Positions 1 to 64,000 of a stretch of DNA of 64,000 bases are shown here, in pieces. The DNA is from Chitinophagaceae bacterium (GTDB lineage: Bacteria > Bacteroidota > Bacteroidia > Chitinophagales > UBA10324), in the NCBI GenBank assembly GCA_016704325.1, contig JADJAG010000008.1, positions 54,057 to 118,056 on the forward strand, given 5' to 3'. The notes under the pieces are model-generated. The model made no database searches and was not told the origin of the DNA. It was given only the letters and a program-made list of their open reading frames with translations. The position numbers and the translations under genes are program-made. Numbering within the stretch: the first letter of the stretch is position 1; every line of letters begins with the position of its first letter.

Positions 1-434
1 ACTTTCCGTTTTCCCGTGTACCTGAACAGTTTGAAAATCACGTTTCAGTATAAATGGAATATACCATTTAAAAAACAAAAGTACCGGGGCTGCATGCTTA
101 GGCCTGATCATCAGTTGCGAAGATCAGTAAATATAAACGGAGATTGCAAGCGCGTTGAATTAAATTCCGGATACGCTTTAACAAGCTGGAGAAAAATTAC
201 CCGGAAGGCAAAAAGTGCGCATGAAAGATTAAGACAACATTTATGTCTTGATTGTATAAATCAGATTACTCAGCACTAGAAAATACGAGGGTACTTTACA
301 GCAACAAATTATGGAATGAGGTTCTGAAGATTCTACTGTTTATGAAATGCAATACCCTTTCAGGTCCGGCGTTGCAGAAATATTAATTTGGTACACCGGT
401 ACATTGCAATGTATTCTGGACTAACTTTGATCAT

Positions 435-977
435 ATGCACCTGATTTTTTTGTTGTACTCCGCCTTATGGTTACCTGTATCCGTCATTCAAGATCGCAAA
501 GAGGATGAAATACGGTGGTCACAAAAAAGTGAACTTGAATACAGCGATTTCAAGGGAGCGGTACCGGGCAATACGCCATGGGCAGCGCTGACAGCGAGTT
601 ACATATATTTTACTTACAGTACCACCAATGGAAAGATCAGCACATTTAAGGTGTATGCATCTTTTAAGAAAAACGAGTCCTGGATGAAGACTGCACGGGC
701 AGATGTATTGGCACATGAGCAATTACATTTTGCCATCACTGAATATTTTGCAAGAAAACTTTATAGTGATGCACAACAATTAAGAACACAAAGCGGAAAT
801 ATTTCCGCTTCAGCAAATGCTCTTTTCAATGCTGTTAATAAAGAATGTGATCAGATGCAGGAAACTTATGATGCTGAAACAGACCATGGTGTAGATGCAG
901 TTAAGCAGGAAAAATGGCGCATGAGAGTAGCCGGCTTAATGAAACAGTATGATCCATATCCTGAAACCGTTGAATAA
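435..977 (+). CDS. DUF922-like putative Zn-metallopeptidase
   Basis: 180-aa ORF with an HExxH-type motif (VLAHEQLHFAITEYFARKLY) after a W..LEYSDFKG segment, as I remember for DUF922. Hydrophobic N-terminus. Confidence 0.55.
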   Translation: MHLIFLLYSALWLPVSVIQDRKEDEIRWSQKSELEYSDFKGAVPGNTPWAALTASYIYFTYSTTNGKISTFKVYASFKKNESWMKTARADVLAHEQLHFAITEYFARKLYSDAQQLRTQSGNISASANALFNAVNKECDQMQETYDAETDHGVDAVKQEKWRMRVAGLMKQYDPYPETVE

Positions 978-982
978 ACCCA

Positions 983-1013
983 CAGCAAGATGCGATGAGT
1001 GCTGCATTTTTTT
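983..1013 (+). terminator. weak intrinsic terminator candidate after the DUF922 gene
   Basis: 5-bp stem cagca(983-987)/tgctg(1000-1004) followed by a T7 run (1007-1013), 6 nt after the stop codon. Confidence 0.35.
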
Positions 1014-1177
1014 GAGTTTTTACAATGGATAATTCCCGGATAAAAAATAAAAGTGCTGAAGTATTTTTGGTAGCTCTTTCCGCTTTGGCGTTGCAAATGG
1101 CGTTTTCAGTATTCAGGCCAAACCTGACAATTTTGTATAGATGCCTGTGAATCAGGAAAACTACCAACAAACATTAG

Positions 1178-2185
1178 GTGTGTCGAGCCAAATTGTATAT
1201 TTTAGCCCGATTCTTTAACCAAACCAACCTAACTGTGGCTGATTCCATTTTCGGCGCGCCAAAAATTAGCTTTCAAGATGTGAAAGATATTGATGCCAGC
1301 GCTCCACAATTAATCATATGGGCTATACCGGTAATGATTTTTTTTACCGTAGTTGAATACTTTGTAGCCAAATATCAGCACCGCGATGATATCTATAATG
1401 ATACCGAATTACGTGGTTCCGTGCTGGTTGGACTGGGTAACCTACTCAGTAACTACCTCACTAAACTTGTTCTTTTTGTAGTGGTAGTTTTCTTTTATAA
1501 CCTCGTTCCCTGGAGAATGGAATTCCGGTGGTGGTTGTTTATTCCCTGTTATGTTTTGCTCGATCTGTGCAGCTACTGGGCCCATCGAATTTCGCATGAG
1601 CAACGATTCTGGTGGACAACGCATGTACCGCACCATAGTGGAAACAACTATAACCTGGCAGTGTCGTTTCGTTTATCGTGGATACAGGAGTTCAAAATAT
1701 TATTCTTTATTCCTGTTACCATAGCCGGATTTCATCCATGGATATTTTTTGTGGTGAACCAGGTAGCCGTTCTTTTTCAGTTCTGGGTGCATACGGAATA
1801 CATAAAAAAGCTACCACGCTGGATTGAATACATTTTTGCCACGCCATCGAATCACCGGGTACATCATGGAACCCAGGATAAATACATTGATAAAAATTAT
1901 GGGGCAACCTTCATTATTTGGGACAGGATGTTTGGAACCTATCAACCGGAAGAAGAACGTCCTAAGTATGGATTAACTACCCCGGTACATACCGGCAATC
2001 CTTTCAAATTAGTTTTCCAGGAAGCGATTGATCTGGTAAATGATGTAAGAAAAGCTAAGACCTGGAAAGAACGTTTCTGGTATACATTTGGAAGTCCGAT
2101 TGCCATTGCGAAATATAAAAGGGAAAATACAACGGTTCCTGATAAGCAAAAGGCGACGAAATTTGAATTTCAGAAAAGCAGTTAG
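1178..2185 (+). CDS. fatty acid hydroxylase / sterol desaturase family membrane protein
   Basis: Three histidine boxes (HRISHE, HVPHHS, HRVHHG) in a multi-TM protein. The ORF-track start is GTG, so the true start is uncertain. Confidence 0.8.
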   Translation: MCRAKLYILARFFNQTNLTVADSIFGAPKISFQDVKDIDASAPQLIIWAIPVMIFFTVVEYFVAKYQHRDDIYNDTELRGSVLVGLGNLLSNYLTKLVLFVVVVFFYNLVPWRMEFRWWLFIPCYVLLDLCSYWAHRISHEQRFWWTTHVPHHSGNNYNLAVSFRLSWIQEFKILFFIPVTIAGFHPWIFFVVNQVAVLFQFWVHTEYIKKLPRWIEYIFATPSNHRVHHGTQDKYIDKNYGATFIIWDRMFGTYQPEEERPKYGLTTPVHTGNPFKLVFQEAIDLVNDVRKAKTWKERFWYTFGSPIAIAKYKRENTTVPDKQKATKFEFQKSS

Positions 2186-2218
2186 CAACAGCAGCTTTCC
2201 ATCGCTACCTTGCTACGT

Positions 2219-3028
2219 TTATTTGAAATCCACTTGTACAATGTCGCCTATATTCAGATTCAGCAATCCTCTTGCATTTCCCTTATTGATAGCAATTTCC
2301 AGATAGCCTCCGGAATTGAAGAGGCATAACTTCTCACTTTCAGGAACATCAAAGTAATTTTCACTGATCGCTTCAATATCATCATAGCGCTTAAAGAAAA
2401 TCACAAAAGGCCTGTTCTTCCCAATGCGGTCAAATTCATCTTTCCTGACATTTACTATGGCATTCTCAAAGCGGTCAAAATAAATGATGGTGGCCCTTAT
2501 ATAATTGGCGCTGCTCATAGGTCTGCCTATCATTGATTGCCGAATTGAACCGGATTTCTGACCTATATCGGCTAGCTTACCACCTTCACAAATATGCTTT
2601 GCTACGCGCACATAGAGGTCCTTAACAGGAATTGTACTTATATATTCGGCAGCAGTAGGCTGCAGTTGATATATTTCTGTTGCCGGTTCACCTTCCCAAA
2701 GCAGTCCGAAAATGCCATTGTCGGGGCCAATAAATATATGTCCATCTTTTGTTGCAACAATATGATTCAGACCGGTTTCACTATTTAAGTTTACTCCGAT
2801 AATATGGATGCTTCCGATCGGAAAATGCGGGTATGCGTTTTTCAGCACATAGGCTCCATGCATGATGTCGAATGGTTCGATGTCGTGAGAGATATCAATG
2901 ATTTGCGCATCAGCGATGGCCTTCAGAATCTCTCCTTTGACTACTGCAGCATAATAATCCCGTGTGCCAAAGTCAGTAGTGAGTGTGATGATGGGCATCG
3001 GAAGGCTATTGTATCTTGTTTGCAGCAA
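2219..3028 (-). CDS. SAM hydrolase / SAM hydroxide adenosyltransferase family protein (DUF62)
   Basis: N-terminal ITLTTDFGTRDYYAAVVKGEI signature and the ~270-aa length typical of this family. Confidence 0.85.
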   Translation of the reverse strand: MLQTRYNSLPMPIITLTTDFGTRDYYAAVVKGEILKAIADAQIIDISHDIEPFDIMHGAYVLKNAYPHFPIGSIHIIGVNLNSETGLNHIVATKDGHIFIGPDNGIFGLLWEGEPATEIYQLQPTAAEYISTIPVKDLYVRVAKHICEGGKLADIGQKSGSIRQSMIGRPMSSANYIRATIIYFDRFENAIVNVRKDEFDRIGKNRPFVIFFKRYDDIEAISENYFDVPESEKLCLFNSGGYLEIAINKGNARGLLNLNIGDIVQVDFK

Positions 3029-3291
3029 GCCGTTTCAAGGCTGCCATTCCATTAAAATGAAATCTATGCTGTTAAATTTATCTCAATCACGATGAAAAAT
3101 AACAGAATTGCAAAGAAACATCATAATCTGCAGGATGAAGAATATACACATACCGCATCTTGATATTGTCTTCTCACGTTACCTGCAACGATTTGGGTTA
3201 TTCAGGTGCCATAATTTGAAAGCGCTACAGATTGGATCTTATCAACAAGAGGTACGCAAAAGCAAGTCCCTGAACTATTTCGGCCGTTAAT

Positions 3292-3299
3292 TATGTTTG
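3292..3299 (+). promoter_or_regulatory. candidate Bacteroidota -7 promoter box (TAnnTTTG) upstream of phoH
   Basis: TATGTTTG lies 52 nt upstream of the phoH start. Motif match only. Confidence 0.3.
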
Positions 3300-3350
3300 A
3301 AAGCCGACATCAACTTTTCTATAACTTTACCTTACTAAACCTAACTCACT

Positions 3351-4349
3351 TTGACAGAACTAATCATTCACCTCGACTCTATCGAACCGATTGATTTATT
3401 AGGCATTAATAATTCACGCCTGCAGATATTGAAGAATGCCTTCCCCAGGGTGAAGTTCACCTCGCGCGGCAATAAAATTAAAATTGAAGGGAATACGCAA
3501 GACCTGGAATTATTGGAAGAGAAGATTAACAGCCTGGTGCATTTTATTGAAAAGTATGGCCGTCTGACCGATAAAGCTGCTGAAGATCTGTTGGATGATA
3601 TTGATCCATTTAATCTCGAAATGCCGAAGGCACATGATGATGCCATAGTCTACGGACCGAATGGCAACGTAGTAAAAGCACGAACGCCCAACCAGAAAAA
3701 AATGGTGGATCTGTCGGAGCACAACGATATCATTTTTGCAATCGGCCCTGCCGGTACCGGAAAAACTTATACTGCTGTTGCCCTTGCAGTACGTGCCTTG
3801 AAGAACAAAGAGATCAGGAAGATTATACTCACCCGGCCGGCAGTAGAAGCCGGTGAAAACCTGGGTTACCTTCCGGGAGACCTGAAAGAAAAAATTGACC
3901 CTTACCTGCGTCCTTTATATGATGCATTGGATGATATGATACCTCTGGATAAACTGAATTACTACATGACCAATAGGGTGATAGAAGTAGCGCCATTAGC
4001 ATTTATGAGAGGGAGGACACTGGATCATGCTTACATCATCCTGGATGAAGCTCAGAATACGACAGATTCTCAACTGAAGATGTTTCTTACCAGAATAGGC
4101 TCCTCTGCCAAATGTATCGTTACAGGAGATATCACTCAGATTGATTTACCGAAGTCGCAAAGAAGCGGATTGTTCCGGGCGCTTGACATTCTTTCCGGCA
4201 TAAAAGGGATCGGTACGGTTCACCTTACAGAACAGGATGTGGTTAGACATCCATTAGTTAAAAAAATCATTAATGCTTACGAAGCCTCTGACCCGGGAGA
4301 AGGACTTGCATCAAGACCGCCGTTTCCACCCATACAACCACTTAACTGA
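3351..4349 (+). CDS. phoH: PhoH-family ATPase
   Basis: Walker A GPAGTGKTYTAVALAV, LDEAQN Walker B region, and the ITGDITQIDLP motif. TTG start in the ORF track. Confidence 0.9.
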   Translation: MTELIIHLDSIEPIDLLGINNSRLQILKNAFPRVKFTSRGNKIKIEGNTQDLELLEEKINSLVHFIEKYGRLTDKAAEDLLDDIDPFNLEMPKAHDDAIVYGPNGNVVKARTPNQKKMVDLSEHNDIIFAIGPAGTGKTYTAVALAVRALKNKEIRKIILTRPAVEAGENLGYLPGDLKEKIDPYLRPLYDALDDMIPLDKLNYYMTNRVIEVAPLAFMRGRTLDHAYIILDEAQNTTDSQLKMFLTRIGSSAKCIVTGDITQIDLPKSQRSGLFRALDILSGIKGIGTVHLTEQDVVRHPLVKKIINAYEASDPGEGLASRPPFPPIQPLN

Positions 4350-4431
4350 TCATGTTGATTGAAGGAGGTATGGCATAATTGAACCAAACTTTGAATTGAA
4401 TGAATTAAAAAGCTAAGACAGAGAGATTATA

Positions 4432-4492
4432 GATTATCGTGAAATCCGAGTTTTGCGCGATCTGTCCATTTGCTTGATCTGCGTGAAATGCA
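4432..4492. repeat. word-repeat element (GATCTG / CGTGAAAT words) between convergent phoH and hppA
   Basis: atcgtgaaatcc..gcgcgatctgtcc..gcttgatctgcgtgaaatgc. CGTGAAAT occurs twice (4438, 4482) and GATCTG twice. Same word style as the CACRGAT elements elsewhere in the window. Confidence 0.6.
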
Positions 4493-4604
4493 TTTTCCGG
4501 ATAATAAGCTTCGGAATGGTGATGTGGAGCTGATAAAAAATTGCGCGCAGCTTCAAATGACTATACAGATTGCGCTGAACTTAACTACTTTTTCAAACGA
4601 CCAT

Positions 4605-4636
4605 AAAAAAATCCGCTCCCAAAGGAAGCGGATTTT
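4605..4636 (-). terminator. intrinsic (bidirectional) terminator downstream of hppA
   Basis: 10-bp stem ATCCGCTCCC/GGAAGCGGAT with one mismatch and loop AAA. An A6 run lies on the left and T4 on the right, so the minus-strand RNA has the hairpin followed by U7. It sits 25 nt past the hppA stop. Confidence 0.8.
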
Positions 4637-4660
4637 ATTGATTTCATTTTATTATCAATA

Positions 4661-7000
4661 CTACTTTGCGGCAGTCGATTTGGTTTCAATTTCTTCGGTT
4701 GCAAGAAGGTCGTTTTTTGCTTCCTTACTCACAGCATCAGTTTCAACCATTTCTCCTGAAGCTGCTATTGCAGTAGATTTAGAGGGCTTCACACAACAGG
4801 CTCCCGATTTTTCATCCGCTCCATTTACCGGAACCTGCATCATATAATCATTTTGTTCTGTTGTTACCACATCTCCTTTATGCAATCCCAATAAACCATT
4901 TAAAGGAATGGAAGGCGCAATGACAAGGCTTACAATGCTCATCAGCTTAATAAGAATATTCATAGAAGGGCCGCTGGTATCTTTAAACGGATCACCCACG
5001 GTATCTCCGGTAACGGAAGCTTTATGTGGTTCTGATTTTTTATAATACACTTCGCCATCAATCTCTACTCCTTTCTCAAAAGATTTTTTTGCATTGTCCC
5101 AGGCACCTCCTGCATTCGACTGAAACATGCCCATCAGCACGCCTGAAACGGTAACACCTGCCAGCAAGCCACCTAATACTTCCGGGCCAAACAAGAATCC
5201 GATAATTACCGGAACAGTGAGTGCAATTGCTCCGGGCAACATCATCTCACGCAATGAGGCCTCGGTAGAAATCGCAACACACTTATCATATTCAGGCTTT
5301 CCTGTTCCTTCCATAATACCGGGTATTTCCCTAAACTGGCGACGCACTTCCTGCACCATGCTCATGGCTGCACGTCCTACAGCTGCAATGGCCAAAGAAG
5401 AAAACAGGAATGGTATCATACCGCCGATGAATAATCCGGCAAGCACATCAGCCTTGTAAATATCAATCGAATCAATACCTGAAATTCCTACGAAAGCCGC
5501 AAACAATGCTAATGAAGTTAATGCTGCTGAAGCGATGGCAAATCCCTTACCGGTGGCGGCTGTGGTGTTACCCACTGCATCGAGGATGTCTGTTTTTTCA
5601 CGTACATCTTTAGGCAATTCGCTCATTTCAGCAATGCCACCCGCGTTATCCGCAATCGGACCAAAAGCATCAATGGCTAATTGCATGGTAGTAGTAGCCA
5701 TCATACCTGCTGCTGCTATGGCAACACCATAGATACCGGCAAACTGGTAAGCGGCAAAGATTCCACCTGCAAGCACTATTGTTGGCAACATGGTAGATTC
5801 CATTCCGACAGATAATCCACCGATGATATTTGTGGCATGGCCGGTAGATGATTGCTTAATGATCATTTTTACCGGACGCTTGCCCATGGAGGTATAGTAT
5901 TCCGTAATCATGCTCATCAAAGTACCAACTACCAGTCCCACAACGATGGCACCAAAGACACCATTGCTTGTAAACTCAAATCCACGCAGTGATAATGTTT
6001 CCGGCAGAATCGCTTTTACGATAAAATAAGAGGCTATGGTGGTTAGTATGATTGCGCCCCAGTTACCATTGTTAAGTGCCTTTTGCACAGTTGCTGTGCT
6101 AAGGCTTGCATTTTCGCTTATGCGAACGAAGTACATACTGATTATGGAAAAGATAATACCTGCACCTGCAATAATCATTGGAAGGAGTATGGGGGCAAGT
6201 CCATTATAGCTATCAACAGAGATGGTTTCGCCGCCCAAAACCATGGTAGCGAGTATGGTTGCCACGAAGGAACCAAACAAGTCAGCACCCATTCCTGCCA
6301 CATCACCCACATTGTCTCCAACGTTATCAGCAATGGTAGCAGGGTTACGCGGGTCATCTTCCGGAATACCGGCTTCCACTTTTCCCACAAGGTCTGCACC
6401 TACATCAGCAGCTTTTGTATAAATACCACCACCTACACGAGCAAAGAGTGCAATGCTTTCTGCTCCTAGAGAAAAACCGGTCAGCACTTCAAGGGCAGTA
6501 ACCAGGTGGGCATTGGTTGAAGGATCAACGTACATTGTATAGAAGACCACGAAGAGGGAACTCAATCCTAATACTGCAAGACCGGTAACACCCAATCCCA
6601 TTACAGAACCTCCGGTAAATGATACCGCCAGTGCTTTTGAAAGGGAAGTACGGGCTGCATGTGCAGTCCGGGTATTTGCTTTAGTGGCAATGCGCATACC
6701 GATGTAGCCGGCAGTAGCTGAAAAAACGGCACCGGTAATAAAGGCGCCTGCAATCAGCCAGCTTGACTCCGGGTTAGAATAACCAAGAACAGCTAATAAT
6801 ACGGAAGCAATGGCGACAAAAATGGCCAGGATGCGCCATTCTGCTCTCAAAAAGGCCATAGCACCTTCTGCTATGTGCTTTGCAATTTCTTTCATCCGGT
6901 CGTTACCGGCATCCTGCTTCTCCACCCACGATGCTTTGATAGCTGTAAATATTAATGCAACAACTCCAAAAAGTGGTATTAAGTAAAACCAAGTGTTCAT
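4661..7000 (-). CDS. hppA: membrane-bound (K+-dependent type) ion-translocating pyrophosphatase
   Basis: [38 protein letters not shown] and [18 protein letters not shown] motifs in a polytopic protein. About 81 aa of non-conserved C-terminal tail follow ..SLVIAPSI. Confidence 0.95.
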
Positions 7001-7022
7001 AAGGGTATTAAATTTTAGCCCG

Positions 7023-7030
7023 CAAAAATA
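7023..7030 (-). promoter_or_regulatory. candidate -7 promoter box (TATTTTTG) for hppA
   Basis: The reverse complement of caaaaata is TATTTTTG, matching TAnnTTTG. It ends 22 nt upstream of the hppA ATG. Confidence 0.4.
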
Positions 7031-7069
7031 GTCGGGAAAGCATGAAAAAGGAACTTTTTACCGGATATT

Positions 7070-7960
7070 TTACCTTCCGGCCTTTAACATGCGCAGTTTA
7101 CCTTGTAAATCGTTGTTTATCTTGATGTTGCTAAAGCCAAAGCTATTTAACAGGTCGGCAACTTGCGAAGCATGATTCTGATGCAATTCGAGGTAAATTA
7201 AGCCATCGGGTAACAGACATTGACTTGCTAATTTGGCAATGGCATGATAGTATACAAGAGGTTCATGGTCAGGCACAAATAAGGCGAGGTGTGGCTCATA
7301 TGCGGTCACATTCCTGTGCATGGTGGTAACTTCTGATATGGGTATGTAAGGTGGATTGCTTACGATTATGTCAAATTTGTTTACAAAAACGGGAGAAATA
7401 TTGCTCCCAAAAGTATCAAGAGGAGCTGGTTTTGAACTATAACCAAGCACATCTGCCTTTTGGAGATTAATCGCTGCCTGGTGAAATGTGGCATTGGTTT
7501 CTGCAATTAAAAGTGCTTTTTCGCTGATATCAATGGCGGTAACTGTTGCCTGAGGTAATTTTGTTTTCAGAGCTATCGCGATACATCCGCTGCCGGTGCC
7601 AACATCCAGCATATTGCAAGGTTGCCTGTGAAGCTGTTCCTGAACGATCCATGCTACCAGTTCTTCGGTTTCAGGCCTTGGTATCAGCACGTGCCGGTTG
7701 ACTTTAATTTTCAATCCATAGAAATTAGTATATCCCAAAACATATTGGATGGGTTCTCCCTTTGATAACCTCACTAAAGCGTAGGCCAGTTCATTTGCCT
7801 TCACTTCAGAAATCACCTCATTCCCACGTAACAAAAGTTGAATTTTTGAGAGTCCAAGTTTATCTTCAAAAATCCAGGATGTAATGCTTTCTGCTTCTTG
7901 TAAATCATATAATGGGGTGATGATTTTAATATAGTGGTCATATACATTACGATAAGTCAT
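7070..7960 (-). CDS. prmC: peptide chain release factor N5-glutamine methyltransferase
   Basis: SAM-binding DVGTGSGCIA and catalytic IVSNPPYIP (NPPY) motifs, with HemK-like length. Confidence 0.9.
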   Translation of the reverse strand: MTYRNVYDHYIKIITPLYDLQEAESITSWIFEDKLGLSKIQLLLRGNEVISEVKANELAYALVRLSKGEPIQYVLGYTNFYGLKIKVNRHVLIPRPETEELVAWIVQEQLHRQPCNMLDVGTGSGCIAIALKTKLPQATVTAIDISEKALLIAETNATFHQAAINLQKADVLGYSSKPAPLDTFGSNISPVFVNKFDIIVSNPPYIPISEVTTMHRNVTAYEPHLALFVPDHEPLVYYHAIAKLASQCLLPDGLIYLELHQNHASQVADLLNSFGFSNIKINNDLQGKLRMLKAGR

Positions 7961-8154
7961 TTAACGAAGGTAATTTTTTTTGAATGTCAATAGGGAAAAC
8001 TACTTTTGAATTATTTGGTATGCTATAGATTAGCTGGAATTTCTTCAATTTTTAAGATGAATGTCATGCAAAAGAATATTGGATTTTGAGCTTTGAATAG
8101 TTAGCAAGTTTTTTTTGATAATGGGGGAATTGCTTCAAACAAGATTGATGAGTG

Positions 8155-8660
8155 CTTTTATTTGTGTTTTTGTGGCTATCGTTTTTGAAACCACGGAGGC
8201 ACAAAGGCGGAGTTGCATCAGACAAGATCTATGATCATTTTTCATTCTATTCTTTTGTTACCATTTTTGAAACCACAGAGTACACAGAGGTGGAATCGCA
8301 TCAGAGTAGATCTACAACTATTTTTCTCTGTGCTCTCCGTGGTTACTTTTTTTGAAACCACAGAGGACACAGAGGTGGAATTGCATTGAACAAGATCTAT
8401 TTGTATTTTTCTCTGTGCTCTCCGTGGTTACCTTTTTTGAAACCACAGAGTACACAGAGGTGGAATCGCATCAGATAAGTTCTACAAATATTTTTCTCTG
8501 TGTTCTCCGTGGTTACCTTTTTTGAAACCACAGAGGACGCAGAGGTGGAATTGCATTGAACAAGATCTATTTGTATTTTTCTCTGTGCTCTCCGTGGTTA
8601 CCTTTTTTGAAACCACAGAGTACACAGAGATGGAATTCTAAAGATTATTTTTCATTTGTT
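8155..8660. repeat. tandem array of six ~85-bp hairpin units (170-bp higher-order repeat)
   Basis: GAAACCAC unit starts at 8187, 8269, 8354, 8439, 8524 and 8609. The four central units (8269-8608) have 19-nt imperfect inverted arms (AACCACAGAGKACACAGAG / CTCTGTGYTCTCCGTGGTT), a 36-nt loop and a T5-T7 run. The 8187 unit has a degenerate right arm, and the 8609 unit is truncated with no right arm. Two loop variants alternate. Confidence 0.95.
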
Positions 8661-8893
8661 CATTCGTTAGGAGTTCTTAAGCAAAAGGAAGGTGTGCTAT
8701 TCTTTAAATCAAAATATTTTTAAGCGGTAGTCATTGGTTCTATCTGAGTCGTTCATGCATTGCTTTTACTTTCTATTGAGTAATAGCGAATTTGGTTCTT
8801 CAATATGAATCCACCCTATCCACTTAATTCGCACACTTTAACTATCAGATGAATAGTTGATTTTTTTATGATTGGGTTTTGGAGCAATTCTGT

Positions 8894-8901
8894 TAGGTTT
8901 G
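8894..8901 (+). promoter_or_regulatory. possible -7 box (TAGGTTTG) immediately upstream of ribD
   Basis: Matches TAnnTTTG and ends 4 nt before the ATG, which would imply a near-leaderless mRNA. Motif match only. Confidence 0.25.
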
Positions 8902-8905
8902 TTGG

Positions 8906-9943
8906 ATGCAGTTTGATGATGCACTTTATATGAGAAGATGCCTTGAGCTGGCGCTGAACGGTAGTGGCACCGTGGCGCCAAATCCTATGGTGGGCTGCGT
9001 GATTGTAAATGAAAACAACATCATTGGTGAAGGGTTTCATCAATTATTTGGAGGACCTCATGCTGAAGTGCATGCCATTCAATCTGTGCATGACGGCAAT
9101 AAATCCTTGTTGCAAAATGCTACGCTATATGTAAATCTTGAACCCTGCTCGCATACGGGAAAGACACCACCTTGTTCTCAACTGATCATTGATCATCAGA
9201 TTCCCCGTATTGTGATTGGCACTATAGATCCCAATCCATTGGTAGCAGGTAGTGGAATTAAGCAGCTAGCAGAAGCCGGATGTAAGGTGAAGGTAGGTGT
9301 ACTGGAAACAGCGTCGAAGGAACTCAACCGGCGATTCTTCACCTGGTTTGAAAAAAAACGACCTTATGTTATTTTGAAATGGGCACAAACGATTGATGGT
9401 AAAATTGGCCTGAAAGATCAAACCGTGCCGGTCAGCAATCATTATACAAAATCACTGACCCACAAATGGCGCAGCGAAGAAGCCTGTATCCTGGTAGGCA
9501 CCAATACCGTCTCTACTGACAATCCAAAACTTGATGCAAGGCATTGGAATCAACGGCATCCTGTTCGCATTGTGCTTGATCAGCAACTTCGGTTGTCTCC
9601 TACCCTTCATGTTTTTGACAAGAGCATTCCCACAATCATTATAACAGGACAAATCAAAGAATCGGTTCCTAACCTCGAATATGTTACTATTGATTTCAAA
9701 TCTGATATAGCCGGACAGATACTTCAAAAACTTTATGAACGCAATCTTCAATCCGTGTTCATAGAAGGTGGTGCCTTACTGTTACAAACTTTTATTGATA
9801 GCGGGTGCTGGGATGAGGCGCGGGTATTCATCGCACCCTCCATATTGCCGGCTGGTATAAATGCACCTCAAATTAATGAGATCCCAGTTTCCACTACCGA
9901 AATAGAAGATAATACGTTACATCTATACAGGCACAACCAATGA
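8906..9943 (+). CDS. ribD: bifunctional diaminohydroxyphosphoribosylaminopyrimidine deaminase / 5-amino-6-(5-phosphoribosylamino)uracil reductase
   Basis: Deaminase zinc motifs HAEVHA and PCSHTGKTPPC, followed by a C-terminal reductase domain (KWAQTIDGKI...). Confidence 0.95.
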   Translation: MQFDDALYMRRCLELALNGSGTVAPNPMVGCVIVNENNIIGEGFHQLFGGPHAEVHAIQSVHDGNKSLLQNATLYVNLEPCSHTGKTPPCSQLIIDHQIPRIVIGTIDPNPLVAGSGIKQLAEAGCKVKVGVLETASKELNRRFFTWFEKKRPYVILKWAQTIDGKIGLKDQTVPVSNHYTKSLTHKWRSEEACILVGTNTVSTDNPKLDARHWNQRHPVRIVLDQQLRLSPTLHVFDKSIPTIIITGQIKESVPNLEYVTIDFKSDIAGQILQKLYERNLQSVFIEGGALLLQTFIDSGCWDEARVFIAPSILPAGINAPQINEIPVSTTEIEDNTLHLYRHNQ

Positions 9944-10812
9944 TTCCGCTGCTACTCAGTATTTGTTGTTCAACCTATTTAGTGGTGCTGTTCAGGTATT
10001 TCAAGAATCATCACATAGATGCCAGGCAGGCAATTGTTGCAAACTACATCACCTGTGTCATTACCGGAATAGTCATAAGTGGTGATGTTCCTGATGCACA
10101 AATAATCTATCAGGACTGGTTTCCCATCACCTTATTTCTGGGTTGTTCCTTTTACTTTATTTTCAACCTCATGGCATTTGTGTCCGCGAATATCGGCATC
10201 ACACTCACATCGGTATCCGGAAAAATATCCATGGTAATACCGGTCACGATTGCCGTTTATCTCTACGGCCAGGAATTAACTTTCCTAAAAGTTTCGGCAA
10301 TGATTCTTGCTTTGATAGCTGTATACCTGACGTCCAAAGTGCCGGAAAAAAATCAACAGGCATTACATGCAAAAGGATTGTTGCTTGCATTTTTGATTTT
10401 TATTGGGAGCGGCATTAATGATGCAGTGATTAACTATGCATTTTTCTATTTTTTGCAACCGTCAGAGTTTGCACTTTTTAACATATCCATCTTTGCAATA
10501 GCAGCAACTGCCGGAATATTTACGCTGCTCGTTTATTCCCTGTTTTATAAATCAACTCTTTCAATTAAGTCTATTGCAGGCGGAATACTCCTCGGCATTC
10601 CCAATTACTTTTCCATGTTATTTCTGTTGAAGGCATTGGCAATCCCGGGATGGGAAAGTTCCGTCATCTTCCCGATAAACAACATGGGCATTGTTATACT
10701 TACCGCCGTCTGCGGGTTATTATTATTCCGTGAGAAATTTTCCAAAACAAATATTGCCGGTATCCTGCTTGCATTGATTGCCATATCACTTATGATTGGT
10801 GCAGAGCGTTAG
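9940..10812 (+). CDS. DMT/EamA-like 10-TM membrane transporter
   Basis: Two homologous 5-TM halves, each ending in a similar helix (KVSAMILALIAVYLTS / NIAGILLALIAISLMI). The start overlaps the ribD stop (ATGA). Confidence 0.6.
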   Translation: MIPLLLSICCSTYLVVLFRYFKNHHIDARQAIVANYITCVITGIVISGDVPDAQIIYQDWFPITLFLGCSFYFIFNLMAFVSANIGITLTSVSGKISMVIPVTIAVYLYGQELTFLKVSAMILALIAVYLTSKVPEKNQQALHAKGLLLAFLIFIGSGINDAVINYAFFYFLQPSEFALFNISIFAIAATAGIFTLLVYSLFYKSTLSIKSIAGGILLGIPNYFSMLFLLKALAIPGWESSVIFPINNMGIVILTAVCGLLLFREKFSKTNIAGILLALIAISLMIGAER

Positions 10813-10996
10813 CATCGGTAAGGGAATGATTCAGAAAAGTCATTTATCATTTCCGGGTTCATGCATCGGCTTCGCCCGGGGTTCGTCGCACCATCAGCCT
10901 TTAAACAAACTAAGCATGTAGGGAGTCTAAGGTTTTGATATTATGCAATCTCATGAAAAAGCCAATCGTCATTTCCAGTCACCTTTTTAGGGTTTA

Positions 10997-11272
10997 TTAT
11001 TTTTCAGTATGCCTATTTTCTTCAAGCAACCTGAGAATCTCATCCTGTGGTAATGCCGTTATCTGAAATCTTTTATTGGGATGTGTATGGCCACTCACCA
11101 AAACAATTGTTGCCTTTGGAATTTTCAACAACTTTGAAAGTGCCCTGATCACTTCTTCATTCGCCTTGCCATCAACCGGAGGCGATTTAACCTTCATTAC
11201 CCAATGGCCTGTACTGTCTTTTAAAAGCAGGTTTACTTTGCTATTTGGTTTTATTTTGATCTGAAGGTTCAT
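10997..11272 (-). CDS. DUF167 (YggU) family protein
   Basis: IKIKPNSK..VKVKSPPVDGKANEEVIRALSKLLKIPKATIVLVSGHTHPNKRFQI. I prefer the ATG at 11272 over the TTG at 11320 that abuts the tamA stop. Confidence 0.75.
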   Translation of the reverse strand: MNLQIKIKPNSKVNLLLKDSTGHWVMKVKSPPVDGKANEEVIRALSKLLKIPKATIVLVSGHTHPNKRFQITALPQDEILRLLEENRHTEK

Positions 11273-11320
11273 TTGAATCGGTTTACTTTTCAAGATATAC
11301 AGATAAGTCTGCCATTGCAA

Positions 11321-13663
11321 TCAGAACGGATAACTGATACCAAAATTGAGGAGGATGTTATTTCGATCATATTCATTGGATCCAAAGGGATCAAACTTCC
11401 ATCCGTTATTTTCCGTAACGTAGGGTATTCGCAAAGGTGTGGCAAAGTCAAATCGTATAATCAGGTAAGTGAGATCGAGCCGAAGTCCGACACCTGCATC
11501 CACGGCTAACTGTTTATAAAACTGGTTGAAACGAAAAACACCTTCTTCACCATATAGCTTGGTGCTTTGCATCCAAATATTACCGGCTTCTCCAAACAAT
11601 GCTCCCTTCAGATAACCCACAATGGGAAAGCGGTATTCCATAGTTAGTGTAAGCTTAATATCTCCTAACTGATTGTAAAAGCCAACGCTATCCAGGTCTT
11701 CATCATGATAGATACCGGGTCCGACGGAACGTGATCGAAAGCCCCTAAGGTCATTTACACCACCCGCTGAAAATCCTTTATAATAAGGCATTACATCACC
11801 ATTTCCATAGGGCAACCCAATACCTGAAAAAATGCGGGAGGCAAGCTTTGACTGTTTCCCCAATGCCAGGTAATACCGGAAATCTAAGGATGTCCAGCCA
11901 TACTGTGAATAAGGATTGGAAAAAAGTTCAAACGGATTCTCCGGAGTACCCTTTTCCGTCTGGAACAAACTCTGGAGCGCATAAACAGTATTTCCGGAAA
12001 ACTCAAGTGACCCTTTAAAATAAACCGGATTTCTGTTTTTGCCGGTAACCTGGTTACTGAATGTATAGGAATATCCGATACCCAATACAAACTGCCGGTC
12101 GAAGCTTTCCTGTAAGGCTTGATTCTCATTCAATATCGAATCATAGGCCGCTGTGGTTTGTGTTGTATTTACAAAGTTGATAAGGATCGGTGTAAGGGTA
12201 TGCTCTTTAGTTATGGACTCTTTCCAATTGTATCCGAAGGTAAGTTCGAACGAATTAAGCAGGTAATAGCCTTCCCTGTTTTCAATGGTATAGCCGGCTT
12301 CAATTTTTGTCTTTGGAATAAACACGCTATACGTACGGGGCATGTGAAAAGGCACCAGAAATTTAGGAAAAATCAACTGAGGGGTAACACCAAATTCAAA
12401 GGCCTGCAATGGCGGCAGGTCACGTGATATCTGCACTTCATAATTGCCGTTAAAATTTAACACAAACAACTCTGCCCCTCTAAAAATATTCCGGTTCCGG
12501 TTGCTGAGATTTAATCCCGGTCCGGCAAAACCGTTATCCTTCACAATACCCTGTACTTCTCCCCTAAGCGAGTACTTTGGAATAGTGGTGAGATAAATAT
12601 TACCATTTAACCATCCGGGGCGTGTGGTGTCTTGTTCAAACTTGATATTTGCATATTTAAAAACACCTAAACCCATCATCCTCCTGATCGTTATGTTATA
12701 ATCACGGGAATCGTAGACCTCTCCTTTGTCAAAATATATATTATCTACAATTACTTCAGGACGAAAAAGGTGTTTGGAGGAGATGTAATAGACACTATCT
12801 ACCATCACTGTGTCGGTGCCTCTTTTGTCGGAAGCTTTTGGGTTCAGTGTATAGTCAGGAAAAACAAAGATGTCGCCTACCCGGTAATAGTCAAGTGCTT
12901 CCTTCGGAACATTTTTCTTAATATCCACATACATGTTGCACCGGTGATCACCGATAGTAGTATCAACCCGTACGATGATAAAATCAGGGTTGAAATAAAA
13001 ATAACCTTCCCTGCCCAGGAGATCATCAATCCTGTTTCGCTCATTACTGATGGTTTGCAAATTGTATTGTTCGCCCGGTTTCAGGAGGCTGCTATCTTTT
13101 GTTTCATCCATTTTTTTCGATATCCTGCCTGTGATTTCAGGAAAAAAGACTGAGTCAATTATAAAACCTTCGGCGACCCTGGCATAATAAACAACGGTAG
13201 CTTTCTGATTCTTAATGATGATCGTGTCGGTGACATCACTTCTGAAATGCCCATAGGTAGTAAGGCGGTTTTGCATAAGCAAACTTGTACGCCTGGTATC
13301 CAGTTGACTCAACAAAACGGGAGGCTCTCCCACATTATATTTCATCCAATATTTGAATCCCCTTTCCTTCCTGGGTTCTTTTACCCTATTATGAATGGCA
13401 AGCTTTAATCTTCCACCAAGAAATTTTTTATTGGGTGATGGAATCATGACAGACTCCATGGAGGAAAGTGCCTCCTTTGAAGTAATCCTCTTTGATGAAT
13501 CAACCAGCACTATTTCACCTTTTACATAAAGCGCTTCACCATCTGCGAGGAATTTGGTGTTGCTGCAGGATGCACAGCATATCAAAACAAATAATGTACA
13601 GGTTACTACAGGCATCCTGCAGAACCATCCATTATTATATTTAATTGCCGAAATCATCTTCAA
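11321..13663 (-). CDS. tamA: BamA/TamA-family outer membrane protein
   Basis: 780 aa with a signal/lipobox-like N-terminus, POTRA-like region, C-terminal surface-antigen beta-barrel and terminal ..GISYPF. It lies immediately downstream of tamB. Confidence 0.8.
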   Translation of the reverse strand: MKMISAIKYNNGWFCRMPVVTCTLFVLICCASCSNTKFLADGEALYVKGEIVLVDSSKRITSKEALSSMESVMIPSPNKKFLGGRLKLAIHNRVKEPRKERGFKYWMKYNVGEPPVLLSQLDTRRTSLLMQNRLTTYGHFRSDVTDTIIIKNQKATVVYYARVAEGFIIDSVFFPEITGRISKKMDETKDSSLLKPGEQYNLQTISNERNRIDDLLGREGYFYFNPDFIIVRVDTTIGDHRCNMYVDIKKNVPKEALDYYRVGDIFVFPDYTLNPKASDKRGTDTVMVDSVYYISSKHLFRPEVIVDNIYFDKGEVYDSRDYNITIRRMMGLGVFKYANIKFEQDTTRPGWLNGNIYLTTIPKYSLRGEVQGIVKDNGFAGPGLNLSNRNRNIFRGAELFVLNFNGNYEVQISRDLPPLQAFEFGVTPQLIFPKFLVPFHMPRTYSVFIPKTKIEAGYTIENREGYYLLNSFELTFGYNWKESITKEHTLTPILINFVNTTQTTAAYDSILNENQALQESFDRQFVLGIGYSYTFSNQVTGKNRNPVYFKGSLEFSGNTVYALQSLFQTEKGTPENPFELFSNPYSQYGWTSLDFRYYLALGKQSKLASRIFSGIGLPYGNGDVMPYYKGFSAGGVNDLRGFRSRSVGPGIYHDEDLDSVGFYNQLGDIKLTLTMEYRFPIVGYLKGALFGEAGNIWMQSTKLYGEEGVFRFNQFYKQLAVDAGVGLRLDLTYLIIRFDFATPLRIPYVTENNGWKFDPFGSNEYDRNNILLNFGISYPF

Positions 13664-13696
13664 TTCTTCAATCTGTTTATTTCTATAGGTTTAAGA

Positions 13697-16600
13697 TTAC
13701 TTGTCCTTTACTTCCTGTCCTGTTTCTTTCCGTTTTTTCCGTTCTGCTGCAGCCTCCTTTCTCGCAGTAAAGAGCTGACGCAAGGAATTGTAGTCACGGT
13801 TGTAGATCCATGACAGTGAGGTTTCTATTGCCTGACCTTCGAAAGCTCCCTCATACGTGCTTTTCCGTGACAAATTAAGCCTGGTGCGGCCATCCGCTTT
13901 TAAAAGATATTCCAGCGAAAAGTCACCACTGATGTCACTTGGTTTCGCTGAAAAAGTTTCACTCCCGCCAATATCAAAATTGGTACCCACATAAATCTGC
14001 AAACGATCGTTAAAAAGTTGTTCGCGTACCCCAACGTTCATCTGTGTTTTTTCTTCCTCCACACCCGAAGAATAATCTGTAACTGATTTCAGGTCGAAGC
14101 TGAGATCCACTCCTTTTATATATTGCCCTGATAGCCTGTTAAGCTGGCTTGACATCAGGCTGCTTACGCTGTTTTTTGCAAGGTCGTTGATATACTCACT
14201 TGCCCCGGTGCCTGCTGTTGGATCCTCTGCGACAAAGGTTCCGAGCACCATCAGGGAGAAGACCTGCTTATTCATTTCACCTTCCAATTTTTGCAATTCC
14301 AACAACTTTGCATCAACCATACCATCCAATGCGCCGGCATCTTTTGGATCAAGCTGAATATCGAAAGAGATTTCCGGCTCCAGCAATTTATCCTGCATGA
14401 TCAGGTACACATCAAAGTCAAGCGGATTCTTGTATTGCGCCTGTTGTTCTTCAGAGGAACCTGCAACCTGCGCTCCTATTAAAGGATAGGGGGAGGTACG
14501 CACATCCATGTGGCCTTTTATATCTATATCGGCGTTGATTAAATCACCACTCCAGTTAATGAAGCTGCCTTTTTCCAATACAAATTGTTTCTTCACGAGT
14601 TCATATAAAGTGAGGCTATAATTACCCTGTGAAATTTCGTAACGGCCGCTGAGTGACATTCTGCCGGATGGTGCAATTTCAAAATTGAAAGATCCATTGC
14701 CATTTACCGTAAGCTTATCGCCTGCAACAGGATCTACTATAATTGTAAACTGACTTTTATCATTCACCTCAGCAATTACCGTAATACTATAGCCTGAAAG
14801 TAATGGCTCCTCTTCATTTTCCTCCATCAACAATAAATTCAAGCGCTGATCCATATCGATAAACTCAACCAGTCCCTCTTCAGAATTGAAAGAAGTATCA
14901 AAACGCTGATAGATATAATTGAAATCGCTTCCTTCGCGGAGTTTTAGTGCGATGTTAATCTCCGGTTGTTTTATGCTTCCCCGAATGCTTGCCAGAAAAT
15001 CAAGCCTGATCATCCCATAGTATTCTGACTTTACCTCTTTCGTAGAATTCATGGCCACAAAATCTGTCGCTTTTGCGTTGAGGGCAAACTGATAGTCAAT
15101 ATAGTCGGTCGTATATAAGTTTCCATTGAGAAACGCCTTATTTCCCAATGGATCAATGACAGCGAAGGAATTGAACTGAATACCTGAATCGTCCAGCGTT
15201 ACCGGTTCACTTCCAAGCATCAGTTCAGAATTGGTATAGGAAACAATAAAGCGCGCACTATCGAAACGTATGATTCCATTAATCGATGGTGCGTCAGTAG
15301 TTCCTCTTATGCGCAACTTACCGTTCATGGAGCCCTTCAGATCGCGGAGGTAAGGCCGGGCAAAGGGTTCAACCAATGAAAAAGCAGCACTGTCTATATC
15401 TGCATCAAAATGCAGTTCCTTTACATTTCCTTCCACTTTATAGTATCCATCTAAAGCGATTCCGTTTCCGGCACCCAGCAATCCAAGCTTAATATCATAC
15501 AATCCTTTTTCTTCATTCACAGCATTGAGTTCCAGGTTGCCATACTTCTTTCCTAAAACGGAAAGCCCCTGAACATCCAGGTCAGCACTGAAAGTGGAGG
15601 TCTTCATATCATTTAACAGAAAATTTCCATTCACCAGGCCGGACAATAATTGTTCTGAAGAATCTGCGATGCCTGATAACATGCCTAAATCAAAATTGCT
15701 GAATGAAAAGTCAAGCGGTGCGCCGGCAACATCACCGACACTTTGTATTTTGATGTAACTGCTATCATTATAAATTTTCATGTCATGTGCCATTACACCA
15801 TCAGCGCCATATTGAAAATAGTTGTCGGGCTCTACCGACCAGCGCACATTGTTGAAGACGAGTTGATCCGGCCAAATATGCAAGCGATAGTTTTCGCCCC
15901 TGGTTGAAAGTGATCCTCCCAGCAGCAAGGCCGTGTCTTGTTCAGTAGGTGCAACTGATAAAAATGCCGTGATTGAATCATGTTGTAAATATCCTTTCAA
16001 AGAAACTCCTTCCAGAACCAACGTATCTTTTTGTATGCGATCTGCAGTAATGCTGTAGTTCAGCTTTTCAGGATCGGATGAGGCAGACAGCACAAGCGAG
16101 TCTGATACAATACCGGAATAATTTGCATCAATCTGTGTTGAAGTTAATTCCAGTTTTTTTGACTTGCTGTCAAATGAACCTGTGATGACGACAGGGTTTA
16201 GATCATTAAGACCACTGACAAAAAATGGCAGCAAATCCATATTATCATGAATGCTGACATCAAAATCAAATTGCTGACTGCCCAGCGTATCCGCTTCCCG
16301 GTAGGCTTGCCTGTTGAAGTAGTAGTTAAAATGATTTACCAGCATCGGGATGCCAACGGTTGCACTCGCTGTGCCACGGTAGTTTGCATCAACAACCGGC
16401 GAACGCAATTTCCAGTCATACTTCCCTTCAATGGAAGTAGCTAAAAGTTCGATGGAATCGAGGGTGAGCAATTGATCCCTGGCTGCAACAGTAGCACCTG
16501 TAACTGCAATGTGGCCATTCATACTTCTCAGGTCGTTCCCGGTAAAGTTGCCGGCTATATTTCCTGCAAATTTTAATTCCTGATCGTAGAGGTTAAGTTC

Positions 16601-18688
16601 CTGAAGATCCAGGTAGGTAATATCGAGGTTAAAGTTGTGTTCAGGATGATCTATATCCAATCCTGCCTTTCCTTTGAATGTGAAGGCGATCGCATCATCA
16701 TCCATAGTAATCTCCCCGAGAAATGCCTGATCTGCAATGGTGCCATTCACTTTAGCATCGCGGTACTCATAACCCATCAATTCCAGGCTTTTGACATCTG
16801 CAGTTATGTCTGCATTCATTACATCCAGCTCCAATCCCTCGCCTATGGCAGAAGCACTCAAACTGATGTATCCTATTTGCTCTTCCTGCTGCAACATTTT
16901 TCCGAGGTTAAAATTCTCGAGGTCAATTTGAGCATTGTATTTGGGCAGGCTGTCACCGACAACCTGTTGCATGCCTGCTACAACGACTGCATTTCCAAAT
17001 GAACTTTGGAACACAGCAGCCGTTTTAAAATTGTCCGTTGTACCTGTGAAGTTGCCTGATAGTGTAAAGGTCTCCGGCAATTGTATTGAAGATGGCAACA
17101 AACTATCAGGCAATAATGATAGCAATTCCGAATTGGTGGATGCGAACTTTGACAAGCTTACGTCAAATTCCATTTTATCGACATCAGGTAACCCTTTAAT
17201 GCGGCCTGCTGCAATCAATTGAGTCGCTCCGGTTTTTATGCTTAGTCCTTTAAACAAGAGGTTGTCGAGCGTACCGGAAAAACTACCATCAACAGTCAGC
17301 CTTCGATCCAGCGATGATTTCACATACTCGATATCAGCCAATGGCGGATAGAAATAAAGTAACTCACTGATGGCAATGGTGGCATTTTTCATAGTTCCAT
17401 AGATTCCCAGTTTTCCAATATCATCAGTAATGTCTTCCAGCGAGGCATAGCTGATGCCTGCACTATTGCGGATGGTGCTCTTGCCTGTGATCAGCAGGCA
17501 ACTGTCGAAGCCAACACCTTTATCGGACATATGGAATTTTCCATAAGCTTCCCGCACGATGAATCCACTCTTTTCAGCAGCTTTCAGTTGATGAACATCC
17601 GCTTTGATGTTTATGCCCTGGTAGAAGATTTTACTAACTTCTGCGGTAATATTCTTTATATCAAGGTGGTTATAGTCTATGCCTTTTGCGGCGGGTGCAA
17701 CAGCCCTGTTGTCGTAACGAAAATCAAATTCCTGAAGAGAGGCGGCATCACAACGTACCATCACCCCTTCATCAACCGTATCAGGCATTGCCGCTGCTTC
17801 CACATCCGGTGCAGGTACACCTCCAATGGCTACTGCGAAAGAGGACTGCGCTACCTGCAATTTTCTGAAATCAAAAATCAGATTGGCCAGATCAATGGTA
17901 TCAGGCTCCGCTTCCAGCCTGGTTATTTTTGAGGCAAGGGTGATTTGCGTTGCTGTATCCGAATAAAATAGATCCAGTTCAGTTAATTGAATATGGTTTG
18001 CTTCAAGTTGCCAGGATATGGGTGATGAGGCAGTAGTATCGCTGCTTCCTGCTTTACGCTTCCTATAATGAACCCTGGAATCACTCCAGGTAAGTTGATC
18101 CACGGAGACGATCTCCTTCACCAGGTTGAATTCATTGAAGCTGATGGCTAACAGTCCTACATTTCCATTTGCTTCAATCCCAGTAACCTCATCTGACAAG
18201 GTGACCCGGATCTGTTCGAGCTTCACGCTTCCGAGAACAAGATTGAATGGAGTACTATTCGATGGTACTATTTCTGTTTTTTTATCCTTCGTTGAAAATG
18301 AGTTAACAATAAAGTCAAAATTAAAACTGCTTTCAGCAATCGTCCTGTACAAATGTGCGGTAACGCCTTTTAAGGCCAGCGAGTTAATTACTGCTTCGCT
18401 GCTAAGGAGAGAACGCATATTAATATCAACAGTGAGCTCATGAACCTGCAGGAGGGTATCGCCCTTAAGATCGGCGATAAAGAAGTTTTTCAGGTACAGT
18501 GATTTCGGAAAAGAAATATTTACTTCTTCCAAGGTAACGGTGGCCTTTATTTTCTTCGAAAGCCAGGAAGTTGCTTTATCAACTGCGATATTCTGGAACC
18601 AGCAGGTTTGTAATAAAAGTACCAACGTAATCAATAACACAATCAATCCGGCTATACACCCTAGCAGGATTTTTATCGGAATACGCAA
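13697..18688 (-). CDS. tamB: translocation and assembly module protein TamB (DUF490-containing giant periplasm-spanning protein)
   Basis: 1663 aa with a single N-terminal TM helix and a long beta-rich repetitive body. The conserved C-terminal region and the pairing with a TamA-family OMP support the call. Confidence 0.8.
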   Translation of the reverse strand: MRIPIKILLGCIAGLIVLLITLVLLLQTCWFQNIAVDKATSWLSKKIKATVTLEEVNISFPKSLYLKNFFIADLKGDTLLQVHELTVDINMRSLLSSEAVINSLALKGVTAHLYRTIAESSFNFDFIVNSFSTKDKKTEIVPSNSTPFNLVLGSVKLEQIRVTLSDEVTGIEANGNVGLLAISFNEFNLVKEIVSVDQLTWSDSRVHYRKRKAGSSDTTASSPISWQLEANHIQLTELDLFYSDTATQITLASKITRLEAEPDTIDLANLIFDFRKLQVAQSSFAVAIGGVPAPDVEAAAMPDTVDEGVMVRCDAASLQEFDFRYDNRAVAPAAKGIDYNHLDIKNITAEVSKIFYQGINIKADVHQLKAAEKSGFIVREAYGKFHMSDKGVGFDSCLLITGKSTIRNSAGISYASLEDITDDIGKLGIYGTMKNATIAISELLYFYPPLADIEYVKSSLDRRLTVDGSFSGTLDNLLFKGLSIKTGATQLIAAGRIKGLPDVDKMEFDVSLSKFASTNSELLSLLPDSLLPSSIQLPETFTLSGNFTGTTDNFKTAAVFQSSFGNAVVVAGMQQVVGDSLPKYNAQIDLENFNLGKMLQQEEQIGYISLSASAIGEGLELDVMNADITADVKSLELMGYEYRDAKVNGTIADQAFLGEITMDDDAIAFTFKGKAGLDIDHPEHNFNLDITYLDLQELNLYDQELKFAGNIAGNFTGNDLRSMNGHIAVTGATVAARDQLLTLDSIELLATSIEGKYDWKLRSPVVDANYRGTASATVGIPMLVNHFNYYFNRQAYREADTLGSQQFDFDVSIHDNMDLLPFFVSGLNDLNPVVITGSFDSKSKKLELTSTQIDANYSGIVSDSLVLSASSDPEKLNYSITADRIQKDTLVLEGVSLKGYLQHDSITAFLSVAPTEQDTALLLGGSLSTRGENYRLHIWPDQLVFNNVRWSVEPDNYFQYGADGVMAHDMKIYNDSSYIKIQSVGDVAGAPLDFSFSNFDLGMLSGIADSSEQLLSGLVNGNFLLNDMKTSTFSADLDVQGLSVLGKKYGNLELNAVNEEKGLYDIKLGLLGAGNGIALDGYYKVEGNVKELHFDADIDSAAFSLVEPFARPYLRDLKGSMNGKLRIRGTTDAPSINGIIRFDSARFIVSYTNSELMLGSEPVTLDDSGIQFNSFAVIDPLGNKAFLNGNLYTTDYIDYQFALNAKATDFVAMNSTKEVKSEYYGMIRLDFLASIRGSIKQPEINIALKLREGSDFNYIYQRFDTSFNSEEGLVEFIDMDQRLNLLLMEENEEEPLLSGYSITVIAEVNDKSQFTIIVDPVAGDKLTVNGNGSFNFEIAPSGRMSLSGRYEISQGNYSLTLYELVKKQFVLEKGSFINWSGDLINADIDIKGHMDVRTSPYPLIGAQVAGSSEEQQAQYKNPLDFDVYLIMQDKLLEPEISFDIQLDPKDAGALDGMVDAKLLELQKLEGEMNKQVFSLMVLGTFVAEDPTAGTGASEYINDLAKNSVSSLMSSQLNRLSGQYIKGVDLSFDLKSVTDYSSGVEEEKTQMNVGVREQLFNDRLQIYVGTNFDIGGSETFSAKPSDISGDFSLEYLLKADGRTRLNLSRKSTYEGAFEGQAIETSLSWIYNRDYNSLRQLFTARKEAAAERKKRKETGQEVKDK

Positions 18689-18894
18689 ATATGTTGGAAG
18701 CCTTTTAATAATTCTCAGATTGAATAACAGGAAGATTGTGCACCACCTTCCCGCCCTAAATTTAGCTGTTCAAAACGAATCGGAAACCGCTGAAATAAAA
18801 GTTGCTCACAAACCACAGACAAAGCGTCCTGAGATCATGAAAGATTAGCGTTATCCATTAAAATGCAACCACTATGTCAATAATGATACCGTAG

Positions 18895-19485
18895 TCAGGA
18901 AGTGCTATTATACGTGTCGGCGACTATGGCTTTCTTCTTATCGTAAATGGCTTCAGCGAGCCAGACAAACTCATTTGTGAAAAGGGTAACATTCTTCTCA
19001 AAAGAGGCATCAAGCAATACCCCGTCCTTATCAAAACGTTGATGTATATCGGGAACCAGCAACATTTGCGGAACCGGGTAACCATAAATTGCCAGGATGA
19101 GTTGCTGCAACTGCAATCCTGCCCTGATGCCACCCATGCCACCGGTAGAAACTGCAGTGACCCCAATGGGTTTCCTCCTGAATACTTTCAAGCCAAAGTA
19201 ATCAATCATATTTTTCAGTGCCAGGGAATAACTTCCATTATATTCAGGTGTTATGAAGATCATGGCGTCTGCTGCCTGTAACTTGGCATGAAGGTCCACA
19301 CACATCTGCGGAGGTGACGGCTCTTTATCAAATACCTCCTTCCAAATAGGATAGTCATACGCTGCCAGGTCCACTACCTCTCCAGCCACCTGGTAGTGTT
19401 GTTTAAGGTGTTTCAACAGATTCAAAGCAACTTTTTTTGTTGATGCATTTTCGCGGATGCTGCCGGAAATTATGATTGTATTCAT
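18895..19485 (-). CDS. NADPH-dependent FMN reductase family oxidoreductase
   Basis: IIISGSIRENASTKKVA and FITPEYNGSYSLALKNMIDYF motifs, characteristic of the FMN_red family. Confidence 0.85.
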   Translation of the reverse strand: MNTIIISGSIRENASTKKVALNLLKHLKQHYQVAGEVVDLAAYDYPIWKEVFDKEPSPPQMCVDLHAKLQAADAMIFITPEYNGSYSLALKNMIDYFGLKVFRRKPIGVTAVSTGGMGGIRAGLQLQQLILAIYGYPVPQMLLVPDIHQRFDKDGVLLDASFEKNVTLFTNEFVWLAEAIYDKKKAIVADTYNSTS

Positions 19486-19552
19486 TTGTTAGTCGTTCCT
19501 TATTTATTATTTAAATTAATTCAGCAGCGTATTTCATTGGAATGTGTTTCTT

Positions 19553-19837
19553 TTAAGCATCTTCATTTCCTTCTGATTCCCTTTGCACGTCTGTATTTCC
19601 CGTTTCCGGGTTATTCATCAAAAAGGTCAATGCGCCGGAAGGGCATTTCTTTACCTGATCAATAATCTGTTGTGTGGCAGCACCTTCTGCGTTGATCCAT
19701 GGACGCACGCGTGGATCAAAGACTTCCGGCAGTCCTTTGAAACAAATAGCTGAATGAATACAAACATCAGGTTTCCATACAATAGTGACTTCCCCATTTG
19801 AGTATTTCCTGGTAATCTTTCGTTCCATAATTGCCAA
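19553..19837 (-). CDS. small (4Fe-4S)-binding, divergent mono-cluster ferredoxin-like protein
   Basis: 94 aa. VTIVWKPDVCIHSAICFKGLPEVF...VKKCPSGALTF matches the small Bacteroidota Fe-S proteins as I recall them. Confidence 0.55.
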   Translation of the reverse strand: MAIMERKITRKYSNGEVTIVWKPDVCIHSAICFKGLPEVFDPRVRPWINAEGAATQQIIDQVKKCPSGALTFLMNNPETGNTDVQRESEGNEDA

Positions 19838-19972
19838 TTTGAAACTAAAGTTATAAAAACCATTGAAGAGTTAATTTGTTCAATTGCTTACACCACACAC
19901 AACCTACTCAAAAAAAATCTTTCCTTCTTTTGTTACTTTTTGTGAAAGAGCCGTTCTGATTAAAACTGCTTC

Positions 19973-22333
19973 ATGAAAAGAATTCTTTTGATAATACTTT
20001 CACCCTTAGTTATCTCCTTTAACGGTTTTACTCAAAGTATTACACAAACTATCCGCGGGAGTATAGTGGCGCAACATGTGGAAACTCCGTTATCAAATGC
20101 CAGCGTAATCCTGTTGAATTCAGTACCGCTAACCGGAACATATACCGATGAAAATGGAAATTTCAAACTGGAAAAAGTCCCGGTAGGAACACATACCCTT
20201 CGCATCACCTATATGGGTTACAAAGAACTTAGTATTCCGAATATCATGGTAAACTCAGGGAAAGAAACAGTACTCACTATTGAAATGCAGGAGCATATAC
20301 TTGAAGGAGAAGAGGTGGTGATCACCGATGAGGGGCAGCGTGAAAAGCCGCTCAATGATATGTCAACCGTAAGCGCGCGTACTTTCTCTGTGGCAGAAAC
20401 GCAGAAGTATGCTGCGGCAGTGAACGACCCTGCCAGGATGGCCCTTTCTTTTGCAGGTGTGGTAAGTGCTGATGACGGCAATAACAGGATTGTGATCCGG
20501 GGCAATTCACCAAATGGGCTCTTATGGCGTATGGAAGGCATAGACATTCCAAATCCCAATCATTTTGCCGATGTCGGCAGTTCCGGAGGTGGGATCTCAA
20601 TATTAAGCGCGCAATTGCTGGCCAATTCCGATTTTATAACGGGAGCTTTTGCTTCTGAATACGGAAATGCAATCTCCGGCGCATTTGACCTGCGGCTGAG
20701 ACGAGGTAACAATGAAAAAAATGAATGGACCTTATCTGCCGGTGTGCTTGGGATAAATGTAGCTGCCGAGGGTCCATTCTCCTCTAAATACAAGGGCTCT
20801 TACCTGGTAAACTACCGTTACTCCACACTTAGCATACTTGGAAAGGTGGGCGTGCTTCCGGACGATTATGTGACCAACTTCCAGGATCTGGCTTACAATA
20901 TTTACCTGCCGACAAAGAAAGCAGGTTACTTCACACTTTTTGGATTCGGTGGATTAAGTGATCAGAAAAATGAGGCACTCAAGGATTCTACTGCATGGGA
21001 ATACGACTATGAAAAATACAGTAGCAACTTCTACTCAAACACCGGAGCTGCAGGTGCAACGCATGGCATCATACTCAATTCAAAAGCTTATATTAAATCA
21101 GCGTTGCTGTATTCTTATGCAGGCAATGGTTATGAAGAATCCTTCTATTCAAATGATTATACCTCTGTTGCCAATTATGATCTGGGCTATGCACAGAAAA
21201 AACTGGCATTGACTTCCGTACTCAACTATAAATTTAATGCTAAGAATGCCCTGCGAACAGGCATTATCGCCACAAACATACGCTATGATCTTTCCGGAAA
21301 TTCATTGAATGACAGTACCGGCCAGATGCAGGAGCACATTAATACAAAAGGCAGTACGTATACAATGCAAACTTATGCGCAATGGCAATACAAACTCAAC
21401 GATGCCATTACTTTTAATGCGGGATTTCATTACCTGCATTTATTGCTGAATGATTCAAAATCTTTGGAACCACGTCTTGCAGCGACTTATAAAATGAATG
21501 ACAGGCAGACACTGAGCGCCGCTTACGGTTTGGTGAGCCAGATGCAACCCATCGGCATCTATTTCGCGCAGTCAGCAAATGAAACCGGAACAGTCAGCCT
21601 GCCAAATAAGAACCTATCCTTTACTAAAGCGCATCACTTTGTGCTGTCTTACGATTATCTTTTCACCACCGACCTTCACCTGAAGACTGAAGTATATTAC
21701 CAGTCCTTATTCAATGTACCCGTAGCTGAAGGAGAAGCCAACTCCTTTTCCATGCTCAACTATGCAGGTGGTGATTATGTTACCGATGCATTGGTGAATG
21801 AGGGTACCGGAAAAAATTACGGCATAGAATTTACCCTTGAAAAATTTCTGAGCAATAACTATTATGCGCTTTTATCAACTTCCCTTTACCAATCGAAGTA
21901 TAAAGGATCAGATGGTGTTGAAAGAAATACAAGATATGATGGCAACTTCGCCACTACACTTACAACCGGCAAAGATTTTATCTTATCAGGAAAATCAAAA
22001 AGCCGTGTGTTAGGGTTGAATGGGAAAATTATTTATGCAGGCGGATTCCGGACTACGCCGATAGATGTAGCTGCATCTCAACAAGCAGGTACAGGTGTTT
22101 ATTTGGAAGAGCTGGCTTTCTCGGAACAAAACCCAAATTACTTCCGTGCTGATATCGGAATCAGTTTCAAACGCAACCGGCCTAAGACAACGAGCACCTG
22201 GTCGCTCGATATTCAGAATGTCACCAACCGCAAAAACATTTTCAGCGAATATTACGATCCGGCGAAACAGGATGTGATCGTGGTTTACCAGGCTCCATTG
22301 ATTCCGGTTTTGAATTATAAGATTGAGTTTTAA
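19973..22333 (+). CDS. TonB-dependent receptor with N-terminal carboxypeptidase-regulatory-like domain
   Basis: Signal peptide, CarboxypepD_reg-like segment (GNFKLEKVPVGTHTLRITYMGYK), plug region, long beta-barrel and terminal ..NYKIEF. Confidence 0.85.
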   Translation: MKRILLIILSPLVISFNGFTQSITQTIRGSIVAQHVETPLSNASVILLNSVPLTGTYTDENGNFKLEKVPVGTHTLRITYMGYKELSIPNIMVNSGKETVLTIEMQEHILEGEEVVITDEGQREKPLNDMSTVSARTFSVAETQKYAAAVNDPARMALSFAGVVSADDGNNRIVIRGNSPNGLLWRMEGIDIPNPNHFADVGSSGGGISILSAQLLANSDFITGAFASEYGNAISGAFDLRLRRGNNEKNEWTLSAGVLGINVAAEGPFSSKYKGSYLVNYRYSTLSILGKVGVLPDDYVTNFQDLAYNIYLPTKKAGYFTLFGFGGLSDQKNEALKDSTAWEYDYEKYSSNFYSNTGAAGATHGIILNSKAYIKSALLYSYAGNGYEESFYSNDYTSVANYDLGYAQKKLALTSVLNYKFNAKNALRTGIIATNIRYDLSGNSLNDSTGQMQEHINTKGSTYTMQTYAQWQYKLNDAITFNAGFHYLHLLLNDSKSLEPRLAATYKMNDRQTLSAAYGLVSQMQPIGIYFAQSANETGTVSLPNKNLSFTKAHHFVLSYDYLFTTDLHLKTEVYYQSLFNVPVAEGEANSFSMLNYAGGDYVTDALVNEGTGKNYGIEFTLEKFLSNNYYALLSTSLYQSKYKGSDGVERNTRYDGNFATTLTTGKDFILSGKSKSRVLGLNGKIIYAGGFRTTPIDVAASQQAGTGVYLEELAFSEQNPNYFRADIGISFKRNRPKTTSTWSLDIQNVTNRKNIFSEYYDPAKQDVIVVYQAPLIPVLNYKIEF

Positions 22334-22576
22334 ACTACGAGATTTATCCTGGAGTTGACATTGTGAACAGCATTGAAAATGCAACCATAATGTCCCAAAA
22401 GACTCCATGAACCGCAGTAAAAATAGGATGCGAACCTGCAATGCATTCTGAAAGAAATCGCATTTTGGGTCTTACAACAGTGCTTGTAAGATTATCGTAC
22501 ACCTGATAAACTTATAACATGGTTATGTGCCACATTTCATTCCGTTTCTTCAATTGAATGCAGCATGATAACCTTG

Positions 22577-22951
22577 TTAAGCTTTGTTGATCTTAAACAA
22601 CATCAAATCAGCTATGGATTTCCCCCTTGCTTTCGCTTCATCTGCCTTTTTACCTTCAAAATGCTGGTCCAGTGTTGCCGTCCACAGTTGCAGCCACCGG
22701 TCAAAGTGAGCTTGTGTCAATGATGTTTTCCTATTGAGTTGAATATGCTTCGACATTACATCGCCATTGAAAGATGATTCTCCCAACAGCATAGATGCCC
22801 AAAAGCTATACATTCTCGGCAAGTGCGCTTCCCAATCTACCTGTGCGATATCATTAAAAATATAGCCGATGGTGGCATCCGGTTTTACCTGGTCATAAAA
22901 GCTGTCAACCAGTAACTTTACATCATCAAAGCAGTCAATGTCTTTTTTCAT
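22577..22951 (-). CDS. group III truncated hemoglobin
   Basis: 124 aa. LVDSFYDQV..IGYIFNDIA..W.AHLPRMYSFWASMLLG..F.G..M.KH pattern. Confidence 0.7.
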   Translation of the reverse strand: MKKDIDCFDDVKLLVDSFYDQVKPDATIGYIFNDIAQVDWEAHLPRMYSFWASMLLGESSFNGDVMSKHIQLNRKTSLTQAHFDRWLQLWTATLDQHFEGKKADEAKARGKSIADLMLFKINKA

Positions 22952-23017
22952 GGTATTGTGAAGATCAGTTAGTCACTCAAATTAGGCATTATGTTTTTGA
23001 TGCGTATCAAAATGAAA

Positions 23018-23130
23018 CTTGACACAGATGGTGCTGAAAACCACAGATCAAAACCAACCTGATTTAATACCAATGGCAGCTCTCAAAAATTCAATCCGAA
23101 AAAGTCCGTTCGATCTATGTTATGCATTTC
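23018..23130. repeat. CACAGAT-word inverted element
   Basis: Left words are gacacagat and aaccacagatcaaaaccaacctgattt. The right arm is tccgttcgatctatgtt. Related to the 39054-39177 element (shared AACCACAGATYAAAACCA). Confidence 0.6.
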
Positions 23131-23336
23131 CTTTTCTTAGACCATTCCAAAGCAACTTGAGTATGTAAAATCTAAACGTAACTAAACCATCATTGCCATA
23201 AAAATAATGACCGATAAGCAGACCAACCATTTTCCATTAATTGTAACATGGTTAACCTACCTACCGGCTTTCATTCATTGGCCTAACAGCCTCCGAATGA
23301 TCATTACCGGGCATCACTGCCCGACTCAAGCACAAT

Positions 23337-23993
23337 CTATGCTTCTACCATTTTTTTAGCGAGATAGAAATCAACTTTCTCACATGTGGTATCAGCTAAT
23401 CTTTCCTCCAGGGCCTGCAAAGTTTTAGGCGCGGGAATAATTACTTTTTCTCCCTTCTTCCAGTTCAGGGGCATCGCTACTTTGTGCTTATCTGAAAACT
23501 GCAATGCCTGCAAAGCGCGTAAAATTTCATCCATATTTCTGCCAACATTTAACGGATAGTACATGATCAGTCTTATCTTTTTGGCAGGATCAATGAAAAA
23601 AACAGCACGAACTGCAGCCGTTTCACTCTCATTGGGTTGCAACATGCCATATAGTTTACTCACCTTCATATCTATATCGGCAATGATTGGGAATGAAAAA
23701 TATACTCCAGTCTTTTCACGCACATTATTCACCCAGGCCAAGTGAGAATGAATACTATCAATACTCAAGCCCAGTAACTCCGTATTGAGTGCTTCAAACT
23801 CCCCTTTGCGGATGGCAAAGCCACTCATTTCTGTAGTACATACCGGTGTAAAATCGGCAGGATGAGAAAAGAGTATCGTCCATTTCTCCTTGGCAAATTC
23901 TGAAAATTTGATCTTACCGGTTGTGGTGACGGCCTCAAAGTCAGGGGCAGTATCGCCGATGCGAGGCATTGCATACATTGTTTCGTTTGACAT
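23337..23993 (-). CDS. 1-Cys peroxiredoxin (Prx6-like)
   Basis: FSHPADFTPVCTTE peroxidatic Cys motif. I prefer the ATG at 23993 over the TTG at 24020. Confidence 0.9.
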   Translation of the reverse strand: MSNETMYAMPRIGDTAPDFEAVTTTGKIKFSEFAKEKWTILFSHPADFTPVCTTEMSGFAIRKGEFEALNTELLGLSIDSIHSHLAWVNNVREKTGVYFSFPIIADIDMKVSKLYGMLQPNESETAAVRAVFFIDPAKKIRLIMYYPLNVGRNMDEILRALQALQFSDKHKVAMPLNWKKGEKVIIPAPKTLQALEERLADTTCEKVDFYLAKKMVEA

Positions 23994-24072
23994 ATCTCTA
24001 AGATTTTTTTTACACAACAAAGTTCAGCAACGCTGTGTGGGAAACATGTGATATAAGTCACATTCAGGCAAA

Positions 24073-24531
24073 TCAATCATAATAAAAGAACCTGCCCGTT
24101 TTTTCCCGGTATGCCACATACTCCTTATACCGGCCGTTCAATAATCCTTCTTCATATTCCGACTTAAAATAGAACAGTATCCAAAGTGCTAACCCCACAC
24201 CTATTCTCCATGTGCTTTGAGAAAATACACCATATGATAAAGTAAAAATGATGATCCCGGAATAGATAGGGTGCCTGATATAGTTGTAAATGCCGGATTG
24301 AATTAACGAGCCCTGCACCTTGGGAGTAGGAAATGGGGTGAGGTTACTTTTCAATTGCAACAAGGCAAGCAAAAAGATGATCACACCAATTAATGCAAAA
24401 CCAATGGTGATGTAACGCACCATATTGCTGATTGCGAATGGCCTGTCAGCTATTGGAAAAAGATAAAGCAGCAACAACAACAACTGTACCGTTACATATG
24501 CGATATCTTTTGCTGCAATTCGTTTCATCAA
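24073..24531 (-). CDS. isoprenylcysteine carboxyl / phospholipid methyltransferase family membrane protein
   Basis: 4-TM protein with GIYNYIRHPIYSGIIIF (RHPxY.G) motif. Confidence 0.7.
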   Translation of the reverse strand: MMKRIAAKDIAYVTVQLLLLLLYLFPIADRPFAISNMVRYITIGFALIGVIIFLLALLQLKSNLTPFPTPKVQGSLIQSGIYNYIRHPIYSGIIIFTLSYGVFSQSTWRIGVGLALWILFYFKSEYEEGLLNGRYKEYVAYREKTGRFFYYD

Positions 24532-24889
24532 TGCATTTGTATTATTTCAATGAAATAATGAGAACCAAAAAACTTCGTTGCTAAACACCGTTCTTCCTGA
24601 TAGATTTATTCGATTCTGTTATGTAAAAATAATCACTATTGTACAACTAATGTGGGTTAAAGTCCATCCGGAGCCGGTTTTGGCCTTTAATCCCACGCTG
24701 AATCGTGGAGTCACATGATGCGCACCAGTATTGGGTTTCAGCTTAACTTTCAATACTTTCCCTGACAATAATGACTAATTAATATTGACACCGGCGATGT
24801 TCCGCTCCTATGCACGAATTAATATGAAAGTAAAACTTAAAAATTGCCATTTGATCTTGCCCTTTGAACTAGAGTGACAGTGCCATAAG

Positions 24890-25786
24890 CTATAACGTTA
24901 AACGAACTCCGGTTGACCAATAAAACCCGGTATTAAGATCTTCCTCATAAGTTCCCTGATCAGTAACTATGGTAGCCGGATTTACAGGGAAGGTGAAAGT
25001 GGAAGCTAGGTAGAAACGGAACTTCTTAATTTTATAACTCACCTGAATGTCTGTTTCAAAGTCCAACAGTTGAAACTTTTGCGATTCAATTGTCCTGGAG
25101 CTATTTGGAATACCTGGTTGCTGTCCGCTGCCACTGCCTCCTCCATTCCCACTGCCCATCCCTGTCTGCGTGTTTCTCATAGTGTAATACTGACTATAGT
25201 ATTGCTGAGTACCGGCATTCAAATAAACTGCCGGTGTAATCCGCAATTTCCTTTTTAATGCATAGAACTTCCGGTTGATTTCTGCACCTACGAACACATC
25301 TGTATAACCGCTCCAACCAAGAGCGCCGTCAGCATAAACCATAAAGCCTGCAAGATCATAACCCACGTAAGCACTCAGAGATGTGCTCATTTCTGACACT
25401 ACCGTATAACTATAGTCGTTGAAAAAATACTCTGAAACAATCATGCCTGCCTCAAACTTCTCTCCATAATAATCATACCCCCCTGATAACTTATAAAGAT
25501 CAATCCTTCCCTGGCCTTCCCCGGTTAAATAAGACAGCGATGTACTTAGAAATAAACCGGATTTGTGATAATATCCCGCATAAGGCGATAAGTAAGGTGC
25601 TTTTGATGAATCGCCTCTTCCCATAAACAGATAATCGCTTGTGTACCAGACACCGACTCTCACCTCCGTCTTCTGCCAACCGGAATCGATACGAAATTTG
25701 TGAATTGTTTGAGCTCTTAACATCATTGAAGAATCAAACATCAACAATATTAACACAACGAATAGTCCACCACTTAAAGCTTTCAT
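24890..25786 (-). CDS. hypothetical outer-membrane beta-barrel protein
   Basis: Signal peptide (..MLRAQT), alternating aromatic/Gly beta-strand pattern and one GSGNGGGSGSG loop. No family recognised. Confidence 0.5.
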   Translation of the reverse strand: MKALSGGLFVVLILLMFDSSMMLRAQTIHKFRIDSGWQKTEVRVGVWYTSDYLFMGRGDSSKAPYLSPYAGYYHKSGLFLSTSLSYLTGEGQGRIDLYKLSGGYDYYGEKFEAGMIVSEYFFNDYSYTVVSEMSTSLSAYVGYDLAGFMVYADGALGWSGYTDVFVGAEINRKFYALKRKLRITPAVYLNAGTQQYYSQYYTMRNTQTGMGSGNGGGSGSGQQPGIPNSSRTIESQKFQLLDFETDIQVSYKIKKFRFYLASTFTFPVNPATIVTDQGTYEEDLNTGFYWSTGVRLTL

Positions 25787-25910
25787 AACTACAATCCATT
25801 ATTTCCGCTCCACAATTATCGGCTACACTTCCCTTTTATAAATTGAATTGAAACTGCACCATCAAGACTCACTAAAGTAAAGCAGATGCAGTTTCAATTT
25901 TCAGCACTCC

Positions 25911-26825
25911 TTATTTGGGGTTTCCCTTTTCCTGTCCGTGCTGATTTTGCATTTCCTTACCGCCTTCCTTTGATTCCCTGCCACGTTCCATTTCCATCCT
26001 TTCCCTGCTTTGTTGCTCCAATCCTTCGTTGTAACGACCGTGATTCTCATAACGATTGCCTTGCATGTCAAGGCATTCCCCTTCATTCAACTTAACCTGT
26101 TTACCGTTCTTTAACTGCATGCTGCCCTCCGGTCCAACGATAGTGCCGTTTTGTAAAGTGACTGATTCTGCCAACTGTACCCTTTTCTCACTTTTAATTC
26201 GATATACCTTACCACTCTGAACCATCAAATACTCCTGACCCATTAACTGTGCACGATACTGCATTTGCTGGCTGTACTCTGACTGGTTTTTGTATTTGTT
26301 GCCTTGCATATCCAGGCATTCTCCATCCTTCAATTGAAGTTGCTTCTTGTCTTTCAATTGCATTTTGCCACCCGGACTCACATTTGCTCCATTCTGAAAA
26401 GTGAAAGATTCGCCAAGCTGTATTTTTTCATTGTTCCGGATACGATACATCTGGCCGCTTTGGCACATAAAATACTCTTGTGACATGGCCTGTGCACGAT
26501 ATTGCATCTGCTCGGTAAATTCCTGTTGGTTCTTATACCTTTTCCCATCCATATCAAGGCACTCACCATTTTGCAACCGTTCCTGCTTCTGATCCTTCAA
26601 CTGGTAACTGCCATCCGGATTTACAACCGCACCATTTTGCATCTTGTATTGCCCTCGCAATGGAGTTTGATTCTGATCTTTAACCTGGTACATGTTACCA
26701 TCTTTTAGCATCAAGTATTCCTGCAATTGGATCTGATCCTTATCTTGCTGTTGTTCTTGTGCATACGTTTCCACAGCAGCCCATATCAGGACTACTGTAA
26801 TAAAAAATATCTTTTTCATTTCCAT
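25911..26825 (-). CDS. secreted Q/K-rich protein with three 81-aa repeats
   Basis: Signal peptide MEMKKIFFITVVLIWAAVETYA. QEY(L/F)M..(D/S)G..Y....QNG..V.P.G..QLK..KQ..L..GECLDM.G..Y repeats start at aa 50, 131 and 212 of the ORF-track protein. Start placed at the ATG at 26825. Confidence 0.65.
   Translation of the reverse strand: MEMKKIFFITVVLIWAAVETYAQEQQQDKDQIQLQEYLMLKDGNMYQVKDQNQTPLRGQYKMQNGAVVNPDGSYQLKDQKQERLQNGECLDMDGKRYKNQQEFTEQMQYRAQAMSQEYFMCQSGQMYRIRNNEKIQLGESFTFQNGANVSPGGKMQLKDKKQLQLKDGECLDMQGNKYKNQSEYSQQMQYRAQLMGQEYLMVQSGKVYRIKSEKRVQLAESVTLQNGTIVGPEGSMQLKNGKQVKLNEGECLDMQGNRYENHGRYNEGLEQQSRERMEMERGRESKEGGKEMQNQHGQEKGNPK
25995..26723 (-). repeat. 3 x 243-bp in-frame coding repeat
   Basis: DNA counterpart of the three 81-aa protein repeats. 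Confidence 0.8.
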
Positions 26826-27203
26826 TTTGGTTTTATTATGAAGTTTAATGGCAAAATAAACTCTAAGCAAAGACTATAAAACTGACCTGCAACAGGAGCC
26901 TGCTTGACTTTTATCATTGAAATACATTTCAATATATGCTGCCGTTTAATACTGTTGTGCTATTCTGGGATAGTTCGTTACTGTTCAGCAGCACTAAAAA
27001 AAGTACCCTTAAGGCACAAAGAAGCATAGTGAAATGCAAACAAAACTTTTAGCTGTCGTGGCAAAACCAGATTACTTAGAACTATAAAATTTAAGTGGAC
27101 TGCACAGTAACAACTTCTCATGTATTAGAAAGGGGTCAAACAGTCTCTACTCCTTTGCTTAGTATAGTTGTACATGCTAATTTCAACAGAACTACTATTG
27201 GTT

Positions 27204-27950
27204 TCATTTTGTCAACTTCAAATAAAATTGCTTTAACCGCTTATCCAGCTTTTCAATCGCATATCGAAGCGTCACCCGTGGCATGGTTGCTGCATATTTG
27301 TCCAGGAAGTGGATTAACTGTTGTTGATCACGCTTGCCTGCTTCACGAACCCAGCTTCCGACTGCTTTGTTGATCAGGTCGTGTTTATCATGAATTAATA
27401 ATGCTGCAATCTTAAAAGTATCTGCCAGGTCGTTCTGGCGAATGAAGTAATAGGTACTAACAATGGCTGTTCGTCTCTCCCATACATTTTTAGATTTGGC
27501 CAGCTTGTAAAGCGGAGCTCTTGATCTATCAAATAAGTAACCTCCTACTACATAAGGCGCACTTCGGTCAACCAGGTCCCAGTTATTTATTCTATCGTGA
27601 TGCTTCATATAAATACTATACAACTCCTTTCTCCTATCAGCCGTTATTTTACGATCTCTTGCCTGGAAGTCCATTATACTTACAGCTCCCATTCTTGCTT
27701 CATAGAAATTGCTGGCAAGAAGTTGCTTTACTTCAGGGAGCGGCATTTGGGTGAACTGCTTTGCAAGTGAGAATATGGCTGACATCTGCACACCCAGGAA
27801 TTTGTTTTTCCTGTCATCACCTCTGAAATACCTGGAGTTATCAATGGCTGATTTTACGCCTAACTGAGTCAACCTAACGATAAACTCTTCAGATGTATAG
27901 GCGGATTGCACTAAAAGATGGCCCGTTGTTTCCTTCTTCTTTGTAACCAT
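27204..27950 (-). CDS. DNA alkylation repair protein (AlkD-like HEAT-repeat glycosylase family)
   Basis: FYEARMGAVSIM, YMKHHDRINNWDLVDRSAPYVVGGYL and WERRTAIVSTYYFI motifs. Start placed at the ATG at 27950. Confidence 0.8.
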   Translation of the reverse strand: MVTKKKETTGHLLVQSAYTSEEFIVRLTQLGVKSAIDNSRYFRGDDRKNKFLGVQMSAIFSLAKQFTQMPLPEVKQLLASNFYEARMGAVSIMDFQARDRKITADRRKELYSIYMKHHDRINNWDLVDRSAPYVVGGYLFDRSRAPLYKLAKSKNVWERRTAIVSTYYFIRQNDLADTFKIAALLIHDKHDLINKAVGSWVREAGKRDQQQLIHFLDKYAATMPRVTLRYAIEKLDKRLKQFYLKLTK

Positions 27951-28181
27951 TATTATCTGATGGATTATGGCTGATTCAAAAATAAATGTCGAACACAAAA
28001 AGCAACCAGAGAAATTTATGGAATAAATATTTCACTGTTTCTTAAAACACCATGAATGTCACTGATATCATTAGTTGTTTCGGTTCTTACATTAAACTTC
28101 TTTGTCGATTAGGTCAGATTATCTAAATAAATGTTTGAAGAAATACTAATACAACAAATCTAAGCTTGCTTTATCTCCAGC

Positions 28182-28760
28182 TTACCTGTATCCCTCAAGT
28201 ATTCTTTTCGCAGAATCAGAAGCACAAACGAGGGCAGCCGCCATCATAACAATGTCCTTAATCACCAATCGCCCTGCTCCCGACAAATAAGGAAAGCCAT
28301 ATTGAGGAGTCGGAAAATCTCCACCTAAATTGGGTACATACACCTCCGGAGTGGTGATTAAGAATGACAAAGTCACTACGGACATCACCAATGTCATCAG
28401 GCTGCCTATCAAACCTATTTTGGCTTTCCATATGCCCAGCAATGTCAACAAACCAATAATTACAATTACTGCTCCCAGTCCATAAGCAAAAGCATACGTT
28501 CCATTCTCCTTATGCCAATCCACATTTTTCTGAACAGTTTTGCCTTCCGGGTTTTTATACTCCTTGTATTCAGGGGCATCCTTGCTGTAAAAGAATGACA
28601 TAAACGGACTATTTGCTACAAATGGAACAATGCCGTCTGCTTCATATTGAAATACTTTTAATCCGCCAATCCAAATCATGACGATAAAAATGGCAATTCG
28701 TGTCAGGTTAATAAATAACGATTGACTGTTTACCAGAAAGTATAAAAACGACTTTAGCAT
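28182..28760 (-). CDS. DUF417 (YkgB/RclC-like) membrane protein
   Basis: IWIGGLKVFQYEADGIVPFVANSPFMSFFY motif and 4 TM helices. Start placed at the ATG at 28760. Confidence 0.75.
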   Translation of the reverse strand: MLKSFLYFLVNSQSLFINLTRIAIFIVMIWIGGLKVFQYEADGIVPFVANSPFMSFFYSKDAPEYKEYKNPEGKTVQKNVDWHKENGTYAFAYGLGAVIVIIGLLTLLGIWKAKIGLIGSLMTLVMSVVTLSFLITTPEVYVPNLGGDFPTPQYGFPYLSGAGRLVIKDIVMMAAALVCASDSAKRILEGYR

Positions 28761-28852
28761 TGTTCCAATCTTTAACAAACTTTTATACTGGTTGAACAAA
28801 GAATAGCATCCGCATACTATTTTATTATGAAAATTTACGGTGACCTTCTTTA

Positions 28853-29224
28853 TTATCTGTGCTGATCGACGAGGATACTGTTTCCATCCGGGTCTGTTAA
28901 TCCAATGCTGGCAGGACCACTTGTATTTTCAGCTGCTTCACTTTCCAACTTTATCCCCTTTTCCTTTAATTGCTTTTGAATTGCCCTTACATCATCAAAG
29001 TCATCCATATTCTGCGCATTCTCATCCCAACCGGGATTGAATGTGATTATATTTTTTTCAAACATTCCCTGGAACAAGCCGATAAGGGCATTTCCGTTTT
29101 TCATTATCAGCCATTTCTGATCGATATTACCACCGAAAACAGAAAATCCCAGATTTTCATAAAACTGCCTGGAAGCGTGAATGTCTTTGACACTTAAACT
29201 AATGGAAAAGGCCCCTAATTTCAT
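28853..29224 (-). CDS. VOC / glyoxalase family protein
   Basis: 123 aa. MKLGAFSISLSVKDIHASRQFYENLGF start and a beta-alpha-beta-beta-beta module pattern. Confidence 0.75.
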   Translation of the reverse strand: MKLGAFSISLSVKDIHASRQFYENLGFSVFGGNIDQKWLIMKNGNALIGLFQGMFEKNIITFNPGWDENAQNMDDFDDVRAIQKQLKEKGIKLESEAAENTSGPASIGLTDPDGNSILVDQHR

Positions 29225-29246
29225 TGGTTGGCTTTTAGTGAAGTGA

Positions 29247-29801
29247 TCAGTTTGCTTTATCGTATGCTGCTTTCAGCCATTGCATTACTTCCGGTGTAAC
29301 ATCACTTTCGCCCGACAGATTAATCTTATGGGAACACATGGCATTGGCCGCTTTAATCTCTTCGAGAATGCCTTTGGGTTCCTGACCTTTCAAAATAATA
29401 CCGACTTCAAACCTTGTCTTAGTGGCAGGTTGCAGGAGTGCAAATTGCTTCTTTCTTCTCAGGCTGACATATGCATTTTTTGGAGCCACTTCGATGTCCT
29501 TACCAAATGATAATATCTCCTTCATCAGTTTATCGTAAAGTGGTATGAAGTGTTCTTTGCCTTTATACTGCTTTTCAATCAGTTCGTCTTTGTTCTCAAC
29601 AGAACCAGCATCAGAGCCTTTCGCTTTATGCGCCACCAGGTTTGCAAAGCCATGCGTGAAGGCATGCTTTTCTTTTAAGAAGTTAATGATTTGCCCATGC
29701 TTCTCAAAATTCTCCTTCTTAACAAGTTGCACCCATTGTTCCAGGGTTTTCCCTGTGTTTTTGTGTAGATTATCGTGCATTGTCTTTTCTGCCTGGTCCA
29801 T
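29247..29801 (-). CDS. DUF4287 / DUF5655 domain protein
   Basis: N-terminal KNTGKTLEQWVQLVKK...HGFANLVAHKAKG segment, with a C-terminal domain of the type fused to it as I recall. Not verified. Confidence 0.55.
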   Translation of the reverse strand: MDQAEKTMHDNLHKNTGKTLEQWVQLVKKENFEKHGQIINFLKEKHAFTHGFANLVAHKAKGSDAGSVENKDELIEKQYKGKEHFIPLYDKLMKEILSFGKDIEVAPKNAYVSLRRKKQFALLQPATKTRFEVGIILKGQEPKGILEEIKAANAMCSHKINLSGESDVTPEVMQWLKAAYDKAN

Positions 29802-29923
29802 AAATTTATCTGTTTTAAATTTTGAGTTGATATATGCATTTTTACAAAAGCATCTCGTCCTAAATTCAGTTTGATGAATATTTTCCAGCGATCTTCGGAA
29901 ACTGCTCAGCTCATCGCGGCAAC

Positions 29924-31408
29924 TTATGAATCCGGTATGAAGCGTTGTGCAGCATTTACTTCCTTCAACCTGTAAACTCTAAAAGATCCTTTTTCCAAAA
30001 TCAATTTATCAAGAAGCCGAAAAATGCTGCTGTCATTTTCAATTTGCCTGGAATCCGAATACAGATACCTTGCACCATCCCTTATCATTTCATTCATTCT
30101 TTTCGCACTTATGTTATTGTCTTGAAAAGCCCACCCTTTTTTGTCAATGTAATAAAAGTAAATATAATGTGAAACATCATTTCCTACGATACATAAAGCA
30201 TCTTTTGGGGCAGCATTTCTAAGTTCCTCGCTGTACACTAGTAAGTCCTTATTAAAACCCGGTGTTTCAGCGTTCCACCTATCCTCCATCCTGAGATAGG
30301 CAGTCAAAGGAAGAATCAGCAAACATAAAATAACCAGGTATTTCAGGTATCTGATTTTCAGTGCAAGCAGATTCCATGCTCCATATGCGACCAGTATAAA
30401 CAGCATTGGATAAAACGGGAAAAGATAATAATCATGAATCTTTGCAATCATGTGAATCTCAAAAATAAAATAAGCAAGTATCGCCATGCTCCATGCAACA
30501 ATGACTCCAAAAAGCGGATTCTTCCACACCCGGTTACGATAAATAAAGTAAAACCCACTTAAAAAGAAAAGCACCGAGCCATAATTTAACATGAGCTCCG
30601 GCAATGCTGATACTAAATTGTGCCAGAGGTAGTCCAGAAACTGAAATGGCGAGGCATTGCTATCAAAAATTCCTCTAACAATTCCATTACCTGTCCATTG
30701 CGGAATAACAGAAAAATACCATGCAACTGGCAATAATATAAAAACGGATGCACAAAGTACGTTCCACGCATCATTACTGTTGATTCCATTTCTAATACTA
30801 TTTAAAATGAAAAAAGACAGCGGTACGCTGAAATATAATATGAAAGGAAGTTTGCATAATGCTCCGGCACTTAATAAGAATCCACTTATCATTAGCAAAT
30901 ATGTCTTGCCTCTCTCATGCCAAAAAAAGAATAAAGCAACTCCCCAAATGGAGAAGCATAAAGCTAAATTGTCAGGCAAGGGGTTAATTGTATAATAATA
31001 GAAGCAGGGTGAAAAATTAAATGCCCAGGCACCGATCAACGCTAAGGTTTCATTACGGAATAAAAACTCAAGTAATCTATACATGCCCAGGACCGAAAAT
31101 AATCCAATAATAAACATAAACAACCTGCTTAATATCAGGTGATTTCCAAAGAGGGTATATACGCCCGCTACCAACCACTGCATTAAAGGAAACTCCATTC
31201 TGAATAAACCATCACCGTTTCCTCTTTCATTTCTATGCGGATTCAAAATATTCATATCCTCTTCATAAAAATTAAGAATGGTTGATTGAGTCTGCGTTTG
31301 TCTCCAAACATGAACACCCATTAAGTCTTTGCTGAAATGATTAAAATGCATTATAGTACTAATTAATGCTATTGAAACCAGGACAATATTTCTATAAGAT
31401 CTGCTCAC
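29924..31408 (-). CDS. GT-C fold glycosyltransferase (family 39 / ArnT-PMT-like)
   Basis: About 12 TM helices with an N-terminal loop VWRQTQTQ..NF....MEFPLMQWLVA resembling ArnT-like enzymes. The GTG start overlaps the upstream stop (GTGA). Confidence 0.65.
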   Translation of the reverse strand: MSRSYRNIVLVSIALISTIMHFNHFSKDLMGVHVWRQTQTQSTILNFYEEDMNILNPHRNERGNGDGLFRMEFPLMQWLVAGVYTLFGNHLILSRLFMFIIGLFSVLGMYRLLEFLFRNETLALIGAWAFNFSPCFYYYTINPLPDNLALCFSIWGVALFFFWHERGKTYLLMISGFLLSAGALCKLPFILYFSVPLSFFILNSIRNGINSNDAWNVLCASVFILLPVAWYFSVIPQWTGNGIVRGIFDSNASPFQFLDYLWHNLVSALPELMLNYGSVLFFLSGFYFIYRNRVWKNPLFGVIVAWSMAILAYFIFEIHMIAKIHDYYLFPFYPMLFILVAYGAWNLLALKIRYLKYLVILCLLILPLTAYLRMEDRWNAETPGFNKDLLVYSEELRNAAPKDALCIVGNDVSHYIYFYYIDKKGWAFQDNNISAKRMNEMIRDGARYLYSDSRQIENDSSIFRLLDKLILEKGSFRVYRLKEVNAAQRFIPDS

Positions 31409-31902
31409 TTTTTGTATAAGGGAAATGGTTTCCCTTCGATTGTTTGAATTGAATCAATTTGATCCACCCAGATGCAACAATATAGTGAAGAGTCATTGCC
31501 TCCAAAATAAAGAATGTTGTGAAGTGTATCGCCTAAGTCCACATCAAAATCATAAATCAGCGTATCGTTGAAAGGTTCGAATATATTTTGGATGTAAACT
31601 TTCTTGTTGACCGTATCTTGGCGATAAAAGAATTGGTCATTACTTGGAAAAGTATCGCCCGACATTGCTCTAGTGTAGAATCGTACTCTTTGATAAACAA
31701 AATTTCCAATCAGTGTATTCCCATCAAGATAATATTCGTTAATATAAGAGAGATTGGGAAGATTTATTGGATCATCAACTCCATATTCCCTCCATACAGC
31801 ATTAGAGAATGGCATGGGATGATAATTCTGGCTATGGCAGTCGTTAAAAAAAACTATCAAGCACAAAAAGGAAAGTGTGATGTTCAAGATAAAACTCTTC
31901 AT
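31405..31902 (-). CDS. hypothetical secreted protein
   Basis: Signal peptide MKSFILNITLSFLCLIVFF from the ATG at 31902. No family recognised. The stop overlaps the start of the GT-C gene. Confidence 0.5.
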   Translation of the reverse strand: MKSFILNITLSFLCLIVFFNDCHSQNYHPMPFSNAVWREYGVDDPINLPNLSYINEYYLDGNTLIGNFVYQRVRFYTRAMSGDTFPSNDQFFYRQDTVNKKVYIQNIFEPFNDTLIYDFDVDLGDTLHNILYFGGNDSSLYCCIWVDQIDSIQTIEGKPFPLYKK

Positions 31903-31949
31903 TGCAAAAAAATTTAGAAGAAAAGCTACCATCTTTAAAATTTATTTTC

Positions 31950-32275
31950 ATTTCATTGCTTTGAATTTAAGAATGTTTTTCGATTTCCAAAAAATATTCT
32001 TTTTTACTCGCCGAGTAGTTTGGATGAAAAGTTGTCTTGTCCTGAGAAAGTCAGGACGGGGGATTTGGTGCGTGGCAAGTTCCAGTGTTTTCAAAAAACA
32101 GGCGAGGTTTTGTACAGCGGTTTTTGAAATCTCTTGAACTTATGCACGAGTCTTCGAAGTTTTGTATCATGTCCCTAAGTTTCGTAATACTCGCCAAAAG
32201 GAATTGCAGATAACTCAAATCTAAACTCCCAATGTAAATCACATTCGCTTCGATGAATTTACTTCCTTCAAACAT
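31950..32275 (-). pseudogene. possible decayed N-terminal fragment of an IS1182/IS5-type (DUF772) transposase
   Basis: The 74-aa ORF has KFIEANVIYIGSLDLSYLQF and ISSRDFKNRC...LFFENTG, resembling the DUF772 pattern (RFIDAFVD.LDL..L ... SSR.LE..C......W.L.G). A frameshifted continuation reads RPDFLRT..LF (compare PD..T...FR). The GRP..P segment is missing. Confidence 0.3.
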
Positions 32276-32371
32276 TTATTACACCCCAATGATACTTCAA
32301 GGAAGACACCACGCAGTAAAACAAAATAAAACAACCGTAAGCTCCTATTGATAAATCATCTCCGGCTATTC

Positions 32372-33181
32372 TTATTGCTTTACAACTTCCTCTGCTTTTT
32401 GCTTATACTGCGAACCTTTCACTTCATTGTTCATTAAGTAATACACTTCGCTGATCCTGGTATAATATACGGACAGGTCTTTATGTCCCTGCCCGAGTTG
32501 AATAATTTTGCTATGCAATGCTTTCTCATAGTAGCTTAATGATCTCTTATACTCCGCCTTGCCTTTATAAGCGTTTCCAAGGTTGGTATACGATTGCACC
32601 ACTTCCACGCCGTTCTTTCCAAATAATTTCTTCCTGATTTTCATAGCCTTGAAATGTGCGGTAATGGCATTGTCGTAATCTTTCATACGGAAATAGACAT
32701 TACCGATGTTGCCATAACTGGTTGCCACGTCAGCATTATTTTTTCCTAATTTGAAAAGACGAATAGAGAGTGCTTTGTTGTGATAATACAATGATTGATC
32801 AAACTGATCTTCAGCGCTATAAACTACGCCTAAACTAATGTAGGTCCGGGCAAGGGTCAAACTATTGCTGTCTAATGAAACGATGCCTTTTGCCAATGCC
32901 CTGTTTAGCCATGTTTTCGCTTCATCATAGTTGCCCTTCCGCGTTAAAAGAACACCTATCTGATTAAAGGCATCAATCTCCTCTTCTATGTTTCCAATCT
33001 TTTCATTTTCAATAGCAGCCTTTTCATAATAATAGATGGCACTGTCCGGATTCGATTTGCTCTTATACTCTTCAGCAAGTTTTAAAAAACTATCCGCAGG
33101 CATCCTGTCCTGCCCATTTGCGAAATTTCCTGCAAGCACAGCAGAAAAAAGAATAATGAAAATGATTTCCATTTTTGCCAT
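32372..33181 (-). CDS. tetratricopeptide repeat protein (secreted)
   Basis: Signal peptide followed by about six TPR units (..A..Y...A......G.......Y.N.GNVY....Y..A). Confidence 0.8.
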   Translation of the reverse strand: MAKMEIIFIILFSAVLAGNFANGQDRMPADSFLKLAEEYKSKSNPDSAIYYYEKAAIENEKIGNIEEEIDAFNQIGVLLTRKGNYDEAKTWLNRALAKGIVSLDSNSLTLARTYISLGVVYSAEDQFDQSLYYHNKALSIRLFKLGKNNADVATSYGNIGNVYFRMKDYDNAITAHFKAMKIRKKLFGKNGVEVVQSYTNLGNAYKGKAEYKRSLSYYEKALHSKIIQLGQGHKDLSVYYTRISEVYYLMNNEVKGSQYKQKAEEVVKQ

Positions 33182-33539
33182 TGACAGTATTGATTTGAGT
33201 TACTTTCTGTTAAGCGTTGATTCATGCAGCAGGAAATTGCTTTACTTATAAAGCGAATTTCAAAGTCACCATATTCTACAACATCCTGCAAAATAAAATT
33301 AGGTAAATTTTACACTATCGCTCCTATAAAATCGACGAAGTCTGCCCCTGGCTCGTTTAATCCAGAATCCAGGCACTGAAGTACAGATTTAGGGGATATC
33401 AAACAATCCTGAGCACGGACTGTAGCATTGCAAGTAGCGGGCCTGCAAATATGGAACCATTCCCTGTTACCGGGCCCTGACAATTCCGCATCTTCTTCCC
33501 ATCACTAATAAACCCTTGTCAATCGCTGTTTCCATTTTT

Positions 33540-34643
33540 TTAATCTATAAAATACATGTTCAAATTTCCCTTCCCCTTTACATATATCTGACCCCTGTGA
33601 ATGCAATTATATTTTCCCTTTACTAAATCATAAGTGCTCTCCGATATATTGATCCTTCCCACCTCTCCATTGGATTCCATCCTGCTGGCCGTATTTACCG
33701 TATCTCCAAAAAGATCATAGGCATATTTTTTCTTTCCTACTACGCCGGCCACGACAGGACCGGAATGAATTCCTGCCCGCATTTCCTATTGTATCTTATT
33801 CTTTCCATTTCGTTCATCTAAATACTTGAACATTTGCCTGGCCGCTTCTATACATTGAATCGCATGATGCTTATTTTTTACCGGCACACCGCATGCAGCA
33901 AAATAGGCATCGCCGATCGTTTCTATCTTTTCAACCTGGAAGGCTTCCATAATATCATCAAAGTGACTATATATTTCATTCAGTTCTTCCACCAGTTTAA
34001 TCGGGGAAACGGACGGAGCCATCCTGGTGAAATCCTTAAAATCGGTGAATAGAATCGTCACATTATCATATTTTTTTGTGGTAGCTTTTCCATTGATTTT
34101 TAATTCATCGGCCACCTGCTTAGGTAAAATGTTCAGTAGTAACTCTTCCGATTTCTTCTTCTCAGTCAATATGATCTGTTCTGCCTTTTTCTTTTCCGTT
34201 ATATCCCTGATAATGCCGCTGTAATATCTTTTGCCATCATTATCCCAGCTTCCGAGTGTCAGTTCAATAGGAAATACTTCCCCACCTTTTTTTATCGCCT
34301 GCAGTTCAAGCACTTTTCCAAGCACACGAGGTCTCTTTCTCTGATTCATTCTTTCAATACCTTCATTATGCCTTTGATGCAATTCAACAGGAATGATCAA
34401 TGTCAATGGCTGACCAATGACCTCCTCAGCAGTATAACCAAATATATATTCGGCTCCCTTATTCCAGAATAAAATAAGCTTACTCTCATCAGAAGTGATG
34501 ATGGCATCATTCTTAGAACTGCTTATTACCTGGAATCTTTTGATTTGCTCCTGGATAAGGCTCTCTATTTCATGCTTCTCCGCAAGATTGAAATCTATGT
34601 GTCCGTAATTGTTAGCGCTTTTCTTTGAATTCTTTTTGGCCAT
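33540..34643 (-). pseudogene. PAS-domain class III adenylate/guanylate cyclase interrupted by an in-frame TAG
   Basis: ORFs 33786..34643 and 33540..33782 are in the same frame: ..[50 protein letters not shown]. The stop falls just before the conserved RIGIHSG strand of the cyclase domain. Confidence 0.7.
33786..33788 (-). other. in-frame TAG stop codon inside the cyclase catalytic domain
   Basis: + strand cta at 33786-33788 is minus-strand TAG, followed in frame by GAA ATG CGG GCA GGA ATT CAT. Confidence 0.9.
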
Positions 34644-34833
34644 GTATTGATTAATTTGTGGTTACACTCATGGAGGTATTATCCGGGGAATTGTGGTTTA
34701 CAAATGGGGATTTGAGTTCATGGGCGATTGAAACAATCAACTGCATGCCGCAATAAAACTAATTAAATAATGTACTTATTATGCGCCTAATTCGGGACTT
34801 TAAGCATACACGATATGGCCCGCAGCAATATTA

Positions 34834-36075
34834 TCAATCAACTGTTGCAGGGGAAACACGCTTTAGAAGAATCAGTCCGTCAAAGGTTTTAGATAAAACC
34901 ATTTTGTTGCTGTTTTCTAAGTCTATAAAGGTGTCATTAATGATTATCTCCTGAACAAGCCAGTCACTGCCCTTTGAGAATTTCTCCGGGATGTCAAGAA
35001 AATTTACTTCGCCATCCAGTTGACTAATAATATGTTTAATATCCAGTCCAGCCGAATCCGGTGGTACCATCTTTACCACTCCTCCGGAATTATCATTAAA
35101 GCTTCCGGAACCGGCAAAAATTCCAATAGAATACATGTCATTGCCGTATCCGGGCGCCAGCAATTCACCCATAACCTTTTCATGCTCATTATACTTTCCT
35201 ATATGATAATTATGTCCGATTATTATTACCGGACCCTCCTTAAATTCCCTTTCAATGAGCCATTCCACATTCTTTGCCATTGCGGAATCCCGTGCGGCCC
35301 ATCTCCTGTTCCAGTCTTTGTCTTTGAGAAACTGCAGCATATAAGACAAGTAGGTGATTCTATTCTCCAGGGTACTGTTTATTAGCAATAAATCGCGTGG
35401 AGCGTCTTCCGTAATAAAAGGTGATAGGGCGGTCTTCACCTTTTGATAATCAAGGATCAGCGTTTCCGTTATGCTTCTCAGAGAGTCATATATTGCTTTT
35501 CTATTTGTCAATTCTCTTGCAACCAACCGATATCTCGTCTCAAGATCATAACTGCTCATCGTATCCAGCTTGCATCTTTGTACCACATTCATTAAAACAG
35601 GATTGAACGTCAAGCCGGTTCTTTGAACATCAAATCCGGCAATTGAAATACTATGCGATTTAACATAGCTCATTAATTCGACGAATTCCTTTGTGCGCCA
35701 GCCTCCAAATAAGCCATCTGTCATTTGAAAAGGGGTCAGGTCATCCCTATTCATGTCTGCCGCTATTAATTCACCAATTCCGGATTCAAATAATATCGTT
35801 TTAGTTCCTGTCTTTTGATGCAGATACGCTATTAAAGAATTACGCAACTCAAATATCTCTTTTGAGCCATGATTAGATTCTCCTATCAGTATTAAATTCT
35901 TGTCTTTCACATGGGGTAACAGAAAGCTCCAATCAGGCTGCTCTTGCAAACTATCCAGGTATATCGCTCCTGAGCTACTTTTTAGAAAATTTACTTGCTC
36001 ATCTGTTAATGATTGACAATATACTTCACTAAAAGCAAAGAGTCCGATGAGTATGCCGATTGCACAGTGCTTCAT
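34834..36075 (-). CDS. erythromycin esterase family protein
   Basis: Signal peptide and LILIGESNHGSKEIFELRNSLIAYLHQKTGTKTILFESG, which matches the GE.(T/N)HG..E motif region of the Erythro_esteras family. Confidence 0.75.
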   Translation of the reverse strand: MKHCAIGILIGLFAFSEVYCQSLTDEQVNFLKSSSGAIYLDSLQEQPDWSFLLPHVKDKNLILIGESNHGSKEIFELRNSLIAYLHQKTGTKTILFESGIGELIAADMNRDDLTPFQMTDGLFGGWRTKEFVELMSYVKSHSISIAGFDVQRTGLTFNPVLMNVVQRCKLDTMSSYDLETRYRLVARELTNRKAIYDSLRSITETLILDYQKVKTALSPFITEDAPRDLLLINSTLENRITYLSYMLQFLKDKDWNRRWAARDSAMAKNVEWLIEREFKEGPVIIIGHNYHIGKYNEHEKVMGELLAPGYGNDMYSIGIFAGSGSFNDNSGGVVKMVPPDSAGLDIKHIISQLDGEVNFLDIPEKFSKGSDWLVQEIIINDTFIDLENSNKMVLSKTFDGLILLKRVSPATVD

Positions 36076-36092
36076 AGTTGTTTGATTCTCCA

Positions 36093-36168
36093 GTTAAATG
36101 GCTAAATGGCTAAATGGTTAAATTGTTAAATTGCTAAATTGTTAAATTGTTGTGGCGAAGCCGATCAC
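36093..36168 (+). repeat. octamer array (KGYTAAAT x7) ending in the conserved TGTGGCGAAGCCGAT block
   Basis: gttaaatg gctaaatg gctaaatg gttaaatt gttaaatt gctaaatt gttaaatt, then gttgtggcgaagccgatcac. It starts 18 nt upstream of the esterase-family ATG. Confidence 0.95.
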
Positions 36169-36189
36169 TTGCTATTTTGTAATCACCAT

Positions 36190-36245
36190 TCTACTTTGCT
36201 CACTTACTCACCTAAATTAAGATCCAAGACTTAAGACTTAAGACA
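36190..36245 (+). repeat. heptamer array (ACTCAC-type grading into YAAGACT x3)
   Basis: ...ctcactt actcacc taaatta agatcca agactta agactta agac, period 7. Confidence 0.75.
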
Positions 36246-36253
36246 AATAATAA

Positions 36254-36304
36254 AAATGTCAATAGAAAATAGAAAACTTAGTTAAAAAAATCAACCTGTT
36301 TCAG
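36254..36304 (+). repeat. conserved unique block 'core 1' (AAATGTCAWTAGAAAATWGAAAA ... CAACCTRTTT)
   Basis: About 80 percent identical by eye to 39892-39942. The first 23 nt differ at 2 positions. Confidence 0.85.
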
Positions 36305-36371
36305 TCAACGACTTTATTTCCGGCCCTATTTACTTTTTAAGTCCGTAAAGGTCTTTCCTCCATAACTTTTC

Positions 36372-36914
36372 TCAGCAGCCGTCTTTACGAGGGGCACGTT
36401 TATAAATTATTTTACTATCCCGTTCTACATAGTCGCCCGAAACAATTGGATATGAATACTTCGGCGCGTACGATAGAAAATGGCTTCTTATAATTATTCT
36501 GTCGTTAACTTTCAGGCTATGCAATTGCTGAAATTCATTAGACTTTTCCGGACCGAAACTAAGAATATAACCCTCACCATTAATACTGACCATCACGCCG
36601 AAACCTAATCGTGAGCCTGGCGGAAGAGAAAGAGAGGTTACAACAGCGTCCATGTTGGCAGAATCACTTACATGGTTTCTTATTTTAGCCGAAGCGGCAA
36701 GCACTTTTTGACCTTCGGGAGACGCTTCCCATTTTTTGAACTTTATACCCTCCGGAGTAGCCTCCCATTTTTTCATTTCGGCTTTCATTTCTGCAGCAGA
36801 GAGTGGCTTTGGGGTTGCTTCTTTAGAAGCTTCATTCTTGATTTCGCGATTAGCAAGTACTAATCCGCTTACCACAACCAGGGATAAGATCAGCGCATAA
36901 ATAACTTTTTTCAT
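36372..36914 (-). CDS. hypothetical secreted protein
   Basis: Signal/TM N-terminus and an internal duplicated KKWEATPEGIKF / KKWEASPEGQKV. No family recognised. Confidence 0.5.
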   Translation of the reverse strand: MKKVIYALILSLVVVSGLVLANREIKNEASKEATPKPLSAAEMKAEMKKWEATPEGIKFKKWEASPEGQKVLAASAKIRNHVSDSANMDAVVTSLSLPPGSRLGFGVMVSINGEGYILSFGPEKSNEFQQLHSLKVNDRIIIRSHFLSYAPKYSYPIVSGDYVERDSKIIYKRAPRKDGC

Positions 36915-37113
36915 ACTTTTTCAAGTTTAAGTATCAATTCCAACAAAGCTACAAGTCTTTGTGCCCGGCTTTAGTAAAGGAAATGTTAAAAAATGAAAAG
37001 GAAATGTAAAAGTTGCTTGGATAGCTATGCGTGTTTCATTCATTTATGCCAGCTGCGCGCGATTAATCCTTATATGCTAGCAGCAGTGTTTCTGTCTTTC
37101 GTCAATGCGTCTG

Positions 37114-37551
37114 TTATTTTACTCTGCAAGAACATTCGTGATGCTCGCTAATGTATTTGATTGATTCAATACATAGTTCTTTTAGGACGTCTGTATTGAT
37201 GTCAGAAAACTTTTTTACATAAATACAAGCTTTACTCATTTTGAATTTACCAAGGTCAGTTATTAGTGTCCTGCTTTTTTCGGTGTCGGAATACACGTAA
37301 AGTGTTAGTGCGGCTTTTCTTGGTGAAAAGCCCAGAACTGGTGCATCTCCTTCATGTCCGCTTGCATATTTGTAATGATAATTACCAAAACCTATTATGC
37401 TCGGTCCCCACATTTTAGGTTCAGATTCAGACCATTCTTGCATTAGCTCAATTAGCCGGAAACTGTCCGCTTTTTTCTGCTCGTTGTCAACGTATGAGTT
37501 TACAAAATCTATAACGTCCTGTCCAGTATAAGTTGTCTTTGTTTTTGCCAT
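37114..37551 (-). CDS. DUF1801 (YdhG-like) domain protein
   Basis: 145 aa. VIDFVNSY..., MWGPSIIGFG.YHYKY.SG, GFSPRKAALTLY pattern typical of DUF1801. Confidence 0.7.
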   Translation of the reverse strand: MAKTKTTYTGQDVIDFVNSYVDNEQKKADSFRLIELMQEWSESEPKMWGPSIIGFGNYHYKYASGHEGDAPVLGFSPRKAALTLYVYSDTEKSRTLITDLGKFKMSKACIYVKKFSDINTDVLKELCIESIKYISEHHECSCRVK

Positions 37552-37786
37552 TCGATCATAATTTTATGATGCTGATTTCATACTTTATTTGCAAATGTTG
37601 CCAGGCGTGTTTGGTGATTGTGTGGTCGTCCAACTACGTTTTGCGGGTTTAAGAATTTGGCGGTTTCTGAGCGTAAAACTGTCTGCCAACACTGAACTTA
37701 ATACGAAGCACGAAGCTTCATTTAATAACTGAACCGTCAATTTCTTGTAGGTGCTGTTATAGGCTGTGTTTCTTTCGTCCGCTTGG

Positions 37787-38863
37787 TTAATATTGTCCAC
37801 TATAAAACTTATTAGAGTTGTCAACCTTAAGTCCATTGTCATTAAACCATTTTACAAAACTGTCCCATTTATCTTTGTTTTCCGATTGCCATTTATTAAA
37901 ACCATCTTCGTCACCCTTCATTAAAATCCAATGATTATATGCTTCACTCTGTCCTGATTTGAATATTTTGTCCTGATAGTCAATAAGGATATTTGGATGC
38001 GTTTTGTTATGCCCCATTTTAAAATAGTTTTCTACAAAAGATGTTCTTATTTTATCAAGTGAATTGATGTCGATTGCTTTAATACTAATTATTGACATAA
38101 TAAATGCTTGACCAAATACCATACAAAATGGAAACTTGATTTTGTCTTTACCAATTATATCGTCAGCATTAATTACAGCATTGCAAAAATCAATTTTAGC
38201 AGAGTCGCCATTAATTGTGATTTCACTTTTGTAAGTGTCAAAAAGAAGCTTGCTAATTTCCGAAGTCCTTTTACTGTTGCGTTCTAAGTTCATAAATATT
38301 TCTCCGTAAATCAACCCCCAAACTTCTTCTGTCGAACTACAATAAATTCTTGTCGCTCGGTAGTAATTGGAAGGAAATTTTGGGTCTACTTCAATTCCTT
38401 TTTCATAAAAGGGTAGTGCTTTTTCATATTCCTTTTTGTTCCAATGGACATTTCCTTTTTCTAAATATATTATTCCTGAATTAGGAAATTTTTTTAGACC
38501 AGCGTCATATGCTTCAAAAGCTTTGTCGCTTTTGCCCAGTACGTCATAGCTATTTCCTAAAAGTTGAAAAAGTCTTTCTGTTACATCTTTATGGTCTATA
38601 TTTTTTTCTAAAATTTTAATGGCAGTCTTATAGTCTTCTTTAGAATAGTATGCATAGGCCATTTCATAAGGGTAGTCAAACCTGTCTGGGTCGAGTTTTT
38701 GTGCTTCTTCAAGTAACTTTATACTCTCGTCAAGTTTCCCGTTGTCCATAAGTTTGATAGCTTCTTGACCTTTTGCAAGTGCCTTTTCCTTGTTGTTCTG
38801 TCCATACGCAATTTGTCCTGTTGCAAATAGAAGAAGAAGTCCGATTGTTCTGATTGTTGTCAT
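37787..38863 (-). CDS. TPR-repeat protein with uncharacterised C-terminal domain
   Basis: Signal peptide and about five TPR units in aa 25-190, followed by about 170 aa with no recognisable family. Confidence 0.7.
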   Translation of the reverse strand: MTTIRTIGLLLLFATGQIAYGQNNKEKALAKGQEAIKLMDNGKLDESIKLLEEAQKLDPDRFDYPYEMAYAYYSKEDYKTAIKILEKNIDHKDVTERLFQLLGNSYDVLGKSDKAFEAYDAGLKKFPNSGIIYLEKGNVHWNKKEYEKALPFYEKGIEVDPKFPSNYYRATRIYCSSTEEVWGLIYGEIFMNLERNSKRTSEISKLLFDTYKSEITINGDSAKIDFCNAVINADDIIGKDKIKFPFCMVFGQAFIMSIISIKAIDINSLDKIRTSFVENYFKMGHNKTHPNILIDYQDKIFKSGQSEAYNHWILMKGDEDGFNKWQSENKDKWDSFVKWFNDNGLKVDNSNKFYSGQY

Positions 38864-39053
38864 TGTTTGTGTCGTCTTAACATAGCCTATAATGGTTGGC
38901 TTTACGCTACTATTTCGTTTATTTCTCTATTACACTTTCCTCTTAATCCATTGAAAAAGAACAGTATCCCTTTCTAACTGAAAAAATTGCGCATTGCGTA
39001 AATATCCTAAACCTGACTTCAAATTTTGTAACTATTCAGCATAAAAGAAAAAC

Positions 39054-39177
39054 GGCACACGGATGACACGGATTTGACTGATAACCACAGATTAAACCAG
39101 TGTTTATTCAAAGTATCCTTTATGAATGATCGAATAAAAATCCGTAGGAATTCGTATGATCAGTGTTATCCGCGTTC
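39054..39177. repeat. inverted arrays of 9-nt CACRGAT-type words
   Basis: Left: cacacggat gacacggat ttgactgat aaccacagat. The reverse complement of the right arm reads gaacgcggat aacactgat catacgaat tcctacggat. About 38 nt separate the arms. Located 50 nt past the DUF962 stop. Confidence 0.75.
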
Positions 39178-39227
39178 TATTTCTTAAATCTTCACTACTT
39201 AGAGTTACTAATTTTTTCTATTTGCAA

Positions 39228-39707
39228 TTAATACCCAACTCCCAATTTCCGGTAGATAAAATGCAATAACCAGACAGGGCCAATCAACAGAAACTGGACA
39301 TCCTTGAGGAAGGAAGGTTTTTTGCCTTCTACTTTATGGCCCCAGAACTGTCCTATCCAGGCGGTGGCAAAAATCAGTAGGGAGATGGCCCATAGGGGTA
39401 ACAGGTTACTATTTGAAAGCTGGTAGATGATGAAGGTGAAGCCGGCAACAATAAGCAGCATGCCTAAAGCCAGAGGAATGGAGAGCCGCACGTAGTAGAT
39501 CATGGCAAAGGCCATGAAAATAATGGCCCAGTTAAGGGTAATGGGCCCTAATGCAACCTGGTGAAAGAAGGAAGGTATCGGAATGGACCAAAGCAGTCCG
39601 AGCAGGCTGATAACTATAGCAGGCACGCAAATCCAATGCACCGCTTTGTTTACCGGGTTTTGATGGCTGTCACCGTATTCATCAAGGAGGGATTGAATGG
39701 GGCGCAT
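39228..39707 (-). CDS. DUF962 / Mpo1-like membrane protein
   Basis: YGDSHQNPVNKAVHWICVP motif and 4 TM helices. Confidence 0.75.
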   Translation of the reverse strand: MRPIQSLLDEYGDSHQNPVNKAVHWICVPAIVISLLGLLWSIPIPSFFHQVALGPITLNWAIIFMAFAMIYYVRLSIPLALGMLLIVAGFTFIIYQLSNSNLLPLWAISLLIFATAWIGQFWGHKVEGKKPSFLKDVQFLLIGPVWLLHFIYRKLGVGY

Positions 39708-39773
39708 GGGCTTTGAATTTTAATGCAATATATAGTTTGCGGGGATATGTTATTCATTGGGAGGGGAATTGAT

Positions 39774-39864
39774 AAGAGCCAAGAGCAAAGAGCAAAGAGC
39801 CAAGAGCCAGGATTCAAGACTCAAGACTTTAGACTTAAGACTTTAGACTTAAGACTCAAGATGA
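39774..39864 (+). repeat. gapless heptamer array, 13 units (AAGAGCM x5, then AAGACTY/TAGACTT x6-7)
   Basis: aagagcc aagagca aagagca aagagcc aagagcc aggattc aagactc aagactt tagactt aagactt tagactt aagactc aagatga. Confidence 0.95.
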
Positions 39865-39891
39865 GAATCACTAAAAGCAATAGTTACAATC

Positions 39892-39942
39892 AAATGTCAT
39901 TAGAAAATTGAAAAATCAGTTTAAATAGGTCAACCTATTTTA
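39892..39942 (+). repeat. conserved unique block 'core 1' (second copy)
   Basis: aaatgtcattagaaaattgaaaaatcagtttaaataggtcaacctatttt aligns with 36254-36304. Confidence 0.85.
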
Positions 39943-39956
39943 AGAGCACACAAGTA

Positions 39957-40040
39957 CTCAAATCTCAAATCTCAAATCCTAAATCTCAAATCTCAAATCT
40001 TAAATCTCAACACTCAAATCTTAAATCTCAACACTCAAAG
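39957..40040 (+). repeat. gapless heptamer array, 12 units (CTCAAAT family)
   Basis: ctcaaat x3, cctaaat, ctcaaat x2, cttaaat, ctcaaca, ctcaaat, cttaaat, ctcaaca, ctcaaag. It ends 5 nt from the prolyl oligopeptidase stop codon. Confidence 0.95.
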
Positions 40041-40045
40041 TTGCA

Positions 40046-42178
40046 TTAAGGCTGTGCTTTCAGGCTCTTAATTCCCATGTTCCAAAACATGAAGGAATAG
40101 ATGTCTGTGTCTTCTTCAATCACCTTGGCTACCGGCCTTCCGCCGCCATGTCCGGCATTTACATCAATGCGTATCAACACCGGCGCATCACCGGCCTGTG
40201 CCGCTTGTATCGCCGCTGCATACTTGAAGGAGTGGGCAGGTACTACCCTGTCGTCGTGATCTGCCGTGGTAATAAGGGTGGCAGGATAGCGGGTGCCTGC
40301 TTTCAAATTATGCAATGGGGAATACTTGTATAGATTTCTGAAATTCACGGAGTCGGTGCTTGCTCCATATTCTACAGCCCAGCCCCAGCCTACTGTAAAG
40401 GTGTGGTAGCGTAACATATCCATAACGCCCACTCCCGGGAAACAGACTTTAAAAAGATCAGGCCGTTGCGTCTGACAGGCTCCTACCAGCAAACCGCCAT
40501 TGGATCTGCCAATGATGGCAAGCTTTTCAGAGGAAGTATATTTCTCTTTGATCAGGTATTCCGCCGCTGCGATAAAATCATCAAACACATTTTGCTTCTT
40601 CAGCAACATGCCGGCTTCATGCCATTCCTCGCCATATTCACTGCCACCACGCAGATTGGCTACTGCATAGATGCCTCCATTCTCGAGTAAGGCAATTCGG
40701 GAAGCGCTGAAGCTGGGGGTGAGTGAAATGTTGAAGCCTCCATATCCATACAACATAGTTGGATTGCTGCCGTCCAGCTTCACTCCCTTCTTGTGAATGA
40801 TAAACATCGGAACCTTGGTACCATCTTTCGAAGGATAGAATACCTGTTTCGTTTCGTACAGGTCGGGATTGAATTTTACTTCGGGCTTTTTATACACTTC
40901 CGATTTTCCGGTGGCTATATCGTACTTATAAATCGTAGCCGGTGAGGTGAATGAAGTAAATGAATAGAACAGCACTTTATCATCCTTTTCCCCTGAGAAA
41001 CCCGCGACCGTTCCATAACCAGGCATCTTTGCTTCATGCTCCATTTTGCCGGTGCGGTCAAACTGGTACACGCGTGCGGTGGCATCCTGCAGGTATTGTG
41101 CAAATACTTTTCCTCCGGCAGTCATCACGTTTTGAAGCAGCATCTTCTTTTCCGGAATCATGGGTTTCCAATTCGAGGTAGCAGGATTTTTCGGATCTAC
41201 GGAAACTACTTTGTAGTTCTTCGCTTCAAAATTGGTCATCACCAACAGGTTCTCGCCCTCATTATCCAATACATTGTAATTGTATTTGAACCCTTCAAAC
41301 AGCAATTTGAATCCGGCTTCACGATTTCTCAGATCCATGTACCAGAGTTCGGTTCCATCTGTTCCTTCAGCGATGTTGATGATGAGGAATTTTTCATCTT
41401 CTGTGGTCTGCGCACTCATGTACCTGAGGGGATGGTCTTTGTCGGAATAGATGAGCTGATCGTTGCTTTGCGGATCACCCAGCTTGTGATAATATACTTT
41501 CTGGAATTTATTGGCCTGGGAAAGTTCTTCTCCTTTCTCCGGTGCATCATAACGGCTGTAGAAAAATCCATCTTTATACCAGGCTGCACCTGAAAACTTG
41601 GTCCACTCCAGTTTGTCGGCCAGCTTTTTCTTTGTGGCCACTTCCATTACATAGATCGTCTGCCAGTCGCTGCCTGCTTCCGAAACGGAATAGGCCAAAT
41701 ATTTACGGTCGTTGGAGAATCCGCTGAAATTGACGGAAGTGGTTCCGGCAGCATTCAATGCATTGGGATCGAGAAAGGTAACGGGTTCACCTGTAAGTCC
41801 TTTCTGATAGAAATACACACTCTGCGGCTGCAGCCCGTCATTTTTGGAATAGAAGTAATATTCACCTGCACGGTAGGGCGCTGAGGTTCTCGGATAGTTG
41901 TAAATTTCTGTGATACGGGCACGTATCTGTTCCCGATAGGGTATTTTAGCGAGGTAGTCGAACGTGACTTTATTCTGTTCTTTAACCCATTCCGTGGTGG
42001 CGGGAGCGTTATCGTCTTCGAGCCAGCGGTAAGGGTCGCTTACGTTGGTTCCGAAATAGTTATCAGACTGATCGGTTTTCCTGGTGTCAGGATATTTCAA
42101 CTGACCGTAAACAGGAACGGTGGTAAAGAAGCAAACAACTGCAAGCATGGTGAACAGGAAAAAATGGTGGGTCTTCAT
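40046..42178 (-). CDS. prolyl oligopeptidase (S9A serine peptidase)
   Basis: Signal peptide and beta-propeller N-domain. Catalytic GRSNGGLL (Ser), TADHDDRV (Asp) and NAGHGGG (His) motifs. Confidence 0.93.
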   Translation of the reverse strand: MKTHHFFLFTMLAVVCFFTTVPVYGQLKYPDTRKTDQSDNYFGTNVSDPYRWLEDDNAPATTEWVKEQNKVTFDYLAKIPYREQIRARITEIYNYPRTSAPYRAGEYYFYSKNDGLQPQSVYFYQKGLTGEPVTFLDPNALNAAGTTSVNFSGFSNDRKYLAYSVSEAGSDWQTIYVMEVATKKKLADKLEWTKFSGAAWYKDGFFYSRYDAPEKGEELSQANKFQKVYYHKLGDPQSNDQLIYSDKDHPLRYMSAQTTEDEKFLIINIAEGTDGTELWYMDLRNREAGFKLLFEGFKYNYNVLDNEGENLLVMTNFEAKNYKVVSVDPKNPATSNWKPMIPEKKMLLQNVMTAGGKVFAQYLQDATARVYQFDRTGKMEHEAKMPGYGTVAGFSGEKDDKVLFYSFTSFTSPATIYKYDIATGKSEVYKKPEVKFNPDLYETKQVFYPSKDGTKVPMFIIHKKGVKLDGSNPTMLYGYGGFNISLTPSFSASRIALLENGGIYAVANLRGGSEYGEEWHEAGMLLKKQNVFDDFIAAAEYLIKEKYTSSEKLAIIGRSNGGLLVGACQTQRPDLFKVCFPGVGVMDMLRYHTFTVGWGWAVEYGASTDSVNFRNLYKYSPLHNLKAGTRYPATLITTADHDDRVVPAHSFKYAAAIQAAQAGDAPVLIRIDVNAGHGGGRPVAKVIEEDTDIYSFMFWNMGIKSLKAQP

Positions 42179-42245
42179 AGGTGATGATTTATTTTCGGGA
42201 AAGGGTGCAAATATAGATAATGGAAATTCAAATCTCGATGGGAGG

Positions 42246-42350
42246 CAAGAGCCAGGAGCCAGTAGCCAGGACCCAAGACTTAGGACTTAGGACGCGCTAC
42301 TCAATACTCATTACTCATTACTCATTACTAACTACTCACAACTCAACGGT
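42246..42350 (+). repeat. gapless heptamer array, 15 units, morphing through four word classes
   Basis: caagagc caggagc cagtagc caggacc caagact taggact taggacg cgctact caatact cattact cattact cattact aactact cacaact caacggt. Confidence 0.95.
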
Positions 42351-42358
42351 GTTAAACA

Positions 42359-42389
42359 AAACTGCCCCGCGGAGATGCAGGGCAGTTTT
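42359..42389 (-). terminator. intrinsic terminator downstream of the M4 protease gene
   Basis: Stem actgccc(42361-67)/gggcagt(42381-87) with a 13-nt loop. T/A runs on both sides give the minus-strand RNA a hairpin followed by UUUUGUUU. Located 22 nt past the stop codon. Confidence 0.75.
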
Positions 42390-42410
42390 AAGCTGAAAGG
42401 CAAGATGAAA

Positions 42411-45400
42411 TTAATTCACCCGAACCAGTTTCTTCCAGATCACCGTCTCTCCTACTGCAAAGCGAACCATATAGATGCCGCCTTCAGCTAATGAAACAGG
42501 ATACGTATAGGTACCTGCAGACTGACTGGCATTGTCGAGTACCGGCTGTACTTTCTGACCTAACATATTCCAGATTTCAATATTCACAGCAGAAGCTTGC
42601 GGCAGAGAATACTCAATCACTGCCTGGCTGTTGAATGGGTTAGGGTAAATGTTCAGATCAAAGCTGAGAGAAGGATCGGTAATTCCAACCGCAAGGATGG
42701 TAATGAAATCTTCCGTTATAAATGAACAACCGGCTCCATCTTTAGCGGTAAGGATCACATTGTAAGTACCTTCTTGAGTATACAAATGTGTGGGATTCTC
42801 CTGTGTAGAAGTTCCACCATCACCAAAGTTCCAATCCCAGGATGTAGCACCTGAAGAATTGCTGGTGAAGGACACGATTTCATTTTCATACACAGTTACC
42901 GGATTATAGGCAATCGCAGCATTCACAATGGTAACATCGATAGTTTGCGTAACCGTATCACAACCATCCGTTCCACAGGCAATCATTTCTACTTCATAGG
43001 TGCCTGAAGCAGTGTATGAATGGCAAGGATCATTCGATGTGGAAACGCCACCATCGCCAAAGCTCCAATCTATACTGGTAGTGCCTGCTTCTGTTGAATC
43101 ATTAAAACAAACTTCACCCTGGCAACCCACTGTGGCGTTGAAAGAAACACAATTGTCCTGGTCAACATTAACGGTAAGCAATACGGTGTCAGATGGATTG
43201 AATGGATCGTTGCTGCTTACTACGATGTATTCCGTATAGGTACCATTAGCAAGTCCTTCACTGTTTATTGTCACATTTACTACCTGTGAACCGCCCACGC
43301 CCAAAACACCATCTCCGGAAGGGCTGATAGAAACCCAATCAGCAACAAGCATGGAGTTTACCCATGCTAAAGTATTCCCCATGGTAACACCTGCATTTAC
43401 ATCCGATACTTTATAATCGAACCCAACATAAACCACGTGTCCGTAACCAACACTTTCATAACCTACTATGGTACCACCTGAATAAGTGATCAGGTCGATC
43501 ATGTTGGAAGTGAGATTAAGCGAATGGGAATTTTTTGGACCATCGGCTATTGAAGTACCCAAAGATTGCGTTATGGGATGCGTAGTATTTACTACCGTTA
43601 AAACCTCGTTGGTACCTAATGAACCATAGGTACCTGAAATTAATCCGGTATTAAAGAGACAAGCGACTTTTGTAGATGCCGCGCCACACATAATTACCGT
43701 TCCACCGTTGTTTACAAATTCCTGTAAGGGGCCGGCAAAGTTCAGGTAATCAGAAGCGGTACCGATAGCCTTGGTAATCAGGCAAACATTTTTATTCTGC
43801 AAAGCCGCCGCCAGATCCTCTGCATTGGTGGTATTTATCTCGGTAATGGTATTATTTGGATAATAGGTATTGATTGCATTGATGGTATTCGGATACGATT
43901 CACTAAGATCTGCTCCATAGGTCAATGCAAGAATGTTGGGTTGATCACCCTGAAAGTTGTATTCACTTTCTGCAACGTTGTACAAAAGGTCACCGCCACC
44001 GTCATTGGTAATGCTGAAAGTCAGGTTGGCAGTAGTTGTATTGCAATTCAGATCCACTTCGAGGCTACTTGGGTTTACCTTCACTATTGGTGCAGCCTGT
44101 ACTACTACCGTTTTTGTAATAGTATCTGAACCGCCGCAATTAGCAGAAATCAACTTCACACTATAGGATCCGGAACCATTGAATACATGCGAAGGGTTAG
44201 GCAATGTAGAAGTTTCGCCATCGCCAAACTCCCAGAAGAAATCTATTGGATCGTTCGTAGAAATATCTGCAAAATCTACAGACTGTCCATAAGCCGGTGT
44301 GGTAGTGCTGATGGTAAAGTCGGCAACAGGAGTTACTGTACCACCGACAACTGAAGTATAGGTAGCTGTATAACCGCTATTGGCTTGTGAACTGTTAGAA
44401 GTCCAGGTAATGAAAAGTTTACCGGAATTACCCGTTACCTGTGGATAAGGAAATGGAAATCCTGACACAGATAAAAGTAAAGGTGCTGAAGCATCTTGTC
44501 CGTCATAAACTTTCAGGTAATCGTTATTGGCCTGCGAGGCAAAGGCGGAAAAAGTAAGGGTGATACTTCCTGCACAGGGAGGTGAAATCAACAAAGAACA
44601 GTCTTCATTATTCTGATAGTTACCTGCCGGTCCGCCGGTATCATGAAACGTGCCGGTAGTAAGGTTTACTGATGAAAGGCCGCATAGATTGAACACCGGT
44701 TCTACCAGAATGTAATCGGGTTTGGTAATGGTATGCGTACCAAAGTTATTGGTCACTTTAAGTGTTACATCAAATGAACCGACGTCATTATAGACAATAC
44801 CGGTTGGGTTCTGCAAAGTGGAAGTAGCCGGTGTGCCACCTTCAAACTGCCATTCCCATGATGTCGGAACATTCACACTCAGATCGAAGTAATTAACAGA
44901 TCCTCCGAAATTCACGGTAGTAACGTCGGAAGTAAATTCCGCAACAGGTGCTACACTCACTGCTTCGAATATCACCGAGTAATCTTCAGCCTGCCCATTC
45001 TGTGGACTATAGCAAGAACCGGTAATTGTATTGGCCGCTTTGTCATCCATTACCCGCATCCTTAAAGGCGTATTCAACATGGCAGTGGTGGGTGTATAGA
45101 TAATGCCGGAATGCACACCGGTAACCGCATTGTCCTGGTAAATCAATTCATTGGTTTCATTGAACGTGCCATCACCATTATAATCAATCCAGACACGAAG
45201 GTCTTCGCTCTTTCCGGCACCGGTAGTCACCGATAAGATAACAGGATCTCCTGCAACCAGGTGGGTAAAGTCGGAACAACTGAAATCCTGATAACCTTCT
45301 GTGGCGCCGAGGGAGGAGTTGTCAATTTCATTTAACACAACTTTAAATACACCAAAGCCGGAAGAAGGTGCTGTAGCAATAGGCGTACAAATTGGAGGAA

Positions 45401-47273
45401 TCGGTTGGCCCACATTATCTACTGTGATATAATCCGTTTTTATCAATGTATCAGCTGTATTACAAAGTGAAACTCCTGTTACAATTAGTGAAACAGTATA
45501 GACCCCTTCACTTGCATAAAGGTGTGTAGGATTTTGTTCGGTAGAAGTAGTTCCATCACCAAAATCCCATGTATAACCGGTCGCATTCAGACTGCTGTTA
45601 ATAAAGGTAACAGCCGTAGTGGTGGTACAGAATGAGGTCTGCGGAGCAGAGAAAATGGCGGTTACCGCATCGTCAAATGGTCCGCCAACGTTCACAGCAT
45701 ACCAGGCATTTACCGTTTGAACAGCCTGGTTCGAGCAATCTCCAAAAAGGTCCTGTGCCGCCTGTAAAGAAAGATCACGAAAATCGGCATACTCAGAATT
45801 TGGTGTGAGATAAACGGTATTGGCACGGAATGCTATTGCTCCGGCATCTACCAGTCCGATACCTTCCACGAAATAAGAATTGCCTACATCATTTACCCCT
45901 TCTCCTCCTTCTGTAAGCAGGTAATACCAATAGTTGCCGACACCACTGCCTGAATGTACTTCAGGACAATTGGACCAGTACAAACCATCATAACAATCCG
46001 GATTACTGAAATCGTTAGGGTGTGCCATATCCCTGATCAGGTAGTTAAACTGATCGCCAAGGAACCAGGTACCATTCGGTATATTCAAGAAGCGAATGGT
46101 AACACCGAAAATATCGGACATAGATTCATTGATACCACCCGGCTCGCAAGAGTAAACCAACCCTGACGAATTTTCTGTAACACCATGTGTAAGTTCATGA
46201 CCACAGACTTCCAGTGAAGTTAAAGGTGTTACACCCATCCCTGCATCGCCATCCAGGTAACTCATATAAGTGCCATCCCAGAAAGCGTTGATTCCACCGC
46301 CGGCATGTACCAGGCTTTTTAGCTTCTGTGCACCTGCACCATCCACCGATTTCCATCCATAATTATCATTATAGTAATCATAGGTGGCTTCCGCTCCAAA
46401 GTGTGCATCAAGTGCGTAAATATCGAAACCTCCATTGTAATTCCAGTCTTTACTGTTGCCGGTAAAGTCATTTGGTTCAGAACCATTGAAAGTTTCTACC
46501 CCTGCGCCACGTGTATATTCACGAAGGCGGAAGGTGTTATTGCTGAAACTGTCGGAAACTATAGGCTGTGTTCCATTGTAGGCTGTAACAGCAGTGCCGG
46601 GCACATCTGTTTCATGAATGCGTGATTCTGTTTTCAATACGGTTCCGCTTTGTGCATCTACATAAATCCATTCCCGTTTCCAGGGGTCTTTTGCGTAAAC
46701 ATCACATTTATACACTAAATGATAACTTCCATCCATGGGAAGAATCATCAGTTTGTTATTATTGGCTTCTTCCCGTTCATGCCACCAGGTTTTTGCATTC
46801 ATATAATTGCAGGCAAACTGATAGGCTTGTGCTGCAGTTATGGAAGGATTGGCATTGAGTGAAATGCCTTCATACCATTCGCCATTGGCAGAGGCTACAT
46901 TACCTCCTCTTGAGTGAACATAGTAAACACCATATTCTACCGGAACTCCTTTATAATGCTGGCGATAGCGGATGTGGCTAAATCCGGCTTTATCGTCGAA
47001 TTGGTTGTATTGGATCAGGTCCAGTGTGGCAGGAACTTTCAGGACTTCATTCTTCAACCAGTCTTTGGCTTTTGCAACAGGAATCATTTCATTTTCCTGC
47101 AGTCGGACAAATGAAATCGTGTTTCTTTTCTGATGCACAGATACCAGGGATGCACCTTTATAGAACGTTGTTGCCTGCGCTCCGGTAAAGTGTTTGCTGC
47201 CCTTTTGAGCAAAAGTGGCCAGTGTGAAAACGCAAAGCAAGGTCAGCAATGCGGGCGTAAAGAATTTGTTCAT
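42411..47273 (-). CDS. secreted multidomain M4 (thermolysin-like) metalloprotease, T9SS cargo
   Basis: Signal peptide from the ATG at 47273 and a propeptide. HELTH zinc site plus GGINESMSDIFG third ligand. Five PKD-like modules (W.FGDG...NP.H.Y), a GEVED-like end (GQAEDY), a CUB-like domain and a C-terminal sorting domain. Confidence 0.9.
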   Translation of the reverse strand: MNKFFTPALLTLLCVFTLATFAQKGSKHFTGAQATTFYKGASLVSVHQKRNTISFVRLQENEMIPVAKAKDWLKNEVLKVPATLDLIQYNQFDDKAGFSHIRYRQHYKGVPVEYGVYYVHSRGGNVASANGEWYEGISLNANPSITAAQAYQFACNYMNAKTWWHEREEANNNKLMILPMDGSYHLVYKCDVYAKDPWKREWIYVDAQSGTVLKTESRIHETDVPGTAVTAYNGTQPIVSDSFSNNTFRLREYTRGAGVETFNGSEPNDFTGNSKDWNYNGGFDIYALDAHFGAEATYDYYNDNYGWKSVDGAGAQKLKSLVHAGGGINAFWDGTYMSYLDGDAGMGVTPLTSLEVCGHELTHGVTENSSGLVYSCEPGGINESMSDIFGVTIRFLNIPNGTWFLGDQFNYLIRDMAHPNDFSNPDCYDGLYWSNCPEVHSGSGVGNYWYYLLTEGGEGVNDVGNSYFVEGIGLVDAGAIAFRANTVYLTPNSEYADFRDLSLQAAQDLFGDCSNQAVQTVNAWYAVNVGGPFDDAVTAIFSAPQTSFCTTTTAVTFINSSLNATGYTWDFGDGTTSTEQNPTHLYASEGVYTVSLIVTGVSLCNTADTLIKTDYITVDNVGQPIPPICTPIATAPSSGFGVFKVVLNEIDNSSLGATEGYQDFSCSDFTHLVAGDPVILSVTTGAGKSEDLRVWIDYNGDGTFNETNELIYQDNAVTGVHSGIIYTPTTAMLNTPLRMRVMDDKAANTITGSCYSPQNGQAEDYSVIFEAVSVAPVAEFTSDVTTVNFGGSVNYFDLSVNVPTSWEWQFEGGTPATSTLQNPTGIVYNDVGSFDVTLKVTNNFGTHTITKPDYILVEPVFNLCGLSSVNLTTGTFHDTGGPAGNYQNNEDCSLLISPPCAGSITLTFSAFASQANNDYLKVYDGQDASAPLLLSVSGFPFPYPQVTGNSGKLFITWTSNSSQANSGYTATYTSVVGGTVTPVADFTISTTTPAYGQSVDFADISTNDPIDFFWEFGDGETSTLPNPSHVFNGSGSYSVKLISANCGGSDTITKTVVVQAAPIVKVNPSSLEVDLNCNTTTANLTFSITNDGGGDLLYNVAESEYNFQGDQPNILALTYGADLSESYPNTINAINTYYPNNTITEINTTNAEDLAAALQNKNVCLITKAIGTASDYLNFAGPLQEFVNNGGTVIMCGAASTKVACLFNTGLISGTYGSLGTNEVLTVVNTTHPITQSLGTSIADGPKNSHSLNLTSNMIDLITYSGGTIVGYESVGYGHVVYVGFDYKVSDVNAGVTMGNTLAWVNSMLVADWVSISPSGDGVLGVGGSQVVNVTINSEGLANGTYTEYIVVSSNDPFNPSDTVLLTVNVDQDNCVSFNATVGCQGEVCFNDSTEAGTTSIDWSFGDGGVSTSNDPCHSYTASGTYEVEMIACGTDGCDTVTQTIDVTIVNAAIAYNPVTVYENEIVSFTSNSSGATSWDWNFGDGGTSTQENPTHLYTQEGTYNVILTAKDGAGCSFITEDFITILAVGITDPSLSFDLNIYPNPFNSQAVIEYSLPQASAVNIEIWNMLGQKVQPVLDNASQSAGTYTYPVSLAEGGIYMVRFAVGETVIWKKLVRVN
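42414..42668 (-). other. T9SS type A C-terminal sorting domain (aa 1555-1639)
   Basis: LNIYPNPFNSQAVIEYSL...VNIEIWNMLGQKV.......G.Y.Y.V.....GIYMVRF..G....KKLVRVN. Confidence 0.8.
44352..44687 (-). other. CUB-like domain within the protease (aa 882-993)
   Basis: GTFHDTGGPAGNYQNNEDCSLLISPP..ITLTFSAF....NDYLKVYDG......L.SVSG........SGKLFITWTSNSS...SGYTATY follows the CUB consensus layout. Confidence 0.6.
46185..46199 (-). other. HELTH zinc-binding active-site motif of the M4 protease
   Basis: The reverse complement of atgtgtaagttcatg is CAT GAA CTT ACA CAT. Confidence 0.9.
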
Positions 47274-47514
47274 GTAGAATTGTTTAGTGGGTTTCGAGTT
47301 TAAATTTAATGATTCATTTGGCAATGGCAAATTAAGTTATCGGAAGGAAGGTAAAATCGAATGCAATTGCTTAAAAGTTAATTTTGGAAGACAACTGTTA
47401 AAGTTATTATGCTGCAGGGGATTAAAGGCTTAAATACAGGCCATAAATCCGGATCAGTACCAGGGAATTCCAGATATATGAAACTTGAAAAAGGAGCGAT
47501 TCAAAAAAATTAAG

Positions 47515-47625
47515 CGCTCGGAACACAGAGCGATCAAAAGCATGCAATACAAAGGATGATTGCCACAGGCAATGCATTTTTTTCTAACCTCTTTAGAAGG
47601 AACGAGGAAATTCTTTGTGTACCCG
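47515..47625. repeat. single-copy relative of the CACAGAG hairpin unit
   Basis: Left cggaacacagagcgatcaaaagcatgcaat, right aaattctttgtgtacccgg, with an inner hairpin attgcc-aca-ggcaat plus T7. Located 27 nt past the pyrB stop. Confidence 0.5.
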
Positions 47626-47651
47626 GGCTACCTTTCAGTTAGCTGCTGATA

Positions 47652-48581
47652 TCAAACTTCCTTTCTTCCGCTTAACAAATACAATACTGCCATACGAATG
47701 GCTACCCCGTTTTCTACCTGATCGAGGATGATAGAGTTGGGGGAATCAGCCACATCACTGGTTATCTCCACACCACGGTTAATCGGACCCGGATGCATGA
47801 TGAGTATATCCTTGCCAATTTCATCAAGTAACTTCTTATTGACTCCGAAGTAGAGGGCATATTCCCGCAGGGAAGCGAAATACTGAATCTCCTGCCGCTC
47901 AAGTTGAATACGGAGGATGTTTGCCGCATCACACCATTCCAAGGCTTTGCGCACATCATATTCTACTTTCACTCCGAGCGACTCGATATACATAGGTATC
48001 AAAGTAGGCGGACCTGCAACCATCACTTCAGCACCCAGTTTCTTAAGACAAAAAATATTGGAAAGCGCCACGCGTGAATGCCTGATGTCTCCTATAATGG
48101 CGATCTTCTTGCCTTCCACCTTCCCCAGTTTTTCACGGATGGAAAATGCATCGAGCAAAGCCTGCGTAGGATGTTCATGTGTGCCATCGCCGGCATTGAT
48201 GATACTGGCATTGATATGCTGAGAAAGAAAGACCGGAGCTCCCGGACTCGGATGTCGCATCACCACCATATCTACCTTCATGGCAAGGATATTATTGACG
48301 GTATCAATCAATGTCTCGCCTTTCTTCACGGAGGAGCCGGAAGAAGTAAAATTGATGGTGTCGGCAGACAATCTTTTTTCGGCCAGCTCAAATGAGATGC
48401 GTGTACGGGTTGAGTTTTCGAAAAAGAGGTTTACAATGGTAGTATCTCGAAGGGAAGGCACTTTTTTAATGGGGCGGTTCAATACCTCTTTGAACTCATC
48501 TGCTGACTCAAAGATGATCTCAATATCCTCGCGCGTCAGGTATTTTATTCCGAGCAGATGTTTAACACTCAGTGCATTCAT
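47652..48581 (-). CDS. pyrB: aspartate carbamoyltransferase catalytic subunit
   Basis: FFENSTRTRISFE, HEHPTQALLD and IMHPGPINRG motifs. Confidence 0.95.
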   Translation of the reverse strand: MNALSVKHLLGIKYLTREDIEIIFESADEFKEVLNRPIKKVPSLRDTTIVNLFFENSTRTRISFELAEKRLSADTINFTSSGSSVKKGETLIDTVNNILAMKVDMVVMRHPSPGAPVFLSQHINASIINAGDGTHEHPTQALLDAFSIREKLGKVEGKKIAIIGDIRHSRVALSNIFCLKKLGAEVMVAGPPTLIPMYIESLGVKVEYDVRKALEWCDAANILRIQLERQEIQYFASLREYALYFGVNKKLLDEIGKDILIMHPGPINRGVEITSDVADSPNSIILDQVENGVAIRMAVLYLLSGRKEV

Positions 48582-49129
48582 GGCTCGTTTGGTTTTGCGG
48601 GTACAATCCAGATACGGTCACTGCCGTCCACCTTATCCCAATCCACTTTCACTCTTTCTGAAGTGAGTGAATCAATCGTTATTCCAACATAATCGGGCTG
48701 TATCGGCAATTGCCGGGTGAACCTTCTGTCAACCAGTACCAGCAACTCCACCTTGGACGGTCTGCCAAAGTCAAGTAAGGCATCCATGGCAGAACGCACG
48801 GTTCTTCCTGAAAACAAGACGTCATCAATCAAAACCACACTTTTATTTTCGGTAGAAAACTTAATGCTGGTGGCCTTTGGTGTGAGTTGTTTTTCGGCAG
48901 TGCGGTAATCGTCGCGGTAGAAGGTGGGATCAATGATACCGTAAGCAATAGTTTTGCCGGTAATCTCAGACAATCGTTTATGAATGCGGTCGGAAAGGTA
49001 GATGCCCCGTGGCTGAACGCCGATGATGGCCGTATTGGAAAAATCCTTTTGTGTTTCAATTAACTGAAAACAAAGCCGGTTGAGCGTGAGAAGAAATCGT
49101 TTGCTGTCAAGGATAATACGCGGCTGCAC
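48578..49129 (-). CDS. pyrR: bifunctional pyrimidine operon regulator / uracil phosphoribosyltransferase PyrR
   Basis: PRPP-binding VVLIDDVLFSGRTVRSA. ATGA overlap with the pyrB start. GTG start codon. Confidence 0.9.
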   Translation of the reverse strand: MQPRIILDSKRFLLTLNRLCFQLIETQKDFSNTAIIGVQPRGIYLSDRIHKRLSEITGKTIAYGIIDPTFYRDDYRTAEKQLTPKATSIKFSTENKSVVLIDDVLFSGRTVRSAMDALLDFGRPSKVELLVLVDRRFTRQLPIQPDYVGITIDSLTSERVKVDWDKVDGSDRIWIVPAKPNEP

Positions 49130-49146
49130 GCTTTAATAAGTTTTGG

Positions 49147-49154
49147 CAAAGATA
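49147..49154 (-). promoter_or_regulatory. candidate -7 promoter box (TATCTTTG) for pyrR-pyrB
   Basis: The reverse complement of caaagata matches TAnnTTTG, 17 nt upstream of the pyrR start. Confidence 0.4.
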
Positions 49155-49234
49155 GTATTCGGAAGTTGATCTTGTATGTATGGGGATTTTTGGGGGTACG
49201 ACAATTCGTTCATCTTGTCAAGCAATGGTTGGTG

Positions 49235-49284
49235 GGTTAAATGGTTAAATTGCTAAATGGTTAAATTGCTGCGGCGAAGCCGAT
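49235..49284 (+). repeat. octamer array (GGTTAAAT/TGCTAAAT x4) ending in TGCGGCGAAGCCGAT
   Basis: ggttaaat ggttaaat tgctaaat ggttaaat tgctgcggcgaagccgat. Same architecture as 36093-36168. Confidence 0.95.
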
Positions 49285-49382
49285 TCCAAATACTCAATTC
49301 AAGACTTAAGATTCAAGACTTAGGACTTAAGACTCAAGACTTATTTTGTCTTAAGTCTTAAATCTATAATCAATATTCAATT
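49285..49382 (+). repeat. heptamer array, about 14 units (AAGACTT family), with an internal inverted copy forming a hairpin
   Basis: tccaaat actcaat tcaagac ttaagat tcaagac ttaggac ttaagac tcaagac ttatttt gtcttaa gtcttaa atctata atcaata ttcaatt. The taagactcaagac(49328-40)/gtcttaagtctta(49348-60) stem has one mismatch. Confidence 0.9.
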
Positions 49383-49422
49383 TCTCGTACACCCTATTTC
49401 AAAGTTACAGGACAACCTGTTT
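49370..49422 (+). repeat. conserved unique block 'core 2' (TCAATATTCAATTTC..TCGTACACCC..CAACCTGTTT)
   Basis: Shares TCAATATTCAATTTC and TCGTACACCC with 59574-59605, and CAACCTGTTT with core 1 loci. Confidence 0.85.
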
Positions 49423-49679
49423 GAGGAAGCTTGAATGGAATGGAATAAAATATTATTGATTTGGATTCAGCCGGACCGCAAGTTTACTTAGGAACTCAAT
49501 GCAAACGCTTTGCAAATTTTAAATAACCACTCCACTAATCTGTCCAATTTTAATATTATGGCTTAGCAGGCTAAGAATGAACATCCACTCGAATTACAAA
49601 ACCTGTTGGATATCCTGATCAAAAATCTTACTTTAGTGCTTCGAAGTTATTTCGGCTATATCTTATATCTATCGTATCT

Positions 49680-51785
49680 ATGAATCACTGGAGTGAATAT
49701 CCGTTTGTACGGATACTATTTGCTTATCTCGCTGGAATTCTAATTTGTCTTTTTACGCCGCTTCAATTTCCTGCCTGGATACTGCCTGTTTTATTCCTTG
49801 TTACCTGGCTGGGACAGCTCTACTTGCACAAGAAAGCTATTCGAACCTACCGATATACATCAATTATCGGACTTGGTTTTCAACTGGCGGTTTTTGCTTT
49901 CGGCAACGTGCATACTTTTGATTGCATTGATATAAATGATGCACGCCACTACATTCATATAACGGACAATGCATCATTCCTTGTGGTAAAAATCACAGAG
50001 CCGCCTCTTGAAAAAGAACGCAGTATCAAAGTAGTTGTGGAAGTAATAGCGTACAAAACGGGAGTTGCTGTAAGACCTGCTTTTGGAAAATCTATTCTCT
50101 ATTTGAGTAAAGACAGTGTTGTTACTTCTTTGTTACATGGCAATGTTTTACTGGTGAAAAATAACTTCAGGCAGGTGGCAGCACCTGCTAATCCCGGCCA
50201 GTTTGATTATAAAAAATACCTTTGGTACAAAGAAGTATATGCTACGGCCTATCTTCAAAAAGATGACTGGCACCTGTTGCCTTTGCAATCCGCCAACCCG
50301 CTTTATGCATTTACCTTCCGGCTGCGCGATCTTTCAGTGAATGCCCTGCAAACTTTTATTACTTCACCGCGTGAAGCAGCAGTTGCAGTAGCATTGGTGA
50401 TTGGTTTCAAAGACAATATGTCACCGGAAACCATGCAATCATATACGGCTGCAGGAGTGGTGCATGTACTGGCTGTCTCCGGCTTACATGTGGCCATTTT
50501 ATTTGCCTTACTGCATCAGTTGCTATTCTTTTTGAATCGCAAGAAATATGGGAAAATCATACAGTCTGTCCTCATCCTTCTTGTAATCTGGATCTTCAGT
50601 ATGGTTACCGGATTATCGGGCTCAGTGGTACGGGCTGCGACTATGTTTTCATTTATCACCATAGGTAAAAACATGAAACAGCCTGTGAACCTGTTCAACC
50701 TGCTTGCCTGTTCAGCCATGGTAATACTACTGGCAGATCCATTGTTGGTGATGGATGTGGGATTTCAACTCTCCTACATTGCCGTGCTTGGCATTGGCAC
50801 GCTTAACCGCTACATTGATCATTGGCTCCCTCGTGAAAACAAACTAATTGACTACCTCTGGAAAATGGTAGCAATGTCTTTAGCCGCACAGATAGCTACG
50901 CTTCCGCTGACAACCTATTACTTTCATCAATTCCCCACCTATTTTTTACTGGCAAACATTGTAGTCATTCCGGCTGCAGGATTGTTACTCCATCTTGGCA
51001 TTCTGTTGATTGCCATACACTTTCTTCCACCGTTGGCGGCAGTTACCGGAGCATTAATCCGATGGATCACCTATGCGATGAATGAGTTTATTGCAAACAT
51101 TCAGCATCTGCCGGGATCGGTAATTCAATTGCCTGGCATTAACCTTTTACAATTTCTGCTGCTGGGTATTTTGACTATTGCAGTCAGTCATTATTTCATC
51201 ACTCTCCGGACAAAATGGTTGTTTACTACGCTTATTTGCCTTATCGGACTACCGGCAATACATGCAATTGATGCTTGTCTGCGCTTTCATGAGAATACCA
51301 TTACGCTTTATTCCTTCAAAGGTGCAAGCGCACTGGAATTTCGGTCAGGCAATAGCCTGCCATTATTCAAAAAAAATGGATCAATAAGAAGTATGGATTC
51401 AATATACCTGCAGCAACGGTGGAGGTTAGCACATATCAGGAATTTTGAATCATCAGATCAACTAAACGCTTCCAGATCCTTACAAAAACAAGATACCTTA
51501 ATTATTAATGCTATCTATCAATTCTGCAACTACCGCATGGCTGTTATTCAACAGCCAATGGTTTCCGATGCCGGCACAAGCAAAATTATAGTTGATGCAT
51601 TGGTAATTGCCGGAAATCCACGACTGCGACTGGAAGACCTCCTGGATAAATTTACGACAAACACCATCATTTTCGATGCTACCAACAGCCGTTACCGAAT
51701 TAATAAATGGGAAGAAGAAGCGAATCATTTCGGTTTGGTTACTTATGATGTGAAGATGGATGGGGCGTTTGTGGTGAGGTTGTAG
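49680..51785 (+). CDS. comEC: ComEC/Rec2 family competence protein
   Basis: 701-aa polytopic protein. N-terminal DUF4131-like region and a Competence domain (YTAAGVVHVLAVSGLHVAILF, SGSVVRAATMF). No C-terminal MBL domain. Confidence 0.85.
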   Translation: MNHWSEYPFVRILFAYLAGILICLFTPLQFPAWILPVLFLVTWLGQLYLHKKAIRTYRYTSIIGLGFQLAVFAFGNVHTFDCIDINDARHYIHITDNASFLVVKITEPPLEKERSIKVVVEVIAYKTGVAVRPAFGKSILYLSKDSVVTSLLHGNVLLVKNNFRQVAAPANPGQFDYKKYLWYKEVYATAYLQKDDWHLLPLQSANPLYAFTFRLRDLSVNALQTFITSPREAAVAVALVIGFKDNMSPETMQSYTAAGVVHVLAVSGLHVAILFALLHQLLFFLNRKKYGKIIQSVLILLVIWIFSMVTGLSGSVVRAATMFSFITIGKNMKQPVNLFNLLACSAMVILLADPLLVMDVGFQLSYIAVLGIGTLNRYIDHWLPRENKLIDYLWKMVAMSLAAQIATLPLTTYYFHQFPTYFLLANIVVIPAAGLLLHLGILLIAIHFLPPLAAVTGALIRWITYAMNEFIANIQHLPGSVIQLPGINLLQFLLLGILTIAVSHYFITLRTKWLFTTLICLIGLPAIHAIDACLRFHENTITLYSFKGASALEFRSGNSLPLFKKNGSIRSMDSIYLQQRWRLAHIRNFESSDQLNASRSLQKQDTLIINAIYQFCNYRMAVIQQPMVSDAGTSKIIVDALVIAGNPRLRLEDLLDKFTTNTIIFDATNSRYRINKWEEEANHFGLVTYDVKMDGAFVVRL

Positions 51786-51812
51786 GTGGTGGGTTGGTTC
51801 TTGGAATGCTTG

Positions 51813-51908
51813 GGTTGAATGGCTAAATGGCTAAATGGTTGAATGGTTGAATGGTTGAATGGTTGAATGGTTGAATGGTTGAATGGCTGAATTGCTATGT
51901 GGTTGCAT
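51813..51908 (+). repeat. octamer array, 12 units (GGTTGAAT/GGCTAAAT)
   Basis: ggttgaat ggctaaat ggctaaat ggttgaat x6 ggctgaat tgctatgt ggttgcat. It starts 28 nt after the comEC stop. Confidence 0.95.
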
Positions 51909-51976
51909 GACCTTTTGGGAACTTTGAAAGCTCATTCCTTTGCGAGCTTTGCGCGCTTTGCATGATCTAATTTTTA

Positions 51977-52025
51977 GGTTGAATACCTGAATTGCATAAA
52001 TGTTAAATGGTTGTGGCTGCGCGAC
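51977..52025 (+). repeat. second short octamer array with a degenerate end block
   Basis: ggttgaat acctgaat tgcataaa tgttaaat ggttgtgg ctgcgcgac. Both arrays in this spacer are followed by GAC(C/T)TTTGGGA. Confidence 0.8.
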
Positions 52026-52157
52026 TTTTGGGATAGTACCAAAACGGTTTCCGTATGTTCTTAATGCACTGAAAGAGCACGAATTAAATTCGGCATCAGG
52101 GATTTGAGTGAAAATAATCAGATAGCTTCTCTATACATTTGCGGTACAAGCAACTTT

Positions 52158-52937
52158 ATGAACTTCCATCTTGTAAAAACCGAAAAGCAAGACCGTATTC
52201 TTTATATAATTCTGGCGAGGCCGGAAAAGAAAAATGCTTTGAATGATCATATGGTGAAAGAGCTGACAGAAGCCCTTCACATGGCAGAGCACGATCCTGC
52301 AGTTAAAGTGGTAATACTAAAATCGGAAGGTGATGTCTTCAGCGCCGGCGCTGACCTCGACTACCTGCAACGGCTGCAACAATTTTCTTATGAAGAAAAT
52401 CTTGCGGATTCATCTTTGCTCAAAGGTCTACTACTGAAAATATATTCATTGAATAAGATTGTGATTGCACAGGTGGAAGGCCATGCCATAGCCGGCGGTT
52501 GCGGGCTTGCTTCCGTTTGTGATTTTTGTTTTTCAGTACCGGAAGCAAAGTTCGGTTATACGGAAGTGAAGATCGGCTTCATACCTGCATTGGTAATGGT
52601 ATTCCTCATCCGTAAAATCAGTGGTACCAAAGCAAGGGAGCTGTTGTTTACCGGAAAGTTGATTGCCGCTGAAGAAGCGGCTGCCTGTGGCTTGATTAAT
52701 GAAGTGATTCCAAAACAAGACATTGCAAAAACCGTCCTGCAATTTGCTACGAGCCTCTGCGAAGGTGCTTCCGGTCAATCGCTGGCTTCCACCAAAAAAA
52801 TGTTCACGAAAGTAGTTTCCATGGAATTATCGGAAGCATTGGAATATGCCGCTCAGATGAATGCGCAGACGCGCAGCAGTGATGACTGTAAAAGAGGCAT
52901 TGGTGCATTCCTGAACAAAGAAAAATTCAAATGGTGA
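52158..52937 (+). CDS. enoyl-CoA hydratase/isomerase family protein
   Basis: RPEKKNALN, VFSAGADLDYL and GHAIAGGCGLASVCDF crotonase-fold motifs. I prefer the ATG at 52158 over the TTG at 52104. Confidence 0.85.
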   Translation: MNFHLVKTEKQDRILYIILARPEKKNALNDHMVKELTEALHMAEHDPAVKVVILKSEGDVFSAGADLDYLQRLQQFSYEENLADSSLLKGLLLKIYSLNKIVIAQVEGHAIAGGCGLASVCDFCFSVPEAKFGYTEVKIGFIPALVMVFLIRKISGTKARELLFTGKLIAAEEAAACGLINEVIPKQDIAKTVLQFATSLCEGASGQSLASTKKMFTKVVSMELSEALEYAAQMNAQTRSSDDCKRGIGAFLNKEKFKW

Positions 52938-52941
52938 GCTG

Positions 52942-54156
52942 TCAGTTTGTTAGACCTGACTGTTGTCTAATCATGATCCTCAATTGCTGCCGTAATTTTT
53001 TCTGGTTGCATTTTTCCAATACTATTGTATCGCACCCATTGAATGTGGCAAATTGACGGAGCTGCTTTCCAAGTGCATTCATCATGGCATCATCTGCAAT
53101 CAAATCATCTTCAAAGAATAAATTGCGGACATAAAAAACCCGATCCTGCCTGTCGGCTTTTGGATCGAGACGGGCAATGAACCGGTCTCCATACAACAAT
53201 GGCAAGGTGAAATATCCATAGATTCTTTTGTGCTCAGGCAGGTAGCACTCAATGGTATAATCGAAATCAAATAGCCGTTGCAACCTGCGCCTTTGTATCA
53301 GCAGGTTGTCAAATGGTGAAAGGATGTGCACTGATTGCACAATTGATTGATCAACGGATTCAGGTTCAATTGATGAAAGTCCATAGAATTTTGTCTGTTC
53401 ATGTCCTTCCAGCTTCAGTTCAACGAGCACTCCTTCCTTCAATAGTTTTTTGACTGCCCTCTTTATGTATTGATCAAGCGCCCCTCGCTGATAGTACATC
53501 TCCTTTTCAGTGATTATGCCATGCGCAGTGATAGCAGCCTGTACCAGGTGTTCGGCAAATAATGATTTAGAAGGCATCGCGGTAATGACTCCGGATGGCA
53601 ATACATTCTCCGTAAGATCATATACCTTTTGAAATCCCTGTCTTTGGGTTACCATTAGCCTTCCTTCCATAAACAATTGTTCCAATGCACGCTTTGCCGG
53701 TTTCCAATTGTACCAGTTGCTCCTTCCATCATCCGGAGTTTCAAAATCCTTTGACTGAAGCGGACCTTCACGCTTGATTCTGCTGAGTACTTTGCGCTTA
53801 ATTGATTTATCCTGTTCAAACCAATGAGTACGTCCTTTCAGGTATTCTCTTTTCCTGGGCAATGAAAACCGGTAATCCTTCATGGGCAAGTATGAAGCAG
53901 CATGGCCCCAGTATTCGAACAGTTGTCGTTCCTGCAATAATTCATTCAGCCATCTCACATTGTAGGATGGCATACGGTTCCATAAGATATGATGGTGTGC
54001 ACGCTCCACTACAGAAAGTGTATCGATCTGCACATAGCCAAGCTGTTCAATAACCTGTAATGCATCCGCTTTCGAAGTCAATACATGTTGACGGTTCAGC
54101 CATTGACTGTGGATGGCCATTGCACGCGCTGTTGCCAATGAAACTTTTCTGATCAT
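52942..54156 (-). CDS. winged-helix DNA glycosylase YcaQ family (DUF1006) protein
   Basis: LGYVQIDTLSVVERAHHHILWNR, LFEYWGHAASYLP and YGYFTLPLLYGDRFIARLDPKADR motifs. Confidence 0.8.
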   Translation of the reverse strand: MIRKVSLATARAMAIHSQWLNRQHVLTSKADALQVIEQLGYVQIDTLSVVERAHHHILWNRMPSYNVRWLNELLQERQLFEYWGHAASYLPMKDYRFSLPRKREYLKGRTHWFEQDKSIKRKVLSRIKREGPLQSKDFETPDDGRSNWYNWKPAKRALEQLFMEGRLMVTQRQGFQKVYDLTENVLPSGVITAMPSKSLFAEHLVQAAITAHGIITEKEMYYQRGALDQYIKRAVKKLLKEGVLVELKLEGHEQTKFYGLSSIEPESVDQSIVQSVHILSPFDNLLIQRRRLQRLFDFDYTIECYLPEHKRIYGYFTLPLLYGDRFIARLDPKADRQDRVFYVRNLFFEDDLIADDAMMNALGKQLRQFATFNGCDTIVLEKCNQKKLRQQLRIMIRQQSGLTN

Positions 54157-54273
54157 GTTCGTTTTTCCGGTTGGAAAGATAATGGCTTGTTTGCATTCTT
54201 AAATACACGAACCCGGTAAGCGTATTGTTTATCATGCAATAATATTTTGCAAGAAACCACAGAGAACAAATAC

Positions 54274-54975
54274 TCAGGCAACCACTTTCCTTTTGGACTT
54301 GTAGTACAGTGCTTCATAGATTGCCACATTCATCAGCAACATCAGCATGGAGTAGACGAGATCTTCTACAGGAATGGTTCCAAGCCTGATGCCGGAATTA
54401 TAAAGGTTATTGTAACTAACGACAGGCAAGGCAGTAAGTATGCCATTGATGATTACAAATGGAAGCAAATGAATCAGGTACATGGCGAAAAAAATGGGGA
54501 GATAACCAACCTTCCTAAAAAAGACTAAAAACGAAAGCAGCAAAGCAGTGGAAATGCAGGTAACCGATGTATAGGTTTGCGACCAAAAGGCAATGCCTGC
54601 AATAAAAAGAAAAACAATAAGTGGAACAATGAAATAATTAAAGTGCTTCACCTGAATTCCCCGCAAAACATAATCTTTCAAAACTGCATAGATAAAAAGA
54701 CATGCATACGGGATACAAATGAAAAACAACAGCTCTTCCAATGGAAGTCCGCCAATATATACTTTGATAACGTATGCTGAGTTAAAACTCCAGATACCGT
54801 GACTGGTAAAAAAATAATCCCATACCAAAAAATAAATCGCGGTAATCAGTATGGCAGGCAATGCAAACTTCCACTTTGAATAGAAATTTACCTTGCTTTC
54901 AAAACTGAAGAGTAAAGGAAAAAGCAAGGTGCCAACGTTGAGGAGCAAGTAGGTAAACATATTATTAAAATACAT
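54274..54975 (-). CDS. fused lycopene cyclase domain protein (CrtYc/CrtYd-type)
   Basis: 7-TM protein with two copies of the PxE(E/D) motif (GGLPLEELLFF and GTIPVEDLVYS), as in heterodimeric-type lycopene beta-cyclases. Confidence 0.75.
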   Translation of the reverse strand: MYFNNMFTYLLLNVGTLLFPLLFSFESKVNFYSKWKFALPAILITAIYFLVWDYFFTSHGIWSFNSAYVIKVYIGGLPLEELLFFICIPYACLFIYAVLKDYVLRGIQVKHFNYFIVPLIVFLFIAGIAFWSQTYTSVTCISTALLLSFLVFFRKVGYLPIFFAMYLIHLLPFVIINGILTALPVVSYNNLYNSGIRLGTIPVEDLVYSMLMLLMNVAIYEALYYKSKRKVVA

Positions 54976-55065
54976 TTATGAATAGTAGAAATAATGTCAT
55001 CATTGCCTCTAATAGCTTATGGAACATACTCTTCGATTGCGGTTTGCCAATTTCATTATAACTAT

Positions 55066-56232
55066 TTACAGTTGTTGCAATAATTCCTCCGCTTTTTCGC
55101 GGTAGGAGCCTTGCAGCTTTATCACCTTTTCCAGCATTTTAGCTGCTTCTTTCTTATCCCCTTTTTGTACATAAGCAAGGGCCTGGTACCACAATGATGC
55201 TTCATAGTAAGTACTGCTCTTTTTATTTTCCAGTTTTTTCAATTTGGACAGCGCCTCCTCGGCATTGCCTGCAGCGAGATAACTTACACCTGCATAAAAA
55301 AGAGCTTGCTCATTTGCCGGATCCGTTGCCAATACCTTATCAAAATCATCATTTGCAGCCGGATAATTGCCTGCTTCGTAAAGCTTCATTGCTTCCGCTA
55401 AGATGGGTCCTGATTCCGGATACTTCAACATATCTGCTTTCTTTTCAGTCATTTCCATTTCGCTTAGCGAAACTCCCTCCGTAGATTTTGTTGCCGCTGC
55501 AGATGGCTGCTGCGCCTTCGGCTCATTACTCTTGTTGGATTTAACATCGGGTTGAATGACAGTCTCATTAAAACTCTGTTTATCCTGTTCTTGCAGCTGT
55601 TCATTTACTGACATATCTGCTGATGGCGCAACCTGTACTTCATCGCTTTCTGCCAGAGTTGATGCCGCTTCTTCCTCCACCGTGGTAAAGTCATGAACAA
55701 CCGGCAGTTCATCCTTTTCTGCAGGAGGTAATGGTTTAATATTGGTTTCATTATTTGAAATAGCCGGAGATTCTACCGGTTTGGTTTGCTTTGTTTCACC
55801 AATGGCCGTTGCTTCATCAATTATTGAGGCACTTTCAGGAGCCGGCGCAGGATAAGGCTCTAACTCATCGGTAAACAGTTTTTCTGTTGAATTGTTGAAC
55901 CGGTCATTCACCATCCAAATTCCGGCAGAGAGGATCAATATGGCAGCGGCAGCCTGCGCCCACCTTAGCCAGCTATGTATGGGCCGTATTTTTACGTTGA
56001 TCTTCCGGTTAATGCGTTCTTGAATGGCTTGCAGGTCTGCATTGATCTTATCAGGATTTTCCACTTTCATCATCCCTTCCACAGCATCTGACAGAAACGG
56101 ATCATCTGCCATCGCTTCTTCAATTTGGCGTTGTTCTTCCGGTGTAGCCAGTCCCCTGGCGTAGCGGACCAGCATTTCCTCCGGTACTTCCCCATGTTGA
56201 CCTGAAAATATTTTATCGGCGTTGCGCTGCAT
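55066..56232 (-). CDS. putative anti-sigma factor with C-terminal TPR domain
   Basis: N-terminal LVRYARGLATPEEQRQIEEAMADDPFLSDAVEG and a single TM helix (AAAAILILSAGIWMV). An acidic linker precedes C-terminal TPRs. It overlaps the sigma gene by 20 nt. Confidence 0.6.
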   Translation of the reverse strand: MQRNADKIFSGQHGEVPEEMLVRYARGLATPEEQRQIEEAMADDPFLSDAVEGMMKVENPDKINADLQAIQERINRKINVKIRPIHSWLRWAQAAAAILILSAGIWMVNDRFNNSTEKLFTDELEPYPAPAPESASIIDEATAIGETKQTKPVESPAISNNETNIKPLPPAEKDELPVVHDFTTVEEEAASTLAESDEVQVAPSADMSVNEQLQEQDKQSFNETVIQPDVKSNKSNEPKAQQPSAAATKSTEGVSLSEMEMTEKKADMLKYPESGPILAEAMKLYEAGNYPAANDDFDKVLATDPANEQALFYAGVSYLAAGNAEEALSKLKKLENKKSSTYYEASLWYQALAYVQKGDKKEAAKMLEKVIKLQGSYREKAEELLQQL

Positions 56233-56860
56233 GCTGCCTGCTTATGATGTTTTTTAGATTGCGTTTCCCATTCTGAATGAAGCTCTTCACCTGTTTAAAA
56301 TCAAATCCTGTTGCTGCCATTACCTGCTGATAGCTCTGTTCCTGCAGGTAAAACAACTCAATGCAGGTTCGTTGGTCTGGCGGCAATTGGCGGATGGCTG
56401 CTTCCACACCCAACAACTGCCCTTCCTTATTTGGTTCATTATCAAGATGCAGGTTGACATCCCATTCCATAAATGCTACCAGTTCCTCTTGCAGTTCCGG
56501 ACGCTTTTCAATTCTCGTCTTGTCCTTCCTGAACTGCATCAGGCAATAATTCTTTGCAACCTGGTGAAGCCAGCCCCTGAAATGCGCTACCTCATGCTTC
56601 TTAAGGTCAACAAGTAGCTTGATGAAAATTTCCTCTGTGGCATCCTTGCTGTCTTCTGTATTCTCAAGGTACTTCATACAAACACCATACACAAGATGCA
56701 AATACCGTTTATACAACTCTCCGACAAAAAGGTTGTTGCCCGTTAGCCGGTAATTTGATACCAGCTCTCCATCAGATAAAGATTGAATGTTTTCCGGCAA
56801 CGACAAATTCAAGGGATATGAACTGCAAATAAAGCAAACGGAATCAATTTCGCCTTTCAA
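56213..56860 (-). CDS. ECF-type RNA polymerase sigma-70 family factor
   Basis: Region 2 (LYKRYLHLVYGVCMKYL...ATEEIFIKL, WLHQVAKNYCLMQFRK) and region 4 (LPPDQRTCIELFYLQEQSYQQVMAATGF). The ORF-track start is TTG and is probably too far upstream. Confidence 0.85.
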   Translation of the reverse strand: MKGEIDSVCFICSSYPLNLSLPENIQSLSDGELVSNYRLTGNNLFVGELYKRYLHLVYGVCMKYLENTEDSKDATEEIFIKLLVDLKKHEVAHFRGWLHQVAKNYCLMQFRKDKTRIEKRPELQEELVAFMEWDVNLHLDNEPNKEGQLLGVEAAIRQLPPDQRTCIELFYLQEQSYQQVMAATGFDFKQVKSFIQNGKRNLKNIISRQHAAQRR

Positions 56861-56922
56861 GATTCAGTCAGGAATCGGAAACACATATCATGCCCAGGTA
56901 CCAATACCTGCACAAAGTACTT

Positions 56923-57702
56923 TCAGAGAGCCAGCTGCAATTCAATCGGGCAGTGGTCGCTGCCCATTACCTGCATGTGGATAGCGGCATTGGTAACCAT
57001 AGGCCTTGTCTCCTTAGAAACAAAAAAATAATCAATGCGCCAGCCTACATTCCGTTCCCTGGCTCGTGTGATCTGATCCCAGTACGTGTACCATTCCGGC
57101 TGCTGGTTAAACTCCCTGAACGTATCTATATACCCCATCTCCACGATCTTATCCATCCAGCTTCGTTCTTCAGGAAGAAAGCCACTGGTTTTTACATTTT
57201 CCTTCGGCCTGGCAAGGTCAATTTCCTTATGAGCGGTATTGTAATCACCGCAAACAATGATTCTCTTATTTTGAAGTCGCACTGATTCCGCACGGCGAAA
57301 TAAGGCATCATAAAAATCAAGTTTGTATTTCACGCGCTCCGGTCCTCTTCCACCATTGGGAAAATAGACATTAAACAAAACGAATTTTTCAAACTCCATT
57401 TCAATTACACGGCCTTCAGAGTCGAAATATGGATCACCCAATCCATTCTGAACATTCAATGGTGTATGCTGCGTATAGATGGCTACACCGGAATAACCTT
57501 TTTTCTCGGCAGAATTAAAGTAGCACTTGTAATCTTCGAAATGGAGGATCTCGTGATCGAGCTGCTCCACCTGGGCTTTCGTTTCCTGCAGGCATAAGAT
57601 GTCAGGTGCTTCAGCAGAGAACCAATCCGGAAATCCCTTTTTCCAGGCTGCCCGTATCCCGTTTATATTCCAGCAAAGTATACGCATTTTATTGGCCGAC
57701 AT
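56923..57702 (-). CDS. xth: exodeoxyribonuclease III
   Basis: ILCWNINGIRA, DILCLQETK and GSDHCPIELQL motifs. Confidence 0.93.
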   Translation of the reverse strand: MSANKMRILCWNINGIRAAWKKGFPDWFSAEAPDILCLQETKAQVEQLDHEILHFEDYKCYFNSAEKKGYSGVAIYTQHTPLNVQNGLGDPYFDSEGRVIEMEFEKFVLFNVYFPNGGRGPERVKYKLDFYDALFRRAESVRLQNKRIIVCGDYNTAHKEIDLARPKENVKTSGFLPEERSWMDKIVEMGYIDTFREFNQQPEWYTYWDQITRARERNVGWRIDYFFVSKETRPMVTNAAIHMQVMGSDHCPIELQLAL

Positions 57703-57825
57703 TTTTAGTTTTTTTGGTGGAAGTTATTCTGTTGCCTTCTCACATTGTAGTTTGAAGCGTTTCAAAAGTAAGAAAATATTAAAGCAATCATTTCTACTTA
57801 TTAACTTCCCGCTAAAAGCGGAATC

Positions 57826-58155
57826 ATGATCACCTGGCAAGATTTTGAAAAACTGGAAATGCATGTGGGAACCATTATCAATGTGGAAGATTTCCCGAAG
57901 GCTAAAAAACCTGCTTACCAACTTACCATTGACTTTGGTGCATTGGGACTTCGCAAATCTTCCGCACAGTTGACGGCACTCTATTCGAAGGAAGACCTGG
58001 TAGATAAGCAGGTGATTGCGGTGCTTAATTTCCCGGTAAAAAAAATCGCAGATTTTTTATCTGAATGTCTTGTGCTTGGAGCCATTCGGGAAGATGGTGC
58101 AGTAATTCTTTTGCAACCTGATCGAAATGCGGCCAATGGTTTGCGGATTGGTTGA
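57826..58155 (+). CDS. tRNA-binding (CsaA/EMAP-like OB-fold) protein
   Basis: ITWQDFEKLEMHVGTIINVEDFPKAKKPAYQLTIDFG..., 109 aa. Confidence 0.8.
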   Translation: MITWQDFEKLEMHVGTIINVEDFPKAKKPAYQLTIDFGALGLRKSSAQLTALYSKEDLVDKQVIAVLNFPVKKIADFLSECLVLGAIREDGAVILLQPDRNAANGLRIG

Positions 58156-58182
58156 ACACGAAACCGTTCTTGCTTGCTTCAT

Positions 58183-59262
58183 TCAAAAAAGACTTAGCTG
58201 TGCCTTCGGTTCTGAATTATCGAATAAGGTATAGTCAAGTGCTGGAAAAACCCGACCTGCAAAGTACCTTGCTTTCGACAATTCAAAAAGCCGCCGGATG
58301 GATGATGCAAACTCCCCTTCCCCTTTCATTCTAATACCAAAACGACTGTCTCCCAATTGCCCGCCATGCATGGAGGCAACCTGGTTCAATACTTTTTCCG
58401 CCCTATCAGGAAGGTTCTTAAAGATCCAGTCTTTGAAAACAATGCCCACATCTCCGTTCAACCTTACCATTCCATAATGAGCTGTCAATGCGCCGGCATT
58501 AGCAGAAGCCTCCAATATCGAAGGTATCTCCTCGCTGTTAATAGAAGGAATTATGGGTGATACATTTATATTGACAGGAACACCCTTTGCAGAGAGCATT
58601 TGCACAACATCCAGTCTGCGTTTTGCGGCAGCAGTGCGTGGTTCCATTAACAACCTCATCTTTTCATCAAGGGTAGTAATGGATATAGTCACATTCACCA
58701 GCTTCATAGAAGACATCTCCGTAAGCAGGTCGAGGTCACGAAGTATCAATGCATTTTTTGTGATGATACTAACCGGATGCTTATATTTTAATAACACCTG
58801 CAACATGCGCCTGGTGATCTGCATTTTACGTTCCAATGGCTGATAACAATCGGTGTTACCGGAAAGCATGATCGACTGCGCAACATGCTTCGACTTTCGT
58901 AATTCCTTTTCAAGCAATTCAGGTGCAGTAGGTTTCGCAATAATCTTACTTTCAAAATCCAAACCTGCATTAAATCCCCAGTAGGTGTGTGTATTTCTTG
59001 CGTAGCAGTAAATGCAGCCATGCTCACATCCCTGGTAAGGATTCATGGAATATTCCATGCCAAGATCCGGGCTGTCTACTTTATTCAGGATCTTCTTCGG
59101 ATGCTCTTGATAAACCTGTGTGGACGGGCTTGAGATCAGTGGTTCATCCAACCCTTCCATGTGCTCTGCAACATACTCCTGTTGCAAGAACCTGTTTTTG
59201 GGTTTTAGTTGCGCACCTCTTCCTTTAAAGTAGCTATCCGGTGATTGTTTGACTGGTTGCAA
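58183..59262 (-). CDS. PA0069-family radical SAM protein
   Basis: N-terminal KGRGAQLKPKNRF and CxxxCxxC cluster motif CEHGCIYCYA. Confidence 0.85.
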   Translation of the reverse strand: MQPVKQSPDSYFKGRGAQLKPKNRFLQQEYVAEHMEGLDEPLISSPSTQVYQEHPKKILNKVDSPDLGMEYSMNPYQGCEHGCIYCYARNTHTYWGFNAGLDFESKIIAKPTAPELLEKELRKSKHVAQSIMLSGNTDCYQPLERKMQITRRMLQVLLKYKHPVSIITKNALILRDLDLLTEMSSMKLVNVTISITTLDEKMRLLMEPRTAAAKRRLDVVQMLSAKGVPVNINVSPIIPSINSEEIPSILEASANAGALTAHYGMVRLNGDVGIVFKDWIFKNLPDRAEKVLNQVASMHGGQLGDSRFGIRMKGEGEFASSIRRLFELSKARYFAGRVFPALDYTLFDNSEPKAQLSLF

Positions 59263-59542
59263 TATGATCTGGATCTATTCATTCAATGTATAAAATTTAA
59301 TGCATTCAAATGGCACTTTTTTTTGAAAGCGTACCCAATTGTCGCGATTCAAGACATTATCTTAAAATGGCCTACTATAATTTGTGCGCATAGACCAAAG
59401 CTCGCAGAACCTGATTGAGCAGTTTTTCTTTACGGGCTATTCGACCTTTGCGAGACAATCATTCCAATTGAAACATGATCTCTTTGTGATGAACAGTTCT
59501 ATATAACAAAATATTTCAACAGTACCTGCGCGACTTTGAAAT

Positions 59543-59598
59543 GTATTGAGTATTGAGTATTGAGTAACAACACTCAATATTCAATTTCCAATTTGTCG
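59543..59598 (+). repeat. heptamer array (GTATTGA x3 ...) forming a 14-bp hairpin
   Basis: gtattga gtattga gtattga gtaacaa cactcaa tattcaa tttccaa tttgtcg. Arms attgagtattgagt(59552-65)/actcaatattcaat(59572-85) have one mismatch. The word is the reverse complement of CAATACT at 42302. Confidence 0.9.
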
Positions 59599-59632
59599 TA
59601 CACCCGATTGAAGGCAATACCATTGAACCTGG
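59574..59632 (+). repeat. conserved unique block 'core 2' (second copy)
   Basis: tcaatattcaatttc(caatttg)tcgtacacccgattgaagg....gaacctggt aligns with 49370-49422. Confidence 0.8.
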
Positions 59633-59656
59633 TATGTTCTATTTCAGTTCTTTTTT

Positions 59657-61783
59657 TTGCATTTTCCTGCCAATCACTATTTTGCATTTGTGAAAAAACG
59701 GCTACCTCCACAAGCTCCTACTCCAACTGTTTCCGGCAGCAATAATCATCCAAAAAAGTTGCAGCGCTCTCTAATGGTCATTTGTGGCATGCTGGCCATA
59801 TTATTATATGCCAATACGATTACGCACGATTATGTGTTGGACGATGATATGGCCATCGTAAAAAACACTTTTGTTCAGGAAGGAATTTCTGCCATACCAA
59901 AGATATTCACTACACCCTACCGTGCCGGCTTCAGCGACCGCAATGAAGGATTGTACCGGCCATTATCAATTGCTTTGTTTGCCGCGCAATGGCAATTGGC
60001 TCCGGGAAATGCGCAGGTTGGCCATTTAATTAATGTCTTGCTTTACGCACTTACTGCTATCCTGCTTTTTGTAACCCTATCCTTATTTTTTGCAGACAAA
60101 AACCCGCTGTTTCCATTTGTTATCACCTTGCTTTTTATTGCCCATCCCCTTCATACGGAAGTGGTAGCCAACATAAAAAGCAGTGATGAAATCTTATGCT
60201 TTCTTTTTTGCCTGGTTGCGCTCTGGTCATCATTGAAATATGGAAAACAGGAGAAAATAAAATACCTGGTCCTTGCAGGCTTCAGTACTTTTCTTGCTTT
60301 GTTATCCAAAGAAACCGGCGTCACCCTTTTGGTTATGGCTCCATTAACTGTATATTTTTTCTCTGCTGTCTCTGTTAAGAAATGCTTGATGACAGCTATA
60401 CCGGTCATTCTTGCTTTTTTTGTATATCTGGCTATCAGGGTCAGCGTACTTTCAGGTGTCAGTAATCTTGATGAAATTTTACTAATCAACAACAGCCTTG
60501 TTGCTGCCGAGGAAGATACACTCACCAGGCTGGCCACTTCCATTTTCATTATTGGAAAATATTTCAGTCTGTTAGCACTGCCTTATCCATTGTGTTACGA
60601 TTACTCTTACAATACGATTGCTTTACTTCCATTTGGAAATCCAAAAGTATTGCTCTCCCTGTCAATAATCATTGCAATTATTGTATTTGCCCTTAGCCGC
60701 TTAAAATCGAGAGATCCAATTGCCTGGGCTTTAATTTTTATTGGAGCAACGCTCTCGCCGGTAGCTAATATATTTTTCATTATTGAGGCCACCATGGGAG
60801 AACGGTTTCTTTATATGCCGGTTTTGGGATTCAGCATGATCATCGCATTGCTGCTTACAAAGTTGTTTAAGCGTTCAGTGGATATAAATACCAATCACAG
60901 CACTGCCGGTTTTATAAAAACAAATAGTGGTCTCCTTGCAATGGTCACAATAGTCGTAGTCATCTATGGAACAGTTACTGTTGTTAGAAATACTGCATGG
61001 AAAGACAACCTCACCCTGGTGAAGACCGATGTGCAGACACATCCAAACAGCGTGCGCATACGTTACGCCTATGGTAGTATCCTGGTTATGGAAAAGGCAC
61101 TGAACGAAAAAAATGAAACCCGGAAGAAGCAACTGTTACTGGAAGGCACGCAGCAACTGGTTGAAGCCGTGAGGATATTGCCAGATTATGGTGATGCATG
61201 GTTCAACCTTGGTATGGGATATAAAGAACTCGAGGATTACAAAAAGGCGATTGCCTGTTTCGAAAATGCAGAAGCTCATATGGTGAAAACAAATGCCACA
61301 TTTTATGTAGCTGCCGGAATTGCATATGGTGAAGATGGACAGTACGAAAAGGCAATTCAGGAGCTCCAAAAAGCCATTGACCTCGACAGTAGCGGATATG
61401 ATGCATACAATAATATCGGGCTGTACTATTCAAGAACAGGCAATTATTCAATGTCTTTTCAAATGCTGAATAAGGCCATTCAACTTAATCCAAATGATGA
61501 TCATGCCTACTACAATATGGGGAATACCTATGCCGCGATGAATGATTTTACAAATGCCCTTTCTTTTTATAAAAAGGCACTGTCACTCAACCCGGCTTCA
61601 GACATTGCGTGGGTAAATCTTGGGAACTGCTATGGTGTGCTTAAAGATTATCCAAATGCATTGCTTGCTTTTGAAAAAGCATTGCAGGCTAACCCGTCAA
61701 ATGAACTGGCCCGCTTCAACATAGGCACTACCTATTTTATGCTTGGAGATTCTGTGAACGGGAGAAAATACATACCTGATTAG
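59657..61783 (+). CDS. TMTC-like membrane protein: GT-C type N-terminal domain (DUF1736-like) fused to C-terminal TPR repeats
   Basis: About 11 TM helices with an early YVLDDD loop, then 7-8 TPR units (AWFNLGMGY..., AYNNIGLYY..., AYYNMGNTY..., AWVNLGNCY...). The start is uncertain (TTG at 59657 or ATG at 59774). Confidence 0.7.
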   Translation: MHFPANHYFAFVKKRLPPQAPTPTVSGSNNHPKKLQRSLMVICGMLAILLYANTITHDYVLDDDMAIVKNTFVQEGISAIPKIFTTPYRAGFSDRNEGLYRPLSIALFAAQWQLAPGNAQVGHLINVLLYALTAILLFVTLSLFFADKNPLFPFVITLLFIAHPLHTEVVANIKSSDEILCFLFCLVALWSSLKYGKQEKIKYLVLAGFSTFLALLSKETGVTLLVMAPLTVYFFSAVSVKKCLMTAIPVILAFFVYLAIRVSVLSGVSNLDEILLINNSLVAAEEDTLTRLATSIFIIGKYFSLLALPYPLCYDYSYNTIALLPFGNPKVLLSLSIIIAIIVFALSRLKSRDPIAWALIFIGATLSPVANIFFIIEATMGERFLYMPVLGFSMIIALLLTKLFKRSVDINTNHSTAGFIKTNSGLLAMVTIVVVIYGTVTVVRNTAWKDNLTLVKTDVQTHPNSVRIRYAYGSILVMEKALNEKNETRKKQLLLEGTQQLVEAVRILPDYGDAWFNLGMGYKELEDYKKAIACFENAEAHMVKTNATFYVAAGIAYGEDGQYEKAIQELQKAIDLDSSGYDAYNNIGLYYSRTGNYSMSFQMLNKAIQLNPNDDHAYYNMGNTYAAMNDFTNALSFYKKALSLNPASDIAWVNLGNCYGVLKDYPNALLAFEKALQANPSNELARFNIGTTYFMLGDSVNGRKYIPD

Positions 61784-61940
61784 AAACGTTCTGAAATATT
61801 TATTAAAGTACTTTTCCTAGCATTTTCTTCCGTGATTCAGGATACATCACAGCATTTTGGGTAGTTGTTCAGTGTATGTCCACAACTTTTGGGATAGATC
61901 TGCATACTATCTTGTAAATTTAGCGGTAAATAAAGCGGCA

Positions 61941-62342
61941 ATGACGGAAGACAGCAGCTCCGACAAATATTATTTCTCGATAGGTGAAGTGGCTAAGATG
62001 TTTAATCTTTCCATTTCCAATATCCGTTTCTGGGAACAGGAATTTGAAATATTACGACCCAAGAAAAACAGGAAAGGCGACCGTTTCTTTACCAGGCAGG
62101 ATATTGAAAACCTGAAGATCATTCACCATTTGCTTAAAGAAAAAGGATACACCATTGAAGGCGCCAGGAAAAAACTCCTGCAAAATCCTGATCAGGTTAC
62201 AGAACGAGTGGCCATGATTGATTCGTTGAAAAAGATCAGGTCGTTTCTCGTCAGCCTTAAAGAGCAATTTGACAATAAAGACCCCGGCATACAAGAACCA
62301 ACCGATATTACACCATTGAGTTATCCGGTGAAAGAAGAATAA
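61941..62342 (+). CDS. MerR family transcriptional regulator
   Basis: YFSIGEVAKMFNLSISNIRFWEQEF helix-turn-helix. Start placed at the ATG at 61941. Confidence 0.85.
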   Translation: MTEDSSSDKYYFSIGEVAKMFNLSISNIRFWEQEFEILRPKKNRKGDRFFTRQDIENLKIIHHLLKEKGYTIEGARKKLLQNPDQVTERVAMIDSLKKIRSFLVSLKEQFDNKDPGIQEPTDITPLSYPVKEE

Positions 62343-62375
62343 AAATACTCCTTTGAAAGTTATCCTTATTGTATA

Positions 62376-63992
62376 CTAAAACTGAAACTTCCGCTTCGCC
62401 ACATTCATCCTCACTCCCATCTGAAAAATATGGCTGGAAGATTCGAATGCACTCAACGTTGATGCCGTCTTTCTGTAGGAATAACTTACGTCAATAAAAA
62501 AATTATGACGCAACATATAGGTGGCTGTCCATTCATTCAATAACAGGTCTGTGCCCACACCCTGACCCGCTTTATTTCCATAAACAGTCAACACATTTGA
62601 CTCTGTGGTCGGGATAAAAATATCAGCACCGAAATTACTTCCGGCAGTATCCCTTCCTGATGCAGCCACTGTAAGGCTCCAGCGTAAAGTGAGTGGGAAT
62701 ATTGGCTGGTACCGAACCACTCCAATCCATTCATTCAGGTTCGCACCAAGCGGATGTGCAAGCGGTTGATTGTAGTTTGAATAATTGGCTACCGTATCGT
62801 TATGCGTATAGGTATACGGACGAATGTGATTCCATTCCAGTTGCAAATCAAGATTGGAAACTTTAAATGCATCAATGTATTGAGCTCCAAGTTGAAATCC
62901 ATATTTATTCGCCCAGTAACCTTTGGTCCCCTTTGAAACCTGTATATTAAAATCGTCGAGCATGAACTGACCATAAACTGAGACGTGACGAAATAAATTA
63001 ACGCGCATATCAAGTCCGAGCATCACATTATCCGGACTGCCAAGAAGTTGCTCGACAGATCTGTAGAAAATAATCGGATTGAGGTATTGCAATTCATACC
63101 CATCATTACGCTGAAACACCACACTTTCCCAAACGCCTACATTTAGAAAGTTTGTTGCATTAAGACTGAGGTGATGAATGGCACCGTATTTCTTTGGCAG
63201 CAACTGATCGGCTTCACGTGTGAAGTCTGCTGTCATATCCACAAACAGATTCTGGTACCTGATCTTCCAAACCCGTGTTTGCAATTTCAGAAAAAGATAT
63301 TCCTCTGAAAAATCAGACAGTGCCAATGAGCGTATACCATTGCCCAGAAAATTCTTATCAGTACCAAACTGAATGGTAATGAATTTCGCAGCCGTAAAAT
63401 CAAAATACCCTTTTGCTGAAAGAAAATCAACGCCGGTAGTTTTATATGTTTTATAATAGCCTTCTCCCGGAACGGCTCCAAAAGAGTCGATCCTATCATG
63501 CACATACTGTGGAAATCGGGCCTGATTTTCACTTACAAAAAAATAATACCCCACCTTTTTGGCCACCCATCCGCGCAATTCAATTCCTCTGGTATTGGTA
63601 AAAAGCATCTCACCGGAAGCGGATTCCGTTCCGATCTCAAAATCAAAAACAGGATTCACCTTCACCATAAAATCATCATTCCTGTGCTGGTAAAGACTTG
63701 CCTTGTCGCGGTATAAATACTTTAGGAAAGGTTTCCTGCTAAGTGCTCCTGAATACAAAGACCATTCATCATTATCCGTTAACAGGAAATTCATAGCTCC
63801 GGAGTCAACAGATGACCATCCTGAAATTAAATCTTGCGTTGAATCAACCATCATTACTGCATGATGCCGCTGCAGCGGCAATGCAGAAAAGTGCAACTGA
63901 TCTGATATCCTGCCTGATTTTATCTCCATCCGTTTCAGGTAGTGATACGAATCATCATTCAATGGAATAAATGAGCTCTGTGCCATTGCCAT
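62376..63992 (-). CDS. outer-membrane beta-barrel protein, possibly capsule-assembly Wzi family (5' end probably outside the window)
   Basis: Terminal ..AKRKFQF and a beta-strand pattern. FGTDKNFLGNGIRSLALSDFS resembles the Wzi G..WGPG..SL.LS segment. No signal peptide is visible, and the frame stays open to the window edge. Confidence 0.45.
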   Translation of the reverse strand: MAMAQSSFIPLNDDSYHYLKRMEIKSGRISDQLHFSALPLQRHHAVMMVDSTQDLISGWSSVDSGAMNFLLTDNDEWSLYSGALSRKPFLKYLYRDKASLYQHRNDDFMVKVNPVFDFEIGTESASGEMLFTNTRGIELRGWVAKKVGYYFFVSENQARFPQYVHDRIDSFGAVPGEGYYKTYKTTGVDFLSAKGYFDFTAAKFITIQFGTDKNFLGNGIRSLALSDFSEEYLFLKLQTRVWKIRYQNLFVDMTADFTREADQLLPKKYGAIHHLSLNATNFLNVGVWESVVFQRNDGYELQYLNPIIFYRSVEQLLGSPDNVMLGLDMRVNLFRHVSVYGQFMLDDFNIQVSKGTKGYWANKYGFQLGAQYIDAFKVSNLDLQLEWNHIRPYTYTHNDTVANYSNYNQPLAHPLGANLNEWIGVVRYQPIFPLTLRWSLTVAASGRDTAGSNFGADIFIPTTESNVLTVYGNKAGQGVGTDLLLNEWTATYMLRHNFFIDVSYSYRKTASTLSAFESSSHIFQMGVRMNVAKRKFQF

Positions 63993-64000
63993 TTCCGCAA

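Follow-up and report, generated by a model that had tools for sequence, protein, structure and literature searches.

What are the short tandem arrays that fill several intergenic regions of this DNA, and how could they have arisen? The window we analysed is a stretch of 64,000 nt from a Chitinophagaceae bacterium (Chitinophagales, Bacteroidota; GCA_016704325.1, contig JADJAG010000008.1), and the genus-level comparison rests on ~91 kb of DNA from the genus. The number of arrays is far above chance and their location is strictly intergenic: TRF detects 11 arrays of period 7 or 8 with three or more units, where dinucleotide shuffles (n = 20) average 0.5 and never exceed 3, and 483 of 483 array bases in the window are intergenic. 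An earlier note, made from the sequence, had placed 7- and 8-nt tandem arrays at six loci, and TRF reports such arrays at all six. These loci are clustered: among spacers of 100 nt or longer they occupy 6 of 12 in 36-60 kb and 0 of 18 in 1-36 kb (hypergeometric p ~0.002, our own arithmetic). The independent Logan assembly L352 (100 % identity) matches the window across 49256-49679 and 51783-51847, so the arrays are not assembly artefacts, and three independent assemblies reproduce the sequence. Of nine short-read contig ends that we inspected, eight lie within arrays or repeats, which is what multi-copy repeats would produce. The earlier note proposed a comparison with Rfam, in which no family matches at the six loci; plasmid and phage records also hold no match to the repeat elements.

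Locus 1 opens with an octamer array of 7.4 units of 8 nt (GGCTAAAT/GGTTAAAT/TGTTAAAT; 36093-36151, + strand; TRF, 8-nt chunking), with the start codon of a minus-strand erythromycin-esterase-like gene (34834-36075; Pfam) 18 nt from its left end. The GC block TGTGGCGAAGCCGAT and a 45-nt module, M2 (CACTTGCTATT...CTCACTTACTCA), occupy 36151-36220 (+; regex, alignment), where an nhmmer profile that includes this copy matches with E=7e-19; the block contains a potential GGC-GAA-GCC mini-hairpin (36154-36162) that has lost the outer C-G pair of its counterpart at locus 4. The remainder (36226-36301, +) comprises AAGACTT x2.7 (TRF 36226-36244), the core AAATGTCAATAGAAAATAGAAAA (36254-36276, in heptamer register) and CAACCTGTTT (36292-36301). 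Locus 2 starts as a single 7-nt register of AAGAGCC x5, AGGATTC and AAGACTT/TAGACTT x6 (39774-39864, +; TRF, 7-nt chunking), which TRF divides into AAGAGCC x5 at 39774-39809 and AAGACTT x6.6 at 39816-39861. Beyond it lie the core AAATGTCATTAGAAAATTGAAAA with a small hairpin, AAATAGG-TCAA-CCTATTT, containing CAACCTATTT (39892-39940, +; regex, sequence), and a CTCAAAT array of 12 units (39957-40039, +; TRF, Pfam) that reaches to 6 nt from the prolyl oligopeptidase stop codon (gene on the minus strand). Locus 3 is one gapless 7-nt register of 15 units (42241-42346, +; TRF, 7-nt chunking) whose words shift stepwise through GGAGGCA, AGAGCCA, GGACCCA, AGACTTA, GGACGCG, CTACTCA and TTACTCA. A Bacteroidota-type -7 box, TATATTTG (42208-42215, minus strand; a motif match only), precedes the start of the prolyl oligopeptidase gene by 30 nt, which places the locus 3 arrays upstream of a promoter-like site; by motif match, candidate -7 promoter boxes stand between arrays and genes at both locus 3 and locus 4. 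Locus 3 also has a separate canonical terminator at 42365-42394.

At locus 4 the left module GGGGTACGACAATTCGTTCATCTTGTCAAGCAATGGTTGGTGGG (49189-49236, +; nhmmer E=4e-15, with this copy in the profile) lies ~60 nt upstream of a minus-strand hpt-like gene and forms imperfect inverted repeats with the right end at 49378-49394. There follow an octamer array of 4 units (TRF 49235-49266) and TGCGGCGAAGCCGAT, a CGGC-GAA-GCCG mini-hairpin (together 49235-49284, +), then AAGACTT x6 (TRF 49301-49343) and an inverted arm, GTCTTAAGTCTTAA (together 49301-49365, +), which form a stem of ~14-17 bp with folding z = -3.9 and -4.0. The heptamer d(GCGAAGC), studied by Hirao and colleagues, is said to be an extraordinarily stable mini-hairpin, and the block GGCGAAGCC, which holds that exact heptamer plus extra G-C pairs, is predicted to fold. 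The right modules are TCAATATTCAATTTC, TCGTACACCC and the ACAGGACAACCTGT hairpin with CAACCTGTTT (49370-49422, +; regex, alignment), the hairpin ACAGG-ACAA-CCTGT falling at the same block as that of locus 2. Locus 5 carries 10-12 octamer units with a GGTTGAAT x6 core (51773-51909, +; TRF 51813-51909, 8-nt chunking), its degenerate G/T-rich units overlapping the comEC stop codon (51783-51785), and a second short octamer patch that ends in the GC-block variant GGTTGTGGCTGCGCGACTTT (51977-52029, +). Locus 6 (59526-59605, +) is made up of the CTGCGCGACTTT block, GTATTGA x3.4 (TRF 59543-59566), TCAATATTCAAT and CAATTTGTCGTACACCC; the GTATTGA array pairs with TCAATATTCAAT in a stem of ~12-14 bp (z = -5.5 and -4.4).

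Along the + strand the modules run from the left module GGGGTACGACAATTCGTTCATCTTGTCAAGCAATGGTTGG through (GGYTRAAT)n, the TGCGGCGAAGCCGAT mini-hairpin block, the 45-nt M2 and heptamer arrays to the core or TCAATATTCAATTTC..TCGTACACCC, the CAACCTRTTT hairpin and further heptamers. The earlier note had described one modular family in co-linear order, and our comparisons bear this out: the order holds across the window loci, and the modules recur in that order at non-syntenic sites of the closest related genome (L010, L086, L350). A regex search recovers every block it named, in place and on the + strand only, and the flanking genes are oriented as it described (minus/minus at three loci, plus/plus at one, divergent at two). 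Its claim of the same polarity at all loci does not stand: locus 4 has an inverted AAGACTT arm at 49348-49365, and the inverted GTATTGA x3.4 array of locus 6 is the CAATACT word of locus 3 in reverse complement (92 % complementary). The blocks it called unique are present, but several sit in array register (for example TCAATAT TCAATTT, AATAGAA AATAGAA and TGCTGCGG CGAAGCCG) and look like decayed units; 7- and 8-nt chunking reveals an unbroken register with gradual word change. The octamer/left-module end points toward a gene start at loci 1 and 4 and in three of four further left-module copies (L010, L086, L350), and at locus 5 it abuts a stop codon instead.

This anatomy is dispersed, persists at orthologous sites and turns over between strains, with unit counts and whole arrays varying at 95-98 % protein identity. 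L001 (98 % POP identity) is without the locus 2 AAGAGCC array, having one AAGATCC there, and carries ~6 CTCAAAT units at locus 2 (TRF 6.3) against 12 in the window and ~3-4 GGAGGCA units at locus 3 against 1. L349 (95 % comEC identity) has kept the locus 4 M2 that the window has lost; its inverted arm at locus 4 is longer, and its octamer array at locus 5 differs from that of the window. Such unit-count comparisons support the slippage-type change raised in the earlier note, with slippage itself as the presumed mechanism. The syntenic L350 (82 % comEC identity) has the locus 4 mosaic, from which the AAGACTT array is absent, and an octamer array at the comEC stop; arrays begin at that stop codon in L349 as well. 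No period-7/8 array was found in ~70 kb from four sister species (~80-83 % identity), and the heptamer words are private to this species. The left module is found at 5 sites (locus 4, L010 twice, L086, L350) and M2 at 4 independent sites, the locus 1 M2 also being matched in L010, L086, L349 and L350. Blocks recur beside octamers in L010, L086, L350 and L352, and L010 carries the mosaic modules yet has no genes in common with the window.

We think it reasonably likely that the six loci are LSSR/STRR-type slippage arrays inside a BIME/BOX-like, genus-specific, dispersed non-coding mosaic intergenic repeat. The variable parts would be STRR/LSSR-type long simple-sequence repeats built from 7- and 8-nt units, and may expand, contract and drift in place through replication slippage, with single-base unit variants re-amplified; this would explain the stepwise word change in one unbroken register. 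Some fixed parts are probably old, decayed arrays, and the whole mosaic may have been copied into several spacers and vertically inherited afterwards. Counting against this reading, slippage is deduced from unit-count differences only, no transposase, target-site duplication or clean empty site was found for the mosaic, and at the one comparable site (the L086 element) alignment reveals a diverged window segment rather than a precise absence.

Arrays of the GGYTRAAT octamer recur in many Bacteroidota genomes, often as inverted pairs adjoining stop codons, which counts against the suggestion of the earlier note, which knew of no description in Bacteroidota. It is high-copy on several contigs each in distant Bacteroidota (Hymenobacter gummosus 5, Saprospiraceae co248_181 5, HyVt-532 6). 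Among non-seed units, position 5 is A in 48 % and G in 41 %, position 3 is T in 77 % and C in 15 %, and the six fixed positions are 78-93 % conserved. Across a 115-locus survey the median distance from stop codon to array start is 6 nt, and the arrays lie nearer the 5' neighbouring ORF, the same asymmetry as that of the Xanthomonas/Nostoc heptamers. Inverted pairs always have the GG-arm first (7:0 strict) and wrap inner terminator-like hairpins.

A neutral spacer does not account for the strict A/G dimorphism at octamer position 5 across distant families, for arrays starting exactly at stop codons or for the comEC-stop array kept across species, and these observations hint at selection or a directed process behind the octamers. 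The repeated word might be recognised at gene boundaries by a sequence-specific protein or by the ribosome or S1, and so control translation, mRNA stability or termination, a reading we regard as unlikely, if worth serious attention. The wide occurrence of the octamer, its position-5 split beside conserved fixed positions, its nearness to stop codons, the GG-first pairs and the 18 nt at locus 1 all favour it, and in Beggiatoaceae and Flexibacter such control has been proposed for the TAACTGA repeats that immediately precede start codons (PMC4679880). However, the window arrays lie anywhere from 18 to >100 nt from a gene boundary and in inconstant orientation to the adjacent gene (sense after comEC, antisense upstream at loci 1 and 4), the heptamer words are confined to this species, and entire arrays are dispensable between strains. 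In addition, permuted-octamer arrays of at least 4 units were only ~2-fold rarer in viral contigs, and start-codon distances from the ORF-based survey are biased toward small values.

Rather less probable, in our view, is that the mosaic is a non-autonomous transposable element (MITE or foldback type) filled with tandem arrays, the loci being insertions or remnants. Eukaryotic foldback elements have tandem-repeat arms, which the inverted arrays here resemble, and the ~205-nt mosaic unit, the same modules at non-syntenic sites and an L086 element where the window holds other sequence would fit. Locus 4 has imperfect inverted repeats at its two ends (GGGGTACGACAATT at 49190, AATTTCTCGTACACCC at 49378-49394), but inverted ends are weak and convincing at that locus only, the mosaic shows neither a visible target-site duplication nor a clean empty site, and it has no plasmid or phage match. 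At loci 4 and 5, species of 82 % identity share orthologous elements, which so give no sign of recent movement.

That the arrays terminate transcription, or act as hairpins that stabilise 3' ends, is very doubtful. In favour of this reading, elsewhere in Bacteroidota these octamers occur immediately downstream of stops as long inverted pairs, some with a T-run behind them or a canonical terminator inside (L032, L051, L068), and across 115 loci the per-kb frequency of arrays is 2-3 times lower in divergent spacers than where the spacer contains a gene end. The window octamer arrays have no inverted partner, and single arrays are essentially unstructured (z -0.07 to -0.5 for three). Loci 4 and 6 do fold significantly, but both hairpins lie in divergent (promoter) spacers with no T-run following, and locus 3 already has its own terminator. 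Chance similarity of the shared blocks, or an artefact of assembly or sequencing, is refuted by the independent assemblies and relatives, and by the shuffles, the constant position of blocks relative to arrays at each locus, their recurrence beside octamers in relatives and a 23-mer core pair far beyond chance, even if a few single 14-15-mer pairs are expected by chance in 64 kb (our own arithmetic) and block TGYGGCGAAGCCGAT alone has chance matches only, in metagenomes.

How, then, does the favoured reading, of slippage arrays within a dispersed mosaic, compare with known systems? Heptamer direct repeats have been reported in Beggiatoaceae, Cyanobacteria and five Bacteroidetes, some of whose intergenic regions hold several different heptamer arrays (MacGregor 2015, PMC4679880), which again contradicts the supposed lack of a description in Bacteroidota. 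Both sets are intergenic and are missing from orthologous spacers of related species. Some of the reported sets lie a few nucleotides upstream of start codons, and here only the locus 1 octamers come close to one; the window has no TAACTGA tandem, and neither octamers nor conserved flanking modules are described in that study. As summarised in PMC4679880, LSSRs have 5-11-nt units, heptamers being most abundant, and polymerase slippage was proposed (Mrazek 2007), and the GGGAATC/GGGGAYT heptamers of Xanthomonas and Nostoc are intergenic, variable among close relatives and nearer the 5' neighbouring ORF (Rehm 2015, PMC4692102). The present arrays share with such LSSRs, among them the cyanobacterial STRR heptamers (Mrazek, Guo & Shah 2007; Rehm 2015), head-to-tail 7- or 8-nt words that are almost exclusively intergenic, several words per genome, a sporadic phylogenetic distribution, length and sequence differences between close relatives, proximity to one neighbouring ORF over the other and slippage as proposed origin. 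"STRR-like", the label given in the earlier note, is thus fair for the kind, intergenic 7-nt tandem arrays. Unlike those repeats as described, the repeats of this Chitinophagales host use words that are neither G-rich nor potentially G4-forming, their arrays are set in fixed order among dispersed conserved non-repeat modules, and the window has no CCCCAGT, TTGGTCA or CAACAGT tandems. For Haemophilus influenzae hmw1A/hmw2A, a promoter/5'-UTR heptamer SSR is reported whose slippage-varied unit number sets expression (PMC12721329, PMC8262952). There, too, tandem 7-nt units precede a gene; that system is a single contingency locus at adhesin genes of a host-adapted pathogen, whereas here many loci lie beside housekeeping genes (hpt, prolyl oligopeptidase, comEC, enoyl-CoA hydratase).

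The BIMEs of E. coli and the BOX elements of pneumococci are short non-coding mosaics of few module types in conserved order and orientation, with variable internal unit number and hairpin-forming parts, dispersed in intergenic regions. The mosaic here is likewise modular, ordered, dispersed and intergenic, with variable internal units and hairpin-forming parts, but its variable units measure 7-8 nt, where those elements have boxB or REP palindromes of ~35-45 nt; the sequences are not similar, and no RAYT-like or other mobilising enzyme was identified. No RNA or protein product is indicated for the mosaic. It is a bacterial simple-sequence repeat of an already known kind, here unusually modular, and, judged from its sequence, probably serves, ahead of promoters and at gene ends, as a spacer of variable length that in part forms hairpins. 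As a spacer or insulator upstream of core promoters or after gene ends, it could tune the expression of neighbouring genes.

The period-7 and period-8 arrays are real, and they are best explained as slippage-driven repeats of LSSR/STRR type that sit in a genus-specific, dispersed and vertically persisting mosaic intergenic element. TRF finds them in the window at all six loci for which the earlier note had claimed them (locus 1, 36093-36304; locus 2, 39774-40040; locus 3, 42246-42350; locus 4, 49235-49422; locus 5, 51813-52025; locus 6, 59530-59632), and a regular-expression search recovered each word and block that had been named, in its place and on the + strand only. Eleven arrays of at least three units occur in the window, whereas 20 dinucleotide-preserving shuffles average 0.5 and never exceed 3. 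This excess, together with the TRF scores, makes them LSSRs in the sense of short-unit, head-to-tail arrays longer than expected by chance. All of the array bases (483/483) lie outside ORFs of at least 100 codons. When the loci are cut into 7- or 8-nt chunks, the words are seen to change stepwise inside unbroken registers: locus 3 consists of 15 heptamers in one run (GGAGGCA, AGAGCCA, GGACCCA, AGACTTA, GGACGCG, CTACTCA, TTACTCA), and at locus 2 AAGAGCC passes into AAGACTT with no frame break. The blocks that had been described as unique are present, but several of them lie in array register and resemble decayed units (TGCTGCGG CGAAGCCG; AATAGAA AATAGAA; TCAATAT TCAATTT). The claim that polarity is the same at all loci does not survive, as GTATTGA x3.4 at locus 6 is the reverse complement of CAATACT at locus 3 and locus 4 contains an inverted AAGACTT arm; the inverted arms of loci 4 and 6 give rise to significant hairpins (z -3.9 to -5.5). 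Among spacers of 100 nt or more, array loci occupy 6 of 12 at 36-60 kb versus 0 of 18 at 1-36 kb, so that all six array-bearing spacers fall inside one 24-kb stretch. Their neighbours, oriented as had been claimed, are ordinary housekeeping genes (erythromycin-esterase-like, Mpo1-like, prolyl oligopeptidase (POP), M4/PKD/T9SS protease, phosphoribosyltransferase, ComEC, enoyl-CoA hydratase, radical-SAM and TPR/PMT protein). The array of locus 1 is 18 nt from a start codon and the remaining arrays are 60-260 nt off or beside stop codons.

Alignments and nhmmer profiles support the reading of the six loci as a modular family and add two modules to those first listed. One is a left module (GGGGTACGACAATTCGTTCATCTTGTCAAGCAATGGTTGG; window 49189-49236), with other copies in the database stretches L010 (two), L086 and L350; the second is M2 (CACTTGCTATT...CTCACTTACTCA; window 36151-36220), with other copies in L010, L086, L349 and L350. 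Module order is co-linear, as had been proposed, and constant: left module, octamers, TGCGGCGAAGCCGAT, M2, heptamers, TCAATATTCAATTTC..TCGTACACCC or core, and CAACCTRTTT. The element is about 110-250 nt long and non-coding, and in about 91 kb the left module is found at 5 sites and M2 at 4. Because L010 carries modules yet has no gene in common with the window by tblastx, the family is dispersed. Ordered and oriented module types, a variable number of internal units and dispersal in spacers, all seen here, are what define mosaics of the BIME/BOX type; the likeness to BIMEs, with their REP palindromes, and to BOX elements, with their boxA-B-C sequences, is one of architecture only. The TGCGGCGAAGCCGAT block forms a CGGC-GAA-GCCG hairpin containing d(GCGAAGC), a known stable motif, and loci 2 and 4 each have a small hairpin whose 3' half is CAACCTRTTT (ATAGG/CCTAT versus ACAGG/CCTGT).

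Where its setting can be judged, in four cases (window locus 4, L010a, L086 and L350), the left module always has a gene reading away from it, which it precedes by 49-160 nt. At loci 3 and 4 a motif match to the Bacteroidota-type -7 box, TAnnTTTG, is found between element and gene, which would place the element promoter-distal at these loci and leaves the arrays unsupported there as 5'-UTR elements. A scan of 36000-52200 for sigma-70 promoters and terminators gave counts no higher than those in shuffles and was thus uninformative. Our best guess is that the mosaic may serve as a variable spacer or an insulator, placed upstream of promoters and at the ends of genes, with hairpins at two loci. 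We also note a canonical bidirectional terminator-like hairpin at 42365-42394 (CTGCCCCGCGGAGATGCAGGGCAG, AAAA/TTTT flanks), between the stop of the M4/T9SS protease gene and the locus 3 array. The minus-strand gene 7070-7960 has a third copy of AATGTCAATAG 23 nt upstream of its start, at 7983-7993. Of the three copies of the core block, those at 7983 and 36255 read TTGACA in reverse complement and the one at 39893 reads ATGACA; the left module of the window (49189-49236) likewise reads TTGACA. Close by, the 945-nt divergent spacer 7961-8905 contains six tandem 85-bp units (8126-8637), each with a hairpin of about 19 bp (CTCTGTGCTCTCCGTGGTT...AACCACAGAGGACACAGAG); their sole Rfam match is a spurious miRNA-hairpin, and the unit has an ATTGC..GACAAGAT motif in common with the mosaic left module.

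Relatives at graded distances reveal how the arrays turn over. The closest homologues of the window prolyl oligopeptidase come from Chitinophagales MAGs. Loci 4 and 5 are spanned by L352 (100 % comEC identity) and L349 (95 %), loci 2 and 3 by L001 (98 % protein identity); L350/L351 are at 82 % comEC identity, L350 being syntenic from comEC to the radical-SAM gene. L352 matches the window through the arrays with no difference, and the arrays are therefore not an assembly artefact. A comparison of unit counts among related strains, which the earlier note had suggested, uncovers polymorphism between the window and both L001 and L349. Locus 2 has one AAGATCC in L001 versus five AAGAGCC units in the window, CTCAAAT units there number about 6 versus 12, and at locus 3 GGAGGCA units number about 3-4 versus one; the coding DNA of L001 beside the arrays is 93-95 % identical to that of the window. 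At locus 4 the 45-nt M2 is kept in L349 and lost in the window, the inverted arm of L349 being longer, and at locus 5 the octamer array of L349 differs from the window's. In L350 the mosaic is present at locus 4 with the AAGACTT array absent, an octamer array again begins at the comEC stop codon with unit variants that differ from the window's, and the orthologue of locus 6 has the left module and octamers, both missing from the window there. In four sister species (L002, L346, L347 and L348; about 80-83 % POP identity) we found no period-7/8 arrays in about 70 kb, and the orthologous spacers are unrelated; GCA_019694975.1 is an array-free sister. The arrays also have a practical effect, in that short-read assemblies of these genomes are interrupted by them: of 9 contig ends examined, 8 stop within arrays or repeats, as expected of multi-copy repeats.

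We note that L350, L010 and L086 are all from GCA_964524035.1, which is titled 'uncultured Bifidobacteriaceae'; this label looks wrong, since the assembly shares synteny with the Chitinophagales window at about 82 % identity (L086 DNA is 82 % identical to window 1135-3155). The L350 orthologue of locus 5 (2638-3384) holds 8.4 tandem 90-nt units between comEC and the enoyl-CoA hydratase gene, each with CCTTTGCGAACTTAGCGTTCTTAGCG and a TGGCCAGAAGGCCA palindrome; about one such unit is left in the window, at 51910-51965, where CTTTGCGAG occurs x2.7.

The arrays are STRR-like, as had been proposed, in being tandem heptanucleotides dispersed in non-coding DNA. Half of the array DNA in the window, however, is octameric, whereas cyanobacterial STRRs have no octamers, and the STRR host is a heterocystous cyanobacterium whereas homologues here are Chitinophagales/Bacteroidia, with a T9SS Por_Secre_tail domain present. 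The units of STRR1-3 are CCCCAGT, TTGGTCA and CAACAGT, and in the window these words occur as scattered single copies with no tandems. As LSSRs (units of 1-11 nt) the arrays display both features tested, excess over chance and unit-number polymorphism. LSSRs with 5-11-nt units occur in scattered lineages, heptamers being most abundant, and polymerase slippage has been proposed as their cause, according to the summary of Mrazek 2007 given in PMC4679880. Heptamers of Xanthomonas and Nostoc are intergenic, variable among close relatives and nearer the 5' neighbouring ORF (Rehm 2015, PMC4692102). Heptamer repeats have also been published for five Bacteroidetes, including spacers holding several different heptamers, and are absent from related species (MacGregor 2015, PMC4679880), so the earlier statement that none had been described in Bacteroidota was mistaken. 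From these three studies it follows that the kind is known and its presence in Bacteroidota published; for the fixed mosaic context we found no published description. The TAACTGA direct repeats, of which neither window strand contains an TAACTGATAACTGA, include sets in forward orientation just before a start codon (MacGregor 2015); of the arrays here, only that of locus 1 lies near a start codon, at 18 nt. Rfam 15 gave 0 matches at the gathering threshold, and with the cutoff relaxed to E=1 only spurious miRNA-hairpin matches appeared (E >=0.065); BLAST of loci 1 and 4 gave no match in phage and plasmid records, and a full-text literature search for octamer strings returned no paper. A metagenome scan with TGYGGCGAAGCCGAT, a pattern that is too short, gave 120 chance matches, none beside octamers.

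That the arrays are regulatory binding arrays remains as a rival reading. The six loci may also be MITE remnants: the element is small, non-coding and multi-copy, as a MITE should be, and the ends of locus 4 carry an imperfect inverted-repeat pair of about 16 nt (49190 and 49378-49394), but such a pair is weak or absent at other copies, no target-site duplication was seen, and at one site with an L086 element the window has a diverged segment, not an empty site. (The window spacer 3029-3350, orthologous to the L086 element site, holds a decayed version only.) Terminator arms remain as a further rival, against which the hairpins of loci 4 and 6 are followed by no T-run and the scan of 36000-52200 listed no terminator at the arrays of loci 1-5. 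A CRISPR array is ruled out by contiguous 7-8-nt units in place of repeats of about 28-37 nt with unique spacers, and coding repeats and a tRNA-derived origin are rejected on anatomy. Three octamers do read ATG GYT RAA TGG YTR AAT GGY TRA (M[VA][KE]WLNG-stop), with Y and R at the least disruptive positions; this mini-ORF is probably a coincidence because half of the locus 1 units have no ATG and, at loci 1 and 4, the reading would run antisense to the genes beside the arrays.

The octamer GGYTRAAT extends beyond the mosaic. A GTDB scan for GGYTRAATGGYTRAATGG matched at least 115 stretches, and the figures that follow are among the matches listed (L006-L120). By TRF, 97 of the 115 stretches hold true arrays of at least 3 units. 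Bacteroidota make up more than half, with several contigs each from the cultured Hymenobacter gummosus, two Saprospiraceae MAGs and Bacteroidetes HyVt-532, and the remainder are mostly FCB, PVC, CPR and Desulfobacterales by MAG label; the same stretches contain many other 7/8-nt arrays (139 distinct words). The Hymenobacter gummosus strain is KCTC 52166, to which L007, L036, L055 and L099 belong. Intergenic DNA holds 76 % of arrays versus 15 % of sequence, and arrays occupy 27 % of convergent, 21 % of co-directional and 13 % of divergent spacers. For arrays read in GG orientation, the left end is a median 6 nt from a stop codon, many arrays beginning on it, and the right end is 94-113 nt from the next gene, start-codon distances in this survey being biased by the ORF definition used. 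Among these listed matches we detect no strand bias relative to neighbouring genes (72 vs 76; 115 loci), position 5 is near 50:50 (A 48 %, G 41 %, counted in units that the search seed does not cover), and inverted pairs have the GG arm first (7:0 by strict criteria, about 15:1 by eye from TRF output). Such pairs often wrap an inner terminator-like hairpin, and the arms in L068 reach about 110 bp; example arrays are L068 3922-4178, L036 2701-2788, L032 3243-3312 and L015 1306-1395. In viral contigs the real octamer gave 36 arrays of at least 4 units versus 16 for a permuted-octamer control, so octamers in tandem are no rarity in large databases, whichever word is taken, and the special status of GGYTRAAT is unproven. 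We also note array-loop-inverted-array structures in other words (ACGGTTG x12.6 with CCGTCCA x14.4, GTGATTG, GTAAATG, AATGGTG and GGTGAGAT; L096 2175-2392, L032 4150-4213 and 4597-4697, L081 4640-4709, L099 2883-2991), and the architecture is thus not tied to one word.

We consider it unlikely, taken as one joint claim, that GGYTRAAT arrays are an undescribed, functionally constrained, directional gene-boundary signal, widespread across Bacteroidota and perhaps present in other phyla too, that would start at or on stop codons and often form GG-arm-first inverted pairs extending terminator stems to 30-110 bp; that a conserved factor would recognise them, or selection would favour them as terminator/insulator arms, in place of their being slippage debris; and that in the window's genus they would be built into the larger mosaic. 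Under that reading, the T-R-A kept in the word would give TAA or TGA in all three frames. The stop-codon-hugging inverted arrays of the same octamer in cultured Hymenobacter merit separate study.

Repeats with heptamer and octamer units belong to the most common long simple-sequence repeats of bacteria, and why certain lineages accumulate them and what role they have is barely understood. Arrays held in a fixed mosaic with alignable copies make births, expansions, word changes and decay traceable, here in strains of 100, 98 and 95 % identity and in one species of 82 %, alongside sister species wholly without arrays. This contrast between array-rich and array-free relatives could point to the lineage-specific factor that made the arrays multiply, such as a difference in polymerase or repair, a protein that binds them or an enzyme that mobilises them.
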